Assembly (NCBI GenBank): GCA_964016885.1
Contig: OZ024741.1
Span: forward strand, 165,168,001-165,232,000
DNA: 64,000 nucleotides
Direction: 5' to 3'
Source of the DNA: Eledone cirrhosa
Taxonomy: Eukaryota
Position numbers and translations under genes: made by a program. This document shows positions 1 to 64,000 of the stretch, one piece after another (positions within the stretch are counted from its first letter, which is position 1; each line of letters begins with the position of its first letter). The notes under the pieces were generated by a model. That model was given only the letters and a program-made list of their open reading frames with translations. It did not search any database and had not been told where the DNA came from.

Positions 1-38
<38 letters not shown>

Positions 39-132
39 TTACATATATATATATTTATATATATACACATTTATATATATATATATACACATTTACATAT
101 ATACACATTTATATATATATATACACATTTAC

Positions 133-163
<31 letters not shown>

Positions 164-279
164 TTATCAAATAATCTATGGACATATTTTATTGTATATT
201 TCTCTGATTGTTGATTATTTAATTAATTAATTCGTCATTGAGCCTATTGTGAATGGTTGCCAAAAACATATATATATAT

Positions 280-890
280 ATATCTATGACTTTGTCTAGT
301 TTGTGTATATGTAAATCTTTATATTTGATAATCTCCCATATGGTTGAGATGCAATTTAGGCAATATTAGGCTGCGCTTTCAGGCAACCAGCTCACTCGTC
401 GTAAGGCACCAATCACATTCTTTCTGACTTGACCACTGTCACGTCACAGTTCTTAGCCATTTTGAATTTGTTTCTGGCGGGGATCATTTAAGAAAAATCT
501 TCGTCCAAGTGTGTTTGTTTCCTGATGATTTCGAAGCTCGTGAATTTATCCTTGATCGGATATTTCCAAAAGCGAATGAAACCCCATGGGGTAGAAACGT
601 AATATAGGTATGTTTATATACATTTTTTCTTCTAACTTTGATTTTATACCTAATTGTTTATGGTTGATGATATATTTAATCGATTTCCACATGCTATTGA
701 AATGCTGGGTAAATATTCTATAGCTGTTGATCGCAAATAGATGGCTGTTTATCTATTATTTCTTCATAGGTGCCTTTTAATCTTATACCCTGGTTTAATT
801 GGTTTTTTGTGTGGTTAATTATGCTGATTGGGAGAGGAGATGGTGTATATATTTTATAAAATGATTCTATGGACATATTTTATTGTATCA
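280..890 (+). mobile_element. Penelope-like element 3' remnant carrying a hammerhead motif; a second tandem tail fragment lies at about 165-270
   Basis: Starts at a (TA)n tract and contains the hammerhead at 516-599. The segment tctatggacatatttt(t)attgtat occurs at about 175 and about 865. Confidence 0.55.
516..599 (+). ncRNA. Minimal type I hammerhead ribozyme motif
   Basis: Stem I tgtttc/gaaacg; core CTGATGA (522-528); stem II ttcg...cgaa; GAAA (578-581); palindromic stem III a-ccccatgggg-t; cleavage triplet GUA. Confidence 0.75.
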
Positions 891-1222
891 TTTCATTTCA
901 TTTTACGTCCGCTTTTTCCTGCTTGCAAGTGTGGGACGGGAACTGATTCTGGCTTGATTTCTACAGCTGGATGCCCTTCCTAACACCAACCTCATTTACA
1001 GTGAGTGCTGGGTGTTTTTTTTCCGTGGCGCCTCCACGACCACTTTGTAGTGGAATGATAGGGACCCCAGTCCTATCATCTCATTTCTACAGCTGAGTAA
1101 ACTGAAGCAATGTGAAATAAAGTGTCTTGCTCAAGGAAACAACACATCACCCGGTCTGAGAATTGAACTCACAACCTTTCGATTGCAAGCCCAATGCTCT
1201 AACCACTAAGCCATGTGCCTCC
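888..1222 (-). mobile_element. tRNA-derived SINE (family B head) with RTE-type tail
   Basis: Minus strand reads ggaggcacatggcttagtggttagagc (A box) ... gagttcaattc (B box) and ends aaaagcggacgtaaaatga. Near-identical copies at 25074-25420 and 36001-36396. Confidence 0.85.
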
Positions 1223-1253
1223 AAAATCACATTGTATATATATATATATATAT

Positions 1254-1786
1254 AAAGTGCAGGGCAATAAAGATAGACGGTAGCCACGGAATAGGCAGAC
1301 CTAGAAAAACCTGGGATGAGCTGATAAACTCCGACCTCACACACTTACACCTCTCCAAGACAATGTCACTGGACCGAGACCTTTGGCGGTACTCAGTAAC
1401 AGAGAAGACCCGCCTTGCCAGTAGGCATCTCTAACAAAATACACCCCGTCCCGCCACCACCCCCACCCCATCCTCACCACCCCGTTCTATGTAAAGTTAT
1501 GTTGGTGCCGCGCCATCCAGGCCGAAACAAATGAGATCGTGTAGGTGTCACGACAAAAAACACACAGTCCACGCTGTAATGTGGCTGTGTAGGCAACACG
1601 GTAAAAACCTCCCAGACCCACACTGTAAATGTGGTTGGTGTTAGGAAGGGCATCCAACTGTAGAAAACCTGCCAGACAGTCCTATGCGAGCAAGACAATC
1701 ACTCTTGCCTCAAGTGGGACTACCCCCATCCAAACCCATGCAAGCGTGGAACACGGACGTTAAACGTTGATGATGATGATGATGAT
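1254..1786 (+). mobile_element. 5'-truncated 3' end of RTE LINE family 1
   Basis: Nearly identical to 63126-63657, encoding KCRAIKIDGSHGIGRPRKTW...EKTRLASRHL followed by the 3' UTR and a (TGA)n tail. Flanked by (TA)n. Confidence 0.92.
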
Positions 1787-1807
1787 ATATATATAATATA
1801 TATGTAA

Positions 1808-1848
<41 letters not shown>

Positions 1849-1855
1849 TATATAT

Positions 1856-2415
1856 ATAATAACTAGAAATTGATTAACATATATATAAACATGAATAATC
1901 ATAGGAGATAATTTTTACAAGAGTGTAACCATACATAGCAAGGTAGGTAACTAAATAAAGTTGACTAGAACTTTAAAAATAGATACCTTATAATATGATT
2001 AATCTTCCCTGTATATATTCCATTAAAGAAATATATTTCACCAATTAATCGGATGGTAAACCACAGAAGTGGAGATTTGGATTTTCAACAAGGAAGAAAT
2101 TTCCAGCTATCCGCGCTTACACTTCAAGTTCAAATCTGCGACTGGCTATCATATTATAAGGTATCTATTTTTGAAGTTCTAGTCAACTTTATTTAGTTAC
2201 CTACCTAGCTATGTGTGGTTACACACTTGTAAAAATTATCTCCTGTGATTATTCATGTTTATATATATGTTAATCAATTTCTAGTTATTATAAAATGCTC
2301 GGACCTACTCGTTAGAATCTTAGAGCTTATTTCCGGGTGATATGGCACATGTCTTTCTGGCATGACACCCATAATTTTGATTCAGATTAAATTCATTTAA
2401 TTTATCTTAATTTTG
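1856..2415. mobile_element. Fold-back PLE-like remnant with about 145-bp inverted arms (1856-2000 and 2148-2292)
   Basis: The arms are visibly reverse-complementary. Minus strand 2057-2007 reads acca...tggt GAAA tatatttc-tttaat-ggaatata TA caggg, the 3' half of a hammerhead. Lies in (TA)n. Confidence 0.6.
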
Positions 2416-2501
2416 GATATAGATATATATATGTAAATGTGTGTATATATATATATATAAATATAATATAAGATAAAAAGATGGTTAAAAGAGTTCCAGG
2501 T

Positions 2502-2570
2502 ATTTTATTATGCGCATTTCAAAAACAAATATCATCATGAGATGATATCTGCGTTTTCATCAGATAAAAT
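2502..2570 (-). ncRNA. Minimal type I hammerhead ribozyme motif inside a 46-bp inverted repeat
   Basis: Minus strand: attttat CTGATGA aaacgcagatatcatc-tcat-gatgatatttgttttt GAAA tgcgca T A ataaaat. Palindromic stem III atgcgcat; AUA cleavage triplet. Confidence 0.85.
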
Positions 2571-2702
2571 ACTTGGAACTCTTTTAACCATCTTTTGATC
2601 TTATATTATTTATACTCCAGTCCTACAAACTGTAGAGTGCTACTTATCCGATATTTGCATTGCTTTATTGTACTACAATAAAACTCACCTCCTACATATA
2701 TA

Positions 2703-2902
2703 NNNNNNNNNNNNNNNNNNNNNNNNNNNNNNNNNNNNNNNNNNNNNNNNNNNNNNNNNNNNNNNNNNNNNNNNNNNNNNNNNNNNNNNNNNNNNNNNNN
2801 NNNNNNNNNNNNNNNNNNNNNNNNNNNNNNNNNNNNNNNNNNNNNNNNNNNNNNNNNNNNNNNNNNNNNNNNNNNNNNNNNNNNNNNNNNNNNNNNNNNN
2901 NN
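2703..2902. other. Assembly gap (200 N)
   Basis: Run of N. Confidence 1.
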
Positions 2903-3207
2903 GAAACAGTACTGAGGAAAAGTTACGGAAGTTTGAGTTACCAGAAAAGATTTAGAACAAAATTTGACATTTTACTTTTAACTCTCTGCCATTAGAATGA
3001 AGCTAAGTGAATAATCAAAAATAAGATGCTACCAGGCTATTGTTAAGAGTGGCTGGATCAATAGACGTTCCTTAAAAGTTAGTCTGAGAATTAGCAGTGG
3101 ATTTGTCTGTCTCTTAGCCAGAATAAACTGCCATACTAGGAAGATAGATCATTCCCTGAAGCTAGTAAAGTTGATATTTATTTTGTAGTTGGAGGCAGTA
3201 TCTCTCT

Positions 3208-3216
3208 CATATATAT

Positions 3217-3257
<41 letters not shown>

Positions 3258-3258
3258 C

Positions 3259-3292
<34 letters not shown>

Positions 3293-3375
3293 GGATATAT
3301 ATATATATATATATATATACATGCATATATATATACATGCATATATATATATTTCGTTTCTGAAAAGCATAACAA

Positions 3376-3409
<34 letters not shown>

Positions 3410-3478
3410 CATATATACATATATACATACATATATATATATATACATATATACATATATACATAGATATATACATAG

Positions 3479-3531
<53 letters not shown>

Positions 3532-3552
3532 CATACATAGATATATACATAG

Positions 3553-3607
<55 letters not shown>

Positions 3608-3725
3608 TACATACATATATACATACATATATATATATACATATATACATACATATATACATATATCTATATGCATACATATATACATATATCTATATGC
3701 ATACATACATACATACATCTATATG

Positions 3726-3759
<34 letters not shown>

Positions 3760-3863
3760 TATACATATATACATACATACATATACATACATACATACAT
3801 ACATACATACATACATACATACATACATACATACATACATACATACATACATACATACATACA

Positions 3864-3922
<59 letters not shown>

Positions 3923-3930
3923 ATAGATAG
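3208..3930. repeat. Compound (TA)n/(TACA)n microsatellite
   Basis: Read directly from the sequence. Confidence 0.98.
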
Positions 3931-3986
3931 ATAGGTATTTGTATTTAGAAAGAAGTAGTTCTTTTGGTATAGATACAATGATTTAA

Positions 3987-4206
3987 CTATTAACATCCTG
4001 TACCACACAAAACTGTATTAACAAGACATTCTTGAAAAGTACAAAACAACACTATGTTTCCACCACATTGAAAATTGAAGTCATTCCTCTAGTACTGTAA
4101 ATGTTTACAATGATCTGTCCACTGGTAAAGATGCTTATTATAAACATTTGAATGAACAAACCTGTTTTTAGATATTTTCTGTTAAACTATTACAGGATGT
4201 TAAGAG
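3987..4206. mobile_element. TTAA-flanked MITE (piggyBac-like); a related right end lies at about 32575-32676
   Basis: TTAA|ctattaacatcctgta ... tacaggatgttaagag|TTAA terminal inverted repeats. Confidence 0.65.
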
Positions 4207-4365
4207 TTAATAAAATGTTAGTTAGATCTTCTTGGTTAGTCTTGATCAAGTCAATTTATGGTAAAAATCGGTTCTGTATGAGCATGACATGGTCACTTGA
4301 CCTAACATTACTCACAACAGGATAACTCATCTAACCCATGCCAACATGGAAAAATGGACAATAAA

Positions 4366-4483
4366 TAATTGTTTCTACTATTGGGACAAGGCCAGCAATT
4401 ATCCAGTACATTACTGGTACTTTATTTTATCGACCCCGTAAGGATGAAAGGCAAAGTTAACCTTGGCGGGATTTGAACTCAGA
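4366..4483 (-). mobile_element. tRNA-derived SINE family A (partial)
   Basis: Reverse complement of the ctgagttcaaatcccgcc..gttaactttgcctttcatccttacggggtcgataaaataaagtaccag..gtagaaacaatt module seen many times in the window. Confidence 0.85.
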
Positions 4484-5787
4484 ATGGCAAGGGCCATGGA
4501 CATTAAATAATGATGATATATATATATTATATAAAAATAATATATATGTGTTAAGAAAAATAATGATTCATTTATTTTCCAAATTCATTAGTATATGTAT
4601 GTGTGGTTAAGAGGTTTACTTCAGAAATAAGTGACTTTGGGTTCAGTCCCACCTTAAGCAAGTATTTTCTACTTTAGTACTGAGTAAATCTGGTGGATGA
4701 AAATTAATTATCCAAATCGTTAATCAAAATTAAAATAGTAACATTTTCAGGCCAAGAAACAAATGAGAGAAAATAATTAAGAGATAAGTTGTTATTGTTT
4801 AGTTTGTGGACCAAGAATCAATATACATTCCATCCACAACCATCCTATCTTATATTCAGACATAGCGTATCTAGAACCACATATTACAATGCATCTTTCC
4901 TTCTGTTCTAAGATGGTAGGGCATGATTGGAAGGACAATTAACTGTTATCTTTAGCAGGTTGAGTAACTACATGTCTAAGATAGTAGTATATTGTAGTAA
5001 GAATAGGTTCTATTATACATCATTCATGAATATTTACATTTTATTTGTAAAAAAGGGCTTAATTGTCTAAATGAGTAATTAATTAATTGGTCATTAAGCT
5101 AAGTTTGAGTGTAGAACCTATTAGTATATTTGAAACTAAGTAGCTAAGTTTCATCAAAGTGAAATGAGAGAGAAGAATGTAAACTGAAAGCTAGATGGGA
5201 ATTATAAACTTATTTTATTGACTGTGCAAATGTAACAAGACAAACATGCTGAAATTGCTATTATTATGTGAAGGACAATGATGAGCCATACAGCATTTTA
5301 CCATTAATATTCTAGCAGAAAACTATCAGCAATATTGACGTTACAGCAGAAAGAGGGGACACAAAGAAAGGGAAAGCAGAGAAAATAGATCAGAAGTAAA
5401 TTATTGGAATTATTTAATCATAACATCCTTTGCAATACCAATCAATATAGATTACAGGAAATGTTGGGACGCTATTAAAAGTTTAGTCTTCATGGAGTAA
5501 ATTGTTTCTTATTGAATTCTCCATACCTAAGAGAGGATGGGAGGATTGCTGTTCAATACTATGGTGAAATGGATTTCATCTTTAACTGGATGGTATATCT
5601 ACTGGTTATGGTATTGAACAATACTTCCTCATTACACAACTACCTTTGTCTGGACCACAATTAAGATTATATCAACTCACCCCTAAGTTGCAAACACACA
5701 CACATCCAATACATATATACATTTATACATACTTACTCATGCATGCACACATACATACATCTAAAGTAGAGAAAGGCAACATAAAAA

Positions 5788-5977
5788 TTAATTGTTTCTA
5801 CTTCTGGCACAAGGCCAGCAATTATCCCAGTGTATAACTGGTACTTTATTTTATCGACCCCGTAAGGATGAAAGGCAAAGTTAACCTCAGCGGGATTTGA
5901 ACTCAGACCATAAAGGGCTGTAACTCTTTGCTGCAAAGCATGGCGTCCGACCCTCTACCGATACAGCCAATCCACCG
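5788..5977 (-). mobile_element. tRNA-derived SINE family A
   Basis: Minus-strand head ggtggattggctgtatcggtagagggtcgg (A box), gagttcaaatcc (B box), then the family A body and tail. Confidence 0.85.
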
Positions 5978-6542
5978 CAACATAAAATTTAATGCCTCAT
6001 GGTATGTGTTCCAGCTTGCTGCACTCAGACTTGAAATCCTACCAAGGTACACTGTGCCTGTCCTCCTTTCGGGGTTGATAAATAAAGTAACAATATAGAT
6101 AGGTGGATTAGGGAGAATTGTTAGAGCACTGAACATGCTGCCTTGTGGCATCTAACTTGGCTCTTTACATTCTGAGTGTGCTCATGACATTACTGGTGCC
6201 AAGCTCTGTCAGATTTTGTCTTTTTCTCGTACGACATTAGTAGTGTGGGGAGGGGAGACTTGCATGCATGGGCAACTGCTGGTGTTACAGAAAAAGAAAC
6301 AAACTTGTCTAGGCCTGTACATTGGCAAGGAATTGTCCAGGTGTAGATACCTTGTGCCACAAGGCATGCAGAGTACCCAGGGTGAAAGTCTATTATATGA
6401 GTGTTGATTATTTGTCATGCTGATTACTGTTTTTAATTAGTGACTGTCTCATAGAAAAAAGGATATAAAGATATAAAGATTAAGAGCATTAATGACCTTG
6501 TTTAATGTACACACACAGGAAGACATATCTATTATCAATACT

Positions 6543-6575
<33 letters not shown>

Positions 6576-6988
6576 TGCCAAGAGACAGTCACTGTCAATG
6601 TTTAATATATAATCAGGAAAATATATATCATTAATAATTAAGGAATATACATACAGGACAATATACATGTATTGTTAATGTTTAATTTAGACACAGAAGA
6701 GTATATATATATATATATCATCATCGTTTAACATCTATCTTCCACGCTAGCATTGGTTAGATGGGTCCCATTGAGAGGCAAGTTGGGTTGGGTGGCTGTG
6801 CCTCGCTCATATAGGAGTGTTTCTGGCTGGTTTTCTATGACTGGATGCCCTTCTTAATGCCTATATATATATATATTGTTATACTTGGGGAGGGTCATAT
6901 TGTTGTAATAATATTGCCAGAAATAATAACAGAACACACTCACTGTTTGGTTGGTCTTCGCTTCTGTATCCTTTATATCTCCAGAAAC

Positions 6989-7229
6989 ATGACAGCAACA
7001 TACATAGGTGAGACAGTTCGAAGGATAGACCAACAGTGGGGGGAATTAAAAGGGCGAAAAAAATGATTCAGTACTATACGAACATGCCAGACAACAACAT
7101 GACGGTAACATAGACAGCATAGAAATTAAAATAATATCTAAACATAGAAATGACCCAGCAGGTAGGCAAATCAGAGAGGCAAGTGAAATAGAGCTTAGAA
7201 GGCCAAAGCTAAACAGAAAAAATGAATAG
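6989..7229 (+). pseudogene. GIY-YIG endonuclease C-terminal fragment of a PLE (frameshifted)
   Basis: TYIGETVRRIDQQWGELK, then after a frameshift in the A-run near 7060, NDSVLYEHARQQHDGNIDSIEIKIISKHRNDPAGRQIREASEIELRRPKLNRKNE*. This fits the YIGET / H-x4-H / R-x-I-x-EA / P-x-LN pattern. Confidence 0.85.
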
Positions 7230-7521
7230 AATAACAACACCCAAACAAACAATACTGACTTAAGAGAAATATAAATAAATAAATAAATAAATAAATATAT
7301 ACACAAGCACAATAACAACAAACACATATAAACACACACTAGTAAACTAAGATAGAATACAATAACCAAAGTACAATCACCCAAACGCAAACACACACCA
7401 AACACTATATACACACGCGAACGCAGGCGCAGAGAAGAAGACAAAAATAAATAAATAAATAAACAGATAAAATAAAAATGGCGTAGACATACAATACAAC
7501 AGGAGGAACATAATAGTACCA

Positions 7522-7562
7522 CTGATGATGTTGCAGATGTGCAATGAAATAACTTTGTTAGA
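7522..7562 (+). ncRNA. Degenerate hammerhead motif of the GIY-YIG PLE
   Basis: CTGATGA t gttgca-gatg-tgcaat GAAA taac-ttt-gtta. The cleavage triplet and stem I are not intact. Confidence 0.5.
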
Positions 7563-7841
7563 CTATATATATATATGTGTTTATATCTATATTATATCTG
7601 TATTTTTGACCGTTGGTCAGTCAATGGTAAACATTGAGGACCAAATGAACTAACTGTGGAGATATAAATGATACAGAAGCGAAAACCAACCAAACTGAGT
7701 GTGTTCTGTTATTATTTCTGGCAATATTATTAAAACAATATGACCCTCCCCAAGTATAACAATATTTCTTTCGACACACGATTTCATATCAAAAACCTCA
7801 CAAAACAAATTCAGCGCCGTTAAATATATATATATATATAT

Positions 7842-7950
7842 ATCAGATAGGGTGTGGTAAAAACCAGTTAGACCATAACCCACCAGAGTACTCAGATCTA
7901 GCTGTTGAAACGGCCAGAGCTCACCCATCGGGGTCCTGAATCTTTTCATA
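7842..7950. mobile_element. PLE-like mini element (family also at 24357-24487 and 58845-58892) with a hammerhead 3' half
   Basis: 7842-7893 is the reverse complement of 24435-24487. It is followed by GAAAcggc-cagagctca-(g)cc(g)TC-ggggtcctgaatcttttcat. Confidence 0.6.
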
Positions 7951-8405
7951 TATTTATATATATATATATGGCATCAATGTTTATTGTATGCACAGGAAAA
8001 TATATATTGTTAATAATTAATGAATATACACACAAGAAGATATACATGTATTGTTAGTGTTTAATTTACATGCACACACACACGTGTGTGTGTATTTATA
8101 TATATATAGCATCAATGTTTATTTTGGGACAACTGGAAAAGATTTGAGAGTAGTTATATGTTACTAAACACCATGCTGAGAAAAGTGATATATCTAAGTT
8201 GTTGGTCCAATTAAATGAAGCTGAAAGTGTGATGAGGTAATTGTTAAAGATGAACTCAAAGAGTTTGTCAGATAAAGAAAATGATTGATAATTTATTGTA
8301 ATTGACCTGTATATAGATGTTGTTGTATATACACCTCACACATGCATAGGTTTAACCTACCTCTCATGATGTAGCATTTTATAGAAGGTTTCTTGTGTGC
8401 TTTAA

Positions 8406-8851
8406 CCCTTTAGCATTTAAACTGGCCATATCCAGTCAGAATTCTCTCACATCTTTCTGTTCAAACCGGCTGTAACTAGCCACTCATACTGATGTTAACC
8501 CTTTAGCATTCACATTACTCTATATATACTATTATATTTTCAAGGTAAAGGCTTTACCTCGCATAATTATCTCACATAATAATCGAATCTATGAGATTTT
8601 GAAAGTATTTATTTTGAGAACAATACCTTCACATCAGTTTGAGCAACCGGTTACAGCCAGTTTCAACAGAAAGAGGTAGAAAATTCTGGCCGGTTTAGGC
8701 CGGTTTGAACATTAAAGGGTTAAGGTATTGTTCTTAAAATAAATAATATCAAAATCTCATAGATTTGATATTATGTGAGATAATTATGTGAGGTAAAGCT
8801 TTTACTGTGATAATAAAATAGTAAATATAGAGTAATGTAAATCCTAAGGGG
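8406..8851. mobile_element. piggyBac-like MITE with a second copy of the same family nested at 8499-8719 in opposite orientation
   Basis: TTAA|ccctttagcatt termini. TTAA is duplicated at 8495-8498 and 8720-8723. The empty site ctgatgTTAAggta is seen in the copy ending at 54937. Confidence 0.85.
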
Positions 8852-9656
8852 TTAATGATAAAGGCTTCAGTCCTACTCCAATTATTCCAGTGACAGACAT
8901 CAAGATCTGAACTCAGAATACAGAAAGCCAGACATCACACTCATTGCTCTAACAATTCTACCAATCAACTGCCCAACACAGATACTTTGATCTCACAGTG
9001 AAGACAACTGGAACAAATTATATATAATTGGAATTACTAAAACACAACAACAACAGATATAATGTTCACACATCATAGATAACACATAAGATGTGGGTGG
9101 GGGGGATATGGGGGGTGAGATAGGGGGAGGGGGATATACTAAAAATAAAATTTTCATTAAGTGGAAAATGATGTTCAAATACAATCAAAAATCGATCTGA
9201 GACTAAGTCATGCCTCATAGCAATGGAAGACTTTTGTTAAGTTTAAATCTCAATATATGAACACAAATTCCTCTAATTAAACTTGATTGATGAAGGCTTA
9301 CCCTAATGAACAAATTGAAACACATTTAAAGTCTTGACACATTTCTCCACAAAATTCCAAAGAAATTATCAATATAAGAGACTTATCTACAATAGTAGAT
9401 ATTTCCTTTCAATTTGTGCTGAAACAGTTTTGAGACTTTTATTGGAGACATTTATTTAACTCAGATCAACACAAAACTCTAGTCTAAATATATCCCTCAA
9501 AATTCTTCTTCATTAATTAAATAAAAATGCAGTCATGCAAGGGTTAATAATTTTTATATTTTACATCAGTATGCATTGACAATGTATCATCCACGATGGG
9601 CATTATTATCACTCTTAACCAGACATATCACTACACAGATCATACCACCTTAAATA

Positions 9657-9825
9657 CCAGATTTCCCGGCGCTGTAGATGCTTCATCCTCAAAGGTACAC
9701 CCCAATTTTGAGAACCAAAAATTTTGAAAAAAAATAATAAACAACCTTCGGCCTCCAGGACGCATGGTAGATTTTTGAGACTTATTTTAGGGAAAAAGTA
9801 GCATCTTCGATGCCGGAAAATACGG
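9657..9825. mobile_element. Tc1/pogo(Tc2)-type MITE; a related partial copy lies at about 28682-28815
   Basis: ta|ccagatttcccggc ... gccggaaaatacgg imperfect terminal inverted repeats. Confidence 0.6.
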
Positions 9826-10103
9826 TTCTTTACAGATCTTTCACATGGATGTTTGGTGTCGCTCTCAACCATAAATATACCTCCACAGATCAACATCTTT
9901 CATTCCTTATGGCTTCATACACACATGCCATTCCCCTGCAAACTTACACAATGTAGGGCACACACACTGCTTCTATGAGTGGAGATATGAAGGGAACAAT
10001 CTTGTACAACATATGACTAAACTTTAACATATATAGAGGAAAGGGCGGAGGAGAAAATGAATTGCAAATAATTTCCTTTCCTATCCAATATTTGTTGCAC
10101 TTG

Positions 10104-10104
<1 letters not shown>

Positions 10105-10169
<65 letters not shown>

Positions 10170-10276
10170 CTCTGTGTGTGTGCATCTGTGTGTGTGTGTC
10201 TGTGCATGTGCCTCTGTGCGTATATGTCTTTTTTTTTATGTTTCTTTGTGTGTGTGTCTTTGTGTGTGTGTCTATA

Positions 10277-10307
<31 letters not shown>

Positions 10308-10330
10308 GCGATATATATATATATATATAT
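10105..10330. repeat. (TG)n / (TA)n microsatellite
   Basis: Read directly from the sequence. Confidence 0.95.
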
Positions 10331-10604
10331 TGCTATTTTACATAGGTAGAATATTCCAAACGATTTAAATAAATCAATGCATGGCAACAATAACAATAAT
10401 CTGTTTCACAATTCCTTTCACAATGTAGTATTATTTGATTACCATAAAAACAAAATGAGAAACAGAAAAAGTAAGGTGACCTTTTATATTTTCTATGAGA
10501 TGTTCTTGAAGAGTAAAAATATTTTAATTGGAAAATATTCATAACACTAGTAAAAAATATATTTTAAAAATGTATAAATAGATAATTAATTAAAATATAC
10601 TTTT

Positions 10605-10958
10605 GAACTTATGTGCGTGAACGACCAAGCATAGACGAGTTGAGAGAAAAACGGTGTATAAGAGGGATAAGCTGTAGTGTGCAAGAGAGAAGACATGTGT
10701 TGGTATGGACATGTGTGATGTACATGGAGGATGACCGCTGGGTAAAGAAGTGCCAAGAAATCCCAGTAGAAGGAAGAAGCAATAGAGGAAGACCACAAAA
10801 AAATGGGCGGAGGTGGTGAGAGCTGATCTCAGATCGCTGAAGCTCACGGAGATGATGACGAAGGACCGTGACAAATGGAGAGATAATGTGCTGAATAGGA
10901 CCTGTCCCACCCTTGCAAGCACTGATGGAAAGTGGACATACAACGATGATGATGATGA
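10605..10958 (+). mobile_element. RTE LINE family 2, 3' fragment
   Basis: Decayed ORF end (ERPSIDELREK..IRGI..ERR..W.GHV..MEDDRWVKKC...GRSNRGRP) followed directly by a cccttgcaagc..ggacatacaacgatgatg tail. Sister copy at 32896-33305. Confidence 0.85.
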
Positions 10959-11071
10959 GGTTACATCGCGGGGGGGTTAGAAAACAATATATTTCTTTGT
11001 TTTCTGTTTTCGCAATTCTTTCGAAAAATGTAAAGAAAAATGCAATGGTAATGTCTCAACACAGATATTGT

Positions 11072-11160
11072 ACCCAGAATTGGTAGAGCGTCAGACACCA
11101 TGCTTTGCAGCATAATGTTCTGACCCTTTACGTTCTGAGTTCAATGGCCACCGAGGTTAA
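11072..11160 (+). mobile_element. SINE family A 5' half abutting the minisatellite
   Basis: cagaattggtagagcgtcag..tgctttgcagcat..ctgagttcaatggccaccgaggttaa, after which the array begins. Confidence 0.7.
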
Positions 11161-14100
11161 CACCACTACACCCAACACCACTACACCACCACTACACCCA
11201 AAATAACTACTACCCAACGCAACTACTACCCAACACCACCACTACCCAACACCACAACTACCCAACACCACTACAGCCAACACCACTACACCCAACACCA
11301 CTACACCCAAAATAACTACTACCCAACACAACTACTACCCAACACCACCACTACCCAACACCACCACTACCCAACACCACTACACCCAACACCACTACAC
11401 CCAAAATAACTACTACCCAACACAACTACTACCCAACACCACCACTACCCAACACCACTACACCCAACACCACTACACCCAACACCACCACTACCCAACA
11501 CCACCACTACCCAACACCACTACACCCAACACCACCACTACCCAACACCACCACTACCCAACACCACTACACCCAACACCACTACACCCAACATAACTAC
11601 TACCCAACACCACCACTACACCCAACATAACTACTACCCAACACCACTACACCCAACACCACTACCCAACACCAGCACTACCCAAGACCACCACTACACC
11701 TAACACCACTACAACAAACATAACTACTACCCAACACCACCACACCCAACATAACTACTACCCAACACCACTACTACCCAACACCACCACTACCCAACAC
11801 CACTACTACCCAACACAACTACTACCCAACACCACTACTACCCAACACCACTACTACCCAACACCACCACTACCCAACACCACTACACCCAACACCACTA
11901 CACCCAACATAACTACTACCCAACACCACTACTACCCAACACCACCACTACCCAACACAACTACTACCCAACACCACTACTACCCAACACCACTACACCC
12001 AACATAACTACTACCCAACACAACTACTACCCAACACCACTACTACCCAACACCACTACTACCCAACACCACTACTACCCAACACCACTACTACCCAACA
12101 CCACTACTACCCAACACAACTACTACCCAACACCACTACACCCAACATAACTACTACCCAACACCACTACTACCCAACACCACTACTACCCAACACCACT
12201 ACTACCCAACACCACCACTACCCAACACCACTACACCCAACATAACTACTACCCAACACCACTACTACCCAACACCACCACTACCCAACACAACTACTAC
12301 CCAACACCACTACTACCCAACACCACTACACCCAACATAACTACTACCCAACACAACTACTACCCAACACCACTACTACCCAACACCACTACTACCCAAC
12401 ACAACTACTACCCAACACCACTACTACCCAACACCACTACTACCCAACACAACTACTACCCAACACCACTACACCCAACATAACTACTACCCAACACAAC
12501 TACTACCCAACACCACTACACCCAACATAACTACTACCCAACACAACTACTACCCAACACAACTACTACCCAACACCACTACACCCAACATAACTACTAC
12601 CCAACACCACTACTACCCAACACCACTACTACCCAACACAACTACTACCCAACACCACTACTACCCAACACCACCACTACACCCAACATAACTACTACCC
12701 AACACCACTACACCCAACACCACTACCCAACACCACTACCCAACACCACTACTACCCAACACCACTACTACCCAACACAACTACTACCCAACACCACTAC
12801 TACCCAACACCACCACTACACCCAACATAACTACTACCCAACACCACTACTACCCAACAACACCACTACCCAACACCACTACTACCCAACACCACTACAC
12901 CCAACATAACTACTACCCAACACCACTACCCAACACAACTACTACCCAACACCACTACTACCCAACACCACTACTACCCAACACCACTACACCCAACACA
13001 ACTACTACCCAACACCACTACACCCAACATAACTACTACCCAACACAACTACTACCCAACACCACTACTACCCAACACCACTACTACCCAACACAACTAC
13101 TACCCAACACCACTACTACCCAACACCACTACTACCCAACACAACTACTACCCAACACCACTACACCCAACATAACTACTACCCAACACAACTACTACCC
13201 AACACCACTACACCCAACATAACTACTACCCAACACAACTACTACCCAACACAACTACTACCCAACACCACTACACCCAACATAACTACTACCCAACACA
13301 ACTACTACCCAACACCACTACTACCCAACACCACTACTACCCAACACCACTACTACCCAACACAACTACTACCCAACACCACTACTACCCAACACCACCA
13401 CTACACCCAACACCACTACACCCAACATAACTACTACCCAACACCACTACACCCAACACCACTACCCAACACCACTACCCAACACCACTACTACCCAACA
13501 CAACTACTACCCAACACAACTACTACCCAACACCACTACTACCCAACAACACCACTACCCAACACCACTACTACCCAACACCACCACTACACCCAACATA
13601 ACTACTACCCAACACCACTACTACCCAACAACACCACTACCCAACACCACTACTACCCAACACCACTACACCCAACATAACTACTACCCAACACCACTAC
13701 CCAACACAACTACTACCCAACACCACTACTACCCAACACCACTACTACCCAACACCACTACACCCAACACCACTACTACCCAACACCACTACTACCCAAC
13801 ACCACCACTACCCTACACCACTACTACCCAACACCACTACACCCAACACCACTACTACCCAACACAAATACTACCCAACACCACTACTACCCAACACCAC
13901 TACTACCTAACACAACTACTACCCAACACACTACTACCCAACACCACCACTACCCAACACAACTACTACCCAACACCACTACTACCTAACACAACTACTA
14001 CCCAACACCACCACTACCCAACACAACTACTACCCAACAACACTACTACCCAACACAACTACTACCCAACACAACTACTACCCAACACCACTACTACCCA

Positions 14101-16482
14101 ACACCACTACACCCAACACAACTACTACCCAACACCACCACTACCCAACACAACTACTACCCAACACCACCACTACCCAACACAACTACTACCCAACACC
14201 ACTACTACCCAACACAACTACTACCCAACACCACCACTACCCAACACAACTACTACCCAACAACACTACTACCCAACACCACTACACCCAACACAACTAC
14301 TACCCAACACCACCACTACCCAACACAACTACTACCCAACACCACCACTACCCAACACAACTACTACCCAACACCACTACTACCCAACACAACTACTACC
14401 CAACACCACCACTACACCCACCACCACTACTACCCAACGCAACTACTACCCAACACACTACTACCCAACACCACCACTACCCAACACAACTACTACCCAA
14501 CACCACTACTACCCAACACAACTACTACCCAACACCACCACTACCCAACACAACTACTACCCAACAACACTACTACCCAACACCACCACTACCCAACACA
14601 ACTACTACCCAACACCACCACTACCCAACACCACCACTACCCAACACAACTACTACCCAACAACACTACTACCCAACACAACTACTACCCAACACAACTA
14701 CTACCCAACACCACTACTACCCAACACAACTACTACCCAACACCACTACTACCCAACACAACTACTACCCAACACAACTACTACCCAACACCACTACTAC
14801 CCAACACCACTACTACCCAACACAACTACTACCCAACACCACCACTACCCAACACAACTACTACCCAACAACACTACTACCCAACACAACTACTACCCAA
14901 CACAACTACTACCCAACACCACTACTACCCAACACAACTACTACCCAACACAACTACTACCCAACACCACTACTACCCAACACCACTACTACCCAACACA
15001 ACTACTACCCAACACCACCACTACCCAACACCACTACTACCCAACACCACTACTACCCAACACCACTACTACCCAACTTCACTACACCCAACACCACTAC
15101 TACCCAACACAACTACTACCCAACACAACTACTACCCAACACCACTACTACCCAACACCACTACTACCCAACTTCACTACACCCAACACCACTACTACCC
15201 AACACAACTACTACCCAACACAACTACTACCCAACACCACTACTACCCAACACCACTACTACCCAACACAACTACTACCCAACACCACCACTACCCAACA
15301 CAACTACTACCCAACACCACTACACCCAACACCACTACCCAACACCACTACTACCCAACACAACTACTACCCAACACAACTACTACCCATCACAACTACT
15401 ACCCATCACAACTACTACCCATCACAACTACTACCCAACACCACCACTACCCAACACCACCACTACCCAACACCACTACACCCAACACCACCACTACCCA
15501 ACACAACTACTACCCAACACACTACTACCCAACACAACTACTACCCAACACCACTACTACCCAACACAACTACTACCCAACACAACTACTACCCATCACA
15601 ACTACTACCCAACACCACTACTACCCAACACCACCACTACCCAACACCACTACACCCAACACCACCACTACCCAACACCACTACACCCAACACCACTACT
15701 ACCCAACACCACTACACCCAACACCACCACTACCCAACACAACTACTACCCAACACCACCACTACCCATCACAACTACTACCCAACACCACCACTACCCA
15801 ACACCACCACTACCCAACACAACTACTACTCAACACCACTACACCCAACACCACTACTTCCCAACACCACCACTACCCAACACCACCACTACCCAACACC
15901 ACCACTACCCAACACAACTACTACCCAACACCACTACTACCTAACACAACTACTACCCAACACCACCACTACCCAACACCACTACTACCCAACACCACTA
16001 CACCCAACACCACCACTACCCAACACCACTACACCCAACACCACCACTACCCAACACAACTACTACCCAACACCACTACTACCTAACACAACTACTACCC
16101 AACACCACTACTACCCAACACCACCACTACCCAACACAACTACTACCCAACACCACTACTACCTAACACAACTACTACCAAACACCACTACGCCCAACAC
16201 CACTACTACCCAACACCACCACTACCCAACACCACCACTACACCCAACACCACTACTACCCAACACCACCACTACTACCTAACACCACTACTACCCAACA
16301 CCACCACTACCCAACATAACTACTACCCAACACCACCACTACCCAACACCACCACTACCCAACACCACTACACCCAACACCACCACTACCCAACACCACT
16401 ACACCCAACACCACCACTACCCAACACCACTACACCCAACACCACCACTACCCAACACAACTACACCCAACACCACTACTGC
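11161..16482. repeat. About 5.3-kb minisatellite of 15-16-bp units (CCCAACACCACTACTA / CCCAACACCACTACA / CCCAACACAACTACTA variants)
   Basis: Read directly from the sequence; almost no G on the + strand. Confidence 0.98.
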
Positions 16483-17411
16483 CAAATAGCACAGCCACCC
16501 CATTGTATTTAACTGGTGTTTTATTTATTGGACACTAATATAATGTTAGGTTTATACATCTATTGGTTGTTTTATGGAGACAGTCAGATGGTGTTTCACA
16601 TTGATTTAACTTCCACACTATTGAACAGATGAGATGGACCACACATACACAAACACCTCACACACACATCACATCCTCATCACTGTTTAATACCTATTTT
16701 CCATGCTTACATGGGTTAGAAGAGCTGTCATATAAAGAGGCTAGACTGGTCTGGTCTGGTCTGGTCTGATAACTATGTTTTGCTCGTACGCTTCATTTTT
16801 GGCTTGGATCCTATGGCTGGATGCCATTCCAAATGCCAACCACTTTATATCATAAACTAGGAGCTTTTTATTATGATTCTGGAACTAACCATCTTACATA
16901 AAACTACAGCTGTTACTTACATTCAAGTATGACTTGGTAGCATGTGCCATGATTTTACTAAGGGGTTTAGGTGGCCATACAGTTGAAAGCAAACAAAGGC
17001 AGATTCTCAACCCATGATGCAGCTGAACATCCAGGATGTGACAGCTGCTAAGAAAGAAAGGGATGGTACTTTATCTATCCTAAAAGGATAAAAGGCAAAA
17101 TGGATCTTGGGAGGATTTGAACACAGAATCTAAAGATTTAGAACAAACATTCAACACTAACAACTTTACCAAATTAGCCACCTTATATATATCATCATCA
17201 TCATTATCATCAATACATATGACTCACAATGTGTGTGTCCTAACACAAATGATAAAGGAGCCTCTGTCCATTTTTCTCTATCTCTAGGGGTAGTTTATGC
17301 GATTTTCTTAACTATTGTTTGTAGTGATAGACTAATATTTTGGTCATTTGCATTGGGTCACACACAAGTTTTGAATTTCCCAATGCTTTTTAAACGAACC
17401 TTTTTGTTTAC

Positions 17412-17446
<35 letters not shown>

Positions 17447-17536
17447 GAGCGAGACACGGTCACCTTGCCTCAAGTGGGACAACTCCCGTCTAACCCATGC
17501 TAGCGTGGAAAACGAACGTTAAACGAAGATGATGAT
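17447..17536 (+). mobile_element. RTE family 1-type 3' tail fragment
   Basis: gagcgagac..cttgcctcaagtgggac..cccatgctagcgtggaaaacgaacgttaaacgaagatgatgat matches 63560-63657. Confidence 0.8.
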
Positions 17537-17614
17537 ATATATATATATATATACATATCCAGAGAGTGTAATATAATAATACAAGGACAATTTGTTATGC
17601 CTTCATTACGTTTA

Positions 17615-18224
17615 CTAGCAGAAAAACCTCCCTTCGGGTGGTTTTCTGCCAGCATGTGTAGTGTGCATATTGATATTAAAGGCAAATATATATGCCTGTC
17701 GAGATGATACATCAAATAAAATCGTAATTGACAATATACACAGAAATTGAACGAAGTCTGCGTTACACTGTATTATGTAATCAGTAACGTAATCCATGAT
17801 ACATTAAAAAAAAGACAATATTATATATAAACTGCATTAGGAAAAAACTTAGTGACGGAAATATATGAATGTTTATTTAAGCCATCGCTAACCGGAAGTG
17901 TTGACATTTGAAAATTTTAAAGAGGTGAATCTTTAAATAAGTAATAAAATATATCAAAATTTAGTAGATAAATTATGTAATATTCATTCATTATTTATTC
18001 AAAGTATTTATGATCTGAGTTCAAATCCGGCCGAGGTTGACTTTGCCTTTCAACCTTACGGGGTCCATAAAATAAAGTACCAGTAATGTACTGGGTAATT
18101 AGTGGCCTTGTGCCGAAAGTAGAAACAATTATTTTATTCAAAGTAATCCAACTTATTTTACAAACAGGATGAAAGAATATATTCTGGACGCAGTCCCGCA
18201 CTCCTTTCTTTATTATAGTTAAGA
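17615..18224 (-). mobile_element. Non-autonomous Helitron
   Basis: Minus strand A|TCTTAACTATAATAAAG ... hairpin ... ttttctgCTAG|T. Homologous along its length to 58176-58655. Confidence 0.85.
18007..18132 (+). mobile_element. SINE family A (5'-truncated) inserted in the Helitron
   Basis: 13-bp TSD tttattcaaagta at 17994-18006 and 18133-18145; the site is single-copy in the other Helitron. Confidence 0.88.
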
Positions 18225-18324
18225 TCGATTGGTGATGTGCATTTCGCTATTGATCAGCTCAAGGTTCGATCTGTATTGATCTGGCCTGACTCTGGAATCA
18301 AAATTCTGTCATTACAACAGCAGA

Positions 18325-18409
18325 GGTCCGACGAGCTTTTGATTCCAGAGTCGGGCCAGATCGATGTAGATTGAACCTTGAGCTGATCAATAGCGAAACA
18401 CGCGTCACC
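18325..18409 (+). ncRNA. Penelope-type minimal hammerhead motif (U4-to-C variant in this copy)
   Basis: ggt CCGACGA gct...agc GAAA cacgcg TC acc. The sister fragment near 26430 has CTGATAA, giving a CTGAYGA consensus. Stem III derives from palindromic acgcgcgt with a GUC site. Confidence 0.75.
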
Positions 18410-19020
18410 AATCAATAAACATAATCGAGGTTTAACAAATCGCCCTTGTATTATTAATACATATATATATATATGTATAGAGAGAGATGGGGAGAGAGAG
18501 AGGGGGAGGGGGAGAGAAAGAGGGGGAAACAGACTGGTAGACAAGCTCCCTAGTTATGGTAGTATATAAGTGTACAACACCACTGTTTCTACTTTTAAAT
18601 ATTTAATTTGCTATTTCCATGCTATAAAACTGATTGTAGCTACTCAACAATGACTACAGCATGAACAATGCTATCACCAACACCATAAACAATATTTATT
18701 CATAGAATAATAAGTACACAATTCATTCATAGAACATGTCATTGAGAAAACAGACAGAAAGAAGAACAATAGTGTGGTGGAAATGTTGAGTAAACATTGA
18801 TGTGGATCATTGTTTCAAGGAAAGACCCTTTATTTAATGTGGAAAATTTCACTGAGAAGTAAAGGTACCAGATTATCTGGGGAAATGTTACATATGGTAA
18901 ATCTCTGTCTCTCCAAGGGAAGTCTAATCATTTAAACACTTCACACAGTGAAAAACAGAGCTAAGCACCAGCTTCAGAGGCTTTAAAATATTACAAATTA
19001 CATGTTTACTGAAGTTGGCA

Positions 19021-19350
19021 CCATGGATCAACAGAAACTTATAACTGAACACGGGGAAGATGACAGGGCTGAACCATGGGTTAAATAAACTTTATCACTG
19101 ATCACAATTATAAGGAGAGAGTTGAACCATGAATCAACTGAACCTGATATCTCCCCACAGAGAGAAGGGAGTTGAGTTTTGGGTCATATAGAACCCTGTA
19201 ATTAACCAAAGGGAGGAGGAGATAGATCAACTATGGATCGAATGAACCATGGAACTAACTAGAGGGAGGAGAGAGTTGAGCCATAAATCAACTGAAGCCT
19301 GTAACTGGTCAAAGGGAGGAGAGAGAGAGAGTTGACCCCTAGATTTACTG
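19021..19350. repeat. Degenerate tandem repeat, about 50-56-bp unit, 6-7 copies
   Basis: Recurrent ccatg(g/a)atcaactgaa...taact...gggaggagagagttga. Confidence 0.6.
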
Positions 19351-19477
19351 AATTATGTTTTATTTGCAGAATGGCCTACCCATTAAATTAACATAAACGG
19401 ACGAGTATTTTATGGACTGTAACCATAATTCTAAGGAGGATCAGTATAATATAGCATGTGACAAAACTGTTGCATGA

Positions 19478-19815
19478 CCAAATGGTTAAAAAGTTTATTT
19501 TACAATCTTGAGGTTTGGGGTTCAGTCTAATTGCATGGTAGCTTAGGCAAGTGACTTTTACCATAGCCTTGGGTTGACTAAAGCCTTTTGAATAAAATTA
19601 GGTAGTCAGAAACTGTTTGGAAGCTCATCACATGGACTGATTCAGAAATCAAATCGGCCAGCCTTTTTATACACAGTTACACTAAATCTCCCTGAGAAAT
19701 ACATTAAGGGATATATACACATGTCTGTGGAATATTGAGTCACTCACATATTAAATTAATGAGAAGGTTGTTCCATTGACTGACCAACTGGAACCTCATT
19801 GTTGAAACCAACACA
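19478..19815 (+). mobile_element. Old tRNA-derived SINE (family C head; related heads at about 4600-4700 and 31305-31425) followed by a tail like 40790-40920
   Basis: tggttaaaaagttt..gggttcagtc..gcatggtagcttaggcaag head; ctccctgagaa..attaaggg..gttccattga tail. Confidence 0.55.
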
Positions 19816-21654
19816 GGTCAATTTATATTAGTCAGTGTAATCAATAATTGATACACAGAGTTAATTATTAATAATGTTGTTGCTTGTGTATAATAATATA
19901 TTCATCCTCAATTGACCAAATATTGAACAGAAGGTATTCATAAACACCTGATGGTTTATAGGTTACAAAACAAACAGCAACAAAAAAGAAAGAGAGAGAA
20001 AAAAATTCTCCCAGCAAAGGATATGTGTGTATGGTGGTGGTGGTGGTGGGGTGGGGTGGTGGTGGTGGTTGTGTTGGGTGGGTTTATATTAATTGTGTCT
20101 AGAAGTTATTGAAAGCATTAGTTTGCTGACCTCAGCTTGTTAACTTGGTCCTAAAATAATTCTAGCTTATCATTTTCACATTGCCTGAGAATGTCATTAG
20201 TTATTGATCCAGCTATGTGACTGGTTGTTTTGCAGGATCTAGATATGGATTTGTCTGCTGCCAAAAATGATACTGCAATTTTTAACTGGAATTACCAAAT
20301 ATATATATATATATATATATATAAAATAAAAATAAGAAATGGAAAAAAAATGAAAAAAAAAACACAGCAGAATAATAACAGCAACAAAAATGTCTAAAAT
20401 ATTATGGCTAAGTAAGTCTCTTGCTACTTGTGGATTCTGAAGATAGAAACACATCCTTTAAATAACTTGTTTTAAATCAATGGTTGAAATAATAACATAT
20501 GATGATGTTATGTTAATATATACACAACTATAATATATGTTAGCAGTAGCAGCATTTATTGGTTTAGTTTTCAAATCTCTTAATCATTTCTTTTCTTTGG
20601 ATTCTAATAAAAAAGAACACAGACACATGCATGCATACATACATACACAATACTCTGAAGTCTCTATAGTTAGAGCAATTGTCTGGTGTTATTGCCAAGG
20701 TGTGTGAGTGTGTGAGATATATGAGGATGTTTAAATAGCTAGCCTTTGGAAATAACAATAATAATCTTTTACATTTGAAAATAATAATAAATTAAAATAT
20801 ACATGATTCATATATATTTACATATATATGTATATATGAGGAGAGAGAGAGAATACATCTATACCATTTCTTGGTTAATTTATTATAATCAAAAGGTTAT
20901 CTGGCTTGAAATCATCTTTTAAAATTAATTATGCTTCAAAAAATGAAGAATGCACTGTGGGATATTTAAAGTGACATTAAGGTCTCCTGGTTTGTCTGAG
21001 AGAATGCAGAATGATGTATCATAATATCTATTGGATGATACTAAGGTCTTGATTAACATTATAAGATTTTGCTTCTGTCTATGTTACATAATAGGGTGTG
21101 GTCACTATTCACATCCTAGCCACCACCACTGCCATCACCATTTAGAATCTAATTCACATGTTTCATGGGTTAGAAAAGCAATCATATTATGGGGCTAGGC
21201 AGGTATGGTGACCACATCTTTCTCATACGTTCTGTTTTTAATTTGCTTTCCTTTGGCTGGATGTCCTTCCTAATGCCAGCTACTTTTCAATGAGTACAAG
21301 AAGCCTCTTTCATTGTATCAGCACTGTCACCTTACAGAATGGACTGGTGATTTTTGGCACAGATACTAACAACTAACAGGGAGGACTGGGTGTTTTTTGT
21401 CATAACAACAGGGGGACTGAGTGTATTTTATTATGTCACCAGTAATACCTAATTACGACAGAGTAATCGGTGGCCTAGTTAAAGAGGCAGTGATGAGTGT
21501 GAGGGTGTAAGATGAGAGGGTTAATATATGGGATGGTCATTAGTATATGATTATAATTACAGATGCTTACAGTATGGTGATCAACCTGGAGTGCTAATAT
21601 CAAAGTGCTTAATTTTTATTTTCAATGCAAATCATGACAATTGAAAGTCCTATC

Positions 21655-21760
21655 AAATAATAATAATGAAATTATTGTGTACAGTGCTCAGGTGCACTAC
21701 AACCAACCAATTCTACAATTTCATACATTACTATGTTAGCAGTTACCTTAACACAGTGTG
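21655..21760 (-). mobile_element. CR1-type LINE 3' tail fragment
   Basis: Reverse complement of gtagtgcacctgagcactgtacacaataatttcattatt, shared with 31770-31812 and 45430-45480. Confidence 0.6.
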
Positions 21761-23024
21761 ATTCATAATAGAGCTGTATATGAAAGCATATATGATATAT
21801 TTATGTATAATAAAAAAAAAAATGTTTAATGTCTTGCTATGAGGGAGTTTAAGCTGTGATCTTGTCAAAATAAAAACTGAAACACTGCTACAAAAGGTGA
21901 GATGATCACACCTTAAAATCTTCATAACAAGATTTATATATGTTTATTGTACATAAAAATATTTTATATACCTTCATATACTTTTGTCTTACCATGTCAT
22001 ATATTATATATGAAATAATACACTTTGTTTTTTCAGAGTTGTATTTGTTGTGTAAGCGAACTGATTTGTGACCATGTGATGAAACTGAAGCATTTACTTT
22101 GTGGAAAAGTCATTAACTCTTTCATGACTATATTTCTCATAAAATTTCTCAAATTTTTTTGGGTTTTTTGTTATGCATAGAATAATTTTATTCACAGTTG
22201 TATAAAAATATAATAATATAATGCTTACGGAATGAAAACTCAAACATATTATATATACACATAAATATAGACGCATAAAGAAGAGATTAAAAAAAAGCAT
22301 AAAAAAGAGAGAGGGGGAGAAATTCACCGCCAATGCACATCGCATTATAAGGATTAACTAAACACTTTGAAGCAAGATAATATGCTAACAGCATTGCCAC
22401 GGGTGAGGTGAGGCTAAGGTGCTGAAACAACCAGGCACCGTCATGGGCATCACCTGTTTCAATGAATTTTGAAAATAATCAAGAGTTTGAAGGATTTTAA
22501 TAAAATACCTTTTATTATTTAAGTTGGTGTTTAGAACATAAGAAAAATGGTATTACATAACATTTTGATTTATTTTAGATATGAACATTTTAAATTTGGC
22601 AGGTTTAACACACAACCAGAGATGGTTTTAGGTGGATTTTCTCAAAAGGCCTAAATATTTCAAAAAATAAAAAATGTGTTAGCAAAATCTTCATCCTACT
22701 TCTATGACATGGTCACTGACATAATTTCATATATTTTAATGAAAAGAGCAGAAGATAAGATGGATGTTAAAGCAAATAATGTAGACAAAACATTATTAAG
22801 CGACCAATAGCACACTTCTATACATGGCCATGTTGTATAATAGAGAGGAGATAATATACTTTGGATTCTAATAAAAAGATCAGAGGGTTATAAGACAGAT
22901 GTTAAAATAAAGAATTGTTTCTACTTTTGACACAAGGCCAGTAATTACCCAGTACATTACTGGTACTGTAGACAAGATGTAGTAGAAAATATAGCAGCAT
23001 CTTTTTTACTTCAAAGAATAAAGA

Positions 23025-23055
<31 letters not shown>

Positions 23056-23057
23056 CG

Positions 23058-23192
23058 TTATTCCAGGTTGAATCGGAGGTAACCACAGTAAGTAAGGTAC
23101 TCAATACATTGCAGAGTATAAAAGTTTTAATATAGATGAGATTCTACAGGACTAGAACTAGAGTTCTAGTCCTGTAGAATCTCATCTATATT

Positions 23193-23196
<4 letters not shown>
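23058..23196. mobile_element. PLE-like mini element ending in a perfect 35-bp fold-back (23125-23159 and 23162-23196)
   Basis: Perfect inverted repeat with a 2-nt loop. Same family as 38280-38406 (ccacagtaagtaaggtactcaatacatt). Confidence 0.75.
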
Positions 23197-23229
<33 letters not shown>

Positions 23230-23236
23230 ATGATGA

Positions 23237-23275
<39 letters not shown>

Positions 23276-24043
23276 GAGAAATATTTAAAAAAAATAAACA
23301 CACACACATGTATGAAGAAGACACACTCACCTATATACATAGACACAAAGTTATGTACATAGACACGCACTGACATATACATACAATGCACACACACACA
23401 CACACACATGTATGCTAGCTCATCTACACACAAATATGCAGACATATGCACACACTCACACTGGCACACACATATACAGTTACTCACACACACACACTCA
23501 TACTGGCACACACATATAAAGTTACTCTCACACACACACACTCATACACACATACACATATACAGACACACTCATTTATACATATACACATATACTATAC
23601 ACATTGACGGCACACATACTAAGACATTTAGATTACAACACACAGACACATACTTACACAAACAAACACAATACACAAATCTATAATTACATTAAGGGTA
23701 ATCAATACCAATATATTGGAGAAAATGTCCTTATTTCAATGTATTTATTTTATTGTAGTAAAACACATGGCAATCAATTATTGCTGTTAGGGCTGTAATT
23801 TGTTAGAATTGGGCAAAATACTTTGCAGCATTTGTTCCAGTGTTCTACATTATGAGTCCAAATCATGTGGAAGTTAACTTTGCCCTCTCAGCCTTCCAAA
23901 ACCGATAAAATAAACAACCAGCTAAGCACTGGAGTTGGTGTTATTGACTTACACCTCCACTACTAAATTGTTGGTATTGCGCCTAATTTAAAAGCCATTA
24001 TTTGTGTGAAGAAGAACACACTTCTCAGAAGCACACACATGTG

Positions 24044-24093
<50 letters not shown>

Positions 24094-24100
24094 CATACAC

Positions 24101-24194
<94 letters not shown>

Positions 24195-24356
24195 TATGGT
24201 GCTGAGACTGAGGAGACCACTAATTATTGTGAGTACTCGATACATGTAAAATGCCGATCGCAGCGCTAATTGATTTCAGCCAGTGGGTTACAAGCCGAAA
24301 GAACTTGGTGCCGTGGTCGCCCTCTCTCTCTTTATATATATATATATATATAAAGT

Positions 24357-24487
24357 ATATATGAAAAGATTCAGGACCTCGACAGCTGAGCTCAGCCGTT
24401 GGAGTTCTGAATCTTTTCATATATTACCCACTCGAGTACTCTGGTGGGTTATGGTCCACCTGGTATTTGACCACACCCTATCTGATA
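24357..24487. mobile_element. PLE-like mini element with a palindromic 5' part centred on GAG|CTC (24390/24391)
   Basis: atgaaaagattcag...gctgagctcagc...ctgaatcttttcat; the arm mismatches are all transitions; lies in (TA)n. Confidence 0.7.
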
Positions 24488-24607
24488 TAAAAGTATATAT
24501 ATATATATATATATCAACAAACATTATGTATACATAGTTGATCTCTCAGACTTTCACAAAGCACTGAAGGGATAAAGTTAATATGAAGACTCTATAAAAT
24601 AGCTTAT

Positions 24608-24763
24608 AAAACAAAGTGAAGACTCTTTAAGACAGAAAAAATAGTTGCCATCAACCGCTATGAGGGTTTGAACCCCATATCGTTAAATACGGGCTTTGAT
24701 TCCCTGTAGCAGTTGATGACAAATTTTTTTTCCGTCTTTAAGGGTATTTACCCTATTTTATAG
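24608..24763. repeat. Imperfect fold-back with tRNA B-box-like sequence at the inner ends
   Basis: aagacagaaaaaatagttgccatcaaccgctatgagggtttgaaccc versus gggctttgattccctgtagcagttgatgacaaattttttttccgtctt. Confidence 0.6.
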
Positions 24764-24794
24764 CATCTCTGCATGAGCACACCACTCTCTCTTT

Positions 24795-24828
<34 letters not shown>

Positions 24829-24868
24829 GATATTAAACAAATGGAAACTATATTTATAAAACCATATT

Positions 24869-24934
24869 TATTTCGTTATATATATTTCTGGGATATCATA
24901 TTAAAAATATGGTATGCCTTCCTCAGACAAAATA
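24869..24934 (-). ncRNA. Minimal type I hammerhead ribozyme motif
   Basis: Minus strand: tattttgt CTGAGGA aggcataccatatt-ttt-aatatgatatccca GAAA tatata T A acgaaata. 8-bp stem I, long stem II, palindromic stem III, AUA site. Confidence 0.78.
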
Positions 24935-25020
24935 CAATATATAAGCTGTTTTATAAATAATTTTGACATACCTTATAAAATATTTACTCGTTGTAACCCA
25001 ACAATTTAAAATAAAACTTT

Positions 25021-25055
<35 letters not shown>

Positions 25056-25073
25056 AGAGAGAGAGAGAGAGAG

Positions 25074-25420
25074 AGAGCATTGGCCTTGCAATTGAAAGGT
25101 TGTGAGTTCAATTCTCAGACCGGGTGATGTGTTGTTTCCTTGAGCAAGAGACTTACTCAACTGTAGAAATGAGATGATAGGACTGGAGTCCCTATCATTC
25201 CACTGCAAAGTGGTCGTGGAGGTGCCACGGCAAAACAGCACCCAGCCCACACTGTAAAGTGGACGTGTAGGCGCCACAGAAAAAAAGCACCCAGCACTCA
25301 CTGTAAATGAGGTTGGTGTTAGGAAGGGCATCTAGCTATAGAAATCAAGCCAGAATCAGTTTCTGTCCCACCCTTGCAAGCAGGGAAAAGCGGACGTAAA
25401 ATGATGATGATGATGATGAT
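25074..25420 (+). mobile_element. SINE family B with RTE-type tail
   Basis: Homologous to 888-1222 and 36001-36396; ends cggacgtaaaa(tga)n. Confidence 0.88.
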
Positions 25421-25467
25421 ATATATATATATGTATTCTACAGTGGTTTTAGGGTTATCGTGTTTGA

Positions 25468-25550
25468 GCTCTGCTGATGGTGGACGGTTCCAACCGTGAC
25501 CATCCCCACTGAAAGTTTCGCAAAATAGTCTTTTTAAGACTATACAGAGC
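25468..25550 (+). ncRNA. Degenerate hammerhead motif in a TA-embedded element (about 25432-25797)
   Basis: Stem I gctctg/cagagc; CTGATGG; (c)AAAA in place of cGAAA; stem III tagtctt-ttt-aagacta; AUA site. Confidence 0.55.
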
Positions 25551-25794
25551 ATTTGTAGTTTTTCCAAATTGAAGGATGAGTATTTAAACTTTATTTTATT
25601 CTGAGTTAAGGCTCTATTGATTTTTCCCTGGATTTCACAAAATTCTATGGATAAATCTATGTCTTGATGTTTTTTTAATTGAGTTTGAATTATTTTCCCA
25701 CATCTTACGTTAACTATTTTTCCATTTTGACGTTATAGTCACATATATTATGGAATACTGTTGGCTTCACGCTCACAACAATTTCTATACTTTC

Positions 25795-25830
<36 letters not shown>

Positions 25831-26485
25831 AGATAAGAAGTATAATCCCAACAGCAAGTTTTGTCCTTTTTTTCAAGCTTTTCCATTATGCATTGAGTAC
25901 TATCCTGATTTGGGGGTTGCACCACAGACACTCCATGTGTGTGTGTGTGTGTTTGTGTGATATTTATAAATACATATATATGCATGCTGTAAGGTGGTAA
26001 TGTTGGGGCCATGATGAAATGCATACAGTACACTCTGTAAAGTGGTTGGCAACAGGAAGAGCAACCAGAATGTGACAGCCAATCTAATGAATGCTAGCAT
26101 AAAAAATGACTGTAAAATAATAACGATGGTGATGATATATACAAATATATAAGCAGAAAATACACACAGCAAAACAGATGCCTAAGATAAACAGTCAACT
26201 ACATCTGAACCTCATCAACCAACTTGTTGGCGGCATGCAATTTTTTACTCATTAAGTGGTATTGTACTTGTAATACCAGTTTGTGTATCAGATTAGAGAA
26301 TCACTCTGTTTGTAAGATGCATGTGAGACAATAAAACAAAGGATGGATAGGAAAATTTATGGGTGTCTTTCAACAAAAACAGATTATACATATACATATA
26401 TATATATATATAGTTTGCGATAACAGAAGTCTGATAAGTTTTTGATTCCAGAGTCGAGTTCAATCAATACATATCGGACCTTGTA

Positions 26486-26672
26486 TTTTATCATGGCACG
26501 AACACTACTACTTTACAGAGTGTACTAGGTGCATTTTATCATGGCACCAACACTACTAGTTTACAGAGTGTACTGGGTGAATTTTATCATGGCACCAACA
26601 TTACTACTTTAAAGAGTGTACTGGGTGCATTTTATCATGGCACCAGCACTACTACTTTATAGAGTGGACAGT
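26486..26672. repeat. 48-bp tandem repeat, about 4 copies
   Basis: ttttatcatggcaccaacactactactttacagagtgtactgggtgca. The unit resembles the reverse complement of the SINE/LINE tail unit. Confidence 0.85.
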
Positions 26673-27370
26673 TTGTGTTGGGAGTGATGAGAATAACAAA
26701 AAGGAGCTCTTCCACACTACACTTGCTTCAGTTCCAGCACCCCATCTCAAATAAAGCCACTTGCCAAATAAGTACAACTCCGAAACAATATAAAAATATT
26801 TTCTTAATATCAAACCAAATAGTTGAAATATTTTCAATAAAAGTTTTCCATGTAAAATTTTCCATCCATTTTCATCGATTTGTTTTCTTTTGTGTTATTT
26901 ATTTATTAATTTATTTATTTTTCTTTCTTTTTTCTTCTACTTTTTACTTTTATTCCCCTTTACAAAAGAAATTTGGCAAAGTTCAAGAAAAAAAAAACAT
27001 TCATAAGCCAGCTAAGAGTTTGGCAAAATGTTGACCTTATTCTGAAGTGGTGACAACAAGGATAATTGATAATTAAATAATATTCTGACCAAGTTGAACT
27101 ATTTTGAGAAAGCTGAATATTTGGTAGAGAGACAAACTAGCTGAGTGAATAGCTTATTGAACTATCCACTCTAAGTACATGGGTTCAAATCTGTTAAAGA
27201 CATTTATTGAACTACTATCTGTCCATGGAATACTGCTTCAAAAAGTCTTGTCTAACCTATGCCAACATGGAAAAGTGGACATAAGAATGATAATGGTAAT
27301 GATGATGATGACTAGTTGGGTTAACAAAACAAACAAAAGAGAACCTGGAGATGAAAAACTAAATATTATA

Positions 27371-27725
27371 CAGGTAAAATTCTGTTATAATGAATATCAT
27401 TATAAAAAATTTTTCAGTACAGGTAAAACTCTGTTATAAAGAATACCATTGGAATAAAGTTACGGCCCTTTACGGTCTTAATTCAAATCCCACTGAGGCT
27501 AACTTTGCCTTTCATACTTACGGGGTCGATAAAATAAAGTACCAGTAATGCACTGGGGTTGCGCCAAAACTAGAAACAATTATAACAAATTTTTCAGTAT
27601 AACAAAATATTTTTCAATCCCTGGTCAGACGCTCGATGTGTTAGGTCAATCTTATTATAAAGAATATTTCATTACAACAAATTTTTTTTGTACCCTGTGA
27701 ATTTCGTTATAACGGAATTTCACTG
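27371..27725. mobile_element. Tigger/pogo-like MITE with duplicated left end and a SINE A insert (about 27460-27582)
   Basis: ta|caggtaaaactctgttataa ... ttcgttataacggaatttcactg|ta. Confidence 0.6.
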
Positions 27726-30700
27726 TATAATGACATTTTTTTCAATTCCCGAGGTAATAACAAACAAATGCTCGACTTGTTTCGGTTAATCTCATTATAA
27801 AGAATTTTTCATTACAACAAATTTTTTTATACCCCATCACAGAATTTCACTATCATACATTTAGTCTGTCACATCATTGTTTTGGTTATTTCCAACACCA
27901 CCTTTGTAAGACAAATAAAGGAAAGCAAGGGAGTTGATTATTAGACTAGTAATGCTTAATGTAATTTCAGTATTTTGAGGATTTATTTGTTGATGTTGAA
28001 TAATAAGATTCAACTGAGTATGAAGAAGCAGGCCTATGGTATACATGCAAACAATATAACATGTAAGATCAGGCCTTGGTCTTATACACTAGATATCTTG
28101 AACCACCCTATCACCAGCACCAACTTACTATGATGTAATATACACAGGTATTTACAGCAGTTGCTGTAATATTTAAGACTTACTATCATCTGTATCTATC
28201 TCGTAGTTTAGAATAAAACAATTTTAAGTGTGTTTTATTTGATTTAGTGGAAATAAGTTAAACAAAAATTAGAATGAAAATAGACACAATAAAATAATTT
28301 GAAGAAAACAACATATTAATATGAAAGGAGAGGAGCAGGATTAACAAATGTAGTTGGAAATATAAAATTGTGGAATATGAATAGATTTAATCTAATCTCT
28401 CCACTTAAGTAGAACATTTGTAAAACAAGATCATGAAAATAATTAAAAGAAAAACAATTCTATAAGAATTGATTTAAAGTCTTGTTGTTCATTCTTCAAT
28501 ATTAATTGGCTAAGAGAGCAATTAATAGGATCTACATCTCCAATATTTTTGTTAATAGCAAGAATGTTTAAATATTAGCAACGTATAGCATTATATGGAT
28601 TTATAAGTTTAGTAGAAAGTGAATATTTCTATGGCATGAATACAGTAGTCAAGAGAAGGGGCACCATTACATTACTGGTACTTCCAATATTTCCTGGCAT
28701 AGAAGACACTCTTTTCCCCCACCAAAATAAGTCTTGAAAAGATTTACTCTGTCTTGGAGGCCAAAGGTTATGTTAGTCATCGGCCTTTTCTTCCACTCCC
28801 TTTCAAAATTTTATGACTGTGCTGGGACTTATGGTAATTTGCTCATCAAAGTGGCTATTTGCATAGTTGTTAGAGTGTTTGATATGTTTTAAAGTCATTG
28901 TTCCAGTTCCCTGTATTCTTGGTTCAAATTCTGCCATGGTCAACTTTGCTTTTTTGTCTTCTGGAGCCAATAAGTAGAGCAATCAGTCAAATATTGTGGG
29001 GTAAATTCTTCAATCTCTCTCCTCTCTCTTGGAATCAACTGTGTTGCACTATGAGACGAGCATGGGTGGATGGGTCACAACAGGCCAAATCAGTTTTTAT
29101 TCAGTCATTGCTCTAGTTGATAGGTTACTTTACAAAGTGCACTGGGTGCTTTTTATCTTAACACCAGTTCTAGAGTGGTTGCTTTATCCACTGCAAGGTT
29201 AAAGAACCCTAGTTATGTAGCCCCTATTCAAGATGGCCATAACTAAGAGGTTGGCCAGAAGAGGTGTGATGAACAAGTGTTGAAAGAAGAGAGAGTAAGA
29301 TTTTGAAAGTGAGAGGAGAAACAGTGTGCTAAGATATTGGGGTATTTAGATTGGCAGAAATGGCTACAAATTGGTTGTTGGTAGTAGCTGGGATGTTGGA
29401 GAGAAAATAGTATGAGCAGCAATAATATATGTGTAAACATTTTAACTTGTCATCCATTACATCATTCATAGTTTAAATAGATTAGAAAAATGGAGAAGGG
29501 ACAGCTTCAGAAACTTGTGTCTCTTCTAAGGTTTCCACAATCTACAGATTGCAATGTCTACTCATCATCACCATTTTATGTCCAATTTCCACACTGGCAT
29601 GGGTTGGACAGGTTATCAAGATCTAAGACAAGATGGGTCGGAATGACCTCATCTTGTTCATTACGTTCCATATTGGGCATGGCTTCCAAGGCTGAAATCC
29701 TTCCATATGCCACCAAATACCTTACGGTGTAAGTTTTTCTTGAAACCAGCACTACCACATTACAGAGTCACCTGGGCACAGATTATTGTTGTACTAACAC
29801 TAACACTTTACAGTGTGTACTCGATGTATTTTATTGCGGTACCAGTACTAGAGAGGTTATTACATAATCAACTAGACTAACGAATCCTCTCCAACCGTAT
29901 GCTGTCTCTGTTTGATAACCCAACAAATACTCTCACTTCCTCTTAAAAGGCATTGCTTTGCATCTTTAAAAAACAACCATACATTTTTTAAAACTCATTC
30001 TTACTTATCAAAACATTTAGAATACAAGACAAGTTTTATTTTTCTTCTTACATACACAGGAGGTTTGTCTTTTAACTATACAGGGTTAATGGATTACATA
30101 TAATTAAAAATTAAGACATTTTTTTCAGCAGATTTTTCTTTATGCTGTAAATATTTGTGTTGTTTTGTGAACAGAACCACACATTTATAGATTTAGAAAC
30201 TTGAAAGATGTCAGCTTCAGTTAGTTTGGCTTTTTTTTTACATACACAAGCTGTTATTGACATATTACACACATGTATACAACAAAATTAATCAGTGTTT
30301 GCTAATTAAAACTGTATGTTTCCAACATGCTCTAGGTTTATTAATGGATTCAACCACATCTATAGATGTAGATCTCATACAGAAATACCTCACCTTACTA
30401 CTATATAAGAAATACTTTTCTCTTGCTTTTAGTTTACTTCAAAACTGAGGTGCGTTTATGTCATATCACTGAGGACAAATTCAACAGATTTCACCAACGG
30501 TTTTTGTTTTTTTTTAGATTAAATCTGCCCTGTCTTGTTATTTGGATTCTTAATCTCAAAGTCAATATTCTGATCAAGGTGAATCATTTCTAGCAAGTTA
30601 CCTCTCTGTAATGTACTACCAACCACCAACCACCAACCTTACAATGCCTGATGGTTTCTACAAAATCCTATCATTGGATTACAAGCACCATTGAGGCTAG

Positions 30701-30797
30701 CTTCAGTATCAGGAAAAATCAATAGTTTTACATCAATTTTATGTGTATGCATGTGTATATATATATATATATGTGTGTGTGTATGTGTATATATATA

Positions 30798-30860
<63 letters not shown>

Positions 30861-31811
30861 TGCTACTGTAGTTTAAACAGATTTTCATTGTAATCTCTTA
30901 TTCATGTTGGTTTTCTATTTTTGTTTTTATTTTTATCCTTTTTTATGCCAGATCTTGTGAAGAATAAATCTTCTATCTTTCTCAAAGTACGTCAACTACC
31001 ACCAATATAGGACCAAATTCTCTCACCCATCCCTCTCTCTAGCCAATGATGGAGCCACTAAAAACAGTAGGAAATCTCAAATCATACCCAGTTATCTTTA
31101 AAAAAAAAAAGTATATTGGATAATTGATTCTAGATGCCTTATAACTGATATATGATGGAATAGTCACAGCTGATTCATTCAGTGCTAACCTGGGGCTAAA
31201 CAAAAACTCTCTTCTCATCTCTCATTTCTTCCCATTTTATCTGCCACAATTGATTCTTCTTCCTCTGTATCTCTCTCTGTATCAGAAATATAGTCTTATT
31301 AACAACTGTGTGGTTAAGGAATTTGTTCTAGAACCATGTGATTTATAGGTTCAGTCCTACTGTGCAGCACCTTGGGTTGACCAATGTCTTGTGAGTGTAA
31401 TTTGGTAGGTTGAAACTGCAGAAGCACATTGTATATATCTGTGTTTATCTGCATGTATATTTATGTTAGTGTTTGAGTCTGTGTTTATGTCCCACAACTT
31501 AGCAGTTCATCAAGCAACTGATCAATAAAATAAGAACTAAATTTGAAAAAAATAATTACTGCAGTCATTGTGGTTATCTAAATCAAGGTTTGCCTCAACA
31601 TCGCCATAATCTAATGAATGAAATAAGTAAAAAAAAAAATTAATAAATATGAAGTTAATGAAGTTTTAGTTATTCTTCCCAAACCTTTTCTCTGCCATAT
31701 CTTCATCCACAGTAGAAACATAGCTAAAATTCTGGTGTCAAAATAAAATCGAATAAATGCACCTTTCATGAGTTATAGTGCACCTGAGCACTGTACACAA
31801 TAATTTTCATT

Positions 31812-31970
31812 TGGCATGCTTTCCAGCATAGTTACGTCCCTTTACGATCTGAGTTCAAATCCCGCTGAGGTTGACTTTGCCTTTCATCATTACGGGGTCG
31901 ATAAAATAAAGTACCAGTAATGCACTGGGTAATTGCTGGCCTTGTGCCTAAAGTAGAAACAATTATTATT
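31812..31970 (+). mobile_element. SINE family A
   Basis: B box gagttcaaatcc, family A body and gtagaaacaattatt tail. Confidence 0.85.
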
Positions 31971-32895
31971 TATAGCATTTGGACTTTTTCGTTTGCTTTT
32001 CTTAGTCCCCACTTATTCCCGAGATGGGTTGTCGGGGCAGAGTCAGCAGTCATGCCTTTCAGGGGGTTCTATCAGAAACAACGATCACTAGATGATGTGG
32101 CTGGATCCCCAGGCATGACCAAGATATGTTATGGATGTTATCTAGCTATCTTGCTCAGGGTTTATCTCTGAGTCTCCTGCCAGTTAGTTTTGTCCATACA
32201 ATCTTGTTACACTTCCCTGGTAAATTCAAAATTAGGTGTCAGGGAAAGAGATGTAGAGATATTGTTGAATCCAAGCTGTCTGATGAACAGATAAATGAAC
32301 TGAAATCATAACTTAGTGTAAATATTTTAGAGCTGCACTTATTTAGTATGTGACTTGATCTGAAACTGTGAATACTCAAACACTTATATTTGCTTTTCAT
32401 TTATTCTAGATACTTGTATATAAATAACACGTTTTCCTGCAAAAATCTGTGAGAGACTAACATGCAACTTATCTACTAAGACCTACAAAGTCTCAATTCA
32501 AAATGTATAGTACATTGTAAATGTTATATATAAAACTGACATTAAGTAATCAAGTCTTTACTCTAATATTACAAATTGTCACAAGGATCTGTCCACTAGT
32601 AAAAATACTATAAACATTTGAATTGAAAAACTAATTTTCAGATATTTTCTGCTAAATCTTTACAGGATGTTAAGAGTTAAATAAAAAGAGACTTGGATAA
32701 CTTCAACTGTTTTTGTGAAATACTGTATACTTGAGTAATAGTCGGTTTCACATAAAAGTTGATCCCCTATCTTTGGCAAAAAAATCTGGAATTTTCCATA
32801 GACCTCTTACAAAAGTAGACCCTAGTATTTTACAGATAACACTGTTACAAAATCGTCATAAATTTATGGCAAATTTATATTATTCCAAATACAAA

Positions 32896-33305
32896 TATAT
32901 GCGACGACTAGAGAGAAATGAAGCAAGTATGCTCCAATGGATGTGCAATGTCAGTGTGTGCAAACGACCAAGCATAGACGAGTTGAGAGTGAAACTGTGT
33001 ATAAGAGGGATAAACTGTAGTGTGTGGGAGAGAAGACTCTGTTGGTATGGACATTTGATGTACATGGAGGATGACCATTGGATAAAGAAGTGCCAAGAAA
33101 TCCCAGTGGAAGGAATACGCAGTAGAGGAAGACCATGAAAAACATGGGCGGATGTGGTGAGAGCTGACCTCAGATCACTGAAGCTCTCAGAGGAAATGAC
33201 GAAGGACCATGACGAATGGAGAGATGTTGTACTGAAAAGGACCTGTGCCACCCTTGCAAACAAAGAAAAGTGAACGTAAAATGATAATGATGATGATGAT
33301 GATGA
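32896..33305 (+). mobile_element. RTE LINE family 2, 3' fragment
   Basis: MRRLERNEASMLQWMCNVSV..ERRLCWYGHLMYMEDDHWIKKC..RGRP* followed by a (TGA)n tail. Confidence 0.9.
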
Positions 33306-33527
33306 CATGACTAAAACTAAAATTTTACCTGAACATGTGCCTACCTGAACATGCCCTATAGTTGGAATGTTTGGCGCTTATAGTAAAACACTATACAATA
33401 GTGAGCACTACACATCTGTTTATAGGTGTAACAGCACCATTACTAAAATGTGATTGGGGGGTTGTGATGCAAAACTTACTGAGCAGATATCAGCCATGTG
33501 TATAGTATTACAGTGGGTAGTGGCATA

Positions 33528-33855
33528 TGTGGGCACTTCGTTGATTACGATGACGAGTGTTCCAATTGATACGATCAACAGAACAGCCTGCTTGTGAAAT
33601 TAATGTGCAAGTGGCTGAGCATTCCACTGGTACACGTACCATTAATGTAGTCCTCAGGGAGATTCAGCATGACACAGAATGTAACAAGACTGGTCCTTAG
33701 AATTACAGGCACAATTCCCTTTTGCCAGCTGAGTGGACTGGAGCAACGTGAAATAAAGTGTCTTGCTCAAGGACACAACGCACTGCCAGGAATCAAACTC
33801 ACAAACTTATGATTGTGAGCTGAATACCCTAACCTCAAAGCCACGCGCCTTCACA
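33528..33855 (-). mobile_element. SINE with family B head and alternative tail
   Basis: 12-bp TSD ggtagtggcata at 33516-33527 and 33856-33867. Homologous to 40604-40922. Confidence 0.88.
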
Positions 33856-34689
33856 GGTAGTGGCATACAGATAGATATATTACCCATAGTAATATACAGT
33901 AATTATGAGATATAAATTGATTGCACTAAGCTAGTCATTTAGGTTTGATGAATACGAGTAAAAGAGCAAGTGTAAATATTTATAATTGCAATGTGGCCTG
34001 GTTTATGGATTTTGTTATTGGCTAGGACATGTGTTTTGAGGCATAGAATCAAGAATATTACTGTAATTCATTGTGTTTTTGTTTTTATTTGTTTGGAGAT
34101 CAATTGGGCTTCTGTTATTGAATTTCAAGCCCCTCAAAAGTAATATCCATGTAATAGTCGACACCTTAAACCTTAAAAAATGATCTAAAAAATTTGACTT
34201 TTACAGTATATTGCAGAGTTACCTTTTCTTTAGTAATTTCACATTATGTTTGTAGAACAACTTAGATGACATGAAATGGCATAGGATGGGTTTGTTTCAG
34301 CTATTATTTATACAGCTGGATGATATTTCTATCAAGTACAATGTATTTTTCAAATAGGTAAACTAGGGCAAACAATGCAAGACTCCTGTAATAAATATTT
34401 GAACACACAAGTACAGTGTATTCTTAGCAATACTGCCAGGTCACCAAATACAGGTTATAACAATGGCTCATCTCCCCCATTTTACCTAATATTTTCCATT
34501 ACTACTACAGCTTTCTCAGACAATAAATAGGTCTTGAGGTGAGGTAGGATAGAGGATAAAAATGATTGTTGCTGATGTTTTGGGGGTTGTTTTTGTTATT
34601 TGGCTTTAATGCTTTTGGTAAAAAAAACACCCACATTTTTCACCCCCCTGTTTCTAAGATACATAGCTATTTGTTTAAAGTATTCCTAT

Positions 34690-35104
34690 TTTTTTAAAAA
34701 CCTCCCATCATAATTCTATGAAAGAATCTTTGTTAAGTTGACTCTAAACACTAGCTTAATCATAACAAAATTTGTTTGTTTATTAAACCTTTCCAAATGC
34801 TTGATTATTTTCAAAATAATCTGAAAATTTCAGGCAGTGTATTTCATTAGAACTATAGTAATGAAAGGGTTACTCTTTTGATACAACACCATCTGAAACC
34901 ACCACTGGTTCTACAATACAAAGAGTTTATATTTATTTAAAAACCTTCCATCTTAATTTCAAGTAAGAAGCTTTGTTGAGTTATATTCTAAACACCAATT
35001 TACTAATGATAAAAGTTATTTATATTACTAAATCTCTCCAAATGTTTGATTATTTGAAAATCATACAAGGATTTTCATTAGAAATATGGCAATGAATGGG
35101 TTAA
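34690..35104. mobile_element. Two adjacent decayed copies of a TTAA-type MITE (other copies at about 22460-22660, 55480-55682 and 59210-59372)
   Basis: Repeated aaaacct(t/c)ccatc..ctttgttaagtt..aaacaccagctt..ttcattagaaatatggtaatgaaagggttaa blocks. Confidence 0.6.
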
Positions 35105-36000
35105 TGGCTAAATATGAAGAAGAAATTGCAAGTGTGTGGTGTCAAACACCTAAATTGACCTAGATAATCAGTAACCCAGTAGTTTTAACCTTGCAGTCTT
35201 TATTATGTCTGGTCTTTCTAATGTTATAAACAACACACATAGGGAATCAATAATGGCCAATCTTTAGTAACAGGGTCACTTCCTGCACCTTAATATATAG
35301 AAATCAAAAATCAATAAGACCCTCTCAGCTCAACAATCTAGTTTAATTGATTCTATATAATAAAACTATACGCTGGTTTACGCAGCATTTCCATTATTCA
35401 TGGTCCATGGTTCAGGACAGGAAGTTCCTGACTATCATAGATGAGATCTCATCTCTTCTAAACTACTGCATTATACAACTATACTCAGCTTATAGCTAAC
35501 ATTTCACTAACAGGAAATTAATTGATCTGCTTCAAAATCAATGATACATTGCAAGTTGAACTTATAAATCACTATCTAACCAATACATATTATAAGTTAG
35601 TAATATATTTTCTAACGTATTAATACATCATCTAACTTAATAATACATCTGCTAAACTTAAATGTACATATTATAACTTACTAGTATATTAATAACATAT
35701 CAGTGCATCTTATAATTTATTAATACATACTTTAACATGCCAATACATTTTATAACATACCAGTGTACCTTATATATTAATACAGCTTATAAGTTTAATG
35801 ATACATCATCAAAACATATTAATACACCATCTGACTAAGTAATGTATCATATAACTTACTGATATGTCTTATAACTTACCAATACATCTTCTAAACATAC
35901 TAATACATACCATAACATACACATTTATCTTATAACATACTAATTCACCTAACTAACTAATACACCTTACAACTTAACAATACATCTTATAATTTACCAA

Positions 36001-36396
36001 TCATCATCATCATCATCATCATCATCATTTTACGTCCGCTTTTCCCTGCTTGCAAGGGTGGGACGGTAACTGATTCTGGCTTGATTTCTACAGCTGGATG
36101 CCCTTCCTAACACCAACCTCATTTACAGTGAGTGCTGGGTGCTTTTTTTACCGTGGCGCCTACACGTCCACTTTACAGTGTGGGCTGGGTGCTTTTTTGC
36201 CGTGGCACCTCCACGACCACTTTGCAGTGGAATGATAGGGACCCCAGTCCTATCATCTCATTACAGCTGAGTAAACTGGAGCAATGTGAAATAAAGTGTC
36301 TTGCTCAAGGAAACAACACATCACCTGGTCTGAGAATTGAACTCACAACCTTTCGATTGCAAGGCCAATGCTGTAACCACTAAGCCATGTGCCTCC
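36001..36396 (-). mobile_element. Full-length SINE family B with RTE-type tail
   Basis: Head ggaggcacatggcttagtgg, B box, and (tga)n tail on the minus strand. Confidence 0.9.
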
Positions 36397-36469
36397 ACCA
36401 ATGTGTATCATAATATACCAATACATCTTCTAAACATACTAATAAACCATATAACTTGCTAAAATATCT

Positions 36470-37581
36470 ATGATACTAACACAACTTACTTCTACATCTT
36501 ACAACATACTAACTAATAACTTACACATTTTATAACTTACTAACACATAACATATACATACTACAACATACTAACACACAACTTACTAATACGTCTTACA
36601 ACATACTAACTAATAACTTACTTATACATCTTACAACTTACTAACACATAACTTATTTATATATCTTACAACATACTAACACATAACTTATTTATATATC
36701 TTACAACTTACTAACACATAACTTACTTATACATCTTATAACTTACTAACACATAACTTATTTATATATCTTACAACATACTAACACATAACTTACTTAT
36801 ATATCTTACAACTTACTAACACATAACTTACTTATACATCTTATAACTTACTAACACATAACTTACTTCTACATCTTACAACTTACTAACACATAACTTA
36901 CTTATACATCTTACAACTTACTAACACATAACTTACTTCTACATCTTACAACTTACTAACACATAACTTATTTATACATCTTACAACTTACTAACACATA
37001 ACTTATTTATACATCTTACAACATACTAACTAATAACTTACACATTTTATAACTTACTAACACACAACATATACATACTACAACATACTAACACACAACT
37101 TACTAATACATCTTACAACATACTAACACATAACTTATTTATATATCTTACAACTTACTAACACATAACTTACTTATACATCTTACAACTTACTAACTCA
37201 TAACTTACTTCTACATCTTACAACTTACTAACACATAACTTATTTATACATCTTACAACTTACTAACACATAACTTACTTATACATCTTACAACATACTA
37301 ACTCATAACTTACTTCTACATCTTACAACTTACTAACACATAACTTACTTCTACATCTTACAACTTACTAACACATAACTTACTTCTACATCTTACAACT
37401 TACTAACACATAACTTACTTCTACATCTTACAACTTACTAACACATAACTTACTTCTACATCTTACAACTTACTAACACATAACTTACTTATACATCTTA
37501 CAACTTACTAACACATAACTTACTTCTACATCTTACAACTTACTAACTCATAACTTACTTCTACATCTTATAACTTACTAA
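36470..37581. repeat. 35-bp tandem array (tcttacaacttactaacacataacttacttctaca)
   Basis: Read directly; period 35 at 37321/37356. A degenerate related tract lies at 35570-36000. Confidence 0.95.
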
Positions 37582-38279
37582 AAATGTAGTTTGCAAGATG
37601 AGAGACTCCATGTTAACCTTAATTTAAGCTAGTGACAGCTACATAAACAACAAAGACAAATAGTGAAGAGAATGATTGAGAAATACTTGCAATATTTTTG
37701 ACAGTTTCTTAGATTATATCAAAATAATATGTTATTTTCCTCAACTTGATCATGGGATGTACATACATTCAAACAATAATAACAGGTAAGGTATACACAC
37801 ATGCATTGTTTATAGTCAAAATGTATCAACAGTCTCACACACACTTGGGTATATATATATTCCTCTTCCAGAGAGGAAGAATGAAGAAGTAAGATTTGCA
37901 AATACATCCAAAAGGACATGGCATAAGATTAAGCATATTCTACCCTCATATACTATATGTAAATCAATTCCAACCACGAGAGCTTGAAGAAACAAACATT
38001 ACAACAATGAAAATGGTTAACATGTCAAGCTGTGGAAGATATATATACATATAGATATATATACATATAGCAGCCAACTGACCAAAGTGAAGTAAGAACT
38101 GATGGACAGAGAAACTACTGTGGGTTTTAAGAAGACACCTCTTAATTTATTCTTGAAATAAAACATCAAATTAAAGAGCTAAGAAGTTGCATTTTTCAAT
38201 ATAGCACAGGTGATATTGCTTTGTCCAATTTATGTATGTAAGTGTGATTGCATGTATGTATGTATCATTCTATGAGAGA

Positions 38280-38406
38280 GTCCCAGGTTCAATCAGTTCC
38301 ACAGTAAGTAAGGTACTCAATACATTAGTAGAGCATATACAACAAAGCTTAATACAGAAAAGGCTTCTACAGGACTAGAACTGTTTCATTCGAAGGAAAT
38401 CCTCAA
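38280..38406 (-). mobile_element. PLE-like mini element beginning at a hammerhead core
   Basis: Minus strand: tTGAGGA t-ttc-cttc-gaa-t GAAA cag-ttctagtc-ctg TA gaag, then the tail shared with 23058-23159. Confidence 0.65.
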
Positions 38407-39745
38407 ATATATTTATACACACACGCGCGCACACACACACGGTGGCCATGATAAAATGCACCCAGTACACACTGTGAAGTGACAATAATAATAATAATAA
38501 TAATAAATGTCAAATACCTTTTTGAGTCGAGGAAAATGAATACACAGGAGAAATTTTTCAAGCATTTTATCCAATTCAGGAAAAAATATTTCTCAATCAA
38601 GTCCCAACAGAATGTTATGTGCTTTTGTGTGAATAGAAAAAAACCAATGGGGTAGACAGAGAAGCATGTGTAGAAATGTGTAACACAGCTCACTGGTTGT
38701 GTACGTTCTTATGGTTCCATTTAGTTCAAATTTCTCACAGAGAGAGAGAGCAGGTTTCTAGCTCAGAAACCAAGTTCTTTCATTGAAAATTACACAACTA
38801 GGTAATTATGTGTACCTGCCTGCATGTATGTATGTTTGCAGGTATGGATGCCATTACATGAGTGGATCTGTATGTTGTGAATTATATATGTGCATACACA
38901 CATTTGAGCAAGTGTATATGGAGTTGTGTGTTTATCTGCATGCATGTGTATGTGCAGGTATGGATGGATGTCATTGCATGTGTGGATCTGTATGCTTTGA
39001 ATTATATGTGTGCACATATGCATGTTTCTATGTCAGCATATGTGTATATGTGTGTGCATGTGTGTGTAAGGGGGAGGGAGAGAGTGTGTAACAACCGCTT
39101 TAGAAAAAAAATGTTTCAAGTTTAGAGAGTAATTTCTTGAGAGAAAATGTGACAAACTGTCAGTCAGTCTTTAGGAATCCTTGTTTCCAATTCCAAAACA
39201 ACAAACTTCCAATGGAACAACACACCTATTCAGATTCCTTACACATTTCCTCAATGATCTTTCAATCAACAGATGGCTTTCAGAAGACGTTTTACTATCA
39301 AAATGTTTTAAAGGAAATTCCTTTCACCATTTTTTTTTCCACTATGTAACCCCACCTGGGAAGGGGTACTGTTACTATAATCACTTCTATTTAATATTCT
39401 ATTTATTATTATTACTGTTATTATTATTATTGTTATTATTTATTTTCTCATTAATAATAAATAAATAAATGTTAATCATCTCGTCACCATTATTATAGTA
39501 AAGAAATTGCTATGTGTATTAAAAGAATCATCATCATCGTCATTTGTGAGTCAAGTATTTTTATTTATTTATTTTCTTGTAATCATTGTGTTGTTGTTGC
39601 TGTTGTTGTAATTGCAACTCCTTTAACCTTTTTATTAATTTTTTTTTCACTATTTCAACTCCTCCATGGAAGGGGATATTGCTATTATAATCATCCCTAT
39701 TTCATGTTCACCTTTATTTTTATTGTTATTATTATTATTATTATA

Positions 39746-39935
39746 AAGGGCGGTACATTGGCAGTATCGGTAGAGCATCAGAAACCATGCTTTGCAGCAT
39801 AGAGTTATGACCCTTTACGTTTTGAGTCCAAATCTCACCGAGGTTAACTTTGCCGTTCATCCTTACAATAAAATAAAGTACCAGTAATGCACTGGGGAAT
39901 TTGCTGTCCTTGTGCCAAAAGTAGAAACAATTATT
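39746..39935 (+). mobile_element. SINE family A, full length
   Basis: ggcggtacattggcagtatcggtagagcatcag head through the gtagaaacaattatt tail. Confidence 0.88.
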
Positions 39936-40603
39936 ATAATTATTATTATCATCATCATCATCATCCTCACTAATCTGTGTATGTTTTGTGGGTGGGTGGA
40001 AGTCCTATGAAAATAGATTGGAAATTTGCTATTTTAAGGTTAAAAGACGTCAAGCAGCAAAGTACTCAATCAGTGCAGATAAAACAACAACAACAAAGAC
40101 AAAGTGAAACAGAGAAGGTGGGGGGGGGGGGGGGGAGTAGGTGATGGAAAGAAGGATAAGTAAGTCGAAAGAAATGATGTCATTTCTACCAAAGAGATCA
40201 TTCAATTCTGATTAATTGTCATTTCAGGTGGAGAAGGGGAGAGAGGAAGTTGAAAATACGAAATATAACACAGACACACACAGACACATACACATACACA
40301 CACACACATACACACACACAAACACAAACACACACACAGACACAAACACAAACACACACAGGCACAGACACAGGCACAAACACACAGACACACAAACACA
40401 CAGACAGACACAAACACACATTCAGAAAAAATTATTTTTTTCCATTTCTTCTTAGTCTCATGTCATCCTATCACACCCCACCACACCTGTCTACAATCAG
40501 GACATACTTTCTCCCCACCTTCTCTCCCTCCACCTAAAACTCATGACATCATACATGTCATCCGTCCCTCCACCTATTATCATTTACCTATGAAAAATGT
40601 AAA

Positions 40604-40922
40604 GGCCCGTCGCTTTGTGGTTAAGTTATTCAGCTCACAACCATAAGGTCATCAGTTTGATTAACAGGGGAGCGTTATGTCCTAGAGCAAGACACTTTAT
40701 TTCACATTGCTCCAGTCCACACAGGTGACAAAAATGTGTTGTACCTGTAATTCAAAGAACCAGTCTTGTCACATTCTGTGTCATACTGAATCTCCCTGAG
40801 AACTACGTTAAGGGTACACATGTCGGTGGAATGCTCAGCCACTTGCACATTAATTTCACGAGCAGGTTGTTCCATTGATTGGATTAATTGGGACACTCAT
40901 CATTGTAATCAACGGAGTGCCA
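40604..40922 (+). mobile_element. SINE with family B head and alternative tail
   Basis: Reverse-complement homologue of 33528-33855. Confidence 0.8.
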
Positions 40923-41621
40923 GTATGTATGTAATATATGACATACTTATCATCCTACACCTACCTCCTACCCTGTTGGTAGACGAAACCAAGATAATTA
41001 TTGTGGGTAAATATATAGAAGTGAGATTGAAGAAAATAAGTATTACATGTAAATATATACAATTTACTGTGGTGTTTGCAGTCACGTATTTCTGTTGCAG
41101 TGTTTTAGATTATCCAATATTAAGTTCATGTTTACTTTTGATGGATAAAACCTTTGTGATGGATTTAAGCACCCATTTTTTTTTTTTATTATTTTTCTTC
41201 CAGCTGACTAATCTACAGATGAAATATGAAGCCATTCCTGATCCGTCTTTTCCACTGTGGCTTCTAATGTTTATTGTTTTATTATTTTTTAATTCCTAAT
41301 TACTGTTATGTGAGTTTTAGAAGTATTCAGTAAATTGGATATCTATCTTATGCTAGTATTAATTATCATAATCATCGTATGTTTTCCCTGCTGGAAGGGA
41401 TTGGATGAGTCATCACAGACCAAGTCAGTACTTAATCAGAGCTAATGACATGAAAGACAGATCAGGGACCACATCTCACCCACTCACATATTTCTGCATT
41501 CTAGTATTGTAAGAGTGGTGACTTGGCAGAATCACTAGAGCATGAGTATTTAGTTATGAACCTTTATTTCCAGAGTCCAAATCTTACAGAGGTCAATTTT
41601 AACTTTCATTCTTCTGGGGTT

Positions 41622-41902
41622 GGAGGCGCATGGCCTAGTGGTAAAGGTGTTGGACTTACAATCATAATGTTGTGGCTTCGATTCCTGGGCTGCGTTGTGT
41701 GTTGTGTTATTGAGCAAACCACTTCATTTCACGTTGCTCCACTATACCCAGCTGAAAATGAGTATCAGCAATAGCTGGGGGTTTAAACCTGTGATGGAAT
41801 GGCATCCTGTCCAAGGGGAGTCTTGTACTCTCAGTCACTTCATGCCATGACAGTGGGTTAAACACTAGCCTAACAAGCCTTCTGGCTTAAGATAGACTTT
41901 AG
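41622..41902 (+). mobile_element. SINE (family B-like head, third tail type) nested in an old SINE A (about 41512-42000)
   Basis: ggaggcgcatggcctagtgg head; TSD attcttctggg at 41608-41618 and 41903-41913. Confidence 0.8.
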
Positions 41903-42445
41903 ATTCTTCTGGGAGTCAATATAATAAAGTACCAGTTATATACTAGTCTTGATTTAATCCCCTAACCCCTCTTCCATAACATCTTGCCTTAGAAACAATT
42001 ACTGCTGTAAATTTTAATTCTGAATTCTGAAATCACAAATATTAAAATTAGGGTTTTTGTTGATTGGGAAATAGTGAATTGCTTGACTAATTAGTTTCCC
42101 AATCAACTAACTTGTATTCTCTCATTAATTTTTCATTATCCACTCAGTAAGTGCAATTGTTAATTAATAGATAGGCTCAACAGCCATAATAAAATCTAAC
42201 ATCAACGACAAAAAAATGTATCAATTTAATAGAAAACAATAAGACAATTACAAGATATTTTCCATTTTTCTTTCCCATTCTTCAATTATTTTAAGCATTT
42301 CCTGCAATATTTGTGTGTTGTGTGTGTTTGTGTGTTGTGGGAATACACATATCTGCATGTGCACACACAAATGTGAATACATGTGTGTTTCAGGGAAATG
42401 AAGGTTAAATGGTGATGATGATAACGATATGTGTGTATGTACGTG

Positions 42446-42482
<37 letters not shown>

Positions 42483-42487
42483 ATGTG

Positions 42488-42519
<32 letters not shown>

Positions 42520-42644
42520 TGTATGTGTATATATATATATACATATATATGTATGTGCATGTATATATATGTATGTGTGTGCGTACGTGTGAGTGCATGT
42601 TTGTAGCTACCTATCTATCTATGTGTGTGAGTATAGATATATAG

Positions 42645-42682
<38 letters not shown>

Positions 42683-43059
42683 ATACACACAGATTTGTAT
42701 TTTTATTTATTTATTTATATTTCAACTAATTAAGTTGAAGGAATTACTGCACAGCCATTGAGTTATGTAGTTACATAAGAGAGAGGAGGGAAATTTCAAA
42801 TTATGGAGACTTATTTGTCATGTATAGTTGGTGGAATTTAGAATGAAATGGAATGGATCAATAAGGAATGCACTAAAAGACTCCATGTATTTCAATAATA
42901 ATGCTGGTGATTGATGACTGTTGTAGTTCAGCTAGTCTACCATTACTACTTGATCATTTCAAGGTTTCTTCCATATCATATTACCTCCATCTTATCAGGG
43001 TTCCATTTCCAAATTCTACATCATGATTGGTCTACTCCTCGCTCTGGTGGCTTTCACCA

Positions 43060-43885
43060 TATACATACATACACACATGCATACATATATGCACACTCAT
43101 AGACACATGCATGCATGCTCATAAACATACATAACACATGCATGCATACACATATACACACTGATAGACACATGCATGCTCATAGACACCCATATGCGCA
43201 CTCATGGACACATGCATGCATGCTCATAGACACACATACACCACACACATACAAGACACACATGCACACTCATAGACACATGCATCATGCTCACAAACTC
43301 ACATGTAACAGACACACATGCACACTCATGGACTCATGCAGGCATGCTCACAAACGCACACACATGCACACTCATGGACTCATGCAGGCATGCTCACAAA
43401 CGCACACACATGCACACTCATGGACTCATGCAGGCATGCTCACAAACACATACAACACACACATATATGCACATTCATAGAGCCATGCATGCTCACAAAC
43501 ACACATACAACACACACATGCACACTCATAGACACATGCATGTTCACAAACACACATACAAGACACACATGCACACTCATAGACACATGCATCATGCTCA
43601 CAAACTCACATGTAACAGACACACATGCACACTCATGGACTCATGCAGGCATGCTCATAAACACACATACAACACACAGACATGCCTGCCTGCTCTCTCA
43701 CACACACATATGCTCAACAAGCATGTACACTCAATCGCCCATGCATGCTCACAGAAACACACACACATGCACACCCATGGGCACATGCATGCTCACACAC
43801 ACATGCAACACAGACATACCTGCTCTCTCACACACATATGCTCAACATGCATGCACACTCAATCTCACACACAACACATGCATGT
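43060..43885. repeat. CA/CATG-rich degenerate minisatellite with about 46-bp and longer internal duplications
   Basis: catgcacactcatggactcatgcaggcatgctcacaaacgcacaca is repeated. Confidence 0.85.
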
Positions 43886-43989
43886 ACCTAGGCATTCATT
43901 GAGTGCAAGAAGGTGTCAATCTCCATGACTGGCATCGTAGCATCATTGACAATTGCTACAAGGGTAAAAGAAGTATGCTACAGAGAGAC

Positions 43990-44451
43990 AATTACTGAGG
44001 TGCCAAATTGTTAAATTAGGTTATGAAGGTTACAGAAAGAATGAATGCAAAGTTGATGAAGGATAGAATTAATCTTGATGAGATACAATTTGGTTTTATG
44101 CTAGGAAGAAACACTACTGATGCCATCATCTTAGTGACACAAATGGAGGAGACATACTTTATTAAGAATAAGCCACTAAACTTAGTATGTCTTGACTTGG
44201 AAAAGGCTTTTGATAGAATCCTATGGTCTATAATCTGGTGGGCACTCAAGAAGCTCGGTATAGATAAATGGTTTGTGAGAGCTGTACAAGCCATGAACAT
44301 GGGTGCAGTCAGCAAGGCAATAGTTAACAATGAATACAGTGATGAATTTAATGTGCCGGTAGGCATCCACCAAGGATCAGTTCTCAGTCCCGTCCTGTTG
44401 ATTATAGTCCTCCAGGTCGCAACAGAGGAATGCAAAACTGGTTGTCTGTGG
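43990..44451 (+). pseudogene. Decayed RTE reverse transcriptase fragment
   Basis: QFGFMLGRNTTDAI..DLEKAFDRI..GIHQGSVLSPVL, collinear with the RT at 61900-62330 and ending before YADD. Confidence 0.92.
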
Positions 44452-44553
44452 GGGAAGCTGCCATCTCCACCACCACTACCACTATCATTATCATCCTCAT
44501 CACCATTTAACACCCATTTATCCATGCTTGCAAGTCACCAATGACATCATATA

Positions 44554-44845
44554 TATCACCAACCACTTTACTGTGCGTAGTAGGTGTGCTATATCGTGGA
44601 ACCAATTCTAGTGAGGCTGTCAGCCAGTGATTCAACAGACGAGCCCTCACTACTTTATGGAGCAACCTGATGGGGGATAATATGGCAGGCATGTAATATT
44701 ATTTACATGCCTGCCATATTATCCCCCATCATGTTGCCCCATAAAGTAGTGAGGGCTCGTCTGTTGAATCACTGGCTGACAGCCTCACTAGAACTGGTTC
44801 CACGATATAGCACACCTACTACGCACAGTAAAGTGGTTGGTGATA
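44554..44845. repeat. Near-perfect palindrome, about 143-bp arms with a 6-nt loop
   Basis: 44554-44696 versus 44703-44845, with three mismatches by eye. Confidence 0.95.
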
Positions 44846-45140
44846 GGATGGGCATTCAGCTGAAGAAACCATGCAAAAACAAGGGTTACACAACAACCTC
44901 TCTAGTTTTGGTGACATGATAAAAAAGACTCAGTACACGCTGTAAAGAGATTGATGATAGGAAAATAACTCAACAATAGAAAAGTTACCAAACACAGTAG
45001 AGAGGATTCTTCAGTTGTGACACAATGACCCCCAAGTGCTGGTGCCATGATAAAATGCACAATGGACACTGCAGAATGTGGGAACACAAGTAAACAAGAG
45101 AAGGACACGGCCTATCTGAGAGAGCAATGGCTCTGATTAA

Positions 45141-45346
45141 CCCTTTAGCATTTACATCATTCTATAATTACTATTATATGTTCATGGTAAAGGCTTTATC
45201 TTACATAATTTTCTCACATAGTATTGAATCTACGAGATTTTAAGAACTATACCTTAACATAAGTATAAGCAGCTGGTTACAGTCTGCTTGAACATAAAGA
45301 GGTGAGAGAATTCTGGTCAGATATGGCAGGTTTAAATGGTAAAGGG
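45141..45346. mobile_element. piggyBac-like MITE (family of 8406-8851)
   Basis: TTAA|ccctttagcattta ... taaatggtaaaggg|TTAA. Confidence 0.85.
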
Positions 45347-45429
45347 TTAAGTACTGACTTGGTCTCTGATAACTCACACAACTAGCTTGGAAAAGGGGAT
45401 TTTAAATAATGATGTTGATGATAAATAAT

Positions 45430-45710
45430 AATAACAATAATGAAATTATGGTGTACAGTGATCAAGGTACACTACAGCTCATCAAAGGTGTATGTATAGT
45501 ACATAGAATAATGTACAAATGAATGAGTCATGATATACACACTGTTACATATGTGGCTGAATATCAGGTGTAGTGTTGGTGAATTTAGGGAAACATGGAA
45601 ATTTTGAAGGATGCAATCTCCTGACAGCTAACAACTGATGCAGGTAGTTTGTTCCATGCTTTAGCAACTCTGAGTTTGAAAAAAATGTTTCCAAAAGTAA
45701 TGGGAGCTGT
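45430..45710 (-). mobile_element. CR1-type LINE 3' end
   Basis: FFKLRVAKAWNKLPASVVSCQEIASFK matches the CR1 ORF2 C-terminal FFxxRVxxxWNxLP...FK motif, followed by the shared tail. Confidence 0.8.
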
Positions 45711-45949
45711 ACTGTTTTCTGATGATTTTGTAGACATACCCACAGGTGTTAGACACATGCAATAACAATGATGATAATAATTAGAGCATGGTGGAGTCAT
45801 TTAAACATTTAGGAACACATATAAACTACTAAAATGAAACACCAGACATGTTTATACATCAGTCATTAATCCAAAACTGTTATAGCTTTATTTATTACTA
45901 CTAGACTTCCTAACATTAACAAAGCAAATAAACTAATGGACTATTCCCC

Positions 45950-48900
45950 CAACATCACCACTATAACCACCATCAACATTACTGCCAACAACACCTCGAC
46001 TTTCACCTACACCAACACCACCACCACCATCATCATCAAACATTAGTGCCTTCGCCACCTCCACTTTCACCTACACCACTACCACCACCATCAACATTAT
46101 TGCTATCATCACCTACACCACCAACATTACTGCCATCACCACCACAACCATCAACATTACTGCCACCATGCACCACCACCTCTATTAATATTACTGCCAT
46201 CACCACCTCCACTTTCACCCACATCACCACCACCACCACAACCATCAACATTACTGCCATCACCACCACCACAACCACCAACATTACTGCCATCACCACC
46301 ACCACCACCACCACAACCACCAACATTACTGCCATCACCACCACCACTATCACCAGCAGCACCATCACTACAACCAGCACCAGCATCACCACCATCAACA
46401 GTACTGCTATCACCAGCACAACTACCACCACCACCATCACCACAACCACCAGTACAGCTATCACCAGCACCACCACTACCACCGTGACCAACACTACCAC
46501 CAGCACCACCATCATCAACACCACCATTAGTACCACCACCACCACCAACACCACCACTACCACCACCATCACCACCACTACCACCAGCACCACCACTACC
46601 ACCAGCACCATCACTACCACCAGCACCATCACTACCACCAGCACCACCACTACCACCACTACCACCAGCACCACCACTACCACCAGCACTAACACTACCA
46701 CCAACACCACCACTACCACCAGCACCAACACTACCACCAGCACCACCACTACCACCAACACCAACACTACCACCAGCACCAACACTACCACCAGCACCAC
46801 CACTACCACCAACACCACCACTACCACCAGCACCAACACTACCACCAGCACCACCACTACCACCGGCACCACCACTACCACCAGCACCACCACTACCACC
46901 AGCACCACCACTACCACCAGCACCAACACCAGCACCACCACTACCACCACTACCACCAGCACCACCACTACCACCAGCACCATCACTACCACCAGCACCA
47001 CCACTACCACCAGCACCACCACTACCACCAGCACCAACACCACCACCAGCACCACCACTACCACCAGCACCACCACTACCACCAGCACCACCACTACCAC
47101 CAGCACCACCACTACCACCAGCACCAACACCACCACCAGCACCACCACCACCACTACCACCACCACTACCACCACCACCACCACTACCACCAGCACCAAC
47201 ACCAGCACCACCACTACCACCACTACCACCAGCACCACCACTACCACCAGCACCAACACCACCACCAGCACCATCACTACCACCAGCACCACCACTACCA
47301 CCAGCACCACCACTACCACCAGCACCAACACCACCACCAGCACCACCACTACCACCAGCACCACCACTACCACCAGCACCACCACTACCACCAGCACCAC
47401 CACTACCACCAGCACCAACACCACCACCAGCACCACCACTACCACCAGCACCACCACTACCACCAGCACCACCACTACCACCAGCACCATCACCACCACC
47501 AGCACCACCACTACCACCAACACCACCACTACCACCAGCACCAACACCACCACCAGCACCAACACCACCACTACCACCACCACTACCACCAGCACCACCA
47601 CTACCACCAGCACCAACACCACCACCAGCACCACCACTACCACCAGCACCACCACCACCACCAGCACTACCACCAGCACCATCACTACCACCAGCACCAC
47701 CACTACCACCAGCACCACCACTACCACCAGCACCACCACCACCACCACCACTACCACCAACACCACCACTACCACCAGCACCATCACTACCACCAGCACC
47801 ACCACTACCACCACTACCACCAGCACCACCACTACCACCAGCACCACCACCATCACCAGCACCACCACCACCACCACCAGCACCACCACTACCACCACTA
47901 CCACCAGCACCACCACCAGCACCACCACCAGCACCACCACTACCACCAGCACCACCACTACCACCAGCACCACCACTACCACCAGCACCAACACTACCAC
48001 CAGCACCACTACCACCACTACCACCACTACCACCAGCACCACCACTACCACCAGCACCACCACCATCACCAGCACCACCACCAGCACCACCACTACCACC
48101 AGCACCACCACTACCACCAGCACCAACACCACCACTAGCACCACCACTACCACCAGCACCATCACTACCACCAGCACCATCACTACCACCAGCACCACCA
48201 CTACCACCAGCACCACCACTACCACCAGCACCATCACTACCACCAGCACCACCACTATCACCAGCACCACCACTACCACCAGCACCATCACTACCACCAG
48301 CACCAACACCACCACTAGCACCACCACTACCACCAGCACCACCACTACCACCAGCACCACCACCATCACCAGCACCACCACCAGCACCACCACTACCACC
48401 AGCACCACCACTACCACCAGCACCAACACCACCACTAGCACCACCACTACCACCAGCACCATCACTACCACCAGCACCATCACTACCACCAGCACCACCA
48501 CTACCACCAGCACCACCACTACCACCAGCACCATCACTACCACCAGCACCACCACTATCACCAGCACCACCACTACCACCAGCACCATCACTACCACCAG
48601 CACCAACACCACCACTAGCACCACCACTACCACCAGCACCATCACTACCACCAGCACCACCACTACCACCAGCACCACCACTACCACCAGCACCAACACC
48701 ACCACTAGCACCACCACTACCACCAGCACCATCACTACCACCAGCACCATCACTACCACCAGCACCACCACTACCACCAGCACCACCACTACCACCAGCA
48801 CCATCACTACCACCAGCACCACCACTACCACCAGCACCACCACTACCACCAGCACCATCACTACCACCAGCACCACCACTACCACCAGCACCACCACTAC

Positions 48901-51900
48901 CACCAGCACCACCACTACCACCAGCACCATCACTACCACCAGCACCACCACTACCACCAGCACCATCACTACCACCAGCACCACCACTACCACCAGCACC
49001 ACCACTGCCACCAGCACCACCACTACCACCAGCACCACCACTACCACCAGCACCATCACTACCACCAGCACCATCACTACCACCAGCACCACCACTACCA
49101 CCAGCACCACCATCATCAACATCTCAACTATCACCAGCACCACCACCAGCACCACCACTACCACCGGCACCACCACTACCACCGGCACCACCACTACCAC
49201 CAGCACCACCACCACCACCAGCACCACCACTAGCACCACCACTACCACCAGCACCACCACTACCACCAGCACCACCACTACCACCAGCACCAACACTACC
49301 ACCAGCACCACCATCATCAACATCTCAACTACCACCAGCACCACCACCAGCACCACCACTACCACCAGCACCACCACTACCACCAGCACCATCACTACCA
49401 CCAGCACCACCACTACCACCAGCACCACCACTACCACCAGCACCACCATCATCAACATCTCAACTATCACCAGCACCACCACCGGCACCAACACAACCAC
49501 CGGCACCATCACTACCACCAGCACCATCACCACTACCACCAGCACCACCACCAACACCACCACTACCACCGGCACCAACACTACCACCGGCACCACCACT
49601 AACACCAGCACCATCACTACCACCAGCACCATCACTACCACCAGCACCACCACTACCACCAGCACCACAACTACCACCAGCACCATCACTACCACCAGCA
49701 CCATCACCACCACCAGCACCACCACTACCACCAGCACCATCACTACCACCAGCACCACCACCACCACCAGCACCATCACTACCACCAGCACCAACACTAC
49801 CACCAGCACCACCACTACCACCAACACCACCACTACCACCAGCACCAACACTACCACCGGCACCACCACTACCACCAACACCACCACTACCACCAGCACC
49901 ATCACTACCACCAGCACCATCACCACCACCAGCACCACCACTACCACCAGCACCATCACTACCACCAGCACCACCACCACCACCGGCACCAACACTACCA
50001 CCAGCACCATCACTACCACCAGCACCATCACCACTACCACCAGCACCATCACTACCACCAGCACCACCACTACCACCAGCACCAACACTACCACCAGCAC
50101 CAACACCACCACTACCACCACCACTACCACCAGCACCATCACTACCACCAGCACCACCACTACCACCAACACCACCACCAGCACCATCACTACCACCAGC
50201 ACCACCACTACCACCAGCACCACCACTACCACCAGCACCACCACTACCACTACCACCAGCACCACCACTACCACCAGCACCATCACTACCACCAGCACCA
50301 TCACTACCACCAGCACCACCACTACCACCAGCACCAACACTACCACCAGCACCACCACTACCACCAACACCACCACTACCACCAGCACCAACACTACCAC
50401 CGGCACCACCAACACTACCACCAGCACCAACACTACCACCAGCACCATCACTACCACCAGCACCAACACTACCACCAGCACCACCACTACCACCAACACC
50501 ACCACTACCACCAGCACCAACACTACCACCGGCACCACCACCACTACCACCAGCACCATCACTACCACCACTACCACCAGCACCAACACTACCACCAGCA
50601 CCATCACTACCACCAGCACCACCACTACCACCACCGGCACCAACACTACCACCAGCACCACAACTACCACCAGCACCATCACTACCACCAGCACCATCAC
50701 CACCACCAGCACCACCACTACCACCAGCACCAACACTACCACCAGCACCACCACTACCACCAGCGCCAACACTACCACCAGCACCAACACTACCACCAGC
50801 ACCACCACTACCACCAGCACCAACACTACCACCAGCACCACCACTACCACCAGCGCCAACACTACCACCAGCACCACCACCACCACCAGCACTACCACCA
50901 GCACCATCACTACCACCAGCACCACCACTACCACCAGCACCATCACTACCACCACAACCAACACTACCACCAGCACCACCACTACCACCACAACCAACAC
51001 TACCACCAGCACCATCACTACCACCAGCACCATCACTACCACCAGCACCATCACTACCACCACAACCAACACTACCACCAGCACCATCACTACCACCAGC
51101 ACCATCACTACCACCAGCACCATCACTACCACTACCACCATCACTACCACCAGCACCAACACCACCACCAGCACCAACACCACCACTACCACCACCACTA
51201 CCACCAGCACCATCACTACCACCAGCACCATCACTACCACCAGCACCATCACTACCACCACAACCAACACTACCACCAGCACCACCACTACCACCACAAC
51301 CAACACTACCACCAGCACCATCACTACCACCAGCGCCAACACTACCACCAGCACCATCACTACCACCAGCACCATCACTACCACCAGCACCACCACTACC
51401 ACCAGCACCACCACTACCACCACAACCAACACTACCACCAGCACCACCACTACCACCAGCGCCAACACTACCACCAGCACCACCACTACCACCACAACCA
51501 ACACTACCACCAGCACCACCACTACCACCAGCACCACCACTACCACCACAACCAACACTACCACCAGCACCATCACTACCACCACTACCACCACAACCAA
51601 CACTACCACCAGCACCATCACTACCACCAGCACCACCACTACCACCACAACCAACACTACCACCAGCACCACCACTACCACCAGCACCACCACTACCACC
51701 ACAACCAACACTACCACCAGCACCACCACTACCACCAGCACTACCACCAGCACCACCACTACCACCAGCACCAACACTACCACCAGCACCATCACTACCA
51801 CCAGCACCACCACTACCACCACAACCAACACTACCACCAGCACCATCACTACCACCAGCACCACCACTACCACCACAACCAACACTACCACCAGCACCAT

Positions 51901-52601
51901 CACTACCACCAGCACCACCACTACCACCACAACCAACACTACCACCAGCACCACCACTACCACCAGCGCCAACACTACCACCAGCACCATCACTACCACC
52001 AGCACCAACACTACCACCAACACCAACACTACCACTACCACCAGCACCACCACTACCACCAGCACCAACACTACCACCGGCACCAACACTACCACCAGCA
52101 CCACCACTACCACCAGCACCACCACTACCACCACCACTACCACCAGCACCAACACTACCACCGGCACCAACACTACCACCAGCACCACCACTACCACCAG
52201 CACCACCATTAATACCACCACTACCACCACTACCACCGGCACCGACACTACCACCGGCACCAACACCACCGCCGCTATTAGTACCACCACTACCACCACC
52301 ACTACAACCGGCACCATCACTACCACCACTACCACCACCACCACCACCACCACCATTAATACCACCACTACCACCGGCACCATCACTACCACCACCACCA
52401 CCACCATTAATACCACCACTACCACCACTACCACCACCACCAACACCAACACTACCACCACTACCACCGGCACCACCACTACCACCAACACCAACACTAC
52501 CACTACTACCACCAGCACCACCATCATTAACACCACCACCACCATTAGTACCACCACCACCACCACCACTACCACCACCACCACCATTAGTACCACCACC
52601 A
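45950..52601. repeat. About 6.6-kb (ACC)n-derived minisatellite with an 18-bp core unit ACCACCAGCACCACCACT
   Basis: Read directly; includes an exact 300-bp higher-order duplication (48061-48340 versus 48361-48640). Confidence 0.97.
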
Positions 52602-52878
52602 GCTCTCCTTTTACATCCGTGTTGCATGCTGGGTAGTCCAGCTAGCCATGGTCTAAGACTAGACAGATGTTTGAGACCACATCTTGCTCATATGTTCCAT
52701 TAATAACGTCAGTTATTGGCCTGCTTCTGGGATTATCTGACATTCTATGACAGCTAAAGTTTGATAACAGAAATGAAAATGAAAGAAAGGAAAGATATTA
52801 TCTTAGAAGATGGCAGAATGTTCCATATTAGTGTCCATCAGGGAGCCTACCTGAAGAGATGTATTTATAGACATATGT

Positions 52879-52926
<48 letters not shown>

Positions 52927-52989
52927 GCATATACACACACAGATGTGTGTGTGTACACACAAATATATATATATATATACACACACACA

Positions 52990-53062
52990 CAGAGTGTCCT
53001 AAAAAAATGTATACATATTTATTAGAATGCTATTGAAGTGTGTATGCATTTTGGTGGACAGC

Positions 53063-53065
<3 letters not shown>
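52990..53065. mobile_element. Tiny Tc1/mariner-type MITE
   Basis: cagagtgtcctaaaaaaatgtataca ... tgtatgcattttggtggacagcctg|ta imperfect terminal inverted repeats. Confidence 0.6.
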
Positions 53066-53135
<70 letters not shown>

Positions 53136-53714
53136 TATACATACACACATCTATATATAACTGGTAGAGTAGGAACATTGTCCGCTCCATCATCACCATC
53201 AGCATGATTATAATTAGTATTACGATTATAGATAATTTTGTCTGACAGAAATATTAAAGTTATAAAAACAGGAAATGGTTTCTCAGAATCAAAATAAAAA
53301 CTTTGGTTCTTTGCATTTTACTTTTGTTTTTCTTTGCCTGTGCTTCTTTTACCTTTCCTTCCTTCCTGCCATCCTTCTAATTCATTGGAAGAGGAGGGAG
53401 ATATCAACATAGCCATCCCAACTAATTGAGTCCAACTAGACATTTCTACAGAACACTACAGAACATTCCTGTCTAGTTTGTATACATCACTTCATCAAAT
53501 GGAATGAAACAATCTTCCAAGAATATATCACATAAACAAAACTCTAAAGCAAATTACTTTAATAAGTTCGTTAATTAATGAGAAAGATATTCTTATTTCT
53601 TCTCATGCTATTTGTTTAAATAGACAATTTTTTTTATTAAATTACTCTCTCTCTCTCTCATATATACACACACACATATACACATGCATGCACACACAAG
53701 CACATATATCATAT

Positions 53715-53761
<47 letters not shown>

Positions 53762-54172
53762 AGAGAGAGAGAGTGGTGTGGGATAAATCTATATAAAAGA
53801 AAGATGTTTATTGGTTGGTTGAATCACACAAAAATGGCACGTGCGTACACACACACACAGACATATTTAAAGAGGGAGAAACACAGAGGGATAGGCAGAG
53901 AGAGATATGCCGTTTACATAGAGAGATATGCCGTTATACAGAGAGAGATACAATTAAAGTGTTAGATATTCAGAGAGAGAGAGTGACGTCCCACAAAAGT
54001 ATCAGTTGAAGGTTTAACAATATTGCATTAGCTTTTATAAAGTCGTGTTACAGTCTTTGATTTTACAGAACAAAGAAAAATTGATACTATTTGAAATTAA
54101 TCTACCCCCCAGCTTTTATCCATATACGACTTACAGACCGTACTAACGAAGCAACACTTCAGCAGCAATGTT

Positions 54173-54309
54173 ATGCGGTATATTGCTGTGTTTCAGATGA
54201 AGTCTTTGGAGGTGAAAAAGATCATACTGATTATGGTTATTTCACATTTAAAATCCAAGGCCAATGCTACCATTTAATTGGCAGTTTACTCCCCCAGCCT
54301 AATAAGGAA
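54173..54309 (+). pseudogene. Helitron Rep/helicase fragment
   Basis: FQM(K)S-FG ... FTFKIQGQCYHLIGSLLP matches the Helitron FQMTSFG...TFKIQGQVYHxIGSLLP motif; one frameshift. Confidence 0.8.
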
Positions 54310-54726
54310 GTTTTATGATTGTTTTTTTTTCATGTCTCTCTCACACACACCTCATACACACACACACATTACTGTCTCACCTCATACTGAAAACCAGACA
54401 ACACATCCAATACAGACGTTCTCTCTTAACTATTCTCCTGGGCGAAGCCTGGTACATCAGCAAGTAGATAGATAAATATGAAGAATGTCTACCTAACAAT
54501 GACTTACCATACACATACACATATATATATATCCATATATATCATGAATGTACTACATATCTCCTATCATCATCATCATCATTATTGCTTAATGTCCACT
54601 TTACCTGCCATCAAAGCTAACATTCCCTAACCAAACTTTGATACACTGTTTTCACTTCAATCATCCTTGTTCTTTTCAAAATTATCTTGAAACAAATAAG
54701 AAAGACAAGAGATACCATGACAAATT

Positions 54727-54937
54727 CCTTTAACATTACTCTATATTTACTATTGTATTTTCATAGTAAAGGCTTTATCTCACATAATATTGAATCTATG
54801 AGATTTTGATATTATCTATTTTGAGAACAATACCTTAACATCAGTATGAGCAGCCAGTTACAGCCGGTTACAGCTGGTTTGAACAGAAAAAGGTGAGAGA
54901 ATTCTGGCCGGATATAGCTGGTTTAAATGCTAAAGGG
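54727..54937. mobile_element. piggyBac-like MITE (left end decayed)
   Basis: Body homologous to 8499-8719; ends taaatgctaaaggg|TTAA. Confidence 0.8.
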
Positions 54938-56288
54938 TTAAGATATATGAGACCAACCAGCATGATGGATATGTTTCAGACAGCAACAACTCCCTATATG
55001 ATTGTGCTATGGTGTCCAGAATTGTGAATGTAATATCTCCACTAGGGGTACTATTTATGTTCCCCATGGACAGGTTATCATGGTACAAAACTTGACATGA
55101 CAGAGAGACTATAACTTGCTCATACATTCCAGATTTGTCATGGTTTCTACAGACGGATGCCCTTCCTAATGCCAACTGCCTTACAGAATATACTGGAGTT
55201 TTATCATGGTATCAGCATTATAGAGATTATCATATTTTAGGTAGCCAGATTAGAATATAGCCAGACAAATTACAAAACCTACTATATATAAATACGGAAA
55301 TGTTACAAAGAATAATATGAGATTCTTGATTCACAAAGAGGAATCTGATGAGCTAAGTGCACGTATTTCTGATTCCTATTGAATACTTCATAGAGAAGAT
55401 TTGAACACCTAACAGATTGGACTAAAACTAAATTATTTAACCAATTTTGTACCATATTTCTAATGAAAGATACTGCCTGTGATTTCCAAATAATTTTGAA
55501 AATAATTAAGAATTTGGAAGGATATAGAAATATCACTAACTTTCTCATTATGCTGGTGTTCAGAATATTTTACATTTTACATAAAATTATGATAGAAGGC
55601 TTTTAGAAACATTTCAAAACAAACAGTTTTATATCATAGAACCTGAGGCAGTTTCAGGCAGTTTGGTATCAAAAAGGTTAAATAATTGAATTTATTAATC
55701 ATCTTCACTGATTTGATGTCTAGATTAATTAAATATATTAACATAGATTAGAAAATAATTTCATTAATGAAACAACAGATTTCATTCCCTCATGGCTGCC
55801 GTCTGATGACTGATAGCAGTAAAAGAAGAAAAGAATTTTATATATTTATATATGAATACATTATCTATGTATTACACACACATACACTCACACATTGTAT
55901 TTTTACACATGAACCCTTGTGCCTTATTAATTAACAAAGGTGACTTACTGTCAGCTACATATATATATTCACTGCAAACAATACAATATCTTTTTCATTA
56001 TATATTCTTTATTACATCAATTATATCATTAGTTATTGATAACCAAAACCTATAGTGATGATTGTTATGGTCTGTTTATTATATATGACTGTCTCTTTGG
56101 ATTTTGTAAGAGGAGGTGTTGGTTGTAATAGTGGTTGTGTTGATGTGGGTAATTGAAGTGGAGATGGTTGTGGTTTTGGTAGTTGATAGTAGATGGTTGT
56201 GGTGATTGTGGTGGTGGTAACCGTGTTAATGTCTAAATATGCAACAGTAGACATAATTAAGTTATATACTAATCAAGTTATATAATCC

Positions 56289-56319
<31 letters not shown>

Positions 56320-56742
56320 ACAGCAGCAGCGGCAGTAGTAGTAGTAGTAGTCGCAGCAGTAGTAGTAGTAGTCTTTCTATTTCCACAACACCACAGTTCA
56401 ATAAACTAAATCAGTGACAGAAGGTGTGTTATGGTGGTGGTGTTGGGAGATTAAATTAATTCAGTAAACAAGATGAGACAAGCTTTAAAACCCAAGGGAC
56501 TGTAGCATGCTTAACTTGATAGGCAAAAGACCAAAGACTAAATCAGTGATGGAGTAAGATGTATTTCAGTCTTCCCCCACCACCATACACACTATACAAA
56601 TAGACTTTTTTTTGTATTTTTCACACTTTTTCCTTCATTATTTCACAATAACATAAATGGGAGTTAGTTTCACACATCTATTCATTGTATATGTTTTCTG
56701 TTTGTTTGGGTGAACCTACAGTAACTGCACATTACCCTCCCT

Positions 56743-56785
<43 letters not shown>

Positions 56786-56792
<7 letters not shown>

Positions 56793-56930
56793 TAAAATAA
56801 CAGATTAAAGTTTAAATAAATATTTTTTATTAAAGATTAAATAAATATTTGCTCTACGGTTCTTATATATTTGATATATATTTTCCTTATCGAGCTCTCT
56901 TTGGATTTTAGTCTTCAATTTTATTATTAT

Positions 56931-56936
<6 letters not shown>
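56786..56936 (+). mobile_element. PLE-like tail fragment (family also at 57225-57417 and about 63720-63958)
   Basis: aatatttgctctacggttcttatat...tctttggattttagtcttcaa; lies in (TA)n. Confidence 0.65.
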
Positions 56937-56985
<49 letters not shown>

Positions 56986-56997
56986 CACATCACTAGT

Positions 56998-57085
56998 CTG
57001 AAGAACAGATCGATAATGGAGTCGAGCCCATAACTCCTATAGGTGACCATGAGCCAATCCTCTGTGAAACGAGCATAACAGGTTG
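56998..57085 (+). ncRNA. Hammerhead-like core in a TA-embedded element (56983-57210)
   Basis: CTGAAGA acaga..(51 nt)..tctgt GAAA c. Stems I and III are weak. Confidence 0.45.
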
Positions 57086-57224
57086 ATACACAATAAATAT
57101 CTTATATGTGTAAATGAAACTTTCTTGTTTTTTCTAATACATACACTCTGCCTGTGCATAGAGTGTTTGCTTTGGTACCATCACAAGTAATTCAATGAAT
57201 CACCTACACTATATATATATACAT

Positions 57225-57417
57225 ATAGTAATAATAATAAATTTGAAGACTAAAATCCAAAGAGGGCTCGATAAGGATAAATATATATCAAATATATAAG
57301 AACCGTAGAGCAAATATTTATTAAAATAACAGATTAAAGTTTAAGCCAAGAATCGCTGCTTTCACCCTTAAGCAGCGATTCTTTGCTTAAACTTTAATCT
57401 ATTATTTTAATAAATAT
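57225..57417 (-). mobile_element. PLE-like element with a 48-bp fold-back (57314-57361 and 57370-57417)
   Basis: Inverted arms with two mismatches. The minus strand across the loop reads aagggt GAAA gc...gc TT aaact, a hammerhead 3' half. Confidence 0.7.
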
Positions 57418-57429
57418 ATATATATATAT

Positions 57430-57752
57430 CGCTGTAATGTGGCCGTGTAGGTAACACGGTAAAAACCTCCCAGTCCCACACTGTAAATGTGGTTGGTGTT
57501 AGGAAGGGCATCCAGCTGTAGAAAACCCGCCAGACAGTCCACGCTGTAATGTGGCCGTGTAGGCAACACGGTAAAAACCTCCCAGCCCCACACTGTAAAT
57601 GTGGTTGGTGTTAGAAAGGGCATCCAGCTGTAGAAAACCCGCCAGACAGTCCTATGCGAGCAATGACAACCACTCTTGCTTCAAGTGGGAAAACTCCCGT
57701 CCAAACCCATGCAAGCGTGGAACATGGACGTTAAATGATGATGTGATGATGA
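57430..57752 (+). mobile_element. RTE family 1-type 3' UTR fragment with an internal tandem duplication of about 113 bp
   Basis: cgctgtaatgtggccgtgtagg...gccagacagtcc occurs twice, followed by the tail. Confidence 0.88.
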
Positions 57753-58175
57753 TATATATATATATATATATAAATAGTCAAAAGGATGTTTCAGTCAAGC
57801 CACATCAGGGTCACCTCACTAGTCTTGGTCATCTACACAATAAATACACCCAGTACATGCTGTAAAGTGGTTGATTAAAGGAAGGGCACCCATCCATAGA
57901 AAGCTTGACAAACAAAGGGTTGGGAGGACCCTTCAGTTATGTCAAAGACATCACAACCTCACCTGTGAACTTAGTAGAATGTGAGACCATACATAAATGA
58001 AACGCAGATTCCTGGCCTATCTGGGAGATTAGTAGCCCTGCTTCAGTACTGATTTGATCTATGTAGACACATCAAACTCTTGCTAGCAAGGAGAGCAGGG
58101 GTTAACATGATGAACCTAATATAACTGTGTACAAATGTCTCCTGTGTTTTGTTCGCTCATTTTCAATGATATAAA

Positions 58176-58655
58176 TCTAAACTATAATAATATAAGAAGC
58201 GCGGAAATGCGTACGGTTTATAATTTTTTATCCACTTAGTAAAATAAGTTGGATTACTTTGAATAATTAATGAATGAATATTACATAATTTATCCACTAA
58301 ATTTCGTGACTGTTCATTAAATATATTTTATTACTTATTTAAAGATTCCCTTCTTTAAAATGTTCAAATGTCAACACTTCCGGTTAGCGATCGTTTAAAT
58401 AAATATTCATATATTGCTGTCACTAATTTTCTCCTAATGCAATTTATATATAATGTCTTTTTTTAATGTATCATGGATTACGTTACTGATTACATAAGAG
58501 AGTGTAACACAGTCTTCGTTCCATTTCTGTGTATATTGTCAATTACGATTTTATTTGACGTATCATATCTACATGTATATATACTTGTGTATAATATCAA
58601 TATACACACTATACATGCTGGCAGAAAACCACCGTAAGGGTGGTTTTTCTGCTAG
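58176..58655 (+). mobile_element. Non-autonomous Helitron
   Basis: A|TCTAAACTATAATAATATAAG ... gcagaaaaccacc-gtaag-ggtggtttttctg CTAG|T. Confidence 0.88.
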
Positions 58656-59082
58656 TATATCTAATGATGCTGTTCACTCTTTTCCTTTCAAGAGGCTTAT
58701 GTGCACAAAATGTTCTGTTTTTCATTATCAAAAGCCTGCTTCGAAGCAGCTAGATTCAAGGTAATATACATTCAAAATTCATAATTTGTTCAATACACCT
58801 AAAATACGATTGTTTATATAAATATTTATACACACACACACAATAGTTGAAATGGCAAGAGCTCAGCCGCCGGGGTCCCAATTCCTTCATATATATATAT
58901 ATAGATATTTAATTACATAATAAACACTAGACATTTCTGTTAAAAACGTCTAATTTCCTGAAACTTTTGGTAATGGAATAATTATATTGTGTCGTTTATT
59001 ATGTATTTAAATAGCTCTGTACTATACATAGAGCACTCTTCTTTCCTTTACGCTTTCTACTGAAATAATAACACGCACACAC

Positions 59083-59127
<45 letters not shown>

Positions 59128-59999
59128 CACCATATCTTATGAAGAGGTTGGTGATAGAACTCTTCAGTTATGTAAAAAAAAATGGCAACCACCCTGGTGG
59201 TGTTATGTTAAAATGTTTATATTTATTTAAAACCTGTCCATCATAATTATATATAGGAACCTTTGTTAAGTTAAGTTCCAAACACCAGCTTCTTAACGAG
59301 AAAGCTAGATATATTACTAAATCCCTCCAAATTCTTGAATTTTCATTAGAAATATTGTTACGGAAGAGTTAAATAGCAGTGGGTGTATGCTGCTAGCTTT
59401 CAAAGAAATCAAATAACCAACTAGTACACAACTGCTGCCAGATTTATTTGAACAAAATGAATTTATTTATGAAATCAGTTAACAAAATATTTTAGAGATG
59501 AAAGAGCAAAAAGTCCCAACTGATAGAGGTGGAAAGAGACTATTTCTGTTAATATTTCATCAAAGACAACTAGGCTACAGCAGAAATAGATGATATTCTA
59601 CTTTCAATTACCATTAATACTTTTTTTTTTACAGGTAAAAAAACACTAGATTTATTGAAATAGAAACTAAAATCATATATATATATGATTTAAATTATTT
59701 TTTATTAGAGATTGATGGAGAGAGAGAAGAAAAATAAGAGAGGGGGAGTGAGAGGAGGAGAAAGAGGAAAAAAGGGAGAGGTAGAGATATTTTCTTTTGC
59801 TCTTATATATATATATATGATCATCATTACCATCATTTTACATTTGTTTTCCAAGCTGCCATAGATTGGACAAGATGTTATAGTTAGAAATCTCAGGATA
59901 ATGAACAGCATAAAAGAGAAGACAAATGAAAGAAACAACAGATGTCTTGTCTAATTCATGCAAGCTTGAGAAAACATGTAAAAACAATGATGCCAATGA

Positions 60000-60826
60000 G
60001 TATGATATATATATACATATATATATAGATATATATATATATATATATACATATATAGATATGTATACATACATATATAGATATATATACATACATATAT
60101 ATATAGATATATATACATGCATATATAGATATATATACATACATACATATATATATATACATACATACATATATAGATATATATATACATACATACATAT
60201 ATAGATATATATACATACATACATATATAGATATATATACATACATATATAGATATATATACATACATACATATATAGATATATATACATACATATATAG
60301 ATATATATACATACATATATAGATATATATACATACATACATATATAGATATATATACATGCATATATAGATATATATACATACATACATATATATATAT
60401 ACATACATACATATATATATATACATACATACATATATAGATATATATATACATACATACATATATAGATATATATACATACATACATATATAGATATAT
60501 ATACATACATATATAGATATATATACATACATACATATATAGATATATATACATACATATATAGATATATATACATACATATATAAATATATATACATAC
60601 ATATATAAATATATATACATACATACATATATAAATATATATACATACATACATATATAGATATATATACATACATATATAGATATATATACATACATAC
60701 ATATATAGATATATATACATACATACATATATAGATATATATACATACATACATATATAGATATATATACATACATACATATATAGATATATATACATAC
60801 ATATATATATATATATATATACACAT
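60000..60826. repeat. Compound TA/TACA/TAGA minisatellite (about 22-26-bp units)
   Basis: Read directly from the sequence. Confidence 0.95.
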
Positions 60827-61162
60827 ATCATCATCATCGTTTAACGTCCATATTCCACGCTTGCATGGGTTTGGACGGGGGTTTTCCCACTTGAGGCAAG
60901 AGTGGTTGTCTTGCTCGCATAGGACTGTCTGGCGGGTTTTCTACAGTTGGATGCCCTTCCTAACATCAACCACATTTACAGTGTGGGACTGGGAGGTTTT
61001 ACCGTGTTACCTACACGGCCACATTACAGCGTGGACTGTGTATTTTTTTGTCGTGACACCTACACGACCTCATTTGTTTCGGGCTGGATGTTGTGACACC
61101 AACATAACTTTACATTGAAGGGGCGGTGTTGTGGATGGGGTGGGGGTAGTGGGACGGGGTGT
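60827..61162 (-). mobile_element. RTE family 1-type 3' UTR, opposite orientation
   Basis: Reverse-complement homologue of about 63312-63657. Confidence 0.88.
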
Positions 61163-61230
61163 AATATATATATACATATACATATATATATACACATATA
61201 TATACATACATTTATATATATATATATATG

Positions 61231-63306
61231 TATGGTGGTGGAACAGTAAGGTGGAGGGGTCAATTAAGGCCAAAAAGCAGGCTTGGAAAGTATGGCGGGA
61301 TGGGGGAAGTAGAGTAGACTATCAAGTGGCCAGGAGGGAAGCTAGGAGACAAGTGTACTTAGCAAGAAGGGAAGCTGAGGAAAGAAAGTTCAAGCATGTT
61401 CTACAACGCGATGACCAAAAACGTGAGGTGTTCAGGATTGCTAGGCAATGCGTCAAGGAAAACCGTGATATTGTCGGGGAGAAGTGTGTACTTAACGATG
61501 ATGGCATACTTGCCATCACCGACACTGATAAGAAGGTAGCGTGGAAGTGTCACTATGAAAGGCTACTAAATGAGGAGAATAAATGGGAGAAAGACAGTCT
61601 CCCCCATATCGACCCAATAGAGGGACCAGCAGTGTTAGTCGAGAGGAGTATAATAAGTAAGGCAATCAAGGATATGAAGACGGGTAAGGCGGCTGGGCCT
61701 TCGGAAATAGTTGCTGAGATGCTGAAGGCATCTGGCACGGTGGGACACACCATGGTCACTCGCATAGTTAACCATGTCGTACAGAATGGGGTTGTTCCGA
61801 AGGACTGGCATAGCAGCATCATCGTTAACTGTTATAAGAGTAAAGGAGATGCCCTAGATAGGAGTAACTATAGAGGCATTAAATTAATCGACCAGGTCAT
61901 GAAGGTCACGGAAAAAGTAATAGCGCAACTAATCAGAGAGAGAATTGACCTAGATGAAATGCAGTTCGGGTTTGTGTCAGGCAAAAGTACCACAGACGCT
62001 CTTTTCATAGTACGACAACTACAGGAGAAGTTCCTAGCTAAAGGTAAACCCCTCTACTTAGCTTTTGTCGACTTGGAGAAAGCCTTCGACAGAGTCCCCC
62101 GCTCCATTATCTGGTGGGCTCTTAGAAAACTAGGCGTTGACGAATGGCTTGTGAGGGCTATACAAGCCATGTATAAAGAAACAGTCAGCAAGGTTAGAAT
62201 TAACAACGAATATAGTGAAGAGTTTAGCGTAAAAGTTGGCGTCCATCAGGGCTCTGTTCTCAGCCCCCTACTATTCATTATTGCCCTTCAGGCTATAACA
62301 GAGGAGTTCAAGACAGGCTGCCCATGGGAACTCCTATACGCAGACGACCTGACACTCATAGCGGAATCAATGGCCGAGCTAGAGAAGAAATTCCAAACAT
62401 GGAAGCACGGCCTAGAGTCAAAAGGACTTAAAATTAACCTGGCTAAGACCAAAGTTCTAGTTTGTAGGAAAGAAAACAAGGCGGCGGTCCCTTCTGGGAA
62501 ATGGTTGTGCTCGGTGTGTAGGAAAGGCGTAGGTAGAAACTCCATTTTATGTCCTAAATGCAAAGTATGGGTGCATAAAAGATGTAGTGGGATCACAGGT
62601 AAGCTAACTAAGAACATAGATTTTACATGTGGCCGGTGTTCTTTGTGCAATAAGTAGCAGCAAGTGCCCACAAAATACTAGCTCTTTCAATTGCGCAGAG
62701 GGTTCTATAGAAATAGTGGACAGCTTCCGTTACCTGGGCGATAAAATCAGCAGTGGGGGAGGGTGCTCTGAAAGTACTGTAGCTAGAGTCAGAACTGGTT
62801 GGAAAAAGTTCAGAGAGCTTATACCACTATTAGCTGCTAAAGGGTTCTCCCTAAAAATGAAAGGCAGGTTGTACGATGCCTGCATACGAACAGCAATGTT
62901 GCATGGCAGTGAGACCTGGGCATTGTGTGCAGAGGATATACGCAGACTAGAGAGGAACGAAGCTTGCATGCTCCGCTGGATGTGTAACAGTAATATACGT
63001 GAACGGCAAAGCATAAACGAACTAAGGAAAAAATTAGAGATAAGAGGGATCAGATGTTGTTTACTCGAGAGAAGGCTACGTTGGTATGGACACGTGATGC
63101 GCATGAAAGTCGATAGCTGTATAACAAAGTGCAGGGCAATAAAGATAGACGGTAGTCACGGAATAGGCAGACCTAGAAAAACCTGGGACGAGCTGATAAA
63201 CTCCGACCTCACACACTTACACCTCTCCAAGACAATGTCACTGGACCGAGACCTTTGGCGGTACTCAGTAACAGAGAAGACCCGCCTTGCCAGTAGGCAT
63301 CTCTAA
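61231..63306 (+). pseudogene. RTE ORF2 (reverse transcriptase, PHD-like zinc finger, C-terminal domain) with one frameshift near 62641-62645
   Basis: NYRGIKL, QFGF, DLEKAFD, GVHQGSVLSPLLF, YADD (62337-62348); CSVC..CPKCKVWVHKRC..CGRC; continues in ORF 62629-63306 (FRYLGD, HGSETW). Confidence 0.95.
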
Positions 63307-63657
63307 CAAAATACACCCCGTCCCGCCACCACCCCCACCCCATCCACACCACCCCGTTCTATGTAAAGTTATGTTGGTGCCGCGCCATCCAGGCCGAAAC
63401 AAATGAGATCGTGTAGGTGTCACGACAAAAAAAACACACAGTCCACGCTGTAATGTGGCTGTGTAGGCAACACGGTAAAAACCTCCCAGACCCACACTGT
63501 AAATGTGGTTGGTGTTAGGAAGGGCATCCAACTGTAGAAAACCTGCCAGACAGTCCTATGCGAGCAAGACAATCACTCTTGCCTCAAGTGGGACTACCCC
63601 CGTCCAAACCCATGCAAGCGTGGAACACGGACGTTAAACGTTGATGATGATGATGAT
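61231..63657 (+). mobile_element. RTE-clade non-LTR retrotransposon, 5'-truncated (no endonuclease), young
   Basis: Starts at a WWW motif after (TA)n; RT; PHD-like finger; RLRWYGHV and GRPRKTW C-terminal motifs; about 350-bp 3' UTR; (TGA)n tail. Confidence 0.95.
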
Positions 63658-63677
63658 ATATATATATATATACATAC

Positions 63678-63714
<37 letters not shown>

Positions 63715-63719
63715 CATTT

Positions 63720-63956
63720 CCACAAACCAAAGTATCTTCTTCCTGTCTTCCTCCGGTTGCAAGGTTTTTTGAAATATTCACTTCTGCGTTCACAGATTGA
63801 CTTTGTTAGTTTCAGAAGATCCCGTTAAGGGCTTCTTTACTTAAACTTTAATCTGTTATTTTAATAAATATTTGCTCTACGGTTCTTATATTTGATATAT
63901 ATTTATCCTTATTGAGCCCTCTTTGGATTTTAGTCTTCAAATTTATTATTATTACT

Positions 63957-63958
<2 letters not shown>
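63720..63958 (+). mobile_element. PLE-like remnant with decayed hammerhead
   Basis: agttt CAGAAGA t-ccc-gttaa-ggg (deletion) ..ttaaact, then the tail shared with 56840-56936 and 57225-57345. Confidence 0.6.

Positions 63959-64000
<42 letters not shown>

What the first reader, a model, noticed from the sequence alone, without database searches (positions are those of the whole stretch)
23125..57417. Recurrent fold-back with its apex inside the hammerhead in three independent families
At 23125-23196 a perfect 35-bp hairpin turns in stem III of the hammerhead seen at 38362-38406. At 24357-24424 the palindrome is centred on GAGCTC in the stem III loop of the motif seen at 7907-7935 and 58848-58875. 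At 57314-57417 the hairpin turns at stem II/GAAA of the motif seen at 63808-63850. Inverted 5'-truncated copies are known for PLEs, but apexes falling a few nt upstream of the cleavage site suggest a mechanism. Reverse transcription may stall at the ribozyme, the cDNA snap back on the self-complementary stem and prime second-strand synthesis, leaving hairpin mini-elements. The mechanism is inference.
Basis: partly seen in the sequence, partly recalled or inferred. Interest (0 to 1): 0.75.

Follow-up and report, generated by a model that had tools for sequence, protein, structure and literature searches.

The report
Penelope fold-backs mark the RNA start
The three DNA hairpins are real head-to-head stubs of Penelope-like jumping genes, but in the genome-wide sample most such junctions sit at one fixed point, likely the capped start of the element's RNA, not in the ribozyme stems, which suggests two DNA copies are primed on opposite strands, run off the RNA end and are joined.

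Summary
The three hairpins exist as described and turn inside hammerhead (HHR) motifs of three Penelope-like (PLE) families in (TA)n; two families are linked to Hydra-type ORFs. The proposed test fails. Of 155 inverted pairs, only 10 have both ends in stems II-III (3 are the finding's own), whereas 110 reach one fixed site (-3..+9), with few ends upstream of it in F1 and F2. That site has a TATA box at about -30 (family 1), initiator-like sequence, and an extra G (24 of 31 non-templated bases against 25 of 109 in controls; 5 of 5 held-out family-1 arms), so it is likely the capped transcription start. It abuts the HHR in two families but lies inside loop II in the third. 142 of 159 pairs have one arm ending at each of two fixed 3' sites; 67 of 155 cannot come from cis snap-back. 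Best reading: twin priming on uncleaved, capped sense RNA with run-off and end-joining. Illumina reads of other samples show such junctions. The architecture is published and this scan noted it before on other DNA; I found the start-site/cap signature in neither.

The parts
23057..23159 (-). F1a long arm (+31 to priming site 1 at +134), including the unpaired tail 23057-23124
23162..23196 (+). F1a short inverted arm (+31 to priming site 2, TA-rich, about +65); 2-nt spacer at 23160-23161
24357..24390 (-). F2a short inverted arm (stem III loop to site 2 at +63)
24391..24485 (+). F2a long arm (stem III loop to site 1 at +140), tail 24425-24485; near-identical TA-tract interruptions at 24350-24361 and 24487-24499 may be a target-site duplication
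57227..57371 (-). F3 long arm (+18 in stem II to site 1 at +162), tail 57227-57313
57370..57417 (+). F3 short inverted arm (+28 to site 2 at +75); 2-nt microhomology at the junction
7843..7951 (.). F2a head-to-head pair with NON-overlapping arms (long arm +88..+140 on minus; short arm +4..+63 on plus): no hairpin, cannot arise by cis snap-back
56785..56934 (.). F3 head-to-head pair with junction at +45/+64, i.e. at or downstream of the predicted cleavage site
38280..38405 (-). F1b single copy, 5' end at +8 (near the inferred start), runs to site 1
58847..58890 (+). decayed F2 fragment (GAAA-stem III-cleavage site to site 2)
   Evidence: seen in sequence; below the mapping threshold
63714..63956 (+). 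F3 single copy from -93 to site 1, reads through the start site; GAAA-stem III deleted

Best explanation
The hairpins are head-to-head pairs of short Penelope-like (Hydra-type) pseudo-LTR fragments in (TA)n, likely made when both strands of the cut target prime reverse transcription at two fixed internal sites of uncleaved, capped sense RNA, the two cDNAs run off the RNA's 5' end and are then joined with small losses. Shown: two fixed 3' ends per family with one arm at each; a sharp 5' wall at one position per family; an extra G there; a TATA box at about -30 in F1; no peak at the cleavage site. Inferred: the wall is the Pol II transcription start and the G is the copied cap; priming on both strands; end-joining by short microhomology. 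The apex lies 'in the hammerhead' because the start site abuts stem I (F1, F3) or sits inside loop II (F2) and the priming sites are only 60-160 nt downstream; junctions that lost more sequence, such as the three in the window, slide into stems II-III, where palindromic stems and loops offer microhomology. Products lack the upstream promoter and would be dead on arrival.
For: 142 of 159 same-family pairs have one arm at site 1 and one at site 2; single copies end at the same two sites. Furthest 5' end within -3..+9 in 44/61 (F1), 56/66 (F2), 10/28 (F3); in the position-picked stretches plus window alone 7/12, 22/23, 2/7. Ends per nt upstream (-35..-4) 0.19-0.22 against 6.77, 7.92, 1.62 at the wall. 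Base at -1 in 55 arms ending at +1: 24 equal the genomic base, 24 of the other 31 are G, control 25 of 109, p=5e-8; strictly unexplained by genome or partner arm 7 of 9 G; held-out loci: 5 of 5 F1a arms G where the genome has C, twice on both arms of one junction (L316, L321). TATAAATA starts 29-33 nt before +1 in 12 distinct F1 contexts, 7 at 30, with CCAAT further up. Short arm reaches further 5' than the long arm in 67 of 155, no overlap in 17. Two junctions join different families with no (TA)n between (L016, L028), implying two RNAs. RAD-seq reads of three other samples: depth rises about 4-7-fold across +1 and 8 of 9 listed opposite-strand joints have an end at +1..+9 (F1); 3 of 4 at +1 or +7 (F2; +1 located). 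In vitro, an anole PLE nicks and extends both strands, starts at two internal sites that define the tail, and uses uncleaved RNA (PMC11167929). Full-length L1 junctions carry a cap-derived G (PMC11702581).
Against: No RNA data locate the start site. F2a gives little cap signal (5 of 5 single copies have T at -1, the genomic base; held-out F3 and F2a arms also T), and many Gs can also be read as partner-arm microhomology (17 of 22). F2 and F3 have no TATA box; the initiator match rests on a recalled consensus. F3's wall is weak (10 of 28; 8 reach further upstream; 14 ends at +14..+22 around stem II). All three walls are also YAG| sites, like splice acceptors. Panel references were trimmed at +1, so sharpness within about 3 nt is not reliable. 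Which strand primes at which site, and why, is unexplained.
Confidence: 0.72

Rival explanations
1. One reading: reverse transcriptase stalls at the folded ribozyme, the cDNA snaps back on stem II/III and primes its own second strand.
For: The three window apexes are in stems II-III. F3 has a secondary cluster at stem II, and L120 joins exactly through the stem II pairing. L065 joins through stem I at the cleavage site.
Against: 10 of 155 pairs have both ends in stems II-III; no excess over downstream sequence (p=0.41, 0.51, 0.91); 67 of 155 violate cis geometry, 17 do not overlap; a stall would sit at the 3' edge of the structure, not the 5' edge; the F2 wall is in an unpaired loop; the model does not explain why the second arm stops at site 2 or the extra G.
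Confidence: 0.08
2. The wall is a 3' splice site: RNAs spliced (or cut) at YAG| supply the template, so cDNA ends cluster there.
For: All three walls follow pyrimidine-rich sequence and read CAG or TAG; in D. virilis Penelope the intron end maps to the 5' end of helix I (PMC4209133).
Against: Arms keep the AG and are followed by variable sequence, not by a constant upstream exon; a TATA box at -30 and a single extra G fit a start site; F1b begins with GG, 4 nt after its CAG.
Confidence: 0.1
3. Self-priming on an antisense RNA template produces the head-to-head palindromes (Arkhipova et al. 2013).
For: Proposed from palindromes at inverted junctions in rotifer PLEs (PMC3846280).
Against: Predicts palindromic overlap at every apex and no cap-like G at a sense start; 17 pairs do not overlap, many junctions have spacers or 0-2 nt overlap, and cross-family pairs exist (L016, L028).
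Confidence: 0.05
4. Assembly or fold-back read artefacts.
For: One hairpin is perfect; the three junctions were not checked in reads of the source individual.
Against: Median arm identity 0.88-0.97 by subfamily, only 12 of 121 perfect; asymmetric tails at fixed sites; the same kind of joints recur in Illumina reads of three other samples and in contigs.
Confidence: 0.02

Closest known systems
Hydra clade of C-terminal EN+ Penelope-like elements (Craig et al. 2021, PMC8557442; includes Hydra-1_Obim)
   Same: (TA)n targeting, HHR in the pLTR, CxCX5C linker, DKT motif, C-terminal GIY-YIG; inverted 5'-truncated copy and a tail on one end only.
   Different: Tails here are 60-90 nt, not 30-40; ORF-less head-to-head doublets are a main product (42 of 115 copies in position-picked stretches plus window); the HHR listed for Hydra-1_Obim is a different sequence; no start-site or cap signature in the passages and section read.
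Poseidon element of Anolis (PAc) in vitro (Frangieh et al. 2024, PMC11167929)
   Same: Two internal RT start sites that define the tail, both target strands nicked and extended, AT-rich targets, HHR cleavage not needed.
   Different: In the parts read the paper does not link two-strand priming to head-to-head junctions or to run-off at the RNA 5' end; its sites are said to be non-homologous to the target, whereas site 2 here is TA-rich.
L1 twin priming and cap-derived G at full-length 5' junctions (passages of PMC11702581; Ostertag and Kazazian model recalled)
   Same: Second primer from the opposite target strand gives an inverted arm; junction resolved by end-joining; extra G where RT reaches the cap.
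   Different: In L1 the second site is opportunistic and arms rarely overlap; here both sites are fixed, both arms usually reach the RNA end so they overlap into a hairpin, and some pairs use two different families.
Minimal/variant PLE hammerheads (Cervera and de la Pena 2014, PMC4209133)
   Same: Type I HHR in the pLTR with palindromic loop III; F2 carries the U3-A8 core with C3-G8 in some copies.
   Different: F2 has a long stem II with a loop of about 28 nt that holds the inferred start site; F3 has a CAGAAGA core; F1 and F3 lack G10.1-C11.1. Activity untested.

Membership tests
Hydra-clade PLE | RT plus C-terminal GIY-YIG endonuclease ORF linked to the pLTR in sense orientation | tested here: met
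   F2a: L300 has pLTR, 5' UTR, ATG at about +247, broken RT-EN ORF, second pLTR ending at site 2, and an inverted tailed pLTR. F3: 564-aa open RT-EN frame upstream of the pLTR in L301. Pfam gave no hit for the 414-aa part; identification rests on motifs and on likeness by eye to published Hydra alignments.
Hydra-clade PLE | Same ORF link for family F1 | tested here: inconclusive
   No F1 copy continuing into an ORF among 12 upstream-selected and 10 pattern-selected loci; F1 may be non-autonomous or intact copies were missed.
Hydra-clade PLE | CxCX5C linker; CxxC and CxH around conserved E and N | tested here: met
   F3: CNCRNRVDC, CDLC..E, N..CKH; F2: CNCLDRSSC (definition).
Hydra-clade PLE | DKT in place of DKG; RWK motif | tested here: met
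   F2a L300 reads SDKT and RWR; F3's frame is cut before these motifs.
Hydra-clade PLE | Insertion into (TA)n and HHR in the pLTR | tested here: met
   290 of 320 paired arm ends and 130 of 161 single-copy ends are followed by (TA)3 or (CA)4; type I HHR layouts read from complete copies.
Hydra-clade PLE | Placement in the Hydra clade by RT phylogeny | not tested
   No reference sequences were available as files.
Active hammerhead ribozyme | Conserved core CUGANGA/GAAA/UH with three stems | tested here: inconclusive
   F1 core canonical, F1b +1..+70 folds as a three-way junction, F1a does not in the MFE; F2 U3-A8 variant; F3 CAGAAGA with UU at the cut; no Rfam match in the window.
Active hammerhead ribozyme | Self-cleavage | not testable with these tools
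   No excess of 5' ends at the predicted cut sites (0.6-1.2 per nt), so inserted templates were mostly uncleaved.
Non-LTR retrozyme | Tandem head-to-tail HHR monomers | tested here: not met
   Copies are single or head-to-head; no direct tandem junction in held loci or by pattern in the genome.
MITE / DNA fold-back transposon | Constant terminal inverted repeats and constant length | tested here: not met
   Outer ends are asymmetric (tail on one arm) and junctions vary from copy to copy.

The most novel reading that the evidence does not exclude
In Hydra-type PLEs the normal integration event is double: a dimeric enzyme primes both strands of a (TA)n cut, on one or two capped RNAs, and the commonest product is a promoterless 'strong-stop' doublet that records the transcription start at base resolution, cap included. 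The start site is placed against the hammerhead, at the first base of stem I (F1, F3) or inside loop II (F2), so that in F2 promoter-initiated RNA carries only half a ribozyme and only read-through RNA can self-cleave. About 100,000 such doublets in this genome would be a fossil map of PLE start sites and would settle template polarity and the origin of inverted pLTRs.
Probability: 0.45. Interest if true: 0.72.

Novelty: new member of a known kind. Interest (0 to 1): 0.55.

Why it matters
How PLE head-to-head inverted ends arise, whether the template is sense or antisense, and what the hammerhead does are open points in the papers read (PMC3846280, PMC8557442, PMC11167929). The junction statistics give sharp, cheap predictions: capped RNA starts at a named base in each family, uncleaved sense templates, two fixed priming sites used on opposite strands. 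The same junction mapping could be run on any PLE-rich genome. The elements themselves are a known kind, and the specific ribozyme-stalling idea is not supported.

Tried and rejected
Rfam scan: only microRNA-type matches to hairpins and repeats, no hammerhead. The repeat finder was swamped by microsatellites. Pfam: no hit for the F3 ORF part. First end-refinement gave artefactual ends at -16 and -29 in F1 and was replaced. Two searches meant to add F3 and F2b copies returned nothing although the queries come from this genome (common words are skipped), so F3 stays at 28 pairs. No RNA holder listed. No F1 copy with a linked ORF found; the ORF in L312 follows a (TA)40 tract and another HHR family. 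A 77-nt head-to-tail joint seen in reads of organism A was not found in this genome by an exact pattern or in held loci. A downstream promoter element was looked for by eye at +28..+32 against a recalled consensus and not found. MFE folds recover the hammerhead junction only for F1b. Literature searches for PLE twin priming, head-to-head plus reverse transcription, inverted pLTR since 2022, and transcription start plus hammerhead listed no paper with this junction analysis; subscription papers (e.g. older Penelope work) are not covered.
Full report
OBSERVATION. The three hairpins are present at the stated coordinates: 35-bp perfect arms with a 2-nt loop (23125-23196), 34-bp arms with 5 mismatches centred on GAG|CTC (24357-24424), and 48-bp arms with 2 mismatches and an 8-nt loop (57314-57417), all between (TA)n tracts. 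Each has an unpaired 60-90-nt tail on one side. The window lies in a 3.0-Gb assembly, by its repeats likely an octopus (inference; earlier scan notes on this genome point the same way).

FAMILIES. Searches of the own genome with 3'-end-only queries (top 40 of 349-1860 candidates, 30 fetched each) and 119 position-picked 10-kb stretches (ten adjoin the window) gave complete copies. Numbering from the site where most copies start (+1): F1 has stem I at +1..+6, CTGATGA at +7, GAAA at +26, stem III with a CTAG-containing loop and a predicted cut after +45. F3 has the same geometry with a CAGAAGA core and a cut after +46. F2 has a long stem II with a loop of about 28 nt, a U3-A8 core (C3-G8 in some copies) about 45 nt upstream of +1, and a cut after +41, so that +1 lies inside loop II; U3-A8 is a published covariant (PMC4209133). 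F2a and F3 are attached, in sense, to RT-endonuclease frames with the motifs that define the Hydra clade; L300 shows the textbook unit of pLTR, ORF, pLTR ending without tail, and an inverted tailed pLTR. No ORF link was found for F1. Rough density in 1.254 Mb (stretches plus window): 26, 51 and 38 copies, of which 12, 23 and 7 inverted pairs, i.e. about 275,000 copies and 100,000 pairs genome-wide if representative.

BLAST mapping against single real copies gave 359 insertions, 355 after removing duplicates; 34 selected by queries that contained HHR or upstream sequence were set aside, as were arms cut by a locus edge and cross-family pairs, leaving 155 inverted pairs (an earlier refinement had artefacts and was replaced). 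Both ends lie in stems II-III in 10 of 155, three being the finding's own; the furthest end lies there in 21. The furthest end lies at -3..+9 in 110 (F1 44/61, F2 56/66, F3 10/28; position-picked set plus window alone 7/12, 22/23, 2/7). Ends per nucleotide, upstream / wall / stems II-III / cleavage site: F1 0.19 / 6.77 / 1.06 / 1.00; F2 0.22 / 7.92 / 0.87 / 1.20; F3 0.19 / 1.62 / 0.74 / 0.60 (wall against stems p=7e-23, 2e-27, 0.007). Arms primed at site 1 end in stems II-III no more often than in the next 40 nt (14 v 15, 15 v 25, 6 v 12; p=0.41, 0.51, 0.91). So enrichment in stems II-III is not seen. Against my reading: F3 has 14 ends at +14..+22 around stem II and 8 of 28 pairs reaching upstream of the wall, and in the unbiased F3 set 4 of 7 have the furthest end in the stems; L120 is joined through the stem II pairing.

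WHAT THE WALL IS. In F1 a TATAAATA begins 29-33 nt before +1 in 12 distinct contexts (7 at 30), with CCAAT further up. F1a, F2 and F3 start at an A after a pyrimidine in initiator-like context (recalled consensus). Of 55 arms ending at +1 (one mis-mapped row dropped; set-aside rows included), 24 have the genomic base at -1 and 24 of the other 31 have G, against 25 of 109 at control ends (p=5e-8). Many of these Gs can also be read as partner sequence (17 of 22); of 9 bases explained by neither genome nor partner, 7 are G, one beside a (GA)n tract. In loci fetched after the model was fixed, 5 of 5 F1a arms ending at +1 have G where the genome has C, in L316 and L321 on both arms with a one-base spacer; two F3 arms and one F2a arm have the genomic T. 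An extra G marks RT copying the cap at full-length L1 junctions (PMC11702581 passages). The wall is therefore likely the capped transcription start. A splice acceptor is the main rival (all walls are YAG; the D. virilis intron ends at helix I), but arms keep the AG and no constant exon follows. F2 is a natural control against structure: its wall is in an unpaired loop. No RNA run was listed, so the start site is not shown directly.

HOW THE INVERSION FORMS. Each family has two fixed 3' ends (F1 about +134 and +65, F2 +140 and +63, F3 +162 and +75); 142 of 159 pairs have one arm at each, and single copies end at either. Cis snap-back requires the tail-bearing arm to reach at least as far 5' as the other; this fails by more than 3 nt in 67 of 155, and 17 pairs do not overlap (the window's own 7843-7951 is one). 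L016 and L028 join arms of different families without (TA)n between. Junctions show short overlaps or spacers of mixed length. This fits priming from both target strands, run-off, and end-joining; in vitro the anole PLE extends both strands from two internal sites that define the tail and uses uncleaved RNA (PMC11167929). It does not fit antisense self-priming, proposed in PMC3846280. Copies that read through +1 are those primed in a downstream pLTR and keep the promoter (inference).

ARTEFACT CHECK. Arms have median identity 0.88-0.97 by subfamily and 12 of 121 are perfect. In Illumina RAD reads of three samples of organism A (share of words 0.63 in its best run, so perhaps a relative), F1 depth rises about 4-7-fold across +1 and 8 of the 9 opposite-strand joints shown have an end at +1..+9 (6 further joints not shown); for F2, 3 of 4 have an end at +1 or +7. 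RAD depth is distorted by restriction sites. The three window junctions were not themselves laid.

COMPARISON AND NOVELTY. Inverted truncated copies with a one-sided tail, (TA)n targeting and pLTR hammerheads are published (PMC8557442: passages, section 11, and supplement look-ups; PMC4209133: parts 1-2 of 4; PMC3846280, PMC2377424, PMC13282606, PMC11702581: passages; PMC11167929: parts 1-2 of 4; bioRxiv 10.64898/2026.07.22.740005: part 1 of 5 and passages, its supplements closed). A putative TATA and initiator in a rotifer pLTR was noted in PMC3846280, and the D. virilis promoter is TATA-less and internal. This scan has reported the same architecture 11 times in at least 4 genomes, one note already inferring two-strand priming from the tail; none came up for start site, cap and junction. 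Searches listed no paper mapping PLE inversion junctions to a capped start site; subscription literature is not covered and supplements other than that of PMC8557442 were not seen.

VERDICT. Observation confirmed; mechanism as proposed not supported as the main route; replaced by twin priming with run-off at a likely capped start that coincides with, or lies inside, the hammerhead (confidence 0.72). Known kind of element, with a new and directly testable mechanistic signature. Interest 0.55.

Noticed in passing
window 18227-18413 and 44554-44845: Two further long hairpins (77-bp arms with a 33-nt loop; 143-bp arms with a 6-nt loop) that belong to none of the three families, are not set in (TA)n and show no HHR core by the regex used; the second seems to sit inside a SINE-like repeat.
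   Followed up: no
L060:1419-1495 (reads of organism A): Recurrent head-to-tail joint giving a 77-nt HHR-containing unit in three Illumina samples and in contigs; could be a retrozyme-like tandem array derived from F1. Not found in this genome by exact pattern.
   Followed up: partly
L016 (near 1400-1440 on minus) and L028 (about 1300-1420): Head-to-head junctions between arms of different PLE families with no (TA)n between, implying two RNA templates or template jumps in one event.
   Followed up: partly
L122, L124, L140, L303 and others: F2 hammerhead core covaries between U3-A8 and C3-G8, and the long loop II holds the inferred start site.
   Followed up: partly
window near 2563 (minus strand) and many loci, e.g. 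L004, L014, L029, L062, L095: At least one more abundant HHR-bearing family with a long stem II and AT-rich stem III, also beside (TA)n; in L312 it adjoins a PLE RT frame.
   Followed up: no
tails of F1 and F2; also the L016/L317 arm end: A short shared motif around GAGTAC with a small hairpin lies between the two priming sites in otherwise unrelated families; a candidate protein-recognition signal.
   Followed up: no
window 57430-57750 and 63440-63650: Copies of a SINE/RTE-like repeat ending in (TGA)n(TA)n; such tails often host the PLE stubs in other loci.
   Followed up: no
L002, L003, L025 compared with window 23125-23196: These share the window hairpin's junction on the long arm but keep a short arm that runs to +1; the window hairpin could be a later 30-nt deletion of such a junction. 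They were selected by a query holding that junction.
   Followed up: partly
window: The window holds 200 N (assembly gap or withheld stretch); not located relative to the finding, none in the stretches read.
   Followed up: no
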